Source: Phoronis australis
Lineage: Eukaryota; Animalia; Phoronida
Direction of reading: 5' to 3'
Assembly (NCBI GenBank): GCA_002633005.1
Contig: NMRA01000089.1
Span: 793,895 to 857,894 of the forward strand
Length of the DNA stretch: 64,000 nt
This document shows, piece by piece, positions 1 to 64,000 of the stretch. Position 1 is the stretch's first letter. Each line of letters opens with the position of its first letter. The translations under genes and the position numbers were made by a program. The notes under the pieces were generated by a model. That model had not been told where the DNA came from and ran no database searches. It saw only the letters and a program-made list of their open reading frames with translations.

Positions 1-41
1 TTTCTGGCTATACTGCGTCCTAAATATTTTTTGTTCGATAG

Positions 42-125
42 GTTGAGGATTATGCTCAAAGAAAACAGATGGATGTGAAAGTCGTTGAAAGGTGGCTTGG
101 ACCGTGTTTGTCGTACAATGTGTAA
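42..125 (+). CDS. MTR: Last coding exon of cobalamin-dependent methionine synthase
   Basis: Acceptor ttttttgttcgatag ends at 41 and is followed by VEDYAQRKQMDVKVVERWLGPCLSYNV*. This closely resembles the C-terminus of animal MTR as I recall it (human ...[28 protein letters not shown]). The exon is absent from the ORF track. Confidence 0.9.
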   Translation, partial: VEDYAQRKQMDVKVVERWLGPCLSYNV

Positions 126-1031
126 CGTACGGCAAGGGAGTAGCAACTACTCCGAGACTCTTCTTTGTTCATTTGTACACACTACTTCCCCTCAAAAGTC
201 GCTTTTTGGACGGTGATAAAAATGGCAAAATATCAGTGTGTACTTATGTGCTTGTGTGGGCGCATCATTGAGTCCGAAGGAAAGGCGACAATTCTTGCTA
301 ACAAGGTCAGCAATGATACCTCAAGCCAAGCTGGTATGACCGATTGTTATTTTTTGACCGAATAAGTTTTCAAATTGAAATTAAGGAATTTTTAATTTAA
401 AATTGATTGCTGTAACCTGTGCTTTTTTGCCAAAACTTATTTTTCGATCTTAAAAGTTCGAAGAAAGCTGTGTCACAGCGAGTGGTAAGCCTGGTCCGTC
501 AGTCAACAAGTCAGTTGCCAAATGCACGCAGAGTAATATGTGATAAGTGTGGTCAGGGGATTATATTAATTAATTTTGACTGATTGAAATATATTTCGTT
601 TTCAATTGAGTATCCTTCTATGCATTTCAGATGTCTGCCTTTGAAATCTTAGGTCAAGAGATCTTACCTTACATTCGTTTTAATCTTGATCTGCATTCCT
701 TGATACTAAACTCAGTCTATTACATTTTTGTGTTTAACTAAATTTAAAATTTTGTGTAACAAAATGATATTTAACAAATATGGGGTGTGTGTATGGATAT
801 GTCAAGTTCAGCATGCAAGAATGAGTGAGACATGTAAATTTTTCATCTTCACTGTACAGTTGAATTGCGTTACTATGAACCATACCGGGACTTTCTAAAA
901 CTTTTGTTTTAACTGATTTTTGCTGTAACCAAATCAACTAGTACACAGTGCAGTTGGATTGGGTGTTGTTGAATGGAAGTTAAATGTCACTATTAGTGAT
1001 GTATAATTTCACTTCCTGGAAAAGGTTTGAA

Positions 1032-1037
1032 AATAAA
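1032..1037 (+). terminator. Candidate polyadenylation signal for MTR
   Basis: AATAAA about 0.9 kb after the MTR stop, followed by a GT-rich downstream element (tgtgttggttgttt, ~1060-1073). Confidence 0.45.
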
Positions 1038-3014
1038 GTACACTGACTTAAAAATCCTTGTGTTGGTTGTTTAATAGTAGAATGTTTACTTCAAACAGAA
1101 ATACTATCAACAACAAAAAGATGAGACAGTGAACATTGATGTCTTCAATTCACAAAATAGTGACAAAGTCCACAAAGTCACAAACGGATCTTCTATAAAA
1201 GTTAATTTATGAGGTATAAAATTATGAGGTATCAAAATTAAATATAAAATACATCTTCTATTCATTACATAACATTTAGCTGAAACAGAAGTAACAGAAT
1301 AGACAAACATTGGAAATGTATAATTTGCAACCATTTTGTTACCGACAGCACAATCACAAGAGATACGAATGCTGTAAACAACTTGACAGTCACTATAAAG
1401 AGTCGTAGAAATGTGACGGTTCACTTGTCAGCACTGCTAGACTACTACGGTTATTACATGAACACACCCGATGACACGATGTATAGGCGAAGGCACAATG
1501 TGGTTATAGAACCTCACAGCACTAGATAACCACAAATTCAGATTGGCTATCAATTAAGATTATTTAGAACCTTGGTGACAAGTCAACGCATTTAGAAGTA
1601 TATATTTTCATTAGTGAAAGAAGAAACTACTGTAGAATTTGATTTTTGACATATCAAACAGCAACCACTTTCGAAAAAGAAAGGTACATGAATAGCTAAA
1701 TGGCATCAATAAAATGAACAAATTTCGTTTGATAAAAATGTCCAAATAAAATCTCAAAAACAGTTTTCTAAACTACTTTGTTTTATGCATCTTAAAATTT
1801 TGCATAAAAATAATGACAGTTTCATATCTCACCAACAGTTTGAAATAACAGACATCTAATCCACTTCCGCTCCTGGATACCTAACATTATTACACAATTC
1901 TCCTTAAATGCAGCGTTACTGGAGCTGCTGTCATAAGCACAAAATACGAGAAACATACTCATTTTCTGTTGGCTGTAGTCTGTGGTTCAGCACATTCTCT
2001 CGTACAAGTACATTGAAAACACTTGGAATGACAGAAGTATACAAAAACATGAACTGCATCCACTAAAAAAAAAACATTCAAATTTACAGATTTACACTAT
2101 ACTCAAAATTAGTGAAGGGTGATACAACATTTGCACCAGAGACCAACTCACATCAGCAGATTATTTTCATCAGCTAACAATTTGTTTTTTGTTAACTTTA
2201 GGAGAGCTCGTTGTTGTATGATTACAAATCATAATCTCTTTATAAAAGTTGGACACTTATAAAGTAATTTGGCATCATATGACGTTGAATGAAGTGACAA
2301 TGTTCAATGCAACATGGCTCAATGTTGAAGAATTCTGACACTGATGCATCAATTCAAATAATGTAAGAAAATTAATGCCAAAAAATTCATTAATATGGGC
2401 GCAACTGCAATCACAGGCAAAAGAAGAAAAACATAGTTAACAATTAGGCTCAAACTACATTCTACCAAAGGTTTGGTTGTGTATGTAAACATACAATTGA
2501 CACTGATCATCATGCGACGTGTCACAAGTTGATGACAATCAGAACATATTAGATAAGTAACACATTTCAAACCGATCCTATCAGGGACGCCTGCCAGGAA
2601 GGACATGACCGCAATAATCCAGCAACAAAGTACATGTTTAAGAACAACAATCTAGTGTTTGTTAGAATTCAATACCAGTCACATTTTCCAGTTGTGCTGA
2701 TGTACAGCTTTTAGATTACCACATACAAGCCTGCTGTCCGTAGATCCAGTAAAGTCACCAAAACACTCGAAAGACTCCGTGATACATTGCCATGCATAAC
2801 AACCAAAGCATGTGACTACATTAGTCAGATTTTCTCACAAGTTTAAGTCTACATAGTGTAGGCCTGTAGATACCAAAAATGATCTTATAAAATTCTATAA
2901 GGTCATGGTATGTCGAGATGAGTAATATGACAAGAAGGCCTACCTAGCTTGCACTCAGTCGTTATCACAGCTCATTTTCACATTTTTGGCACATTTTGTA
3001 GATTAAAGAGCGCC

Positions 3015-3340
3015 TTATTTCTCTTTACAATTGCACCACGGGAAGTTACAACAATGCTGTAGCCAAGGCCTCCACATAATATTTGACAGTCGAAATTCTG
3101 ACTGCACTGGCATCACCGTCTTCATATGTTCCAGTTTCAGTCTCTCCATCTCTGACACAATACTACTATGCATATCTAGATCCAAGGGGTTTTGCTCCGA
3201 TGGATCAGCGTTCATATTGAAGAGAATCGGTCGTTCAAGCCAGATGACGTCATTGCAGTTGCAAATATGGTGGCTGAAACAGCCTTCAGCGCCCTCTGTC
3301 CATGAAGGCCAGGTGTAATGAAGTTTCCACGTGATGTTGT
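3015..3340 (-). CDS. STS: Sulfatase terminal coding exon
   Basis: ctttcag|[13 protein letters not shown]...[16 protein letters not shown]...[17 protein letters not shown]. Confidence 0.92.
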
Positions 3341-6300
3341 CTGAAAGGACAAAAAAGCGAGGGATGAAAATGTATTTTTAATACATGTTTAAATTTTGAA
3401 AAACTTTCATTTGTTGTCAATCCTCAGCTATACATGACTATGTGTGTATTTCAAACAATCCAGTAAACGTGTAAACAATCAAGTATTAAAACAAGATTTT
3501 GGACAGTAATTGTCTAACACATAAAACATATTTAAGTGCTTTAAAGTAGGTTGAAATGATTGAAAAATCTACACAACAGTAATGTTTAGATTAAAGCTTT
3601 AAAAATGCGGAATTCTATAAAAATTGGTGACATGTCAAAAAACACGAAGGAAATCGCCAAAAATAAATTGTCATAAATGATGAAATTAACCAACTTTTCA
3701 TTCTGCAAAACGAGACAGAATTATTCAACTTTTTTTTTAAAATGAAAATGACTGGTCAGAAATCTTTGGATCATTCATGAAAAGTATCTGGACTATCAGA
3801 AAGCACATCAAATATGATTACAAAGAGTTTTCCATTTGTAGCTGAAATTCAATTCCACAATGACAAGCCTTAATTTACAGAGTGGTCTAAAAATTTTTTG
3901 ATACCCATTTTGCTAAAATGCACACCAAGCAGTCAGTCAACAGCAGGTCTACTTTTCCACAAAATTGTGTAACTGACTCAAAGACAGCGGAATCATGACT
4001 GTGGCGAGAACAATGCACCTGATAGCGCCATTGAACGTTTGGCGGTCAAATTTTAGGAGTGTGAAAATGTAGCGAACACCAAATGGTAACTGTGGTCAAT
4101 CTATTTCAGTCACTATTCCCAACGAACAATATTAAAATTTTGCAGGTGCAGCCTGAGAAATCGTGGCAAATATTTCGTCTTTATATCGGCTACAGGATTG
4201 AAAAGAACCCTGGCTTGTAGGCTTTGAAAAGGGGTTAGTCTAAGTCAACAGTCCCTGGCAGATGGGAGAGTTTTGGCTGAAAGTGGTCAGGCAACCCCTG
4301 TGACCTCTTGCTATTTCTTGCAGTTAGAGTCTTAAAATTTGGCCACCAGTTTCAATTGCTCTTCTATCAGGGGTACTATTTCTACTTGAATCTGACATAC
4401 ATCAAATAAATGATCTTTACTCCAGAAGTTCCGATTTTTGGGAAACATATATTCTTAACAATTTTTATCGCCTGCTGCTTAACATATAGTACAATACAAT
4501 TCATGCTAATGCCAAAAGAATAATCAAAGCCTACTATCTACAGAACATGAAAATTTTGGGGAAATACAAAACACAGACCCAGGAAGAGATAGGCATTTTT
4601 GGGGCCACCTGTACAACTAAAGCGAAGTAATATAGCTCGAATTACTAATAGTGGCCAAGCAAGCATCATCGAAACCAAATCAAATGAAGTCAATCTGTAT
4701 CAATACGCAGTGTCAGTGATATTACTTAGGAAAGACGTCTTCCTGGTGATGTCAAACTCACTTTTAAAGTAGCGTATGCCATGGATGTCTGTGTTACAGT
4801 AATGGAACAGAACATCATGATGGTCGTCTGAGTTCTGCACACCAGTGAAAGCAGGCATCAGGTTCTTGCCATCAACAATGACATCTGTTGGTGGTATCTG
4901 CAATATGTGGCGCACAGTCGGAAACACGTCCATGAGACTTGTGGGGCGATCTATGACAAGGCCAGGGGAGATGACTCCAGGCCACATGGCAACTGTTGGT
5001 ACACGCAGAGCACCATCCATGGTTGCTTGCCCTTTTCCGCCTGTGAACATTAGAGCATTGACTTACTGGTGCAAAGTATATCAGAAATGTTGATTTTTTA
5101 CTTTGTATCAAAGGAAATGTTTAACTATGAAAAGTTTTGACTAAATTCAACTGCTGTGTTTAATTGTAATCCAAAATGACATTTGGTAACAGCTTGTCAG
5201 GTGATTAGTGTTCTTTGTAAAAAGCCATATAAGCATAAAATAATGAAACATTGCTACAAATATTTCATTTGACAGCTAGATGTAGCGAGAATCAAAATTG
5301 GCATCAAATTGGACATGAGAATAATTTATGTGCTCCGGTGTAAGCCTATGGGCTTGCAATAGAGAACCTACATAAAACAATTGTGGTCTTCCCAGAGGCC
5401 ACGGACTTGTATTACACATTGTCTGAACCTGCATTGTCGGCACATGTTCTAAGAGTCTAAAACAGAATCTAGACTGGGTGCAAGTGTCGAGGTTGATGTG
5501 GTATGGACTGACAATTGAGGGCTCATGCCTGAACACCGAGGTGAGTTTACTCACGAAGGCATAAACATTAGGCAAATCTTACACCCAACAGGATTTGTAT
5601 GCAAGTGGATGACAAGGCGTGCACTAGCTGATTACCCCAGAGTATCCAGCGAATTCCTCAACACATCAAAGGCTTGATGGCACTGTCAAAGATTGCAGTG
5701 AGCTAGTTGCCATTCATGGGCTTGGCTGAACGTGTTAGATAAGATAATTGCAGTGTCGTAAACCAACACACCTGTTTAGCGTACATATGTTTCAAAGTCA
5801 AAAAATAAACGACCAAAATGACTGTTTTTAAAATTGATAAGTAAATAGTGACTGATGCATTACAAGAGACGTTAGGAAATAGGTTTTCTACAGAATCACC
5901 ACTAAGCCATGAGCCTTAATTTGGGATTCGATAAGGACAGGTTAGTTACAGTGTGGATTAGACTCGCTTAGGTGTAGGGGTAATAAAACACCAAATGTAG
6001 GCGTAGGAGATGTCTCATGTAGAACAATAACCCAAGTGGGTGAGGAATTATTAGCTGAATGGACACCCGGTAATATACCTCTGAAAATCCCATTGTAGCC
6101 TCCTTCCTGGTTTCCATAGATATCATGTTCTTCGTTGTGTCCTCCATTGTCAGAAGTAAAGTACACTAAAGTGTTGCCATCTTGACCTAGCCTTTCCAAT
6201 ACTTTCATGATTTCACCAACCGACCAATCAAGTTCTTCCACATTGTCACCGTAGCGACCATGCTTGCTCTTGCCATCAAATCTAGTCGATGCATGCATTG

Positions 6301-9300
6301 CTGTATGGACTTGAATCCATGACATCATTAATAGAAATGGACGCTCATTTTTAACACTATTTTCTATAAATGTTGTCCCCTCATTGACTAGTCTTTGAGT
6401 GAGGTTGTTGTCTAACCGTATGGGTTGTTCTATAAAATCATAATTTCTCATCAGAACACTGTTGATTATCTTCACATTGTTCAAGAAAATAAGAACAAAA
6501 GCGCACGTAAGCACTAATATTGTGAACAGAAAGACGGTAGTGATTCTACCAATAAAGTTGGCATAGCACATGGCGCACACCGTAACCAGACAAACAAATG
6601 TTGAAACTAGGGTATAACGTCGTGCTACTGGACCACCAGCATCTATGACTGAACCATCACGTTCCACTCCGAAATCTTTCAAGTTTGTCAGCGGAATTCC
6701 ATAAAAATAATCGAAGCCTTGATCCAACGGGTGATGGCAGGTAGAACCAAATTCATCACAGTACATTCCTAAGTGCCATTTGCCTGGAAATATAAAGCCC
6801 ATTGTCAGTAATTGAGTGAATGCAAGAGGTAAATAAATGTAAGACTTATCAATACTCATTAAAAGCGGTGTACTCAATTCCCCCAGTCAATGAGTGAATG
6901 TTGGGAAATTTTAATGAACCTTGAAACGCAAATGGCCTCGATTAAACTCTTTAGTAAACCAGATCCTCTTTAAAAACCCACTGTTTATCACAATTATGAA
7001 AAGTTGAAAAACAGACTCAAAAATTAAATAAAATATCATTGGTTATTGCAATAATTTATTACAGCCCAAAGACAAAAGTTCAATTAGCACAGAATGTGTC
7101 TGCATTATTCTCCTTACCACCACTTTATTTGTCTCCCATGCAGGACTGATGTACATTTTGTTGGTCTTACTTTGTACGGGGCAAGCTGAATTATGGCAAG
7201 CACATGAGCGAAGCAAGAGGTGAATAGACGACACGCACATGCACACACACGTACACACCCACCTATCAGAGCAGTGTGGTAGCCAGCTTGCTTGGCGATT
7301 TCGGCAATCGTCACTTCCTGCTGTGGCAAGCCTCCTCTGCAGGCAACAAATGGCAACACTGACATGAAGCTATCTGGACTCATTCCTTAAAATGGAAATG
7401 AAAATAATTGGCACGTGCGTTAAACAATAGTTTAATGTTTCAAAGGCATATACAGAACACTACACTGTTGATCAATGATGAAATAATGCTATGGTAAGCT
7501 GAACCCTGAGAACTGGCAGTATAATAAAATGAGATTTTGCAAAGAAGATGTCATAGGTATCGATTCAGCAAACATTCCAGACAGGCTTCTCAGAGACCTT
7601 TCACACACTCAACACTATTTCGTGTGGAAGGTCCACATGGTAATTAATTTATGCGCATAATAAACAGACCAGCTGCAGACCACAAACTGCAGGATTTTAG
7701 AACACCATCTGAATGAGATGCCACCAGCAGAAAAGAATAAAAATTTGCTACATTTAAATCGTAATGGTGTTATCTTATTTAGATTCCCCTTTGACATTAA
7801 TATTTCATTTTTTGAACAAAAAAGACGATCAAAAATTAATCACGTCTTGATTATTTTATAATTTACAAGTCAAGAATTATACGATGACACTTGCCTTACC
7901 TCAAAACCCAACTGCTGCCTGGGGGTTTGGTAATAGGCCTAACTATCTTGCACACCCAGCAGAATTAATGACAAACATTGCAACATTAAACAAACGTTTT
8001 AGGTTGTCCTATTTTCAAAATTCAAAAAGTTGTTAACCTAATTGCGTGTTTTTCACAAACTATTTAAATATGCTATTTACAAACTTTTAAAATGAAAATT
8101 TAAATACATCATTGTTGCCCCTAATGTGTTTATGATTGTCTCATTATCTAGAACGATTAGCAGCCAGAGGCGATTTAATTAAACACAACAGCATGGTGTC
8201 TTTAATCTGAATCGGCAAATTCTGTGGTGCACAAACTGGTCATTGCGGCCATCTCAACCGGTTAGGGTATCAAATGAGAATTCTTTTCATGGGATTGCCC
8301 AGAACAGTTCTCATTCTTTGTAGAAAATGTGATGTCACGAAGTTCAGAAATTTCATCTTTTAACATGATATCATATGTCAACATTCAAAACCTTAAGAAT
8401 ATTAATTGGCACATACTTTTTGCCTAGATGACAGATGTATGGTTTCTAGATTCTCAGAGTCGTTTGTAATGGGTCGTGTAAGGCAACAGTGGATTATGTG
8501 CAAACTTTTGCCGTCGATAATAAAATAACGAAACGATGATTTGAAGACTAAAAATTAAATAAATTAACAAGTAGTCAGCTGATTTCATTGATAATCGACA
8601 TGTGCTTGTTTTAGACTCAGTGCTTAACTATAACCAAATGACTTAGAATATTTCATAAACATAAACATAAACATTTCCCTGCCAAATATGGAGCGGGTAA
8701 ACAAGTGAATGCAACTGGTGAACAGGCATTAATCAGTTCACACAGGAACACTTACAGTTTAGAACTTGAGTTTCAATAAAAAATCAGAGTAATGAAGCGT
8801 TTTAACTTGAGAAAAATGTTTTCAAAGCAACAGAAAGTAGGCCTAACTTCCTCGACTGCCTCATTTCTCTGAAGCAAAGCTCATTACTATACATAGACAT
8901 GAGCCCTGTAACTCACTGATCATGAAAATCAACTAAATTGATTGAACTAATAAAGATGTAATTAACCCCACTGGATTTTCTGAGCGTGCACAGCAGTCTC
9001 AAATATAAGTTCTGTTAAACCATAGAAGTAGCTACAGTTCTATGGTTTAACACACAAGCAATAGCCCACCGTTACTACCAAACAAACTGAATTCACAAGA
9101 ACTCTGCAGTAATAAACAAGTATTTAGTGAAATATCATTTTAAAAAGTCCATAACAATACCAGTCCTTATGGGGTACCGTCCAGTTAGGAATGCAGCCCT
9201 ACTAGGAGTACAAGTAGGAGCTGCCGTTAAGTGTTGTGATAGTACAGCACCACGCCGACCTATGCTGTCAATATTTGGGGTCCTGAGAGACGTGTTGCCA

Positions 9301-9416
9301 AAGATGCCAACATCTCCAATACCAAGGTCATCTGCCACAAACAGCAGAATGTTTGGTTGAGAGTGAACACCGCATACCAGAGCCACCAAGGCCCATATTT
9401 GTTTCAACAGGCACAT
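3015..9416 (-). CDS. STS: Steryl-sulfatase / arylsulfatase D-E-F-H family membrane-anchored sulfatase, 5 coding exons, 562 aa
   Basis: Exons are 9416-9161, 7385-7263, 6783-6079, 5040-4762 and 3340-3015. All introns are GT-AG and phase 1, and the total is 1689 nt (563 codons). Motifs: signal peptide, [12 protein letters not shown], formylglycine motif [20 protein letters not shown], hydrophobic two-helix insert, FTSDNG, DPSE and C-terminal [14 protein letters not shown]. Orthology to STS versus ARSD/E/F/H cannot be resolved by eye. Confidence 0.93.
4762..5040 (-). CDS. STS: Sulfatase coding exon 4
   Basis: cacag|[16 protein letters not shown]...LFHYC...RYFK-A|gtgagt. Confidence 0.92.
5565..5790 (-). 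repeat. Dispersed repeat, inverted homolog of 54725-54935
   Basis: A core of 26/27 identical nt (TGACAGYGCCATCAAGCCTTTGATGTG, 5662-5688 vs 54812-54838) with colinear flanking blocks. Confidence 0.7.
6079..6783 (-). CDS. STS: Sulfatase coding exon 3 (KWHLG, transmembrane hairpin, SDNG)
   Basis: ttccag|GC-KWHLG...[10 protein letters not shown]|gtatat. Confidence 0.92.
7263..7385 (-). CDS. STS: Sulfatase coding exon 2
   Basis: ttaag|[43 protein letters not shown]|gtgggt. Confidence 0.9.
9161..9416 (-). CDS. STS: Sulfatase coding exon 1 (signal peptide, DDLG, CTPSR)
   Basis: MCLLKQIW...RYPIRT-G|gtattg. An acceptor lies 6 nt upstream of the ATG (exon starts at 9422), so a 5'UTR exon lies further upstream. 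Confidence 0.92.
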
Positions 9417-10176
9417 CAGGGGCTAGAAATAGAAGATTTTTTCACAAAAGTCAAATTTTGTCTTTTTGAAGGCCTTTTCAGTCAATCTCAAAAAATATAC
9501 TTATTCTAACAGGTATTTTGAACCTTTTCACTACCGAAAATTAGATTTCATAAGGTTATGGAACCTTCGATCATCAAAGAGTTTGAGCATTCAGCTAAAT
9601 ATCTTCAAAACTACAAAATTTAGTACATCTTTTTGAAAGCAGAGAGTCAGTAGAATCCTTTATCAATTTGTTGTTGACTGGTTCAAACAACTATGTTTTT
9701 TGTAAAGTTTAACAAAAAAAGAATCATGGTACAATCACAACAAAACAAAAAGTATCTTAAACACAATCAAATTTTATTTTCAACGTTCAAGATGAAACCT
9801 CAAAATCGTCATTACACTTTACAAGTTTTCACCACATTTTCATTTCATACATTCTTTATAAAAATTATACTCATACTTTTGATGGCCAATCATGCAAAAC
9901 AATTCCTAAAAACATTTCGATGAACAACTTGCACAGAGAATAATATCTGAAAGTTTCACACGAATCCGATCAGCCATTTCCGCGATGATGCTCCAAAGTT
10001 AGCCAATCTATAGGGCTGTCCTGGATTACCCATTTATCCACAATGCCGTAAACATCCATCAGACATATTTGCTGCCTGTTTTCGTGCCATTGGAATTTCA
10101 CGTTATTAGTGTTCAGTTGCTGCATGCCTTTACATTAGTTTTTTTTTTTGGCTGCATTACTCCATTCGTCTTTCCA

Positions 10177-10330
10177 ATGATAACAAAGCATTACTGCTGT
10201 GCTGTGGGCTGCAACTCCAATGTGAAAAAGTTTGATAAACTGCATGACAATATACCCGCGGAAGCATGGTGTCAGAGAAATTCTTTGCCTTCCCACTTAA
10301 CATCAATGAGAAATACGAATCGGAAAATGT
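10177..10330 (+). pseudogene. Degenerate THAP zinc-finger remnant, probably transposon-derived
   Basis: MITKHYCCAVGCNSN, then after a frameshift KFFAFP. This fits the THAP N-terminal C-x4-C...F-x-F-P pattern; the C-terminal C-x-x-H-F is not seen. Confidence 0.4.
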
Positions 10331-10840
10331 GCCCGATTTCGAAAACTAGGTCACACGCATTCCTATATCTCTGGGACAAAGAAGAGTTTCACTGCAGAGT
10401 AATCTGGGACAGCATTATTCTTGGATCCTACATAATCCCAAGGTTACCACAAGTGATTGTTCCTAGATTCAATCAAATATTTACAATTTACAAATATATA
10501 GAATTCAAATTTCACATTCAGTAAAAGCATAGATATTTTGAACTAGGAAACATTTATTGACAATGTGAAGTGTGGGAGGTGAAAACATTCCCTTTACCAA
10601 ATAATACAATACTTGTTTCACATGTTGACTCCACCGTGACACTCTGCAGGTGATTGTGCTGTAGCATGTGAGCCACCGACCCCAGAAGAACTTTTTGAGG
10701 GGTTAGCATGCTTAGTAGGCCTAATCAAAATTTAGTATCCTCGACGGAACGCGGGTTTCATGATTGCCACTTCATGACAGTAATCAGTAAAAGGGTCGTC
10801 TCATAGCTTGAGACGTTTCACCCTGTTTAATTAAAACTTA

Positions 10841-10945
10841 ACGCACCTGGCAGGCAGGCGGAAGTTCCGTGTTTCTTTGGATTACACAGGCATGACCTTG
10901 ACCTTCTGTTGTAATAGAAAATGGCGCATTGATTCTTTGGTGAGT
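10841..10945. promoter_or_regulatory. Candidate bidirectional promoter with two divergent 5'UTR exon donors
   Basis: Minus-strand donor CAG|GTGCGT (10846-10841) and plus-strand donor TTG|GTGAGT (10940-10945). Between them lie an ETS site GCGGAAGT (10858-10865), TGACCTTGACCT (10893-10904) and a YY1-type AAAATGGCG (10918-10926). Confidence 0.55.
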
Positions 10946-12704
10946 GACTGTCACTGTCAGGAAGGTTTTTGTTAATTTCTGAGCATTGTTGATAAATTTA
11001 CTGTTATGAACGAAATTGTGGAACTGTTTAACAGATGTGCATTTGCAACTCTGTGTTTGCGGTAGGCCTAATTGCTGGCAGTGGCAGCTTAGCCTAAGAC
11101 TTTTAAGGCCAAGCTGAACCTGTATCAGTAATAAAACTTGAACTAAATAGCTTCCCGTCTACTCTACTGGTGATTTTCAAAAGTTCCCCAGTTTGGTGGG
11201 GCTCTTCCGGTAACATGTGAACACATCCCTTAAGGTAACGAAGTGGTGGGGGTGATCTTTGGAAAGTTTGTAGCCTACTACTACTAGGCTAGTTGTGCGC
11301 CTTGCAGTTTGCAGTGTCCGCATTCATTCATGGACTTCTGATAGTGTTTTTTATATATGAATTTGCCTATCAGCATCTACAAAACTGCTGAGGCAAAAGC
11401 TACCACTTGTGGTAAAAAATTTTTTGAATGCAGACTGATAACCTGTAGAATTTCATTTTTGACTATGCCAATCTCTCATTCATTGGGTCACATGACCACG
11501 CATGTCTTTTGGTTACCTGTCTTTTAGTAAATTTTTTTTCGAAAAAGAAAGTTGCATTGAATGCAAAAAAAAACGTAGCAAGACCAAACTTCATTTGATG
11601 ATGTTCAAGATGAAATTTTAAAAACGTTGTTACAGTTTCCTATATTATAATTTTGTTACACTTTGACTTGTTTCATGGAAATCATGAAACTCCTGTTTTT
11701 GATAATCATTCCTGCAAAAAATTGAACATTTTAAAAACTATTCCTACTAGATTGAGGAATTTTTGTAAAGTTCCATTTTTGCATGAGGGGATGTAAAAAA
11801 AATCAGATTTGTTTTTTTATGAAAAAAGCAAAAGTTGGATGAAACGAAAACTTCTCTGAGATTTCATGTTAATGTATCAAATAAAATTCGAACGTGTTAA
11901 TGGCCATCATTATTTTGCTATATGAATACCTTTTGCTAAAGTTTAAGTGCAAAGACACATGGTCAGATGGGTCAATTTATGACAGTTCAGATGATGTGTA
12001 TACCTACACAGAGTTAATATTTAGGTGTGTTGATCTTTAACTAAATGTGCAGACCTCTGAATACTGTTCCACTAGTACATGTGATCAGTTTAGTGTCCAA
12101 TGTAGATACAGACTAATGTTTATTAGTACAGGCAGATATTGAATAACTTTAGAGTCTTGAAAACCTTGTTCAACAACACCACTTGGCCTGTTATTGTTTC
12201 ACATTCCTGTGGTTTTAAGTGGATCATTTTCTGGCTCCAAGTCCTTCATTATGTTGTTCTATTTTAAGATGAATATGAGCATGTTATCAGTTGGGAATAA
12301 TTTGCAGAGATTGAAACACATGACTTCCCATGTGGTATAATTACTAGGTTTAATGCAGACTAATTGTGCTTCCCTGTTGGGACTATCTCACTAGTAAAGA
12401 AGACTTGTATACCTTTAAAGTTTCTATACCTGCTTGACTCAGAGTGCAGAACTGTTAAAAAGTCAGCATGACCCGACATGCAATGAGCAAGCTGTTGAGG
12501 AATAACAACTGATGGAGGTTTCCAGGACCATTAATCACTTCTCTCCTCTGAGTAAGGCACTAGTCTAGACCTGGTAAACGATGGTCTTTGTGCCGTGTCT
12601 GAACTTGGAGTTCTGCTTAAACTCAAGATCGCGTATCTATGAGCTTGGAATTTAGTGTTATTTAAAGTGTTCAGGAGAAAGTTTTTGTTCATTGTAAAGA
12701 ACTT

Positions 12705-13710
12705 TTACATATGTTGGTCTGACATCAATTTTTTTTGTTTTTTTTGTTTGTCCGTTCTCTACAGGTCGCAATTTCGTCCAATTCGCATGAAATTTGCACA
12801 CGACGTGTAGATCAGAAAGTCCTGGAACCCTATTGTTTTTGGTCATGATCGGATTCAAAATGGCGGACATGGTGGCCATTTTGTTTCCGGTTTCAGATTC
12901 AAATGATCATAGAGGCCGCATTTTTTTGACGTACAAGGCTGAAAGTTGGTGTGATTATTACAGAACACATGTTCTACAACTGTGCCGAAAAACATTGACT
13001 TCTGATCAAAGATGGCAGAAATATTGACAATGGTGCATGCGCACCTCGATATCTGGCCGAAAACGTTTTCTCCTGTAGAGGGCGCATTGGCGAACCAATC
13101 ATTTTCAAACTGGTCAGGTGTTTGTTGCTATTGATTAGCTGTTATAAAATTTTGTTTAACCGGAAGTCAATTTCAAGATGGCGGCTCTGGCGCAGTTTCA
13201 CCCATTTTCAATCGTTCTACGGTCGCATTTTTAACGGTAAGAGCAAATGACTTGAATTTTTGCATGTGGATTCCTTGAAGTATGCTCTTTCAAAACTTCT
13301 GCAATAACGTTTTTCTCAGACTTACCGTTTTCGAGTTATTTGACTTTGAATTTCACAAAAACGCAAAATTACAATTTTTTCGAAAAATTTATGGAATGTT
13401 GTGAAACTGCCAGGTTACATAGAGTTTTGAACGGACTTTCAGAAGATATTTCAATTTGTCACTTTTTGAATTATTTTAGAGTTTCTAAAAACGCTGTTCT
13501 TTTGTTGACCGATTTTGCTGTTCGCCAAGTGTCGCTCAACACTGTAGCCTATTTACTGATTTCTCATATCTTCTGTAGTCACATGATTGTTAGTGTTGCT
13601 CATAATCGCCACCTTCATCGTCATAATCATCGTCATTAATTTCGCCTAGTGTCGTTCAAGATTGGAGGTTGCCCTGAACAGTCAGGTCGCGGCCACAGGG
13701 CATTTTCTAG
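12705..13710 (+). mobile_element. Non-autonomous Helitron/Helentron-like element
   Basis: Internal degenerate repeats of tctacaggtcgcaattt / ggtcgcattttt / aatggcgg type. The 3' end has a hairpin gccctg(13671)...cagggc(13701) followed by CTAG at 13707-13710. The left boundary is approximate. Confidence 0.45.
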
Positions 13711-14225
13711 TGTCTACAATTCATATGTCAGGTTTGGCTCGTTGTTCAAGGAATTTTTTGAAAACAGATGCTAGAAAACTGATTTACTTGTGTTTTTGAA
13801 TGAGGAAAGCCAAGTTTTTACCTACTTTTGGTGCAAACCGGTGGCTGTCATTTGCTATCAACCTCTGTTGTCTGCCGTCCGAGAAACCGGGTGCGTGAAC
13901 AAGACTGCAGCCTATTTCTTACTGCTTTCTTCGCTACTCACATGAATGTTATCGTGTTGTTCATAATTGCGGCCTTCATGGTCATGATCGTCTTCGTCCT
14001 CCCCATTGTCGTCTTTTCGATTAATTTCGCTAAGTGTCGCTCCTCCAAGCAGTCTCGCACTGTTGTCACTAAATCACCGGCTATTGAACAAGACTTACTT
14101 CTTCACTAGTCACATGAATGTTATCGTGTTGTTCATAATTGCCACCTTCATCGTCATAATCGTTGTCGTCCTCCCTATCGTCGTTTTTTCGATTAATTTC
14201 GCCAAGTGTCACTCCTCTGAGCGCT
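13555..14225 (+). repeat. Three copies of a ~110-175 bp direct repeat
   Basis: The unit tcacatga(a)t(t)gtta...cttcatcgtcataatc...attaatttcgcc.agtgtc occurs at ~13559, ~13937 and ~14110. Confidence 0.8.
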
Positions 14226-14693
14226 CTCGTTCTTATTATTGGCTCCACGGAGCGTCAGTTTCTCCTTTAGATCTATTGTCACAGAATAATGGAATACGTA
14301 AATGGTTAATCAATTATTGTTTGGTGAATAAGAATAAATATAGCCAGTTGCTGAAAAACGATAGTTTTGTAAAAATTTGCATTCTTTTGTGATGTGATTT
14401 GCTTTAGTACATCGTAATTTGTTTTTAATGTGAACATGTTTATTTGAGGGAACTTACCAAGTTAATGTTTCTTGGGCTATTCCAAGTTCACGCATATGTG
14501 ATCTTGAGATTAAGCAAAAATTCCAAGTTGAAACACTTCATGTAGACTGAAAATGGCCTCGTGGCAGCTCTAGGCCAGTGGTTGGTCAGCAGTGGACCTA
14601 TCGCAAGCTCCGCCTCCTTGCGAAAAGTCACGTGACGTGACACCCAAGAAACAAACAAGATGTCAGAGGCAAATACACTGTCGCTAAACAACG

Positions 14694-14763
14694 ATGGGCG
14701 GTGCACCACAGGGGGGCTGGGGGGTTGTAGCCCCTCGCTTTTTTCAGTGCTGCGCCGCCCATG
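14694..14763. mobile_element. ~70-bp mini inverted-repeat element (further copies at 41568-41637 and 41649-41714)
   Basis: Ends are (C)ATGGGCGGYGCA...TGCGCCGCCCATG with a shared internal G-run and ccc.ctttttcagtgc. Confidence 0.6.
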
Positions 14764-17426
14764 CCTTTCTGGTGGAATCGATAAGTGTTTTTTTGCACTA
14801 TCCGAAAACACTTCGACAAGGACAATAGGCGAAGCTTTTCAGCAAAGAATCCTACATTTATGTTGTGGGAATTTGCAAAAGTGACGATGAAAAAATAAGT
14901 GTTAACTTTGAGGAAAAGTATTTCGGAGCCAGCGAAAATCCGAAGAACCCCACACGGGGTTTACCTTCACCTGACAAATGACAAGGCCACTGATGCGTTA
15001 TGTTCTTGTAAATCTGGGTGTGTACCTTAAAGTAGAATGATCTGCACGATGCCGTAGATTTTAGGATCTTTCGAACAAAATGAGTGAAGATTCACTAATA
15101 TTTTTATTCTGTTGCATGTGGAGAATTTCTGGCTTACACTGATCATAGCTCAGATTCCCTCACCCAGACAACTTTTATGACGCCTATTCAGCACACCCTT
15201 TTTATTGATGTAGATCTGAGCTAATGAAGTGGAAAGATAATTGCTAGCATTACTGTCTCAACAATGGTTGTTGTGAGTACCCCCAGTTTGGTTTTCTCTG
15301 ACATTTGCAGAGTTACAGAATGCAAGTCTGGAGAGTAGTTTTAACTTTGTACATTATAAATATTACAAAATGACTAAAAAGGTTAACTTGTGTTTATTAT
15401 CACAAAGGGCCACTTCCCAAAGGAATGGTGTTTTTCAAATTGGTTTTATTTCCAGGAACGCGTTGAGAACTTTTTATTTAAGTTTTAAACTTGAAGTACC
15501 AAAAACAGTGGTAGATTTTGATCGCCAGCGAAACTTAATTAGTTAAGTTCATTGTGAGCCCATCCCTGAACTTTCCACATAACAGGTACACTAAACATTT
15601 CACGTGTTTATTAAAGTTCAATCTTTATTAGAACTCAATCATAAAATATATGTACAAAAGCGCAAATATGGTGATAACCTAACTGAAGATTTGGAATCTT
15701 TAGACAATTTTGGTGGCACTGACTATATAACTATTCTAGCCCACATGCGAGGCCTGCGCACGTCTGGTACAACGTGTATCAGACTGCCTGCAATTATTTT
15801 TTATTCTAGCTCTTTGTCAGTAATAAAAAATGAAAAGTGGGCACAAGTTAAGTACAACTGTTTCCTGGTCAAAAATCTGGTAAAACAAGATTGAAAGAAT
15901 ATTAAAAAAAATGAATCCATGTGATTCTGTTAACTCTGATCAGCGTTTGTATATCCACCGAGTATATTAATACGCACGGTATCTTCAATCGTACCCAATG
16001 GTTGTTGTTTTTAGATTATTAGTTCATCGACTTTTAACAATCGAAAACCATACTTGTTTTTTTTTTCCAGCTGAATATCGCCGTGGTGTTCGTTTTTAAC
16101 GAAAAATCAGTGGTAAATGCATTTTGAAAATTCGCCATTATTTACAGGCAGTGATGTTTACTACGGTTTATGGTTAGGTAATTACACTTAATTGGGTCTT
16201 GCTCGCATTGGGCAATGCCGTCATCACAACTGTACCTGACTCCGGCGCCGCGCTCTCTTTGATCCTGGTAAAAGCCGCTCAGGAGGACGAGCGGTGAAAA
16301 TTCCCGAATACCTTTAGAAATGCGTGACTTCCTTGAAAGCGTATTATTCATGGTATGGTCTGCTAAAATCCGCCAAATGAAAAGTAGGTCACAACTGCCC
16401 GTGAGACTCCCTGAGTAAAGTAGGTCGAATCGATAACACTGTTTACGCTTTTCTATTCTTCGAACAAAATATTTCGATTAAGAAATTCAGGGTTATAGCT
16501 CAAGTACACACTCATCTTGTCCAACGCGGTTGGTCTAGGGCTGTGTCCAAGTCGAATTAATGCACGTAATTGCACCGTTAAGACTATCCCTAGATTATAG
16601 TGCTTAGATCCAGCAGGTGCCGAGACAAAGGCTGCCAGACGAGTGGAACTCCGGAGTCAAAATCAGATAAGCCTACACTATAGCCATGAAACTGAAAAGC
16701 GTGTATCTTGGAACAAATATATTTGTGTTTAACCTTCGAGTAATCCAGCAACATTGCCAAGTTCAGCTACTCGTGTACGTGGCTGTTCGCACAGTTTGAA
16801 CACATAGTTTTTAAACTTTCGACACCACCTTTCGGTTTAGGAGATGCCCAAAAAATGACAGAATATTCTTCTTGAGCTGCATAACGGCTGTGAGAATTAC
16901 ACAGGCCATATCAACACCGTATCACCATTCTTATCACGCGGCTTGCAAACGCAGACGAAGATGTGTCAAGAATGTTGCGTTCTGATTGGTCAGTTAAGCC
17001 GTCAGTCGTAATCCTGGCGATATGTCAATTGACATGAAAGGTGTCTTTATTATTCTCTATTGTGGTGACACCAATGTAGGGCTAATTGGTCAGAATCAAT
17101 AAGGTGTCTCCTCTTCAGTTTATAAATTATATTGATTTGCTGTATAAGAGGTACTAGTTTATGAACATCCTGCTTGATCACCATTGTTTTCTGGCTAGCT
17201 GAGGTTCTTAAGACCCTTTCACACTAATGTCGACGTTGATGTGTTGATATTTTGAGAAGTTGCACTCAGTATGATCCTAGATCGAAGTTACCAGCGCAGT
17301 TAAAACAGAAGGATTTAACAGGAGTGTTGAGTATGGATGTTGTGCTACAGTCTCATCCAAGTTATTGCCAGGGGTCACTGCTATCGTCGGCAAGTAAGGG
17401 TCAGTGTCGTCTCTAATAGTTGCTTA

Positions 17427-18250
17427 CCGTATTCGCCGCAATAACCGCCCATGCCCCTATAAGCGCCCCCCCCACGCGTTTTCAGACTTTGCCAAAATAA
17501 GCACCCAGTCCATGAACGTGTACGTGCGAAAACCTACAGTCCTAAAATTCTACAGTAACATCTTCAATTTATCAAAAATATCCGACAGTCCTGAAAAAAA
17601 TCATTGTGCGCAAAATTTGTAGACCACGAGCCTCGCCGCTATGTCAGTATTTAGCCGTGACTATACACTTCAAACTTCTGCCATGCCTCAAAACAAACAC
17701 AAAAGTTCTGCTGATATTGCGAGGACCAATGGTCTGGCCTTTCAGAACAGAAGTAGTGTACTTGTCTACGGGACTGCTTTGTAGATTTTTCCCGCTTTCA
17801 ACAAGAATCCAAATTTCTTTGTAGGCCTACACGTGAAAACCGCAAATCGAAGACTAATAAAAAGCTTGGCCAGTGTTAAAAGCACGTGGCCAGGAAACGC
17901 TCGCTACATACATGAACCTTTCGTCAAAGACATTAGTCAGAACTATCCATTCATGAAATGGGTAGCATAGCATCGGCAAGAAATGAATATTGGCACTAAT
18001 TTCCGACAGTTTCTAATACTATCAAAATGTTTGCATTATTTTTAAGATGAATTAATTGATTAACCATAATTGGTGTTTTTAAGCCAAATATCCCATGAAA
18101 TGACCACTGACAGTGAGTGCCTACACACCCTTACACCGAAAAATAACTGTCAGATAGTCACATACGCCGCATCCAGCCACACGGCGACTAATATGGCCTT
18201 ACTGAGACAAATGTTGAACGTTGTTAGCGACACGAGACCGGCAAGTGCTA
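17427..18250. mobile_element. Truncated pogo/mariner-like DNA transposon end
   Basis: TA|CCGTATTCGCCGCAATAACCGCCC...ATAAGCGCCC terminus at 17425-17470. No matching opposite end was found, so the right boundary is uncertain. Confidence 0.45.
17550..17853 (-). pseudogene. Decayed HIRAN-like domain ORF carried by the transposon
   Basis: Manual translation gives SSICGFHV*AYKEIW...PVDKYTTSVLKGQTIGPRNISRTFVFVLRHGRSLKCIVTAKY*HSGEARGLQILRTMIF/SGLSDIFDKLKMLL*. It resembles the invertebrate RGYHVYK.IW...VGHVPR.IS..FL..GG...VTG...GLEIPC family and has 2 stops and 1 frameshift. Confidence 0.6.
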
Positions 18251-19534
18251 AATAAAACACGCTCTGGTTTAGGCCTACTGCTTGTGCAAATTTCTTTAGA
18301 TACAATGCACATCTAGCTCGTTAGATTGCGTGGCTCTGGCCAAAAGACGATATCTGCTCTGGCAAATGAACTCTGGTGACGCACATGTGCTCGCTTACTC
18401 ACAAACGCAGACAACTTCAAAACAAACGTCACGTGACAACAACATGTGTGTTCGTCCAGACATTTTTCTCATATTGCGCCGATCATACATGTAGATGGCA
18501 TGATGTACTGGCACAGATTTGTACTTAAACCTGCCGTGATCCCGACTCCACGGGAACTTAAAAATCTTAGGGACGCTACTTGGAAAACTTGAGGAGGATT
18601 TCCGGTAATTTGCTTGAGTCGAAACTGTATTTTTATTCAAGCATTGAAGTTGCCATATTGACATTGGCGACGCAGGAAGTCGGCGAGTTTTTGCCCTGGG
18701 ATTTCAGCACAATTTTCTGTAAAATGATCGTAATTTAGCAGCAAAGTTTTATAGCAATGCACCACGGTTTTGTAGAAAGTCTTTTCATAGGTTACAGATA
18801 CGTCACAGAGCGTAAATATGATGAATTTTAGCTTCCGATTTCACCCGTTTCGGAGACCGGGTTTCAACGGCCTTGGGTTAATTAGCAGTGATGTAAATGT
18901 TCTCAAATTGTCGCATTAAAAAAATCTTAGCACATACAGGATGCACAGCGCTACTTTGTGATTTCTTGGATGACGACGGCGTCACCTACCGTTTACTTCG
19001 ATGCGGTTAACTACCAAAGCTGGTATGAACGATTCAATTAACTTCAAAGTTTACATGCGGAGTTCAGTTGGTATGAAAGGGCTTTAGGTATCTATGTTAG
19101 ACCAAGACTGGGTGAAGCCGGTTATGAACAAACCTTTTGCCTTTGCATTTAGCCCGCAAAATCTAGAAAAGGCTTTAGCTGTCAACCTCAGTCAGAGTTG
19201 ATACCAAGTATCTACTGTTCTAATTCTGTGGAAAAATAAATTTTGATTTAGACCATGCACTAAACAGATTGTAAAACTGGTTTCGACTTGTCCGATACTC
19301 AGATCGGGTGTTTCCTGGAGCATTACTGGTTGAGACCAAGCTTAGCAGGGTCTTTTTCAGCTGGTCATTTTTATCATCGAGTGTGTTCATGGGCCAAATT
19401 AAGAGTTGTCAGTTCTCTCCATGTTCAGAAATCACTACTGCCAGTTAAGAAATGAGACTAGTGTTATAACAATGACTGAGTTTTTTGATAATTAGTGCAA
19501 CTGTACTGTAGATTTGAAATGTAAGTTTGATCTG

Positions 19535-20064
19535 AAGCGTGTTCAACAGAGTGAGCGCCTGCTAGCGTGTACTCGCGAACACAAGGAACAGCTCCTGAAC
19601 AGCTGTGAGCGCTCACTGTGCGATCCAGTGATGCGACTCTGAAGCAGATTGTGTTGAACGTCTTAGCCGATGAGCTTAACACTAACAGTCCTTCCTATAG
19701 CGTACTGAGCTATAAATATGATTAATCTTTGCCAAAAATATCGGCAGCCCAAGACAACAACCGTGAAGGCTTTGGCCCAACTAGAATCGAAAATTACGTC
19801 GAGGAAACTGTTCCTCGCTACAGCGACCCGCAATTTAAGTCGCAGTTTCGGATGAGTCGGTCAACTTTTGAGGTTATAGTTTTCGTGTTGCAGAACCATA
19901 ATGGGTTCATATGATGTTGCAGACGTGAAGCCTTCGCAGGACGCCATCTTGGAAATCTAAGCGAACATGCTCTCAAGGTTGTTCGCGAGCGCTAACGTGA
20001 ACACAGCTGTTCAGGACGAGGGCGCTCAAATCGCTCGCAGGCGCTCACTCTATTGAACACGCTT
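19535..20064 (+). mobile_element. PIF/Harbinger internal-deletion derivative (530 bp)
   Basis: TIRs AAGCGTGTTCAAYAGAGTGAGCGCCTGC at both ends with a CTG target-site duplication (19532-34, 20065-67). The internal peptide IENYVEETVPRYSDPQFKSQFRMSRSTFE matches the N-terminal F...FRMSR.TF motif of Harbinger/HARBI1 transposases. Confidence 0.85.
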
Positions 20065-20718
20065 CTGATGATACATTTGCTTGAACCTGACGTTTCTTAT
20101 CAGTAGGCATTAATGTTTAACTTAAGGTTATGTAGAACTGGAGAAAATTTGAAAAATTCCCTCTTTTGCACCAGGTTATCAAAAGTTGGACTCTTAAAAT
20201 AGACACAAAAGAATGATGTAAAAGGTTTTTTGAGAATCCATCGTGTGCATTTTTATTTTAGTGAATTTTGGACATGTTTACGACACTGTAGTTTGGCTAT
20301 GAAAATGTACCCATCTTTTTGTGAAATTTTACTAAAAAGACGTCTATACATGACTCAATTAATGTCAGACTGGTGCATGTGTCCAAAATGAAATTCTGCA
20401 GGTTTTCTGCTTTCAGCAGTATATATACTTTTGCTGTGTTAAACTGGTTTTTTAGATTCTTTACTAAATACATACACAGACTTGTCAAATAATGAGGTCC
20501 TAAAGTATTAGTGTAACAAGATAAATTATAAAATGACATCTACAGATGTCAAACATAGTGTGTAAACAGTTTCCAATCTATTACGAGTATTGGTAATTAT
20601 GATCAGTCCATTTGTCCATTGAACTTTATGGTAAAATTCATACTGGGATGCCAGCTAAGACAGCATTAATGCTTGTTGAACGGCTCTTGTAAATCTACAC
20701 TCTGAGAACCCTTTCCTC

Positions 20719-20862
20719 CCGTTCAGTAACGCTACGACCTGGCTAAAAAGTAAGACTTCGCGAGATTACGTGATATATTGCTGTGTATTTCAAATAAAAT
20801 CACGTGACTTTGGCTATAATTTTAGCTAGGTCTTAGCGTAGGTCCTAGCATTACTGAACGCA
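20719..20862. mobile_element. ~150-bp MITE family (other copies at ~25080-25210, ~41258-41395, ~60248-60395)
   Basis: Inverted ends CGTTCAGTAAYGCTA.GACCT; the copies share an internal agccaaaatcacgt...aaatacac core. Confidence 0.6.
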
Positions 20863-21630
20863 CGCCTGGTTCCCATTATCTGGTCAGACAGCAGCAACAG
20901 CAGTAATGTTACGTGGTGGCCCATTCTTTTAATTTTTTTTCGTTATTCATTTATTTTCTTACCGTTTTCTGTATCTGTTAGTACATAAAAGTACAGTTAA
21001 GTTAATTTGACAAGTTTTGACAGAACTCTCCCAGACTCCATGTATGATAAACTTCTTGCCAGAATTACCTGGCAGTTAAAGTAGACCTTTTGTCATAATA
21101 AAATAGGGATTTTGGCGAAATTTAGTTCAATAATTGTTTAATGTTTTGGATGTCCTTGCGCTGTATGTTGTTGGTGTGTTCTCAACAAACTGCATAGGGC
21201 AATGCCTGTTTAGATTTTGTAGAGATTTAACCTGCATTGAAACAGATTCTTGGTAAAAAGAAATAGATATTTAATGGTGGTTTTGTATATCAAAACCTTA
21301 CCGAATTTCGATGACATACAGTTTATTTTGAAAACTGCAGTCATTGATTTCGTCCAGACAAGGGACATTTACTACATTTTGTTGAATGAGACTCTGCCCT
21401 TATCATCAAACTTAATTTTAAAGTTGGAACCTATCAATCTTAATTGGTTTTTACATAAAATTTCGCCAACATAATAGCTATGTATTGATTCCTGAATTGC
21501 ACTGAGTGTATTAGCTTTTAACACAGCTGTGCTTGGTATATTGCGTTAGTTTAAGGCAATTGTGTATGGCACTTTGCGCGTAGAGGATGAATTATCAGCA
21601 GACACTGTATGCTTCCAACATTGTCTAAAA

Positions 21631-21783
21631 GGCCTTTTCCACTCCCTCCAAAGTTACCGAAGCGGTAACTTCGCTGAACTATAAGTCTGAAGTTGATGTA
21701 AAGTCTCATGTTCAGCATCGGGATAAACCAAAATTAACATCGAACCTTCGATTGTAGCGAAATTAAGAGTGTGGGAAAGGGCC
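21631..21783. mobile_element. Short Harbinger-like MITE
   Basis: Imperfect TIRs GGCCTTTTCCACTC / GAGTGTGGGAAAGGGCC. Confidence 0.4.
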
Positions 21784-22539
21784 GTAACTGCCATGTTTTG
21801 CTTACTTAAGAAGATGGAAATTACAGGATTTCAGTTGTTGGTATTTGATACCATATTATGAACTGCGTATGCAGATTTTGGTCCATCTGCTTTCATCCAA
21901 ACTTTCGTTTTTTTTTTTCAACAAACCATTTTTGCTCAAGTGTTCTGGAAATACACTTAGGGTAAAGCACCTCTACCAAAGCGTCACTTAGTTGAGTGTC
22001 TCTTGTACTGGCATGTGTCTTAACCTGGGCCGTGTTGTGTACTCAATGAATTGGAAACACACTGTCTTCCATTTGCATTTCATAAGTCAACTTGTAGTCA
22101 TATGCTGTTTCAAAAGCTTACTTTTTCAGGTTGTGCTTTCACTTAAGCACAATTTCGTGGTAATTGCTTCGGCCTAAATGTCCCAGAACTCAGTGAGAAA
22201 ACAATCTTTTACTTAGAAAATGTTGGCACTATATATCTCAAGAATGAAGTTTAACATTTGGTTGGTGATGCTGTGCATTGAGGTGTAGGTAGAGTGTCTT
22301 CAGGCGGGTTGGCATCAACTGATTTTGGTGACCTTCATCTCATTTTCAAGGTCAAGGTCATAGCAGAAATAAGAGTTTGACCAGGAAAATGTTGGCACAT
22401 TTCAAGTACGAAAGCATACATTTTGTTCGTATTTTGCACTAAGTGTAAGTGGGGTGTCTCAACACATCAGTTGAATTTGGTGACTTTGACATGATTTTCA
22501 AGGTCAAAGTGAGAAAGGTTGAAGCTACATTACATTACG

Positions 22540-22880
22540 GTAATATGACAACAGATGACTATAAGTTTCGGACCGATCTGAATACCACTGTGCCCCCTTG
22601 TGGCAATTTTAGTTTTTTACATTTGCCTCTGTATCTTTGGAAATCCTTGATGGACTTTCATAAAATTTGGCAAAAAGGCTTTTAATAAGCAGGTGATGAT
22701 ACCATTCCATTTTTGGACTGATTCGGCAGATTGTACGCCACCTTGTGGCCATTTTGCGTCCGTTTTCTGGCATCCGCCTCTCATCTGCCATGTTGCTCAA
22801 ACGATCATTGTGAAAATTTACAGATGTATTCATGATGAAAAGGCCAGACTGTAAGTGTAATTGAGTGATCATAGGCTCGA
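22540..22880 (+). repeat. Fragment of the Helentron-associated tandem-array family
   Basis: Shares the gtgccccc..gtggcaattttagttttttacatttgcctctgtatctttgg unit with 29090-30179, 39757-40086 and 44710-46223. Confidence 0.65.
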
Positions 22881-23237
22881 AATGATGTGCTGCACCTGGC
22901 TTATCTTTCTACAAAATATCAATACTGCACCCCATAAAACTACAGCCTTGAAACTAGTTGCATATATCTGCAGCCTTAGGGTACATACAGTATGGTTGCC
23001 CTGTGACAATTACTGGACTGTTCATTTTTTATAAATAAAGCATTAGAGATGGGGTTTGACGGCTAAAGTTATGTTTCTGAGCAGAACAAACATTATACGA
23101 TCATGCTGTTTGTAAACCTCAACTTTTCTTTCAGAACTATGGAAAATACAGTAAATGGAGAATACATTTAGTGGTTGAAAGGTCACTAATTAATGGACTG
23201 AACTGAAGGTGAACTCAGCAAACTGTGAGAAAGCACG

Positions 23238-24273
23238 ATGACTCTGAAACTGAGTGTGTTTGTGGTCCTCTTTCTTTATGTTGTTGAGAGAATTGAGGGT
23301 GACGGTCATTCTTCATGCACCTCTGCAGTTGGCAACAACACCTGTCACATACATATCAATGAAATTTTTAGAAAAGCCAGTGGCGTCATGGTGGAGCTGT
23401 TTTACGACGGGCGCATGGCCTGGACTCCGACTGATTATTATATCCTGGCTCACGTGGTGGACCCGTTAGGCTTTGACTATACTGTGCGGTATTTAAAACG
23501 AATAAATTGTACATTCAACTCAAACGGTTTCTGCATTATGCACTTGGGAGATTCCCACGTCACCATGGATCAGTTGGTTGGTGAAGGAACAAAAGTGATC
23601 GCTTTGTATAAAGATATTACCAGTAAACATTGTGATATCAAGAAGGGATCTACGCTTAAGTATCCAGCTAGTTGTGGTCTAGAGGCTGTCATTTTGACAG
23701 ATGGAAGTAGTGGAAACATGACCCATTTAAAAACATTGTTTCACCATAATTCATCATTCATAAATCAGGAACGGTCGTTTCATAATGGTCTTTCTGTCCA
23801 GCGTTGCTTACAGCTTGGTAACTCTAATCAGTATGGTTACAACGTGCACACCGCCACGCCCATGTCTTTCAATAACTGTACTCTGCCTAATGTAACAATC
23901 AACGAATTTGATTTCAACGCACAGTTCCTTGAACTCCGTGGTATGCCGAATATGAGCCTACAAAACATTGTCCTAGTTCTATACTCCAGCCACTTTAACC
24001 ATGCTTACAAAACTATCAGCTTGGATCGCGATTGTATTGGCGCGAGTGGCTTTTTCGTGATTGGTTCAAGCAATGACACAGACAAAAAGATTGCTCATCG
24101 AGAATGGATGCAGGTGGGCAGTAATGCGGTTGCTCTCTATTTTGGTGATGAAGCGGACTTTCCGGAAGCTGTGGCGCCTGTAGATAAAGACCCCCGACTG
24201 ATTGATGCGTTAGTGTATGGTGAAACAACGGATGACACCGTCGCTACTACATTGATTTCCCTACTCATCAAAG
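23238..24273 (+). CDS. LTD-repeat protein exon 1 (signal peptide, repeat 1, most of repeat 2)
   Basis: MTLKLSVFVVLFLYVVERIEG...ISLLIK-G|gtttgt; acceptor tttcag ends at 23134. Confidence 0.88.
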
Positions 24274-27200
24274 GTTTGTCGCTTTCAGCGGGTCGTAGTG
24301 CATGTGTTTATATCAAAGAGTCTGCGCCAGTTCTTTAACAGTGTAACTTGGATGTACGTCTATTAATGTTCAGCGCCCTCGATGCCTTGATTTGGGGGCC
24401 AGATATCGGTTTCTTTCCCCATGTGAAATATGTTTTAAAATCACATGCAATTTCCTCATCGGGCCCAAAATTCTCCAATAATTAAAAGATGTCCGTTCTA
24501 GTTTGGGATCTTCTTTAACTCTCTCAATCCTTCTTACTGATAGCAACTGTAGGGGAGATTTTCACCTCACCAGAAAAGTATTCCCCTCTGAGAAGCCACA
24601 GGCATCTTTACCCTCAGCTGAGCGAGGGATCCTGATATTTATAAAACTGGTCTCAAATTGAGATTACAAGACTGGGCATTTGAAGGACTTACAAATTTTG
24701 CTTATTACTTGACCAAATGTGTCTTTTTGTTACAACTGCTGCCTTTAGCAATTATCAAAAGTGTCAGTTCTTCCCAAACATAGAAAATTGTTACTTTCTG
24801 AGCAAAGAACTCTTGTTGGGGTCATTCCTTACATTAATGGTTTGATAAACCTAAATAGTCTTTTTTTGGCAGAAGGTAGGATCAAATCAGCGTTAATGCA
24901 CAAATATTCATATTTAATTTCAATTTTATGCTACTACTTATGAATTATGTAGTTTTGCTTGGAACTGTGATACATACAAAAGAGTGTATTTTTTTGGTTG
25001 AGAAATGTAGACTTAATTATTACCTGTAGCACTCTGCAGGGAGCAGGTAGTGCCATAAGTAGAACTGTTTCAACAGTGGAGAATTCAGTAATTGTCTCAC
25101 GGCAAGAAAAATGTACATAGCCTAAGTCACATACTCTCATTGAAAATACACGGCTAGATCTTGCGAAATCCTGCTTTTCTAGTGAGACACTAGCATTATT
25201 GAACTTGACCCAGAAAGAAGCATTTTAGTCCAGACTAAATTGATCTGTTGCACAATTGTCGTAGTTCAATCTGTTGGTGGGATAACATTATATCAATGAT
25301 TGTATTTTTTCTGTTGCTAAATGATTGTCTAATTTGGTATATTATTTTTAGTAGCTAAGATTTGATTTGATTTGATTTTTGCTCCAGAAAGGGCTTTCTC
25401 GATGAGAAGAGCCGCATATTACATAACCATGAATTGAAATGTTTCAGGTCAATACCAGATTGAAAAAGACCCAAGGGACATCTCCACAGTTAGCCGATGT
25501 AATGATGTAGCTAAGCCACTAGATGTCTCCACTTATGGTTTGGCGTATCCCACGCCAGGTTGTGCGAATGACAAAAAATGCACTCCAGTGCAGGGTGATA
25601 AACAAAAGTCCCTTTCTGCCCAGCAGGATTTGGTGAGGATTTTACTTTTGTTTTTATGCCTATGCTTACTTTTTAAAGCAATTATGAGTTGGTTCTATAG
25701 TTGTGAGGAAGTCCAATGTTTGCAACAGTTTCAAAATGATTTTAGGTTATCGCAAGCCTTATTTAGTAGCCTCCATTCTAACTCGTACATAAAAAACTAA
25801 GCTTTGTCAACTAGTAAAAGTGTATATTTTCTGAAAGAAAAAAGACCAGGGAATATAAAAATATGTTTTGTATTTATATACCATTATTATTTTTATGTTA
25901 ACACCTCTTTGAAGTCGAACTTTCAATATTTAAGAAAGGTACATTCATAGCAAAATAACCCCTCGGTCAATTTTAATGAAAACTTTTTTTAAAGGATATC
26001 TCAAAAATGCTGTTAGGAATTTTCAATTAGTCTTTTCGTTTGGTTTCTATGACAAATCAACTCGCAAAGCATAAGGTATTTTTGTAAAAAATAGAAGTCG
26101 TATTCATCTTTGTTACACTATGCAAAAACTAGGCCTATGTATTGGAAATCTTATCAGTGTTTTTGAGATTGATGAATAAATGTTAAGTTTGGGAAGTTTC
26201 AGTGAAATCCATCAAGCCGTTTTCGAGAACTCATGTTCCTAAGTTCAAAATAAAGTCGATTTGTTGAAGCTGAGAATAAGCCGATTAAACTGGGACAAGT
26301 GAAAATCTCAAAGTCTTCGGTTGAATATTCGGTGGAAATTTGTTTTCGGTCAATATAACCTATACATGCTGTAACCAGTTATTTCAATGTTCACTCGCAA
26401 TGTCAGCTGAATTTGCAGTACTTAATTATCATTAAAACGTAACGTCCCTAGCCACAAGGTGGGATCAACTGTTTTTACTGTTGTTTGACCTACTTAAAAG
26501 TAGGTCCCTACTTAAAAGTAGGTCACAGTTCATTGTTACACACATAGTCTTTACACATCACATGCTGGGAGACTGATATGAAACAAAGTAAGAAATGGAT
26601 AACAAAATCGAGTCAGTGGTTAAAGCATGTCGTTAGCATGAGATGGAAACAGCGAAATGTCCATTTACTTATACTGAATTATGGAATTAGGGTGAGGATT
26701 AGTCTCTTCACAACTTGCTGTGTTCATGACCACAGAGGCGTGAGGTGACTCGTAGCATTCGTTTTCAGCAGTCGTTTTTTCGGTTTTCCCTAGCACCAAT
26801 CTTTCATGTAAGTACACCTCGTTGACTCAATATTATTGTGACTCCGTGTATGAAAGGATTGAGGGTACAAACAGAGCTGCTCTGTACCTGGCAGGAGATT
26901 CGATTTGAGTGACTGCCCTGTAACCTTTGACCTTGAATAAGTAGCAAACAAATATCCAGGTGGTTGTAAGGTTCCAAGGTGGTTCTGCTAAATCTTTTTT
27001 TCTCGCTATACAGTATATATTTTGTATTTGAAGTTGCCCGGGAGTGAAGATAAGGTATTTTGCTAGACACGTGAAACATGGTAAAAATGACCAATTTTTG
27101 TGAAAAAGGTTTGAGATAAGCTTAAGTAGAAAAATAATGCTAACTCATTTGTTTTTTACATGGGGATTTTTGAGGTTTTTGCACTTTTTTTCAATGGGTA

Positions 27201-30200
27201 TGTGCATTTAATAGTACTAGTCTTATTTAAAGTACTTAGTAATCCAAATGGCTGACTGTTTACTTTTCTACATTTATTCATTTGGATTGAAAAATTAAAT
27301 CTTATTATTTTTATTACTGACTACAGCTCATTATCAATGAAATTGATGCTCACTACATCCACAAAGCGAAGGATGAATTCATTGAAATTTATGACCAAGG
27401 TCAAGGGCTTATTGATCTAACAGACATCACTGTTGCGTTTTTCTACACTGCAACTAACAGGTAAGCAATAGAGAATATTCTAAGTGTCTTAATTAGTAGT
27501 CCCTGTGTTTTCCCCGCTGTTACGAGTAGTTCAATGTTTTCTTAACGCTTTGAAATCGCTTTCAACGGTGGTGAAAATGAAGTGTTACTGTTGACTGAAA
27601 ATTCGCTGTTTGGCTTCAAGTTTATAAATGTGTTCGTGAATAAAAGTTATGGCTATAATTAATTTTGCATTTCAGTTCTTACATAACGTATGACCTGAGT
27701 GGTTATAGGACAAACGAGCAAGGTTACTTCACCATTGCATCCTCGGGGGATTCAGCAGACTTAATTGTACCTATACGTTATCGCTACTTCCTGGATGAAC
27801 ACCTAATTACATTGTACAAAAGGAAATTCCGATATATGAAGGTACTACTTTTGTTTTTATTGTACCAAATAATTGTGGCAAGGGTTAAGTGCTCACAGAT
27901 AGCAAAGTTATGAAGGGTTTTTATTCACCTTGGAAAATAATTCGGCTGAAATAAATTTGGGCCCTGAATCTAGTCTTTTACTCGAAATCAAACTCACAAT
28001 TATTTTAACAATTTCTATTCTACTTGTGTAACTCGTATGCATAATCCATGTTGCACGCAGACCAATAGACACTTGTCTTGAGTTCACACAACATAGAACA
28101 AAAAATGGAATATGATTTCATGTTCAAAGATTAGTCACCTGGGCCCTGGTGTTCATTTAATGGTATATCATGTGAGATGTAGGCCTATTTTGACTGTTGA
28201 GTATTTTTAAGTCAAGTCACACTTTTTGAGTGCTAAATCGGAGACAGAATGATAAAACCATGGCCTGAGTGGTGTTCTTTTATTGTTAATTTGATTTATT
28301 TGAGTTTAAATTGTATGGTACTCTTAATTAATAATGGTGTATAGCCCTGTTTAATTCATAATTTATCAAACTATCACGTTTTTAAGTCTGGTCAGCACTA
28401 CCTGAAACTATTAAATTTCAGCTGACTACCACCAATTTACTGGACGCGGTCCTTTTCAAGAAGGGTGGTGAGCCGGACAACACTGCACTACTCAACTATC
28501 TTCTTGTACCCCCTGGACAACCTCAGTTGGTGGTCAGGCCCACGGGATTCATTTGTAAGTATATTGAAGATACACCTAACCATTGGACTTCCATGTGCCC
28601 ACATTTATTTGGGGACTAGCTTTTGGATGCAATCATAATTGCCTAGGGCAAAAAGGTTCCAGTTTGGAGCAGTCTCTGAAATTTGGGACACCGAAATTCA
28701 AAACTCAATTTTTTATTCTAAAGCTTGGGACATGGGTACTTTTGATGTTCATCATATTTCTCAAATATCAGATGCTGTATTTTGTTGCAGCAGAGTCGAA
28801 AGTAGTCTTAGCAATTCATATCTTTGTCAAAAGTAGCCACTGACGCTACATTGTGTGATACATCAAAATGAATGATTGTCGGTCATTGGCTTTTAAATTT
28901 GGGAGAGCCAATATTGCCCATTTCTAATCTTTGTTGCAAGCTCCAACCTTGAGCAATTAAAATAATTATTAACTGAAACTGTACTGCTCGTTCATCTGAA
29001 AAAGAATTACTGGAAATCTGGTCACTGTTGATTTTCTTATTATGTGAAAAATCTGCTTAATACCAAATTAGATAAAATGTCTTTTCAAATAAACGTACAT
29101 TGATCAAGCCGTATCTCCTTAACATTTTGCAGGATTTTTGTGAATTTTGGCAAATGTATTCCTGTGACTACAGATGACAACAACAAGTTACAGACTAATT
29201 CGACTACAACTGTGCGCCCTAGTGGGAATTTTATTCTGTTACATTTTGCCTCTGGAGTTACGAGATGGATTTTCATGAAATTTGGCAAATAGGTCTCTGT
29301 AAAGAAGATGACCATGCCTTACTATTTTCAGATGGATTTGACATATTCTGAACAATATGGTGGCCATTTTTAAAATTATAGATAACGTTTTTGGCATCTA
29401 CATCTATATGGCAAATTGAGAAGATTCTTAGGAAAATTGGCAGATGTGTTCCTGATAAGAAGAAGGGTTCTACACCTGTGGCGCTTCTTAGTGGCAATTT
29501 TTCATGTTTGCATTTGTATCGTTGGAGTTATTAACAATTTTTTTGGAAAATTTAGGGAATAGGTTTCTACCATGTGTTTTATTTTTCATACGGTTCGATG
29601 TAGTCTGCACCACCTAGTGGCCAGTTTTATTATTTAGAGTCCATTTTATTTTTGGCATCCCTCTCTTTATCTGCCAAAATGGCCAAAGAATCATTATTAA
29701 ACTTTAGTTAGCAGTGTGTTCCATAATGATTAGACCATGGTTGACATTTATTTTTAGATTGGTCTGACAGCTGTAGCGTCCCCTAGTGGTGATATTGTAT
29801 TTTTTGCAACCATGACTGTTAAGCTCATGATTCCTTTGCAGGATCTTTGTGAACTTTTGCAGTTGGTTTCCTGTAGATGTGCCTGATGACTGTCTACAAC
29901 TTTGGATGGCTCTGACTGCCGCTGTGCCCCCTAGTGGCAATTTTAGCTTTTACGTTTGCCTCTGTATCTTTGGAGTTCCTATTAAAGTGGATTTTCATGA
30001 AATTTGGGGGGTAGTTTTGTATTAGAGAGGTGACGATTCCTTCTCAATTTTGAGCAAGTTCTTTGACGTACTTTGCTCCATCTAATGGCCATTTTTATGG
30101 TACTGAAAAGACACCTGTAAAAACACACAGTTTGCAGTACAGTTGTGAGTGTATTTCAATGCTCTGTGTTGCTTATGTTCTTACAGCTCATGAAAAAACT

Positions 30201-33200
30201 AGTTGCTGTTTTTATTGGTATGCAGCCATATAGTGAGTTTCAGCAGAGGGCGCCACACACCGCTGTAGTGTTAGGTATACTGGTGAAATGTAATGTAATG
30301 TGTTGCCTTGTCTTTCAGCCAATACCAGCCTGTCCAGATGTTACTCTAATCAGGCCAGGCTTAACACAGCGTTCAGTGTTACCAGCATCAGAACCCCTGG
30401 AGGACCCAACCATTGTGAGCTGCCCCCAGTGGTGATTAGTGAGATTAATGTTCACAGCACACAGGGAAACAGCATGGATTTTGTGGAGCTCTCTTCTTTG
30501 GGAATCCCATTTTTCCCCCTAGATCGTGTCGTAGAGGTCCACTATAATGCTCTGCAACAGTACAATAGTATTTCTTGGTCTCAAGTACTTGTTGAGCAAA
30601 AAACAGATGCGAATGGATTCTTTGTAGTGGGCACTAGAACATCGCCAAACACATCTTTACAGATCAATAAAGATTTTATTGCGGTAAGTAGTTCTCGTAA
30701 GATTACTTGAACCAACTTGTACATTACAAGACATTGTTTCCCCATTATTACAAGTAATTGTGTTTCTAGCAACAATGATGGGTAATAATTATTATGATGA
30801 CAAAATTGTAATTACAGAATGACTCCCTTCAATTCCTTTTCATTCTCGATCTTAAGAAAAGACTACACTGACGATGCAGTTTCTTCCATTGTTATTAAAT
30901 CTATGGTCAGGTGCATAGAAAAAGTTAAACAAATTATTAATATTGTATATTTGAGTCACTTGATGGAGAAGCCTGTTTTAAACCATCAGGTCACAGGCTC
31001 CAGTAAAGCACTGTCTCTATTCAATCAGTATCACCTCCTTTGCCCACTGATGTTATGAGCTGTGTTTGATCACTTGCTATATGCCAAGTACCCTATTGTT
31101 ATGTTGTTCTGTCACGACCTTTACTATGATGTCTCACAACTCACTGAGGTCCCATTTCATTCTTGCTTTCGATGAATGTAGTGCACATTGGAAGTACTGT
31201 GGTCTAACAATTTTTCTATCGTTTGTTCCTTTAACGATGTCGCTTAAGGAGCTACTGCACAGATGCGATCCGCACACAAAAAGTATTTTTAGACAATACT
31301 AGAAATGCTTGAAGAATTTATCTAACAATCAATGTCAAATCATTTTTTAACAAAATCTGCATCAGAGAGACACTACTACCGAATTATAATATAATTATTA
31401 ATTCCATTCTTATGTTCTGTCATTTTAGAATGGACCCAGTGCTATTGCTCTATATTATGGCACAAGTACTAGCAGCCTGTTCCAGTTGAACGATAAAGTT
31501 CACAACCATAGTCTGATAGATGCTGTTTGTTATGGCACTAAGCTATTGGGTGGTTATGTTAGCAGACAAGTGTTGGAGACACTGACTCCAGGTCGTCAAC
31601 AGGTGAGATTTGAGCAGTGTAATCACTGCAGTTCTCGTCCACACGTTGATGAGGGGTGTTGATGTCTACTTGTAGAAAAGCCCTCGTACCCTGGCTGAAA
31701 TCTCAACTGTTCATTAGCTTTCAAACATACTTGAAAATATACCAATTCCAACTTATTAAGAACTTCTTGAAATGATGAAAGTTGTTGAAATTTGTGCTTT
31801 AAATGTGTTATTATTAAACCACAAATAATTCCTTTTTTATTTCTGGTCCTTTTTATATTAATATAAGTGGCCCTAACATTTCTGTTTTCATGTTTCCCAT
31901 TGGCTCTCTCGAGCTGGTTGTTTCTTTGGCAACTTGAGCAGATATTGAGCATTCAACAGCTTTGGTTTACTATGCAAAGCATGTTTGTATCAATGCCCAA
32001 TCATTCATAGCCATCTTGTCAAGCATTAAGAATTTTAGCTTTGCCCATCTTGAGAATGGACTGCAATGGAATTCTTGTGTTACAGATAAGTGTCCATTCT
32101 AGAACTGTATAAGTGCATCTTTGTGGAAATGAAAGTTATATAACGTTGCTTGGACTCACTGTGATGCCGATAACAGTCACATTATCTTGAGAACAAGTTT
32201 GGTACTGGTTATTCAGTAGAGAAATAGAGAAAACTGGTTCTCAAATTGTGGGATCCCTGAATTTAAGTGACTTTTACTGTGGTGCTTAATCATCCACTCA
32301 TGTAGTACACAAAACACAGTGTGCTATGCCAGTCTAGCTAGGGATCGAATTCTCGCCTTATCTGCATTGAATATCATCTCATTGTTTAAGAATCTAGAAT
32401 CCATTACTTTGATTCTGTAGGTGACAGAGCCCATAGGCCACTCTGTACGAGACGAGTCCATCAATAGATGTGAGACCGTGGACGGTGTCGTGTATCTGAT
32501 GGGGTCGCTGTCTGCTGGGAGTGAAAACGTTTGCAACATGACTCGGCCTACACTACCTCCCCCTAAAATGACGTTAGATCCACCAGGTCAGTAAAGTGTG
32601 GAGGAGTGTTGTGGGAAGGAGGAAGGACGGGCGGTGAAGGGAAATGGAGATTGATGAGGGATTGAGAGAAAAAGAAACTAATTGTATATTTTGTGTATTA
32701 GATTCATTTTATTGACGTTTCTGCCTCCTTTTATTTTGTACTGTAAGCTTGTCGAGTTGGTAGTTTTGTTTTTTAAATCGTAGCTCAACCAATAACGTAT
32801 GGTTTAATAATTTGTGAAGGATTTTAATTTATTTTGGTTTTATGCACAAACAAAAATATTGATGTTGTTTAATTAAGGAAAAGTTTCCTTAAATTAGTTT
32901 GTTTGTTTGTATTCAATTTATTACAGAGTTAATCATCAATGAAGTGGACAGCACTATACCTACACACCCAGAGGAAGCATTTATTGAACTCTACTCGGCG
33001 CGTACACCAAACTTTGGTTTAGATGGTTACACCCTTGTGTTCTATGATGCTGTTGACAGCCTATGTTACCTACTATTTGATCTGTCTGGGAGGAGGTAAC
33101 TGCATTTGTTGTGATGTCACTCTTGTGTGTGTGTGAGAATTTGCCTGAAGTTAGGTTTAACTCGTCACTAAATGGGACAGCAATATTGCGTTGGAGAAAA

Positions 33201-36200
33201 ATAAATATTTTTTATTTTGGCCTGTGTCATGAGAGAGGGTATCAACAGGAAATGTGGGTGCTATTTTATCTATAATGTTCTGTAGAAGTTCTTCAGTTTG
33301 AGTGCGTGTGTACTTGGTTTGATTACAAAATTGTTGGTTCACAAAATGCTCGGTTGATTTGTTACTGGTTTCTTATGTGGTTTCTTGTTTCTTCAGGTGG
33401 TCAATTGGTTTATTAGTTAATTGGTGTTAAATTGATGGATGCTGTGAATTGTTGCACACTTTGTCGTAGTAATATACGGATTGACTTCTGTAGGACCAAC
33501 AGCAATGGATACTTTGTGATTGGTGGAAGTCGTGTAAGCAGCGCAGCTCTGATCACCAATGAAACATTAATACAGCGAGACCTTGATGCGATAGTGCTGT
33601 ACTATGCACCAGCTCGTTGGTTTGTTAAAGGTATTGTGCTGGAGAAAGGCATTATCTTACCTGTCCATCCTGAAATTATCGTTATCGTTCTCTAAGTTTG
33701 CCTTTTGTTGGTAACTCAGATCACGTTTACATACATCTGGTGTAGACCACGTTTGTTTTAGAAGTAGGATTCATTCGTCTCTCTCTATAAGCAATCCCTC
33801 ACTGTTCCAATATTTCATGGGGTCTGAAATAGTGTGGTCACAAATTGTTGTTCGACTGTTGAGTGTAATCTAATGAAATATAGATTTAACCCATTAATAC
33901 AACTAGGGCACTATGTAAAGAAGACATGAAAACTCCAGTAACATCAAAATGTTGAATCATTTGCACCAGTGTGAAGTTCATTAACTGAAACTGTTGTTCG
34001 CGTTAACTGGATTATTTGTCAAACTGCATCTTACATGGGCAAACTCATATTTCAAGTCGAGGCTTTGTAGGTAAACACTTGGTATTTTAACCAGTGCAAA
34101 TTGCAGGAGTCCAAAGAAGAATTAATTAAATACTATTGGATGGGCCAGTGTTTTCAAAATGGGCTGAATGTCACTTATGTAGCCAGTCAAAGATGTTGAT
34201 GACATATGTTCTTTTCCATATCTCGCATATATTCATAACACACGCACGCACACACACACACTCACACATATCCCTTGGAATAATATTGGCATTTTATTAT
34301 AATTGTTTTTTATGTCCAATTAATGTTTACTGTTTCTCAGCTTTGGTCATAACACACACACACACAAACACACACAAACACACACANNNNNNNNNNNNNN
34401 NNNNNNNNNNNNNNNNNNNNNNNNNNNNNNNNNNNNNNNNNNNNNNNNNNNNNNNNNNNNNNNNNNNNNNNNNNNNNNNNNNNNNNNNNNNNNNNNNNNN
34501 NNNNNNNNNNNNNNNNNNNNNNNNNNNNNNNNNNNNNNNNNNNNNNNNNNNNNNNNNNNNNNNNNNNNNNNNNNNNNNNNNNNNNNNNNNNNNNNNNNNN
34601 NNNNNNNNNNNNNNNNNNNNNNNNNNNNNNNNNNNNNNNNNNNNNNNNNNNNNNNNNNNNNNNNNNNNNNNNNNNNCACAACTGTCAAACACACACACAA
34701 ACACACACACACTCACTCGCTCACTCACTCACACATATATCACTTGGAATAATATTGGCATTCATTTTATTCTTGTTTTCTATTCCCAATGGATGTTTAC
34801 TGTTTCTCAGCTTTGGTCAGGTCTGTAGCCATAGCTTTTGCAATTTCTTGTTTAGGTAAAACAAAGATTATGCTCCAGAACATCGTCGATTATGTCATCT
34901 TGGGGGATAAAGAAGTGTCACGTGACCCCTTGTTCAACGAGCTTTACCCAGGTCAGCTGGTGCTCAGCGAGAATGACATGGTCCCTTACGGCAGCGACAG
35001 GTCCATATCGCGATGCCTCAGCCACAAACCCATGTCTCAGAGGGAGTTCTTCATATCGCCACCTACACCAGGTCTGTCTTCATACTAGGTCTTGTGTATC
35101 TGTATGGTCTTGTCTACATTTAACTCGTGTGCAGTGAATCGTGTTGTGGTTACCAGCTTAGTGAAGGCAAATGTTTTGCGTGTTTGGTGAGATCACTTGA
35201 ATGCAATGTGTAGATCACACCAGTGCTTGGTGAGTAAGCACACAATCTTGCCTGGCAGGCACTAGGGTATGGGCGTTACTGAATGTCACTTGACAGCTAC
35301 TGAGTGTGTCTAATGTGTGTTAAAATTCCCGCAATACTTACCACGCACCCAGACATGCAGTGTTACCACACAGATGTGGTCTGTAGCCTTGAACACGATA
35401 TCTGGCTGTTAGTTTTCTGCAAGTTAATGCATTACTTTCCACACTGCTCTAGTCGTGTAGCAGTGTGTTGAGTGTTACTTAATGTAAGGGCTGTTCCAGT
35501 AAAATCTGTATGGGAGGGGGGGAAGGCACCTTTTTTTTGCACCCACCACCCATATTTTTCATTTATTTCTTCAGCCTACCACCCGTAATTTTTTATAAGT
35601 TAAAAATGCAACCACCCGTAATTTTTTTTTGTTCTTCTGGTTGACTGCACAGGCGCTTGAGTTTACCTGTTCCACCATCACCACTAACGTCATTAATTAC
35701 TAAGAAAACATACGTTTCTTATATATCATGGTTGTTAGCCATCGAGAAATTCGAGTACCTGTGGTTAACTGGTGTTATGGGCATGATGATGAGGAGATCG
35801 GAGGGAGTGAAAAAGTCGGAGCTTTTTGCAAGTTGCATTTTGTTTCAGTTTTTGATTCTGTGCGGATTGTTTATAAAATTTACTAAAATTACCCACCATC
35901 AAACATTTATGGCCTAATGAAACAACAACAACCTGTATATTTTAATTTTTTTGAAGTACGACCACCAGCCATTTTGAATTTAAATCAAACCCAACCACCC
36001 ATAAATTTTTATTTCAGTTGCCTTTCCCCCCCTCCCACACAGATTTTGCTGGAACAGCCCTAAGAGGAGGCTGTTCAATTTATGTTTATACCCCCCCTGT
36101 TTCTATTAGACGCCCGTGTAATTAGTGTTGAATTCCATGCTATTCTAATGAATGCAAAATGACAGATTTCTGACTCCCAGTCTAGATGCCCAACCGAAAA

Positions 36201-39200
36201 GTTAATGAATCCTGATGAAGGTGTATACAAACTCAGCTGTCTGTTCAACCCTCTATTGTGTCTAGTGACATCTGTTTATTAAACACATCGAGGAGGTCTT
36301 CACATTTTACTATTAAGAAGCTAAATTTTTTGGTAATTTGATGGATGTGAGAATTTTCCTCTCTTCTATTCTTGGTTAATTGCAATAGCCACATGGCTTA
36401 GTCGCCCCTCATGTTAGTTCGTAGGAAAAGAAATGTGTTCGTTCGTAAGAAAAAGAAGTACTGCAGTTAATGATAAAGGAACTACAATCACTGTTAGTGG
36501 GAACGAATGCACTGTCTATAAGGGAAAAATAGTTACTCCTTTGATAGTTAGGGTTGCCAAATTAGAGTGGAGGCACCACAGTGCAATGTATATAACGCCA
36601 TCATTTAAAATATTCATAAAATAAATAAAAACGAAACCATTTTTGTGAAATATTGATTATGAACGTGATGTCTGCGAAGTCCAAGAGTAAATGTTTGAGT
36701 CAGTGATGGTTCTACTCTTTGTTCAATGACTGCCATTTCATCAGTTTGTTATTTGTGTGCTACACGCATTTCCATTTGCAGGAAAGAAAAATAACTGCAC
36801 CAGGCAACAAGTACTTATTAATGAAGTCAGCATCTCAGTAACACTAGATAAGGAGACCGACTTTGTTGAGCTATTCGATGGTGGCGCGGGTCGCACACCT
36901 CTCACCGGTCTCACAGTTGTTTTCTTTGAGGACGTAGGGGCCAAGCCGATACGTGCCGTAGATCTGACAGGCTACCAAACCAACATCAAAGGATACTATC
37001 TCTTGAACATTTCTAAGGTCATAAGCAACAATAAGGTCGCCTTCAACGCTTGTGTAGCTGTGACTATCTATAACGTAAGATTAACGGTAGACTTTTCACT
37101 TTTAGTCTTGTTACTCGTATAGCTTACAGTAAGCAGAATTCCATATCTTGGCAGTTCACTCTCGCTACTCAGATGGTGAATTCCACTTGCATTCGTCAGC
37201 GAGCTGTTAACCATCGTGGCTGGAAAATAGTATTTTGTCTGATTGTATAGTATTAGATATGGAGGATTTTTTCCTGTGGATGCATTTCTATGTTAGACCC
37301 CACAAAACATTAATGACCAAATGCTTTGTTTCGCAACGGCTTTCATAGCCTTTAATATATTTCAAAAATCTCAATGACTGTTTGAATTAATGTTGTATTT
37401 ATTACAATCTATTGCCAATTTCATTGTATTTGTCCCCTAGTAAATACTGTGACTAAACTTGAAGAAGTTGGTATGGATTGTTGGTCTGACTCTCTTTATT
37501 CTGCTAAAATATGTATTTTTTGAACCACCGGTCCATCTTTTGCAGGCCCACGGTGATGAGTTCCCTGTTGACTCTGTAGCCAACACAACAGACTTGGTGG
37601 ACGCTGTCATCTTCCACTTCAGAGACACAGATGCCCATTTGCTGCGTGATATACTGTTACCAGGGCAGAAGATTCTGACTGCAGATTTTCAAGTATGTAT
37701 CACTGCACGACAATGACTCCTTTTACAAAGGTCTTTTAAAATAAATTAAAAGAGGAAGAGCTGAGTGCTAAAATTTTGTTTTTGATTATAAAGCATGTTG
37801 GTTATTTGAATTGCCACACGCTGGAATTTTTTTATATTCAGCCATGTTTTGTATGCTTGGAAAGACACATTTCACTTTTTTGTTGCTCGTTAGTAATGTT
37901 GTGCATACTTTCAGAAAGTAACATGATTAAAGTCTTCATTTTAACTAACGCTGTTATTTTAGGAAACTCCACAAACCATCAAAAAGTATCACATGACCCC
38001 AAAATTAAGCCTATTGGCCTGTACTTGGAAAAAACCCACAAGGGTTGATTTATTAATCCTGTTAGCAGAAATTTCCAGTAAAGGTAAATAATTTATTTTG
38101 GAGCTCTTGGAATAATTACGCCTCATACATTTTTAATAAAAATGTTATTAATGTGTTGGTGTTTTTGAAAAATATGTGACATGTTTTAGATAAAAACCAA
38201 AATGCTGTTATGTTGGTATATTTTTCAAAACTGTGTCCAAAGATGAAAATGAAATGGTGTCAAATCTTCCTTCTTGAATTCACAATTATTTACCGTTCCA
38301 ACAGTTTGAGGTTGATCACGGGATTCCTAGAGATGCTACTGTCACATTTACAGGCATCTAGTCGGATATAAGATCAGACACCCTCGTCTTCTCAATTGGC
38401 TTCAAATTCCGTACACTATTCTAACTTGATAAAATAAGGAATTCTATTGATCAGCTCTGCTAAGTAAACAGTTCATTAACAGGGCTTCTACAAAAGGGAT
38501 TAGAAAAAGCCAATTAACAGCCTGTACCAAGAGATTCACACAACCTCTTGACCTTGAAGTGTGAACCTTGGGAAGTTAGTGGTTGGAACTTTTAATATTT
38601 GAAACCATAGATTAATATTTGAATTTATTGAGATCCCGCAAATTATTTTTCATTTGCAGCAAGGAACAAAAAGTCTGAGACGATGTTGTTGGGTTGCTAA
38701 GCAGCTGACCACATTTGGATGGGCCGATCCAACCCCAGGGTTACCTAACAACTGTAACAAATGTCCCTCCGAGCAATCGTCGACCCAAGGTGTGACCACG
38801 ACGCCATATGCACCGCCGAACCATCTACCGGACGTCGTCATCAATGAAATTGACAGTGACCAGCATGGTCCTGATACGCATGAGTTTATAGAACTAAAAG
38901 GTATATTTATTTGCTTTTATTTTGTGCGTAACCTTGCCAGCAAAGTCTGCACTTAGACGAAAATAAAGTTTGAACTTAGCACAGCGTAGGTCATGCTTGC
39001 CCGTTTAGCAGATTTAGAAAGAAGTTTTCAAATTTTCCCCAAACTTTTGAGGGCTGTCCAAGGTTGCAGCAGTGGCGCATTTAGGGGGGCAAGGAGGTCA
39101 TGCTTCCCCTCCCCCCTAAAATTCCCCCATATTCCATTTGGCAGTTCGAGGGTGCGAATGTCTGACGGGCAAAATCCTGGCTAATACTCTGGCCTAACCC

Positions 39201-42200
39201 CCCCTCACTCAAAATCCTGGATCCACACCTGTGCAGAGCATTATTTTGTTTCAGAGAACTGGATGGGAAAGTCGTTTTTAGTATCTGTTAATAGGGCAAC
39301 CGGGTTTGGTATCCTTTTAACACCCACTCCCAGTTTGTAAGTCCTCGGCAGAGGAATACGGTTTGTCCAGTACTTCATGTCAAATCCAATTTGATGTCAA
39401 TTACATTTGTTCATCAGGTGCTCCTGGTACAAGACTGGATGGCTATTCGCTGGTTTTGTTCAATGGTCGCACGGAGGAGGCCTATTGGGTTAAGTCTCTT
39501 GATGGTTACAGAGTGAACAGTAATGGACTGTTCACTATTGGTTCATCTAAAGTTGACAATGTGGATGTTGCTTTCATGAACATGGTAGGTTATAACAAGT
39601 ACTGATAGAGTTTTAACCAAACACTTCGTTTGTGACAATTCAAATATCCCCTTTGACTCAATCACTTGTATCTGAATGACTGTTGTGTGATTTGATTTAA
39701 AACTCGGTATTCACAGAGCCTGGACACGGGAATCTTTCCTAAAAAATACTAGACTTCCTGCAGTTGGTCTTGGCTCGTAGTGGCAATTTTTTGCATCCTC
39801 GGCCGTATCTTTGAAATTGCTCATAGGATCTTCGTGTAGTGTCATTAACTGTATTCTTATGAATGTGACAACAAATAATGTTAACTTCTGTTGGACAGCT
39901 CAGACTACCACTGTATCTCATAAAGGCAATTTTATTTTTTACATTTGCCTCTATATCTTCAAAGTTTCTGTATGAATTTTTATGAAATTTTGCAGTTAGG
40001 TTTCTGGTAGGGAGAGAGCAAGTCCTTCCCATTTTCAAATGGGTTCAACATATTCTGCACTAACTATTGGCCATTTTTACTGTACTTACGGTAAAGTCGC
40101 GTGATTTTCGGACGGCCCGCCATTTTCGACCAAGAATAAATATTTCCGAAATGAGTTTTTCATAGTCCACGAAATTCGTACAAGGTCCAAAAACTGTTTT
40201 TCAAAGATCCTCGAATTTCGGACATTGTCATAAACATCGGAATTTTGTCCCGCGACTTTCGGACAAGGAAAATTTTAGAAACGCTAATTTGGGATCGACG
40301 CAACTCCCGTGTCACTAAAGCGTTCAACCGACGGATGATTACTACTGTATAAGGCTTGAGTCCGAGAATCGGTATAACGGGTTTGTAATTTTTACCGTTA
40401 CTCGATTGTCTTGCGTTTAGCTTGTGTTTGGCGCTTTAGCTATGAAAAGAATCACCGAGTTCCGCGCACGAAAATTTCTGATGAAAATACAAATAGGAAA
40501 TACACCGAAGGCTGCAACTTTTCGTTGTAGCGTAACATGTGCTCTGGTTTAAATAGGCCGTGCTGTTCGACTCCCGACTGTGACATTGAACATGCACGCC
40601 TGACATCAACTTGCGTGTTTACGAAACGTTTTTAATTTAAAACGTCCTGGCCTTTGCAAATGCCCAACTATCGCCGGACAATAAAGTTTTGCTGCCACTT
40701 ACCTGCATCCCGGCGAACGATTGAAATCTTCGTGCAGCCGTTCTGGGCTTGCTTAATAATTTTGAATGGGACAGTTAGCAAGGAATGAGCATCCACTGAC
40801 TAACATTTAGACGTGCTTCTGACAACGCAATTTTTGGGTTGAAACGAAAATTTTTCATTAAAAATCTGTTTGCAGTTCAAACGTCTTTCGTTTTTCAGTG
40901 TCTTCTTGGTAGTGCTCATTCGTGTAATGTGTTAAGCAGTGTAAGGCCCAGCACTCAGAACGGCGCGTTGGCGCAGTGCCACACACACAATTGCTACAGG
41001 GACACTGCATCCCTGCCTTATGTTGTGTAAGTGCCTGTACTATAACACATATCAAAAACTAATATACATCCACGTAACCACGCTTCACTACCCTTACAAA
41101 TTCTCTATCTCTGATAAGCATCGCAGATGCAAGAATATCGCTAAAGAAGCTAGTGTGATCGTGTGCTTCGCTTGCAATACTTGACCATACGTCTCGAAGT
41201 CTTCAGACAAGCTTGCTCGTGAGATTCTCACCCTTGCGGCCCTGGACGAAGACTAGTGTAGAGTTCAGTAGCTGTCTTGGGAATAGAAAAATCTAGCCAA
41301 AATCACGTTTTCAACTGAAAATACACAATATGTCACGTAATTTCATGAATTCTTGCTTTTTAGTGAAGGCCTAGCGTTACGAGATTTACCCCTATGTAGA
41401 CCTAAAAAAGATTGAATATGCGGCGACCTAATTTTGCTTGCTCATCCACTGGTCTTTGTACTTGTGGTCTTGTTAATTCGCGCCTTGTACCGTCTGAGGT
41501 ACAACACCCTGGACTCCATGGTGTCCCGAGATTAAGATGAATCCCGACAACTGAGGACACCTGGACATGGGCGGCGCACCATAGTGGACTGGGGCGGGCT
41601 ATAACCTCCCACTTTTTTCAGTGCTACGCCACGCATGGTCCGGCAATAGGCGATGCACCACAGGGGTCTGAGGGGGGCTTTAGCCCCCCACTTTTTTCAG
41701 TGCTGCGCCGCCCAAGCGGTACCCTGTGGCACTCGATCTCTGTCTGCGGCGACCATAAGAAAATACTCCAATCATTTCCAAAAATGATGAGTCAGTTGAA
41801 TCAGATTTGATAGTCATTGCTTCTTGCGGTCCTAGGGGTAGGCTAACAAGAATACAGGACCTGCAGTCCGATGCAACGAGCCTGGGACCTTATAGGTGTT
41901 TCCTACCTGGAGTTCCATATCTACTTTCCACAGGGCCTGGTCTTCTTGTCCATGTCACCGCCTTCAGTTGATAGTTTTGAGACAAAAAAAGAAACGTGAT
42001 CTTAAACTACAGACTATGATTTTTGTATTACTTAAGATAGTTTTAGAGGCATTTTAGCTGTAACTGTGTTTAATTGTGTTTGATTCGAAAGAGATGACTG
42101 TTACATTGCTAATTATTATTGTTCTATTTTTACCCGAGGTGATGCCTTACGTACAGCAAGGGTAAATAATTTTGGGAAGTATTACCAGTGATTTCCGTAT

Positions 42201-45200
42201 ATAAGTTCGGGAAACCAAACGTCTATGTAAAAATACACCAGGGCCTATACTCGGCAATGTCGAATACACGAACACAGTATAAATACTGTATCTCACCCTA
42301 ATTATATTCTAGTGGGAATAGCATTATTTTCAGATTTCAAGCATGCATTTTTATTCTCAGATATGCATCCAGGTATATTTTAGGGAAAAAATTTAAGATA
42401 CGCAAATTGGGCATATATTCTGCTGGACTTACATACGGAAATCTACGGGGGATCTTCTTAAACCTGTAAACCATGAAAATTTCATTGAGACAGTTTTGTT
42501 CTACTAACATGTTCAACTAACATTCCGTTCATGCAAGTCGGTCAGTACGTTCGCATTTAAGGCGTTATTGCAACAGGTAAGTGTTGTTTTGATTTTTGTT
42601 TGGTGCTTCCATATTTTATTTTGTTATGTATTCCTGTCTTCAGATAGTCACTGTTATTCTTCAACAACATTTCTGTACTTATAATGAGACTTCAGTAAAC
42701 TCGCGACTGTTCATACTTTAAATGTTAGCAGAAGTGTGTAGTGTCCATCAGCAGAGACCTGTGGGAAGAACTATTTTCCGTAACTGTAGCAAATATATGA
42801 CGCAATGAAATGAAAACGGTCGACATAGATGAATTGTAATTGGTTAAATGTATATTAAGAAAGAAAATTAAGTATATAAATAGTAGACCGGTTCTTGAAT
42901 TGCCTGGTTTACGTCCTTCATGAGTTCACCTGTCCCAAATTGAGTGCTTTCGTTTTTCTTTTCAGGTCGTCACTAGTCGATTCTTCTAACAGTCGTGATC
43001 TGCCCAGTAGCCTATTGTATCAACGTGCGCAACAACGGTCTTGGCAGGGGGTTGCACCTAGCAGACTCCCTTAGAATTAGTGGCACAAAATCGACATTGG
43101 TGTGCAGCAGGAGGCCGAGGGGGGGAGGGGTGGCGGCGTAAATTAGTAGTGACTGAGGGAGACTGAGCTGCGCGAAATTGGTGATGACCGTGGACGGCGC
43201 TAAACTGGTGACGACCAGAAGAAACGGCCCTGTTATCTTCCTCGCAGATTATCAGAAAATGCTAACGATTATCAGTTTCATTTCATCCACAAACAGATTT
43301 CACAAGTCAGAGTTTTCACTGTGGTTGAAAACGTAAGCGAACCCAGATGTGTTAGGTCACCTCAGTTGCATGAAGACGCGCCAGTGTATCACTGAGTTAA
43401 TATCGGGCGTTTCAAAGGCTGTGGATGAGAAAGGTTTTAATTGTAAAAAAACGGTTGGGTGAATTTGATGTTGGTAGCATTTGAAATTGCATTTGCTTTC
43501 TAGTCAACGCCCTTATATATACAATATGTTAGTTAATCGTGTCTTCAGCCGCGCAGCACTGTACTAGTCGACGCATTCCCATCGTTTGCAGTAGGCCTAA
43601 ACATGTAGAACGACAGCGCTTCTTCAACAATTCAGACGACTACCAGGACGACAAATGGGGATCACGAGTAGATGAGAAACTACTCGTTTTATTATCATGA
43701 TTGTCTTTTTAATCTGTTTTGGGTAATTGTTCAATCAAAGTTTTTATGTTGAAACTGAGCTTTCAGATAATATGGAAATAAACGTGTCAGAGTTAACTTG
43801 CGTTTCGGTTTGTAACCAGCAGACAATGCATGGATACGTTTAACAAACATAAATATATGCTATGTTCTTGTCATTGTTCGTCACTTTCTTCACTGAACTC
43901 GTTCCCACATCCATTACTGTTACGTTTAATGCAAAATTCGTTAAAATTGAGAAAGCGCATGTTTTGATGGTCGGGAACCCTCTTTGTGCGCCGAATACGC
44001 AAGTCCAGCTTTTTATTGGGAAACCATGCGTTGACAGCGCAAACTCGACATTTTTTATTGAGAAAACGCATTTTTACAAAAGAGAATCCGTTGTCTGTAA
44101 CGTTTCATGTGCGTCAACAACGCAAACCAGACCCACTCATTGAAAAGCCCATATTTGTCACCAGGAAGACTCTTCACAACGCAGCCCGGTGAGATAGCGC
44201 AGTTTTGAAAAGATTCCGTCTCTTGCCGAGAACGATTTTTGAGCATCGGCATTGCAAGCCGAATATTTCATATTGAGAAAGCACATCTTTGAAAAGAAGA
44301 ACCAACACTTGTTGGGAACGGTCTTTGTGCGTCGACGACGCGCATTTCTTATTGGGAAAGCCAGATTTTCAAAAATTAATCGCTCAGACCATTTGAGTCT
44401 CATTTACCTGCAATTATACTGCTATCAAATGACCGAGCCAGCATTGTTGATACTGCGACGCTCATCGAAATAATGTACACCCACGAAATTCGGACACTAG
44501 CGGAAACCCAAATTTGGAGGTCCGCCAAATTCGGACACCACAAAATGATATTTCGCGAGATTCGTCCAAGAATGAATTTTTTCTATTGGAATTAATTTTC
44601 AGTGTCCGAAAATCACGCGACTTTACCGTACTAACACCCCTTGAAGCATACTGTTTGCGGTGTAGTCATAGGTGTATTTAAACCCTTTGTGTCGCTCTTG
44701 TTAATTTGTATTAGCCCACATATTTACATGTGGGTACATATTGCTGTCGTCTCTGTCTGGGCGTCCGGCGTCTGCAGCTGTATCTCGTAAACCCCTCACA
44801 GGATCTTGTTGAGATTTGGAAGGTGTGTTCCTACGAAGCTGACGACGGATAACAACGAATTTCGGATGAATCTGACTACATGTGTGACCCCTTTTGGCAA
44901 TTTTATTTTTTATTTATGTTTACCTCTGTATCTTCAGAGGTCCTCAACCGATTTTTATAACATTTGACAGTTAGGCACCTATCAGTGAGATGACGCTATC
45001 CTCCCGTTTTCGGATGGATTCGAGGTATTTTTCGCCATCTAATGGCCATTATTTTTACTGTTTTCGAGGTTTTTGGCGTCTGCCACTCTGTCAACCATAC
45101 CACTTTAAGGATGATTTTGAAAATTGGCATAAAAAATAGGCTCCTATGTTGAAGAAGAGGGCTGACGATGATTTTCCGACAACTTTGGTTACTGTGGTGC

Positions 45201-48200
45201 CTCCTAGTGGCTGTTTTGTTTGTTTTTGCGCCCATGGCTTTATCGCCTAAACGCTCTACAGGATCTTCACTAAATTTAGTAAAATGTATGAAGTTGACAA
45301 CAGACATTGATGACTTTCGGTCTGATTGGACTACCGGTGTGCCCCCAAGTGGTAATTTAGTTTTTTATGTCTACCTCTATCTTCAAAGGTCCTAATCATT
45401 TCTCCATAAAATTTGACAGATAGGCATCTATTAGTGAGATGACGCTATCTGGATTGATTCATGTTATTTTGCGCCACCTAGTGGCCATTTTTACTGTTAT
45501 CGACTACAGTGGCACCTCCCAGTGGCAGTTTTGTTTTAGTTACGCCCATGGCTGTATCTCTCGAGCTGTCTTCAGGATCTTTTGAAATTTAGCAAGTTTA
45601 CAATGGACAGCGACGACTTTCAGACGAATCCGACAAATGTTGTGCCCCACTAGTGGCAATTTAATTTTTTTTTTCTGTTTTCCTCTGTTTCTCCAATTCA
45701 ATCTCCTTGACAGATTTTCATGAAATTTGGAAAATAGCTTTCTATTGAAACGATGACATGTTCCTGTTGTTTTTGGATGGATTCAACATATTTTGTGTCA
45801 TATAGTGGCCATTCTTCTGTTTCGTAGTCTGTTTTTGCGTCTGCCCCTCTATCAAATCACTCAGTATGATTGTGAAAATTTCCTTACATGTTCTTATTGT
45901 GAACAGGACAGTTGGCGACGATTTTCCGACGACTTCGATTACAGTGGTGCCCCCTAGTGGCAGTAATGTTTTTTGCGCCAATAGCCCCCTATTGGCTTTT
46001 TCATTTTTTCCATTTTCCTGGTTCTCTGAAGTTCCTTGACAGACTTTTATATTTGATAGATAGCTTTTTATTAAAAAAGCGATAACAAGTTCCCGTTTTT
46101 GGATGGATTCAACTTATTTTGTGTCATCTAGTGGTCATTTCTGTGGTACAAATAAACACCCCAAGAAGCACACTGTGTACGTTGCCTTCGTGGGCGCATT
46201 TCAACGTTCCGCGTTGCTCTTGTCTAAAAAGCCATTCTTCAAGGCTATCGTAACACCACAATTTACCGCGGTTGTTTTTACCCTAGGGCCTTGTGCAAAA
46301 TGGCATCGATGCTGTTACATTATTCGACGGCAGGGGTCTTTCATTGTCTACAAACATGCGTTTTGACAGCACTGGCCTGAGGGATGCAGTCTTTTATACT
46401 AAGTACCCTAGTGACGCTGGTGCCGAAGGATTCTTTGAAAGTGTTATGAAGTCCACCAGTAACGACATCATTATCGAGGATCAAGGGTTAGTGGATGTGG
46501 ATTGATCATATTTCGATAATGTTTCTCTGTAGCTTTCTAATAAGTGAACTTACTGTCACTGTTGCTAGGACGTACACAGCTTGGTGTCCAGTATCATGCT
46601 GTTCTCATAGTACGCAGTGCAGGGCTAATTTCTTGTGGTTGGTTGGGAAACACATTTTGACCTAGGGCGTTATGAAATTCGTGATTACCATGGAAAATAG
46701 TGGGGGTAAATTCGGTCGATTCTTTCCACATATCTGTGCCTCAGTGATGCTTGCTTTCTTATAGGTGTGTAGCAGCTGTATGTGGCACAAGTATTAGTAA
46801 CTCTGCTTTGCATAGTATATGTAGTCATCAGTTATTTTGTGGTATAATCTCTCAATTTTAGAACACAATACGACCGACATGTGAAATTTTGTTTTCTCAG
46901 GTGTGTAGGTCTCAATGAGAACAAATAAATCAGTTTGAAATTAACTTTCAATTGGAAAAGAAAACCTAGTTGCTACTTTGCCTTTAAGTCTGATGTCAGG
47001 GTTATTCAACCAGCAACCACACTGCTACCAATTTGTGTTATCAACACTGAATGCCGTGTATTTTCTAAGTTTGTTGGATTCTGCATTGCTAATAAGAATG
47101 TTTCCTCCGAAATATCCCGTTATTCCATGCTCACCATTTCAGATTCCGTGATGGCACCGAGAGTATTAACCGTTGTTCCTGCGACACGGCTCTCAAGTCT
47201 CGGTGTTTCATTCTCTCACAACCAACGCCTAACCAGCCCAATGCATGTCCCGTCTCTACATTATCCGTGCCCTTCCAAATGAGGTTGACCGATGCCAAGT
47301 GTTCTAGATGGCAGATTGGTGGTAGGGACAACCAGACAAAGCTGTTCCTTCTGAGGGATCTGGTCTCCACCACTGTCAACAAGAAGTGTAATTGTGGTTT
47401 CTCAGCAGATTACATTGCAAGTGAGCTTTCAGTTGTAATCATTTATTTAAAATATTGAACTTTTCAAAGTACAAAATGTTGTGATTGAAAACATGAAAAG
47501 GGACTGGACTATCATCCACACACACATTTCTGCACACGATCTCGCAGTTTCTCATCATGCGCACGATCTCACAGTATCTCAGTCTTCAAACCACCTGCAC
47601 TTTCCAATAATAAATATATTTTTTACAGGCTAAATTTGTCGCTGTTCAGTAGTCCCTGACAAAATTTAAAAAATCATTTATTAACACTCAATTTTTGCTC
47701 TACACTTATAAATAAACATCAGAATGTCATGTAGCAGTTCTAGTTAGGTAAGTATACCAAAAATGACTTCTACAGGAGAGGATGTCAACCAGGACACTTG
47801 TCTATAACATCTCATCTATTTTACGTGACCATTTTGCTTTAGAGCAAAGTAGTCATGATGCTGTTGTTGACAAGTGTGCTGGTCAACATCCTCTCCTATA
47901 AAACAATCATTTTTGGTATAGTAACTAATTATTTTATCGTGATTGCTGTAATCGTTGTAGTAAATGTTTTTGATCTTAGATTTCAGTATTATCCGCTGTG
48001 GTAGTATCACATTTGAAGGCTACTTGCAAGCTATCAATAAGGAACAGCAGTTAAAGATTATGAAAGGCTTCTCAGAATTCATAAACTCAACCCAGTTAAT
48101 CACGATTGATTCGGAAACATTCGCAATCGATAGGAAGTGTCACATGACGTGCTCGCCATCCAATGAAAAGCACCGTAAGTGGAACTGTTGTTTTGCTTAG

Positions 48201-49989
48201 AGGTTTCTGCATTCAGAGTAAAACGCATGTTTTTGTTAATTAAAAAATAGTAAATGTTAGTTGCAATAAGCTTGTTTTAAATGCCGCACATGTAAGACTC
48301 GAGGTCAAATTCTCGATGGCAGTACTTGTGCTGTCCAATGTTTAGTGTTTAAAGATAGTTTTATGCTGATTAAGGTCTATTTTCTACTTTAAGATTTCAA
48401 GTTCTTGTCAATAAATCTAAAGCTGCAATTTCTTGCTGTCTGAAAAAACCCAAACTTTCGATGTAGACCACTTGCCTGATTATGAAGCAGGTTTAGACTT
48501 GATGTTTGTTGGTCAGATTGTGAGTGATGTGTGCGCTTGTGAAGAACTGACAGATCGTTATTGCTTGTGACCAAGCTAAACATGGCTTTGCTGTACTGAT
48601 CATGCAATGCACTGGTAGTAATATTCCTGGCAAAAGTAGACTGCTTCTGTGACTTAACACTAGGTGGAGTGCTAATCAGTGCTTTGGTTGAGATGCTTTT
48701 GGCAAATATAGGACAACACATTGGCAGCTAAAGGACAACAGGGGTAAAGCCATGTTATTGAACCTGGTCTGGAGCAATCATCAATTATCAGTCCTTCACA
48801 AGCCCAGGAATCTTTCCATATTTGAGTTACATGCACGCTGCGACCAATTTTAATGTGGTCAGTTGTCTAAGTCAAAACTTCACTGAAGGTGGGTTGCATG
48901 ACAGCTTTGCAAAAGTGAGCCTGGTTAACTATGAGACTGTCGTTCATTTTTTTCAGCATCTCTGGGTATGGTTATAGGAGCCAGTATTGGCTCTGCTCTG
49001 GGACTGGGTGTTGTCATATTTATTGCTGTGTACTGTGTCAGAAGGCGTAAGGACAGAGAGTAAGTTTTATCAAGTATTTACTCTATTCAACCAAATTCGT
49101 CTCAAAGTCCCTCTCTTAAAAACTGAGTGGTACGTTACCAGTGACTTCCAGATTTTTATTCTAACTGGATTTGCTAATTGTGTCTCGTGATGGTGCATGC
49201 TTTGAGAAAGACCACTCTACTGATTACTTATTTCCACATGTATAATAGTTGGTTTATACATACTTCCCTCATCTCAAGGTGTCTGGCATCCACCTGGTGG
49301 TAATTTTAACTCCATTAATGTTGCTCCCTTTAGTGGGCTTGTTTGATTCAGAAGTAATAATACACTGAGAAAAAACATTAGGTTAGAGTAATTCCTGGGT
49401 AGTTTCATTAATGCAAAAATCTGTCTAAGCCAGTGTGATTATGATGTTCACTCAGTGTTGCAAGTTCTAACACTGTTGTAAATGTCCACAGTTTTTCAAA
49501 ATATTGTGTGGTTGTAGCTATGTTACATAACTTGAACCTGGAAAAGCTACATGTCCTTTATGAATAGAATTAGAAATAAATTTTCACTTGTCTCCCATAT
49601 TGTTTCCTAAAGGCGTGAGATTTGCCCTGTTGTTGTGTTGTAACAAACCTTTGAACCAACTTTGTAGCCACCTGCTATAATTATTTTACCTCCTCAATCT
49701 TACTATGCTCTAATACGATCCCATCTGCTAGGACAACCCTCGTAATCCTGCCAGTGAGAAAAGAGTTAAAGATGTCAACTGGCCATTCTGGTTAATTTAT
49801 CTGATCCGTGTTGTTTGACATACTCTCTACCCGATATCTCATACTTGCAGGCATTTCCGTTTGAAGATCCTGGATGAAGATGATGATGGTATACCCGATT
49901 TATCTCTGAGTTCCCATGACGACAGAGCTTCATCTGTGACCAACTTCACAAACCCCACATACTCTAGACTCACAAATGCTGACCTCTGA
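23238..49989 (+). CDS. Uncharacterised type I transmembrane protein with 7 tandem lamin-tail-like (LTD) repeats, SEA-like module and FxNPxY tail; 20 coding exons, ~1547 aa
   Basis: Exons: 23238-24273, 25448-25632, 27327-27460, 27676-27841, 28422-28554, 30319-30683, 31429-31602, 32421-32586, 32927-33095, 33494-33630, 34856-35071, 36782-37074, 37546-37692, 38660-38900, 39418-39584, 46287-46486, 47143-47420, 47980-48174, 48957-49059, 49851-49989. All introns are GT-AG, all phases are compatible, and the total is 4644 nt (1548 codons) with no internal stop. Confidence 0.9.
25448..25632 (+). CDS. LTD-repeat protein exon 2
   Basis: GQYQIEKDPRDISTVSRC...YPTPGCANDKKC...QQDL|gtgagg. Confidence 0.85.
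27327..27460 (+). CDS. LTD-repeat protein exon 3 (start of repeat 3)
   Basis: LIINEIDAHYIHKAKDEFIEIYDQGQGLIDLTDITVAFFYTATN|gtaagc; missed by the ORF track. Confidence 0.88.
27676..27841 (+). CDS. LTD-repeat protein exon 4
   Basis: SYITYDLSGYRTNEQGYFTIAS...FRYMK|gtacta. Confidence 0.85.
28422..28554 (+). CDS. LTD-repeat protein exon 5
   Basis: LTTTNLLDAVLFKKGGEPDNTALLNYLLVPPGQPQLVVRPTGFI|gtaagt. Confidence 0.87.
29090..30179 (+). mobile_element. Helentron-associated (HINE/DINE-1-like) element with internal tandem array
   Basis: Repeated gtgc(c)ccctagtggcaatttt and ttttcatgaaatttgg units; the 3' end caatgctctgtgttgcttatgtt is homologous to 46202-46223. Confidence 0.6.
30319..30683 (+). CDS. 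LTD-repeat protein exon 6 (end of repeat 3, start of repeat 4)
   Basis: NTSLSRC...TPGGPNHCELPPVVISEIN...DFVEL...TDANGFFVVG...DFIA|gtaagt. Confidence 0.88.
31429..31602 (+). CDS. LTD-repeat protein exon 7
   Basis: NGPSAIALYYG...LIDAVCYG...LTPGRQQ|gtgaga. Confidence 0.88.
32421..32586 (+). CDS. LTD-repeat protein exon 8
   Basis: VTEPIGHSVRDESINRC...SAGSENVCNMTRPTLPPPKMTLDPP|gtcagt. Confidence 0.85.
32927..33095 (+). CDS. LTD-repeat protein exon 9 (start of repeat 5)
   Basis: ELIINEVDS...AFIELYS...LDGYTLVFYD...FDLSGR|gtaact. Confidence 0.88.
33494..33630 (+). CDS. LTD-repeat protein exon 10
   Basis: RTNSNGYFVIGGS...DAIVLYYAPARWFVK|gtattg. Confidence 0.85.
34238..34820 (+). repeat. Tandem repeat with (CA)n microsatellite spacers, containing a 290-N assembly gap (34387-34676)
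   Basis: The unit (CA)n-catat.ccttggaataatattggcatt...atgtttactgtttctcagctttggtca is present on both sides of the gap. Confidence 0.85.
34856..35071 (+). CDS. LTD-repeat protein exon 11
   Basis: GKTKIMLQNIVDYV...LYPGQ...SISRC...PPTP|gtctgt. Confidence 0.85.
35488..36060. mobile_element. Tourist-like PIF/Harbinger MITE (573 bp)
   Basis: ~40-bp TIR GGGCTGTTCCAGYAAAATCTGTRTGGGAGGGGGGGAA with a TAA target-site duplication at 35485-87 and 36061-63. Confidence 0.85.
36782..37074 (+). CDS. LTD-repeat protein exon 12 (start of repeat 6)
   Basis: GKKNNCTRQQVLINEVS...DFVELFDGGAGRTPLTGLTVVFF...DLTGYQTNIKGYY...TIYN|gtaaga. Confidence 0.87.
37546..37692 (+). CDS. LTD-repeat protein exon 13
   Basis: AHGDEFPVDSVANTTDLVDAVIF...LLPGQKILTADFQ|gtatgt. 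Confidence 0.87.
38660..38900 (+). CDS. LTD-repeat protein exon 14 (end of repeat 6, start of repeat 7)
   Basis: QGTKSLRRCC...PTPGLPNNC...VVINEIDSDQHGPDTHEFIELK|gtatat. Confidence 0.88.
39070..39231. mobile_element. hAT-like MITE (second, truncated copy at 57265-57385)
   Basis: Ends CAGTGGCGCATTTAGG / CCTGGATCCACACCTG. The interior is nearly identical to 57265-57385 (ggggcaaggagg.catg...cccctaaaatt...gaatgtctgacgg(g)caaaatcctggct). No clear TSD. Confidence 0.6.
39418..39584 (+). CDS. LTD-repeat protein exon 15
   Basis: GAPGTRLDGYSLVLFNG...LDGYRVNSNGLFTIGS...FMNM|gtaggt. Confidence 0.88.
39757..40086 (+). repeat. Helentron-array family copy interrupted by the 4.5-kb TIR element (resumes at 44631-44702)
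   Basis: Joining the flanks gives ggccatttttactgtact[TA]ctaacaccccttgaagcatactgtttgc, which matches intact family ends at ~30088-30140 and ~46133-46180. Confidence 0.65.
40089..44628. mobile_element. 4.54-kb non-autonomous Tc1/mariner-pogo-like DNA transposon
   Basis: Perfect 25-bp TIR CGGTAAAGTCGCGTGATTTTCGGAC, TA duplicated at 40087-88 and 44629-30, and subterminal TTCGGACA repeats (~40217, 40258, 44489, 44530). No intact transposase ORF. Confidence 0.88.
44710..46223 (+). mobile_element. Apparently complete Helentron-associated (HINE/DINE-1-like) element
   Basis: 5' ATTAGCCCACAT...ATGTGGG palindrome, then a GTCY-like microsatellite, an internal tandem array, a 3' subterminal GTGGGC (46190), a hairpin CAACG..CGTTG (46202-46216) and a CTCTTGT end. 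Confidence 0.7.
46287..46486 (+). CDS. LTD-repeat protein exon 16
   Basis: GLVQNGIDAVTLF...LRDAVFY...IIEDQ|gttagt. Confidence 0.87.
47143..47420 (+). CDS. LTD-repeat protein exon 17 (end of repeat 7, juxtamembrane module)
   Basis: FRDGTESINRCSC...PTPNQPNAC...KKCNCGFSADYIA|gtgagc. Confidence 0.85.
47980..48174 (+). CDS. LTD-repeat protein exon 18
   Basis: NFSIIRCGSITFEGYLQAIN...KCHMTCSPSNEKH|gtaagt. Confidence 0.8.
48957..49059 (+). CDS. LTD-repeat protein exon 19 (transmembrane helix)
   Basis: PSLGMVIGASIGSALGLGVVIFIAVYCV followed by the basic stop-transfer sequence RRRKDR|gtaagt. Confidence 0.87.
49851..49989 (+). CDS. LTD-repeat protein exon 20 (cytoplasmic tail)
   Basis: EHFRLKILDEDDDGIPDLSLSSHDDRASSVTNFTNPTYSRLTNADL*. 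Confidence 0.85.
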
Positions 49990-50741
49990 GGTCATTTTTA
50001 GATGAAGACCAAGATCGTTCCCTTGTCTGCAAAATCAGTGTTTGCGGCACTTAGAACTAAAAGTTGTTAAATGAAGTTGTGAAGATTTTTCTCGCGGGAA
50101 TGTCTCAGTCATTATTTGCAGCTTCTTTTTTCTGTGAGTTAATCAAAAGTATTTTAAACCAGGTTTTAACATGTTATTAAATACCATCTGCCACTACATT
50201 AATATGTGAATCTCTATCAGAAAATTATTCAGTAAGCCTCATCAATCTTCAAAAGTTTGAGGTGAGCTTGAAAATTTCTTTCAAAGTTTGCCTAGTGGGT
50301 TAGTGGAACTAATTCTTCAGGCAGTTTAGCGACGGTTGTGAGAAAGGACTGGCCATCTTGAACTATGGGATCTAGTATATTGCGCCACTTGGACGGAGTG
50401 TCGCAGCTGTTCAGTAATTTATCTCTCGGGGGAGATAATAGTCGTACATTATCATGCGATGTGGTCAGTGGAGAGTCAATTTCCAAAACAGGGTCAGATT
50501 AGTTAGACTAGGAAATCTAGTGAAGTCTGTACTAAGTGATGCCAAGTTCTGTTTTGTTCATAAGATTTACATGAAGTGGTGTCAACTGTGAGGCATGTTA
50601 TCCCTTTCTCTTATGGGCAGAGGCAACATATAGTGCTTAGCTTTGCCCAACTGTTGCTTGTTGTATGTAAGTACAACAATTGAACACCATGAGGTTGTTG
50701 CTAATGATATGCTTCAGTCATTTCTTGTTTCACTGAATGCG

Positions 50742-51253
50742 AGCTTAACCTATCTAATACATAATATAACACTGTGCTAATAACTTGTGTTGTTATACCA
50801 AGGGGTGAAAACAGTTCTATGATGATCAAGCATCTAAATTCCAGCTGCAATCTCCTAAACTCCAGTTCTGGACAAGCAGACAGGAAACCTGTAGTACAAA
50901 TTCACAGACCCCACTCCACATAGCTCTAAATGCTGTTATGATGACAAAACACATGTCGTGGGAACCAGATTTCACGACTGCCCCTCTAACTTCCAGTTGT
51001 GGACTAAAGGTGCAGCCATGGAACCTGGTTCCTGAGGCTGAGCGTTAGTTGCTGGTTATGGAGCATCTCGGTGCTTGTTTGGAGTTTGTGGGTTCGGGTA
51101 TAGAGATTTGTACTGTGGGTTTGGTGTCACCAGGTCTGTGAATGGTGTTCATTGGATCTTAGCTGAAATTTAGAGGCATGGTCATGGAATTGTTTCCATC
51201 TCTTGTACATTAATTTTTGTCATTTTGTTGTTATCTATTGCTTTTTTAAGTTG
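50742..51253 (+). repeat. Long imperfect palindrome in the predicted 3'UTR
   Basis: Nested complementary blocks 50833-46/51161-74, 50893-901/51106-14 and 50961-85/51008-32, with apex tcca-gttg-tgga at 50992-51003. Confidence 0.8.
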
Positions 51254-51809
51254 TAATTGATATCTTTTCAGTTTGTTACAGTTTTTTTTCTAATTGATGG
51301 GGAGATTACAGAGAGACATACTAATTGGTTTTTTTTTCACTCTTCCCTAGTTTTTAATGACATTGTCAAAGGTACTCATAAGGCTCCTCTTGTCATGTCT
51401 TGCACAGTACGATGTATGGCATGGCCAGTAGAGGGCACTGTTTACTCGTAAATAGTTCAATACATGCTCTGAAGTTTTCCTCTTCATTGGAACTAAAATG
51501 TTGTTATGATCAGTCAGACAGACCATGTCTTGAAGCAATAGTTGTTATGGTAAAAGTGTGTAATTCACTTAACTATTGTTGGCATTTGTTTTGTTTATTA
51601 ACCCTGTAACAGTGAAAAGTGCTACGAACATGGAGCAATACCAGGTTAGAGAAAGTAGTGCAATGTAGACCTAAAATCTCTGTTTAGTGTGTGAATCTGA
51701 TGGTGTGTTTTGTACAGTTTGTAGTGTTAAGTTTTGTAATAGTGTTGCCAAAGATCAGTTTGAGCTGAGCTATTTATTGCCCTAGTACTCTGCTTCCTCT
51801 CACTCCACA

Positions 51810-51993
51810 ATTGACCTATCGCTAGAATTTGCAGGGACAGCTTAACTGACCAATCAGAACACAGCATTCTTGATAGTCTTCATTTCCAAGCTGTCATTTT
51901 ACCTGTCAAACAACTTGTCTGGTAAAACATATTGTTAGTTTGTTGCGTGTCATGTGACTTTTCGCAAGGGGGCAGAGCTTGTGATAGGTCAAT
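51810..51993. mobile_element. Small MITE (partial inverted copy at 14593-14660)
   Basis: TIR ATTGACCTATCRC at both ends; the right arm matches gacctatcgcaagctccgcctccttgcgaaaagtcacgtgac at ~14595. Confidence 0.6.
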
Positions 51994-53135
51994 TTGAAGC
52001 GAGTTACGTTGTCAGCAGGATCTCAACTGATTTTTTATCAGACGAATGCATAGCGTCAGGAATTGTTTGTGGTTGGGTACTAATGGTTTGAAGAAAGAAT
52101 TCAAATTGTGTTCCGTTCAGTGAGGGTTTTCCATTTTTAGTTCACCTCAGTCAAATTTTAAGAACTACGTGAATTTTTTAAGGTTTGTTGTAGAAATATT
52201 GCCAGTGGAGACATTGTCACTATATGTGTGTCAAATAGATGTGTAGGACAGAAGTACCCTGGAGAAGTTAACGTAATCGTTTAGGTTTGCAAAACATAAT
52301 TTGTGTTCTACACCAAAACCTGCGTGGTGCGCACAGACTTGGATTGAAATTCATCTGGAAAAGTTGTGGAATTTTCTTTTGTCATTGAAAAGTTTTTGAA
52401 TTGATGAGCTGTCTGAAGAATTTATTTTTTGTCTTAAAGTTGATAACTATTACGTTAGAAATTTTGTTTGTTTGACATGAGCCCAAATGTTAGAAATTGT
52501 CTAACAGTCATCTATGCCAGTGATTGTGAGGTTTCATACATGTGCACTGATTGCAACAAACACTTTTTAATTTATGTGGAAGAAATTTCTGAAATATTAT
52601 CTTGAAAATCATGGAAAAGACATGGATAGAGGTGTAACTTCGTTGTCAAAAGTCTGTGCAGACCATTACCTGGCTCTGATTGTTGTTTTTAATTCTAAGT
52701 AACCTCTGATTAGTTTGTGATTGCAGAAATGCAAGCTGATTACTTCAGAGGTATAAAGTTTGTGTTCTCCATCTTCTCAAAGTCAGTGCTGACATTTTTT
52801 TCAGAACGTGACTAGAGACCCCCAAGATTTCTGTGGAAATTATTGATCTATAATGTTGAGTGACTGGGTAAAACTTATTGCTTGATATTCTTCATAAGTG
52901 CAATTCATAGCTTTTGAAAATGGCATTGTCGTTATTACCGTTTCTTTTGCTTTTCTTTGGCATTGCATTGTAGAACAGCTCATGTTGATATTAATATTGT
53001 GTTTAGTTTCTGCATTCTGTAAAAGTATTGATTAGAAAGAGTTGTTTTATTTGAGCTGTAACTCGTTTTAAAAGACCATATGTTTCTAATTACATAACAG
53101 GTAGGTGTCTTGTTATTAATAGTCACCTTTTTACA

Positions 53136-53141
53136 AATAAA
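53136..53141 (+). terminator. Candidate polyadenylation signal of the LTD-repeat gene (alternative at 54003-54008)
   Basis: AATAAA after about 3.1 kb of T/G-skewed sequence downstream of the stop codon. Confidence 0.35.
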
Positions 53142-54724
53142 TGACAACTTAGGCTACACCTGCCCAGATTGCTGACCTGTGGGATTCTGCTTGTTCTTCG
53201 TCTGCTTCTGTTGAAATTTTGCATAGTCATCATTTAATTGACGATCTTTAATTCACTCTGCACTCAAAACATGGTTTGCTTCTTTGGCAATATTAGTTCC
53301 TGGTATTACTCTATGTTATGAGTCATTTGCAACCATGATTAGTTTTGAGCCAACTCCATTTCCAAGAATTCATTGCACACGTCAGTAGTCGATTCCATGT
53401 GGGAGTGTGATGAAGTTTAGACCAAGGAGCAGTTTTTCGAAAAGTCTTGGGCAAGAAGTCAGAAAGTCTGTGTACAACTCGAAGCCATAAGTCAGAAATC
53501 GGGAGTAGACTAAAAGCCACTGCCAAAGGACAAAAAATCAACTTTTGGCTTTAGACTTTGAGAAACGAGCCAGTGGGATACAGGCATCCGTTGGTTATAT
53601 TGTGTGCTCTGTCTAAAGGAGTTCCTCCGAAGGCAACTAGAAGGTGGAGTGCCTCTGCTTGTTAGTACATAATGACCAACTAGTTTGTTTAGTTTCCAGT
53701 TCCAATTGTATTTACAGTTAATATTTCTTTATTTTGAATGTTTATTTATCAAAATAATCTGTGGTGCGTTCAATAAGGCTAATGTGATGCCAGTGTCTAG
53801 TAAGGTCAACTAGTTACTTGCAAACACTTATAAGGAATTGTTCCATACGCGCGTGATTTTGCAGGATCCCGTCAAACTCGGGAGTCATCCCTGTTGGACG
53901 CCCCTTGGTATTTGCCACGCCAGTTTTTAACATGTACAGTGTGTATGTTGTTATCTTTAGCATTTTTTGCTTTGCACAAGTAGTTACTGACATTCCAAGG
54001 CAAATAAAAGTTGTCGGCTTATATTCAACTTTGTTTATTGCAGAAATCGTTCGAAATACATCATTGGAACATAAAGGGCGAACCGTGCCTTTGTGGGCTC
54101 TACTTATAATCTCACAAATTTTGAATTTAAAATTATGTGCTGTAATCTGTCTTCTGTGTACTCAGGCTATATTTTTGACGAGGTGCGCAGGATTTCAACC
54201 CTCTTTCTAGAAAGTGGGTTCAAACTTATGGAGAACCAACATGATTTTGCTATTAAACTGATGAATACTGGGCGTGCACTGCATGCTTCTTGTTTTACGA
54301 CTGAGACAATTATTTCGTATGCTGCCACTGGTGTTTCCAAACCAAACTTACATGATTGCCTTTCTTTACGGTTCCAACATTTTTAAAAAAACTTCGGATT
54401 CAGTGCAACACTTGTCCGTTGCCTGCACAAGAAACGACATGTACAGTAAACTAATGGTATAACGATCACAGCGGGGTTGCGTAAAATCCACTAGTAAGTT
54501 TAATTGTTGCATGATATCAGCATGAGGCCAACATTTGGCTTCAATTTTGTCACCCCAACGCTGTAAGTCGGACTGTGACTAACCCGTCCTTTCACATAAA
54601 AGTTAAATGCGTGTGGCTTAGCCGCGCTGCTGAAGAAAACATTCGCTAATTTCTCTAACAATGCACCGATAAACGAACACGGCTAAACCAATCTTAAAAA
54701 CAGTCATACTTTTTTACTTCGGAA

Positions 54725-54935
54725 CACGTACTCTTAACAGGTGCGTTGTTACGATAGTAATTATCTCGTCCACTACAAACTTGAGATAACAGATAGACAG
54801 ATTAGCTCTTGTGACAGCGCCATCAAGCCTTTGATGTGCCGAGAACTTCGCCAGAGTCGGACTGTGGAGTGAAATAGGTGCACGCATTTGCTCCATTTGC
54901 GTGCGAATAATGTTTGCGTACGAGTTGCCTAATGA
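54725..54935 (+). repeat. Dispersed repeat, homolog of 5565-5790
   Basis: See the 5565-5790 entry. Confidence 0.7.
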
Positions 54936-55190
54936 GGTTCATTGTTCCACTATACGTAGCAACGGACGCGTGATGATGCGACGTACGCCATTGGCTGCTA
55001 TCCCGAACGCCTACTAACGGTTGCGTAACCGGGTCGTGGTTGTTCACGTAACGCCGCCAGTGTTATGTTTCAATTCTAATCTCAAATAGAGCTTTGACGT
55101 GTGACATTGGAAACTGCTATGCCGTGTACTACAGGGGTTAATTTAAGCTGCCATAAACCCTAGTTCCGTCAAAGAAACTTGCTGTAGGCC

Positions 55191-55780
55191 GGTTGTTGCA
55201 TGTTGTTGTTGTAATTGAGCAACGAGATACTTGGGGGGAGTGCTAGTTCCTATATAGCCGGGAAGGAGGTGGGTTGGGAGACGTCCTCCAGGTCTGGAGT
55301 TGAAGTCCAGTTCTCCCATAATTTAAGCGTGAGATGGGGATATTTGGCGAGGGTGTCAGGAGGGGTTGGAGTAGTTGGGGGCGGTGCTTCCTCAGTCAGA
55401 CATTCATATATAACGTGTTCAGCTGTTTCGTCACCCCGTTCGGCTGCAGGATGACAGCCGTGGTAAGCCAACTTGTCAATATCAGAAGACCCTCTGCTAT
55501 TTCGCGAGTATTTGACCGTGCCGGATTTACTACTGGCAAGTGGGCAATTAATATTACACTGAATCGCATTATCTCCAAGAAAGGACCTCTTCTGAAAGGG
55601 GGGGGGGGTGAAATACACATATCATTAAGAAAATGGGAAAAGTGACAGTTAATTCCATCATTGCCTGGTGACCCTCCAAGAGGCGACCTTCCTTAACATA
55701 AATGTATGATTTCACAAATAAAGGATCAGAGAGGAACCTGTTCCGTAAACGGGCCCCTAAGAAGAAGGGACACAAATGAA
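55191..55780 (-). mobile_element. 5'-truncated, decayed non-LTR retrotransposon 3' end (I/Nimb-like)
   Basis: The minus-strand peptide ...ERGDETAEHVIYECL matches the ET..H..C zinc-knuckle end of LINE ORF2. It is followed by a (CAA)n tail (caattacaacaacaacatgcaacaacc, 55217-55191). The 5' boundary is uncertain. Confidence 0.6.
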
Positions 55781-58700
55781 AACAGAAAAAGAGTGGCTAT
55801 AAACGCCATCAACGGGCCCCCTCCACTGGCTGAGAGCTTAAATATTGAACTGATTTACAATTTCAAAAAATGGAAAAAAATAAGCGGAAAACTAATCCTG
55901 AATATTATAAAGCCAATTTAGATGAGTTATCCCTGGTTGAGAGAGCAAGAGACCTAATACTATTTTTATCTTTCAGACACCTAAACAGGGCGAAATGTAG
56001 CTTTAATAAAATTGAACAGAAAGGAAGACGGGGTTAATTAAAAAACAACAGATCATAACAGAAATGGCCAATTGATGTTCAATATGAAATCTCAAAAATT
56101 ATGTAAGTTTTCTAAATTATTATGTTGCGTTGTTGTTTTATTAATGGTCTGCAACTATATAGCTGTACTTATTCGTTGAAGGATCCGACGCGCAGCCGAG
56201 CCGCAAACTGCTCGGGAAATATGGCAGTCTCAATGAAGTTTGCCTATAAGCAGGCTTTCATTTAGGTACTACAGAGCGCGCTGCGCTCATACTTGAGTTC
56301 GTCGTGGTTCTCGATTTAAAAAATATTGACGTTCTTGGAATAATAATGTACCGAATTGACCTGTCTTTAATTATGGAGCTACTTCACACTCGTTTCTTTC
56401 TTGTTTATTTATTTAAAGTTGTTTGTCTCATTTCAAACTAAAAGGTGATAAGCGCACCTGTTGACATCATCGTGTTGATGAACAACTTGTGAGAATCGAA
56501 AGGAGATCCCTGCCAGCGACCAAATTATCAACAAATAAATCTGTTGAATGTCCTGTACAGACACGTTCATACTGTTCATTATCAACTTTATTGTATACAA
56601 AACTATTATTTTAGAATCTCAGAATAATTTTAAGACTTAAAATTTCGTTTTGAGTAATAAACATGTTTTAAAATATACATACATTCGCTTACTATCCACT
56701 GACCCGGATATAATTCGAAAGAAAGGTCAGTGTTTTTAAATGTGAGGTCATTGCTCGAGTCTTCAACGAAAACGTGTTCTGAAGGTAGAGTGTGCTAAAT
56801 CGATGTTGCAACTTTGCTTTTGTTACAAGAAGTGTTCGGTACGTCGTAATTTTTAGGAACGCCGATGGAGGATGATGTCTAAAAGGTAAAATGTGCTGGC
56901 ACTTGGCCTTGGTTAAGTCTTCGTAAGGTATAACGTCAAGACGGTTTGTGTTCACACTTACAGTCGTCTATATACTATATAGACACTGAGACAGACATAC
57001 AGCTGTCACAACTCAGCACGAACTGGTAGGCGATATAACAAATCACGCGATCTGCTGTTTGATAGACTATGACCATCGTCTGTGCTGGCGCAGCCAGTAG
57101 AGTAGAGACGATGGAGCTCCTATAGGAGCTTCATACGCCGGAAGCTTCTCGGCGAATTATGCCTTGCAGTGACTAAAACATCAAAGTTACTTGTCGACAA
57201 ACATCTTGGCTCATCGTTTGTTAGCTTCATTTTCGAGTTTGGAACAGTAATGGCACGAAGTGATCAGTGACGGATTTGGGGGGAGGGGGGGGGGGCAAGG
57301 AGGCCATGGCCCCCCTAAAATTCTCCCAAATTCTATTTGGTAGTTCGGGGGTAAGAATGTCTGACGGCAAAATCCTGGCTTATACTTTGCTGGACATCAT
57401 GTTCCATACATTTCCCTCTGCGAAGCAGATTCCGCACCCTGCAAAAATTAGAGCTGCATCTGATAAAGTTTGAAATTTGCGTAACCAGTTCAGCCCATGT
57501 CCTAAGGTAACAGAAATCAGTGAACTTAAACTAATCAAACAATGGAAAGGATTCACAGTGGGATTTATTCCTCTGTTTTTAAATCGATGAATGACTGGAG
57601 TAGTGAATTTCTGTCTAATGAATCTGAGTCGGAGTAAAGCGAAAGTTGCTTTTTGGCTCTCCTTATTCTAGAGAGCGCCAATATGATAATTCCGCAAAGT
57701 CGATAGTTTGTTGTTAAATGTATGCATCCTTGTGGAAAAGGAACAGTTAGAAGAGTCAGTGAAAACAGAAATTGGCCAATAGGTGATGCTTTTTTAAGGC
57801 CCGGAAAGCCGATGAATATGATCATTCCACAAAAATACCAGTAGAACGCTAATTTTCTAGCACGGGTGACTAAGTCAGTTTACTCAAGGAAGAGTGTAGT
57901 TTTTAATGTGATTATTTTCGTGTCAATCGGCCATTTTTTACCCACGTAGGATGTCTCAAGAACGAGAGTCAATGTGGTACTCACTACAATAGGCTCTGCC
58001 TCGTCAGTATATAAATGTTGGACTGCCTGCAATTTTATTTGCAAATGTCCCTGTCAATGACAATAACTCTTCACTTTTATATGCACCATGACTTTGATGA
58101 GCAATTTTACGATCATTTTCACAGACTGCTCTCCTGTGTACAGATATAGGGGCATTTCACCCCATTCAGCCATCTGAAAATAAAAATCGAATTAGGGGTT
58201 TTACTTTCATAATTAATATTGGTCTGATAATGAAAGTCCTACTTTGATAGGATTCGATTTCCATGACCAACTCCAGACTCGAGTGATGTGTGCATGCTCC
58301 ATTTTCGAAATTGCGATTTTATGGTTCGCCAACCCCAATAAACTCTGAAACATTTGTTTGAGTCGTTAAAGGTTCTGATGTTTGTTGCTTGTTACGGAAA
58401 TGGATTTCTATCATGACAAGGAGTATTCTGAGACTGATTTTATATGGGATTAAATTGCCTTACCCGGTATTCGATTTTCATTTTTTTATCCAGCTAAGCA
58501 GGGTGAAACGTAACTTGAAAACAACATGCGCATGGACTTGCCAAACTCACACTTAGAATTTTTCTCACTTGGTAGTTTGATTCCTGATCTTCTACAAAAG
58601 GTAGCGCTAGTCTACACCACTTAAACTACATGTTGCTCTGGTACAAGTATTGTGACAATTGTTATTGTATCTTACTGCTCAACTTTTGAGTTAATAGGCT

Positions 58701-61700
58701 TGTTGTTGTGTGTCATTGCTCAACTATTGAGTTAATAGGCCTGGTGTTTGTTCCCAGCTGTTACATTAAACACATCCAAGTGAAATGTCTGAAAATCTAT
58801 TAGCACTGTATTAACACTAGACAAACACTCTTGGTGTATTCTGTTGGCAGTTTTCTAAAGGTGTTGGAGATCACTAGGGGTCTGTATTGTGTCTCCTCAC
58901 AGCTGTGTTGTGTCTGGGAGGACTTGGTTTTTTAATTTAGGTAGGCTTCTCATTGGAGCTGATGTCTGAGAGGACATGCAAAATTCATTGAATTCTTTAA
59001 ATTTAAATACAGTGAATCTGTGGTTCCTCCCTGAGAAAAACTGGGTGAAGGGAATTTTTGATTGGTGTGTGTCTGAGATCTGATGTATTCTTTTCTCCTT
59101 AAGTTTGGATGTAGTCTATTCTTCCATCTTCATTATTTGATGCTTGCATGATTGTCTTTGGAAATTGAATGAACATGAAGATCTCTTTACAAAGGATTTC
59201 ACCTATCAATCATTTGAATAACAATTCTTTCATTGCATGGTGTAAGGCTGCTGTGATACCTACAAAATGGTGTGGATGCACAATAAAATTACCTGTGTTT
59301 GAAATATGGGTATGTTACCTTTAGAGCAGTGTCCAGTAGCAACTGAAAATACCCTCAGGCACTTAATATAATCTGGGTTAATGAGTTATGTAACTCTATA
59401 CAGCTTTATTATACTACATTAGGGGTCAACTTTGTGTTTGTGTTGCATTAGAAAATATACCACAAACCCAGGTGAGGCATTAAATATGAATGTATTTGAA
59501 ACCATTGAATATTGGAGCTTTTAGCCTTTATTTTGCTAATTAATTATGCCTCAGACATAACAAATGAGCTTGAACTTCAGTCCACATAATGATTGCATCT
59601 GATTGGTCTTTGAGTTTGTGAAAACACAATTAATCCGATTGGCTAGTTTTGAGGTTTTTTCTTCCTTCCTGTCTGGGTTTGTTAATTAGTTCTAATGCTG
59701 CTTTCAATGAACATGAACTGATATGCTTTAGTCTGTGGCTCAGCAGGGTTTACTCACAATGGTGCATTGTTGTTCTGTTGCTCTTAAGTAAACAAAACTC
59801 CAAGCATTGGAAGACCTATGGCAATTTTGATGATTCAGGGTTAGTTGGGGCTTTATCACAGCTGACTTGGTAAGAAAAGGTTTGTGGCTTGTGACATTCA
59901 TTTGAAATGGCTGTTGAAAATGTTTTATGGAAAATAACCAGTGTAGCATTTTATGTTGGTTTTATCTGATGTCTGAGGAATTGTGACTTGGGGACTAGAA
60001 ATGAAAAGGCTTCCAGGACAAACATGTGTCTAATCTCTGATTGGTTTATTTTTGTTCATCCAAAAGGTGTCACTTTAGCTTAAAGCAACTGTAAGCCTTA
60101 AGTGTTCTGTGGACGAAAATAACTTTTGATTTTGAGCACTTACTGGACTATAAAATTGGCCTCAGCCCTCAAGTGTTCTAATGCGAGAAGTGGTCTTGCA
60201 CTGCAAATGAAATGACGTGCCTTAACAAGTCAACTCGCAGAGCCTACGTAGAGTTTATTAGTTGTCTCGCGGCAAGAAAAATCCAGCCAAAATCACGTGT
60301 TCTAATTTGACATACACATCAATATCTTGCGTATTCTTGCGAAGTCTCACAAATACTAATGAGGTCCTAGAGAGGTCCTAGCGTTATTGAACTCTGGGAT
60401 CAAGCAATAACAAACTGCGAGTTCTTTCGTAGCCTGGAAGTCACATCTATTAATTAAGAAACAATTTCATAGTGGTAAGGTGTTTATAAGTCAAATGTTG
60501 TCTTTTTGTGACAGAGGGCGGGTTTGTTGCCATTTTAAATTGTTACCTGAATTACGATTTCCTCTTTAAGCATACTAGACAGTGGGTTTGACTTGTGAAT
60601 AGCGAATATGATACACTTTGTGGTTGAACCTGTTTAATTGAGATTAACACCACATAAATATCTACATTTATGTTAGGTGTATGATTTCTGACCTTTCCGG
60701 GCGCTTGTATGTTTCTCACACCAGGAATGACACAAGAGAAAAACAACAGAAGAATCTAAATAAATAACCTTCCATTAGACCACCTAGATTTATGGATCAC
60801 ATTTCACCAACATGTACCAGACTTCCATCCAATTTGTCTGGAATTCCCATGGTGTGTGTGTTTGAATGTGAGAAGAAGCTGACAGACAGTTAAGTCAGGT
60901 AAATTCTGAGGTAATGGTGACCATGTGTGCCTGCTTGGCACTCCCGGTGAGAATTTCTATGATTCATGGATTTTTATGAACTACACAGCTTTCGGGGGAT
61001 TTTACTATGAGTTGCAGAGTTTAGTGGTTCCCACAAAAGGTAGGAATTAAAGTTGTGTGAACTGAACATCTGTATAATAGTGAAGTTGACTGGGTAACCT
61101 AGATCTGTTAAGTATTTTTGGGTGTTGTACAAGTATTTTTGGGTGTTGTACAAATGAAGTTTAATTTTAAGTTAGTAGCAATGTAGTTAATTTACCCGTT
61201 AACGGAATTTGTTTGAACTTGATTTGTACGTGGGTATATGAGAATTTCACCGTAAGACTAACATGACAGGTTAAAGGCTTAGACTCGATACAATTATTTC
61301 CCAGAAAATGATTTCAGTGGTATTTATTCCACTGAGAAATGTGCATTATTAGTATTCTTGATAGGTTTGGTTTGGGAAAATTGCTAGTTAATTGCTTCTA
61401 TTTTGTTCGTTCAGTTTCGCTAATTTTATCTGGCGGCACCCACTTTTCAAGTATATCGGTAATTCATTCTCGGAAGAACTGGACAACCTGTCAATTTTTA
61501 GATAGGATGTGGGTAATTATCGAAGCATTTCACACCCTAAAGAGATGATTCCAGGCGGTTTCACCCCATCATTTGAAAGCTGTGAAGGGCTGCTGGTCTC
61601 AAAATGACATGCTTTCTTACTGCTGGGTACTCTGGTTTATGATTACATGTTAGGTTATGAGTAACAACATACTGCACTTGATAAAATAAAGTATTGCAGT

Positions 61701-63776
61701 GATTGCATTTTTTAATTTTTGATATTAGCTTTTTGCAGGCGATGACTCGAAAAAATAGGTATTATGAAACTGTAATTGTGTGTGGTTAATTAATGTCAAG
61801 AGTCAGAACTAGCCTGTTCCCTTTGTGGTTGATAGAAGTTGATGATTTTTAGAATGTTGTTAGGTGGTCCAACCACAATTTAGGAAGTAGTGCTTGTTTT
61901 ATCTCTAAAAAATGACCTGCATGTTTTTTTTGTGTACAGAGAGAGATGGATGGCCCATGGTCCTCCTAAAACTGCCTGTGCTAAGGAAGGCCTACGTGTT
62001 TCAATAGCTGTAATAGCTGGCTTGTTTTTCACTGGCTCACCTCCTTTGAAAGGAAAAGTCAAATACTGGACAAGCAAGAAAATTTCAGTGTTTCACTTAA
62101 ATTTTCTGTATTTTGTTACCTCAACTGGATGTCTCAAAATTTTTATGCTTTTAAGCTGCTGCTAAGTTTTTTAAGTGCAGTACAAAGTTTAAGTGATCGG
62201 ACAAAATACCGTTTCACTGTCATAACGGGTCATTCTAGAGTGCTATAGTAAAATCCCTCCAACATATGATAAAAATAATTGCCAAAGTCAACTTTTTCAT
62301 TTTTCAAAGACTCACAACATTATTGGTAAATGTGAATGTGAATGCCCACATTTTCACGCTGTCTGACGGTAGCTATGACAACGACATATAAGTGAAGACT
62401 TATATTTCTCTTTTAAGAAAAAATCATAAATTCACTTGTCTGCCATGTTGTATGCTAAATTAACAAGATTAATCACACTCTTGTTTGTGCATACACTTAG
62501 CCATCAGGATTGGGAATTATTTCCCTTGCACTCAGCCATTACAATGCAATTTCAGGTCGTTTTGTCTGATTATTTTTGACAAATCCTGTACAAGTTTTCG
62601 AATTCAAAAGTTGGTGTTTTTGACATACCGCTATATGGTCCTACATGGTGTTTTAAAGCGAACATCTTAACTGTTTTTCACTAATTGCAGATATTCAAAT
62701 TAGTTACCCTGGGGAGGGCTTTTGAGTCGCAACAGGTGTAGCCGTTTTCAAAACAAACTGTGCAACTTCAAATTTTGAATGACAAAGTTTCCTTGCACAA
62801 AACTGCGATTAAGTATATGCATTTCTTTTCTGTGACGGCAAAATCTTGACAGGTTTTGCTCCACACACTTTGTTGAAATCGCGAGAACTTCCTGTGCAAA
62901 GCCATTTACATATATAATCAGCAGCTAGGCTTAAGTAACATCACATTAAATCACTCTGACTAGATTTTGACAAAAATGTCATTTTTGTTATAAAAGTTCA
63001 AATTAACTGCCGAAAAATTCTTGCAAGGGTTTCATCGTAGTTTGACAGAACCTGTCTGAATTTTGTCGTGAGTCTGCCTTGTTTATTTTGAAAACTTTTG
63101 TTACAAATGCAGGGTATTCACAGGATGTCATGACCAAACAAACATTCCACAGGTCTTCCAAATCTCTCATAGCAAAGTTAACTGGAGCAGTTTTACCTAC
63201 AGATACAGGCATCGTGACTGAGAAAGGGAATTTTTCTGAAATGAGCGACAACGCTAAATTAAACCCCATAGCTCTGCAATTGCATCTTAATAATCTGCCG
63301 CTACACCAAATCCCACGCACTAAACTGTAAAGTATTTCAAGCGTATTTAAGTTGTAAACACACCTTGATTTCAATGAACGTCTATTGGACAATAACAAGA
63401 ATTGGTGATTTCTAATAAAATCACAAAACAACGGATTTTGTTGTTTGTAGGTATTGCCAAAGCTAATTTCTTCAAGTATCCCATCCTACAGTAGTCTTAA
63501 AAATGCATAACTGTATGAAACCGAATAGTGTCCCTTTAATTCGCCACTCTGTGATGAATAGTTGACATAGACAAGTGTTGTAATACGATAATGTGATTGA
63601 CTTTTTACTCAGTATCGCAGCTAAACTAGTGTACCAAAAGCCAGTCACATAAGTGCTATACTCTTTATGTCCAATCAATTTTGCATAGGCTGCCTGCTGA
63701 TTGCAGGTGTGATATTTCATAGTGTTTCCTTGAAACTTGATCTTCCACATGGATAATCCTAACATTCCTGTTGGCA

Positions 63777-63937
63777 TTAGTGCTGCTCAATGGCTCTCCA
63801 GTTGTTAGATCCAGTCAAAACATATGGTTGAACTTTTCTTTTGAATTTGTATGCTAAACAGTCTTCCTCCAGGCAAACAGCATTCACCTGGTCAGAAGTC
63901 ACTCCTGTCATGGAGGGGACAAGCTTTGAAATGTTAC
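63777..63937 (-). CDS. Probable terminal coding exon of an unidentified gene extending beyond the window
   Basis: Strong acceptor tttgttgttttag|. The only long open frame after it (phase 1) reads NISKLVPSMTGVTSDQVNAVCLEEDCLAYKFKRKVQPYVLTGSNNWRAIEQH*; the other two frames stop within 10 codons. Confidence 0.5.
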
Positions 63938-64000
63938 CTAAAACAACAAACAGGTCACAATTCAGTATGGTAGATTGCCTGTGATTTCCTATCTTGGTAT

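Follow-up and report, generated by a model that had tools for sequence, protein, structure and literature searches.

A lamin-tail-type module often heads secreted bacterial nucleases of the ExeM/NucH type. Xds without its lamin-tail domain (LTD) keeps nuclease activity and localisation almost unaltered, and ExeM without the domain shows plate activity near wild type and is slower in vitro. The Bacteroides protein BT_1938 (DUF4876, PDB 4q1z) putatively serves a TonB uptake transporter as its substrate-binding lid. Among cytoplasmic sorting signals, NPxY binds PTB or FERM adaptors of the Dab2, ARH and SNX17 type and is also used in integrin- and APP-type signalling, and YxxΦ near the tail end is typical of AP-adaptor sorting. 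A self-cleavage motif has been described for SEA domains (PMC6954182).

Within the window, a 64,000-nucleotide stretch of Phoronis australis DNA, we analysed a gene whose 20 exons (Table 1) join to 4,644 nt and encode 1,547 aa with a single terminal stop; an in-frame stop codon lies immediately upstream of the start ATG at 23238. Each of the 19 introns has GT-AG ends, and the exons are compatible in phase, the latter as stated in the first-pass annotation. Stranded RNA from three runs covers the exon bins in a single orientation, and RNA reads cross the predicted bases at intron 9 and at introns 11-19 (nine of nine in that stretch), hence at least 10 of the 19 joints, in short reads whose reach ends before an end-to-end transcript. 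Intron 10 contains a gap of 290 N. The gene is thus a spliced and expressed animal gene; an assembly or contamination artefact is ruled out by the 19 introns, the RNA joints, the orthologues in other animals and, upstream of it, a sulfatase gene split into several pieces. In the contig run X4, coverage was confined to repeats.

The encoded protein consists, in order, of a signal peptide, seven repeats of ~180 aa, a predicted SEA domain, a single TM helix and a tail of 52 aa that contains FTNPTY. A hydrophobic leader is also present at the N-terminus of orthologues. The I-[NS]-E motifs at aa 40, 221, 410, 591, 790, 973 and 1168 correspond to the seven repeat starts marked from the nucleotide sequence, and the single helix and tail length agree with that earlier description, in which a juxtamembrane module was listed but its likely SEA identity overlooked.

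Table 1. Features of the gene and its protein, with positions in the window.
Feature	Position	Strand	Basis
Coding span, 20 exons	23238..49989	+	open frame, GT-AG ends, RNA joints
Exons 1-10	23238-24273, 25448-25632, 27327-27460, 27676-27841, 28422-28554, 30319-30683, 31429-31602, 32421-32586, 32927-33095, 33494-33630	+	
Exons 11-20	34856-35071, 36782-37074, 37546-37692, 38660-38900, 39418-39584, 46287-46486, 47143-47420, 47980-48174, 48957-49059, 49851-49989	+	
Predicted signal peptide, aa 1-21	23238..23300	+	hydropathy peak; cleavage site by eye
Repeat 1, aa 37-215, most divergent	23346..23882	+	29.3 bits vs 2.2 shuffled; model matches 4q1z
Repeat 2, aa 218-390, exons 1-2	23889..25581	+	profile; first part matches lamin B1 tail
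Repeat 3, aa 408-585, exons 3-6	27327..30419	+	alignment, profile
Repeat 4, aa 588-770, exons 6-8, then Pro/Thr-rich linker	30426..32537	+	alignment, profile
Repeat 5, aa 788-967, exons 9-12	32929..36801	+	alignment, profile
Repeat 6, aa 970-1140, exons 12-14, then Ser/Thr/Pro-rich linker	36808..38758	+	alignment, profile
Repeat 7, aa 1165-1346, exons 14-17	38831..47251	+	alignment, profile
Predicted SEA domain, aa ~1349-1460, exons 17-18	47258..48152	+	homology to orthologues' C-terminal module
GSIT, aa 1410-1413, at SEA self-cleavage motif position	48000..48011	+	orthologue comparison, modelled loop
Single TM helix, aa ~1470-1495, exon 19	48962..49039	+	hydropathy up to 2.3
FTNPTY, aa 1534-1539, FxNPxY sorting motif, overlaps YSRL (YxxΦ)	49945..49962	+	

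A profile built from 65 repeats of other animals finds exactly seven domains, with 117-150 bits for repeats 2-7 and 29.3 bits for repeat 1, whose 200 shuffled versions score 2.2 at most; the seven are 17-33% identical to one another. According to the models, each is a lamin-tail sandwich with a ~70-aa extension that is closed by a conserved Cys pair. The closest solved fold for a whole repeat is BT_1938 (Z 13.5, rmsd 3.2, 179 aligned), the top structural match of both models; modelled repeat 1 matches 4q1z with Z 9.0 (rmsd 3.7, 165 aligned), and the first part of modelled repeat 2 matches the lamin B1 tail with Z 8.9 (rmsd 2.9, 99 aligned). In Foldseek, the top six rows for a Lingula repeat are lamin tails at probability 0.89-1.0, yet with E above 0.001, and a two-repeat model from the window returns unspecific sandwiches only. 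Against PF00932, three of 12 single-exon pieces reach 12-17.5 bits (gathering cut-off 34.3), and all six orthologues exceed the cut-off (68-312 bits). The LTD assignment holds for the modelled sandwich but not for its size, as the module spans ~180 aa against 109 Pfam positions. A PDB search by sequence gave one match, discarded as too weak (E 0.8), and the Atlas clusters matching repeat 2 are solely bacterial or unassigned. Polar E, E, D, R and N positions are 93-100% conserved across 126 animal and 120 bacterial repeats and may be structural.

Repeats 2-7 are 24-36% identical to the bacterial module in alignments over the full ~180 aa. At 80 bacterial genome loci, retrieved with a query biased toward nuclease-type proteins and rich in Aquimarina, 71 of 82 repeat-bearing ORFs carry an EEP-type SDHx[PG] motif; 24 of 27 chosen ORFs match an ExeM/NucH nuclease at E<=1e-6, eight of them above the curated cut-off. 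The nuclease link is weaker in a less redundant set that includes many partial sequences, where the motif occurs in 36 of 130 representatives from outside the animals, or in 45 if a looser motif is allowed. The animal proteins show no catalytic domain (six searched against Pfam, seven against NCBIfam). NF033681 has no match in six orthologues or exon 1 of the Phoronis gene, NF033680 is matched by its N-terminal LTD part alone in three of the seven animal sequences scanned, and a nuclease identity is ruled out, the EEP nuclease domain not being found in the animal sequences scanned. In trees built without six long rows and with top matches only as the bacterial sample, the 24 bacterial repeats group together on one side of a branch (SH-aLRT 99). 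In the free tree they fall within the animal repeats, but monophyly of the latter is not rejected (p-AU 0.776), and the trees gave no direction of transfer. Describing the repeats as bacterial-type is apt in that the module sits on secreted ExeM/NucH-type proteins, but the likeness does not imply a bacterial origin.

The gene is no orphan but belongs to an unstudied family that reaches from sponges to the platypus. Relatives were found in sponges, Lingula, echinoderms, hemichordates, amphioxus, fish, Xenopus, reptiles, birds and monotremes, and include zebrafish si:ch211-183d21.1, Xenopus MGC145260 and Lingula anatina LOC106176960; no marsupial or placental is among the 120 of 292 matches listed. 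Their labels read "uncharacterized", "hypothetical" or "LTD domain-containing", apart from "glycerol-3-phosphate dehydrogenase" and "XPB" on two relatives, which we regard as annotation slips because both proteins show PF00932 alone; none of the orthologues found is a characterised receptor. No description of the family was found in the literature searched, mostly open papers without supplements, and expression tables may list the gene. Repeat number ranges from 4 to 12. The vertebrate matches listed resemble one conserved orthologue per species; paralogues are present in amphioxus and sea star.

Among the cytoplasmic tails of the family, NPxY occurs in nine of 16 from invertebrates, from sponge to amphioxus (shuffle expectation 0.08), and is absent from the other seven; eight of the nine have F at -2, and FDN[VL]xY is present in two further tails. 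Vertebrate tails have no NPxY, and 100 of the 101 with a TM helix contain YxxΦ against 29.9 expected, a count that leaves out 15 of 116 sequences without TM or tail. These patterns suggest that a tyrosine sorting signal was retained and its type switched.

The SEA assignment comes from the Lingula orthologue, to whose C-terminal module, like that of other orthologues, the Phoronis region is homologous. The Lingula module is modelled as beta-alpha-beta-beta-alpha-beta, mostly with pLDDT above 90, and its top three structural rows are MUC16 SEA domains (Z 8.0-8.3, rmsd 2.9-3.4, ~100 aligned), values near the tool's caution level and obtained for the orthologue rather than the window sequence. 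Pfam SEA matches none of 12 window pieces and none of six orthologues. A GS followed by hydrophobic residues occupies the motif site, in the beta2-beta3 loop of the Lingula model, in nine of nine invertebrate bilaterian orthologues listed, and the GS is found there in neither of two sponge nor any of six vertebrate sequences listed. Self-cleavage at G1410/S1411 is possible on these sequence grounds.

We propose, with a probability of roughly 0.6, that the protein is a multivalent endocytic or recycling receptor with several cargo sites. Displayed at the cell surface, the seven lamin-tail-type repeats would bind extracellular cargo at several sites, the FxNPxY tail would engage PTB or FERM adaptors, and clathrin endocytosis would bring the receptor inside, followed by recycling; the predicted SEA stalk might self-cleave. 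The variable repeat number fits an avidity array. Also in favour are the tyrosine motifs kept in the tails far above chance, the lack of a catalytic domain in the animal proteins scanned, the placement of the bacterial module on secreted proteins and the match to BT_1938 as a putative lid for uptake. Counting against it are the signalling uses of NPxY, the seven of 16 invertebrate tails that lack it, the weaker nuclease link in the less redundant bacterial set, the small effect of LTD deletion on Xds and ExeM, and the depletion of the zebrafish orthologue in retinal microglia and macrophages. This interpretation preserves that of the first-pass annotation with the corrections given here, and none of the contrary findings it had named (unjoined exons, repeats lacking the LTD beta-sandwich, orthology to a characterised receptor) was obtained. 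Given an endocytic mechanism, we would assign the ligand at about 35% to nucleic acid or a similar phosphate polymer held via divalent cations, 30% to protein, 25% to a glycan or microbial polymer and 10% to a metal complex. An extracellular polyanion such as DNA, cation-bridged, is our leading guess; the repeats are mostly acidic (pI 4.5-6.1 for repeats 2-7; net charge -14 to -26 for each Ptychodera repeat), which counts against direct electrostatic DNA binding. It is rather doubtful that the whole family arose early in animals from an enzyme-free accessory module of bacterial nucleases, served nucleic acid or polyanion uptake in animals as far apart as sponges and egg-laying mammals, and later disappeared from marsupials and placentals.

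Adhesion or mechanosensing would assign the parts differently: the repeats as a homophilic adhesin or an extended spacer, the SEA domain as a joint, cleavable or sensitive to force, at which the ectodomain is shed, and NPxY as a link to cytoskeletal or signalling adaptors rather than uptake. The predicted membrane-proximal fold, which resembles those of MUC16, Gpr126, SorCS2 and PCDH15, is consistent with such a role, as are the loop GS motif of invertebrate bilaterians, the abundance of Ig-like, PKD and Big_5 stalk domains in bacterial carriers and the expression of the zebrafish orthologue in retinal cells other than macrophages. The tails are short, however, the vertebrate YxxΦ near the end is of the AP-adaptor sorting type, and GS is missing from the sponge and vertebrate sequences listed, so that we consider this role unlikely.

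An innate, phagocytic pattern-recognition receptor for microbial surfaces or biofilm polymers is improbable: in the zebrafish retina, mpeg1+ microglia and macrophages show strong depletion of the orthologue (log2FC -10.3), which is unlike a phagocyte scavenger, and what looks like a single conserved orthologue per listed vertebrate is unlike an expanded immune family, even though the multivalent ectodomain, its variable repeat number, the invertebrate paralogues and the occurrence of the module on marine bacterial surface proteins would suit this role. More improbable still is a receptor that captures a nutrient metal or metal chelate (e.g. an iron complex) in the manner of the DUF4876 lid. 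The top rank of BT_1938, the induction of DUF4876 loci by iron limitation and the conserved polar residues point that way, but those residues may serve structure, identity to BT_1938 is low and a common fold proves no function. Moreover, no neighbour family recurs in more than four genera at the 80 bacterial loci, the families not being annotated, so that no TonB receptor stood out as a recurring neighbour.

Large conserved families of cell-surface receptors without a description are rare, and an endocytic receptor of this kind would combine an extracellular module new among named animal receptors with a sorting signal retained since sponges. Orthologues in zebrafish, Xenopus and birds (e.g. 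duck) make knockouts and uptake assays feasible now, and the family also offers a route to what bacterial lamin-tail domains bind, a question left unsettled by the ExeM and Xds studies. Should the apparent therian absence prove real, it may account for the neglect of the family and would hint at a function given up by marsupials and placentals.

Compared with known systems, the protein shares with the LDL-receptor family a type I layout, tandem acidic modules and an FxNPxY tail. The LDLR-like description extends no further: a SEA stalk is predicted here, no LA, EGF or YWTD modules occur in 12 window pieces or six orthologues, and the ectodomain is fully taken up by the SEA domain and the seven repeats. 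Membership of that family, which is marked by LDLR class A repeats and EGF/YWTD propellers, is ruled out. SorCS2, MUC16/MUC1, Gpr126 and PCDH15 MAD12 share the membrane-proximal SEA-type fold (predicted here), and their Vps10p, mucin, GAIN/7TM and cadherin parts were not found in six orthologues searched against Pfam. The N-terminal ~120 aa of the repeats superpose on lamin B1 (Z 7.7-8.9), but unlike the lamin tail domain (PF00932; lamin A/C, B1) the repeats are extracellular, tandem and extended by ~70 aa, at 13-15% identity. BT_1938 is the best structural match over an entire repeat (Z 13.5 and 9.0), but is a bacterial lipoprotein with 9-12% identity and no sequence-level match. The bacterial extended-LTD module of ExeM/NucH-like and T9SS-secreted nucleases aligns over the full ~180 aa and likewise forms tandem arrays; in bacteria it is often joined to a nuclease and a secretion tail, whereas in the animal protein a nuclease is absent and a predicted SEA domain, a TM helix and a sorting tail are present. 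Within the animal family, tetrapod, lungfish and coelacanth sequences listed differ by a second C-x-C module and vertebrate tails by YxxΦ, and the seven repeats here compare with 9 in Lingula, 12 in Ptychodera and 4 in vertebrates. Lingula LOC106176960, 31.7% identical over 1,534 aa, and the animal family share with the Phoronis protein the repeats, the SEA-like module, the TM helix and the tyrosine motif.

The gene under study is expressed and spliced. Its product, a type I membrane protein, has seven repeats and a tyrosine motif that is conserved. The 20 exons, which the first-pass annotation had proposed to be phase-compatible, do join into a frame of 4,644 nt (1,547 codons, single terminal stop), with GT-AG borders in 19/19 introns. 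Reads from roughly one-fifth of each of three RNA runs labelled as this species cover the exons at low depth and in one orientation; joints fall on the predicted bases in intron 9 and in introns 11-19 (9/9 in the latter stretch). Exon joining is thereby seen for 10/19 introns, and one full-length transcript is presumed. A hidden exon in the assembly gap of intron 10 is unlikely because repeat 5 aligns gap-free.

Positions of the gene and of other features in the window
Position	Strand	Intron	Feature
~3018-9422	minus		Sulfatase gene in at least 4 pieces (Pfam Sulfatase, Sulfatase_C), presumably steryl-sulfatase/arylsulfatase-like
23135-23171			Splice-acceptor-like site 103 nt upstream of the start codon, then a 10-codon upstream ORF; there is probably a non-coding first exon still further 5'
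23238-49989	plus		Window gene
29100-30160		5	Abundant transcribed repeat family, up to 130-fold read depth drawn from other loci
34388-34677		10	Run of 290 N (assembly gap) bordered by CA repeats; the sequences to either side are near-duplicates
40087-44630		15	4.5-kb element, most of this long intron; perfect 27-nt terminal inverted repeats starting TA; RNA reads on both strands; likely a DNA transposon
44800-46100		15	Same repeat family as in intron 5
49990-50700			Stranded RNA coverage for at least 700 nt beyond the stop (3' UTR)

The seven repeats (R1-R7) begin at I-[NS]-E motifs, just where they had been placed from the sequence, and a profile built from 65 repeats of other animals detects seven domains; R1, the lowest-scoring, reaches 29.3 bits, whereas the highest of 200 shuffles reaches 2.2. 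Identity among the seven is 17-33%. Searching with exon 1 gave four matches among 1,992 candidates, all four with a T9SS sorting tail; against the module of such a bacterial protein, R2-R7 share 24-36% identity across the full ~180 aa and R1 19-23%. Five residues (E, E, D, R and N) show 93-100% conservation in a set of 126 repeats from animals and 120 sampled from non-animals, and the closing Cys pair is conserved at 94-97% in the former and ~75% in the latter. Intron positions are not the same from repeat to repeat, which suggests that the array is older than its introns.

The lamin-tail domain (LTD) of Pfam covers the first part of the repeat only; it matches 3/12 exon pieces of the window gene, below the cut-off, which 6/6 orthologues pass. 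A model covering R1 and two-thirds of R2 (mean pLDDT 80) matched BT_1938, a Bacteroides DUF4876 protein (PDB 4q1z), through R1 (Z 9.0, rmsd 3.7, 165 aligned) and the lamin B1 tail through the R2 part (Z 8.9, rmsd 2.9, 99 aligned), while Foldseek returned only unspecific sandwiches for this model. The Lingula orthologue's final repeat (pLDDT 91) gave Z 13.5 across 179 residues against 4q1z and Z 7.7 against lamin B1, and Foldseek ranked lamin tails first for it, with E above 0.001. Given these matches, the repeat is predicted to be a lamin-tail sandwich with a C-terminal extension, so that the earlier LTD assignment holds for the predicted sandwich and leaves the extension outside Pfam LTD.

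With the repeat profile, 7,994 candidates yield 2,174 proteins at E<=1e-5 (taxa taken from the best 120 of 2,174). In addition, 4,364 cluster representatives are recovered at E<=0.001; of the best 150 of these, 20 are animal-type by sequence features, 16 with a named taxon. The matches listed include the sponges Corticium, Oscarella and Sycon as well as Lingula, echinoderms, Ptychodera, Saccoglossus, amphioxus, frog and gecko, and no cnidarian, insect, nematode or choanoflagellate is among those named. Of 21 proteins compared with that of the window gene, the Lingula anatina orthologue is the closest (31.7% over 1,534 aa). A vertebrate-seeded search gave 292 matches, the best 120 of which include fishes (si:ch211-183d21.1 in zebrafish), coelacanth, lungfish, amphibians (MGC145260 in Xenopus), reptiles, birds, platypus and echidna. 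The same 120 include fish sequences with lower scores than the monotremes but no marsupial or placental, which suggests, but does not prove, that the family was lost in marsupials and placentals. The Zootoca orthologue model also carries fibronectin type III and other Pfam domains and is probably a read-through gene model.

Bacterial modules were located at 80 genome loci in 7 named phyla (53/80 Bacteroidota), where 71/82 repeat-bearing ORFs contain the EEP-type motif SDHx[PG]. We hand-picked 27 ORFs to cover different phyla; 24 of them match ExeM/NucH with E<=1e-6, and 8 score above the cut-off. A nuclease occurs in just 36/130 non-animal cluster representatives (45/130 by a looser motif), and Ig-like, PKD and DUF11 domains are other frequent partners in the 108 scanned. 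Earlier reports indicate that the ExeM LTD is not needed on plates but that in vitro activity drops without it (PMC6085458), and that the Xds LTD is not needed for activity or localisation (PMC6746945); they also propose DNA binding for the LTD (PMC4486849), predict DNA or polysaccharide as the ligand of external LTDs (bioRxiv 2025.01.14.632903) and note LTDs in DNA-degradation loci (PMC8289736). In 3/3 trees the bacterial repeats sampled cluster together, separate from the animal repeats. Free trees, with four ExeM-type LTDs as outgroup, put this group inside the animal repeats, yet animal monophyly is not rejected (p-AU 0.776, obtained without six long rows).

C-terminal to R7 lies a module with a homologous counterpart in amphioxus and sea-star proteins (E between 7e-18 and 2e-9). 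Its model in the Lingula orthologue, where the fold was compared, is beta-alpha-beta-beta-alpha-beta, with MUC16 SEA domains as top structural matches (Z 8.0-8.3, near the tool's caution level), then SorCS2, Gpr126 and PCDH15; a SEA stalk is thus predicted in the window protein. The sponge Oscarella has a paralogue, P0137, in which the SEA-like module is missing and six repeats follow a Cys-rich N-terminal domain that we take to resemble a Frizzled CRD. Self-cleavage of SEA domains is placed at GSVVV in the beta2-beta3 loop by PMC6954182. The loop of the window protein has GS with hydrophobic residues (G1410-S1411), as have 9/9 invertebrate bilaterian orthologues listed, but 0/2 sponges and 0/6 vertebrates have them.

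The tail of the window protein contains FTNPTY. NPxY occurs in 9/16 invertebrate family tails vs 0.08 expected from shuffling. In vertebrates, 101 of 116 sequences have both a TM helix and a tail; YxxΦ is present in 100 of these 101 tails (29.9 expected) and NPxY in none. Both Oscarella paralogues, P0137 and P0389, are without NPxY.

We favour, at a probability of about 0.6, a joint reading in which the repeats would bind cargo multivalently, adaptors would bind the NPxY of the tail, and clathrin uptake would be followed by recycling. As the repeats are mostly acidic, DNA binding by them, if real, would need cation bridges. That the protein instead serves as an adhesion or mechanosensing receptor appears unlikely. 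A pattern recognition receptor is considerably harder to credit; the sole functional datum found for the family (PMC6423051) places si:ch211-183d21.1 among the 50 transcripts most depleted in microglia and macrophages of the zebrafish retina (log2FC -10.3) and speaks against a role in phagocytes. Capture of metal nutrients we rate lower still; BT_1938 is described as a putative TonB-transporter lid (bioRxiv 2023.03.17.533168) and its loci as iron-induced (PMC10434189).

The zebrafish and Xenopus gene names turn up in two papers, in one of them as a row of a table; the other is PMC3098391. Passages of PMC6745481, PMC11431876, PMC11083954 and bioRxiv 2024.01.21.574862 contain no description of the family. 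Databases label the orthologues 'uncharacterized' or 'LTD domain-containing' and no description of the family was found in the literature searched. To our knowledge, the module is not found in named receptor families. The window protein fails membership of the LDLR group, though its proposed working resembles a known kind of receptor.
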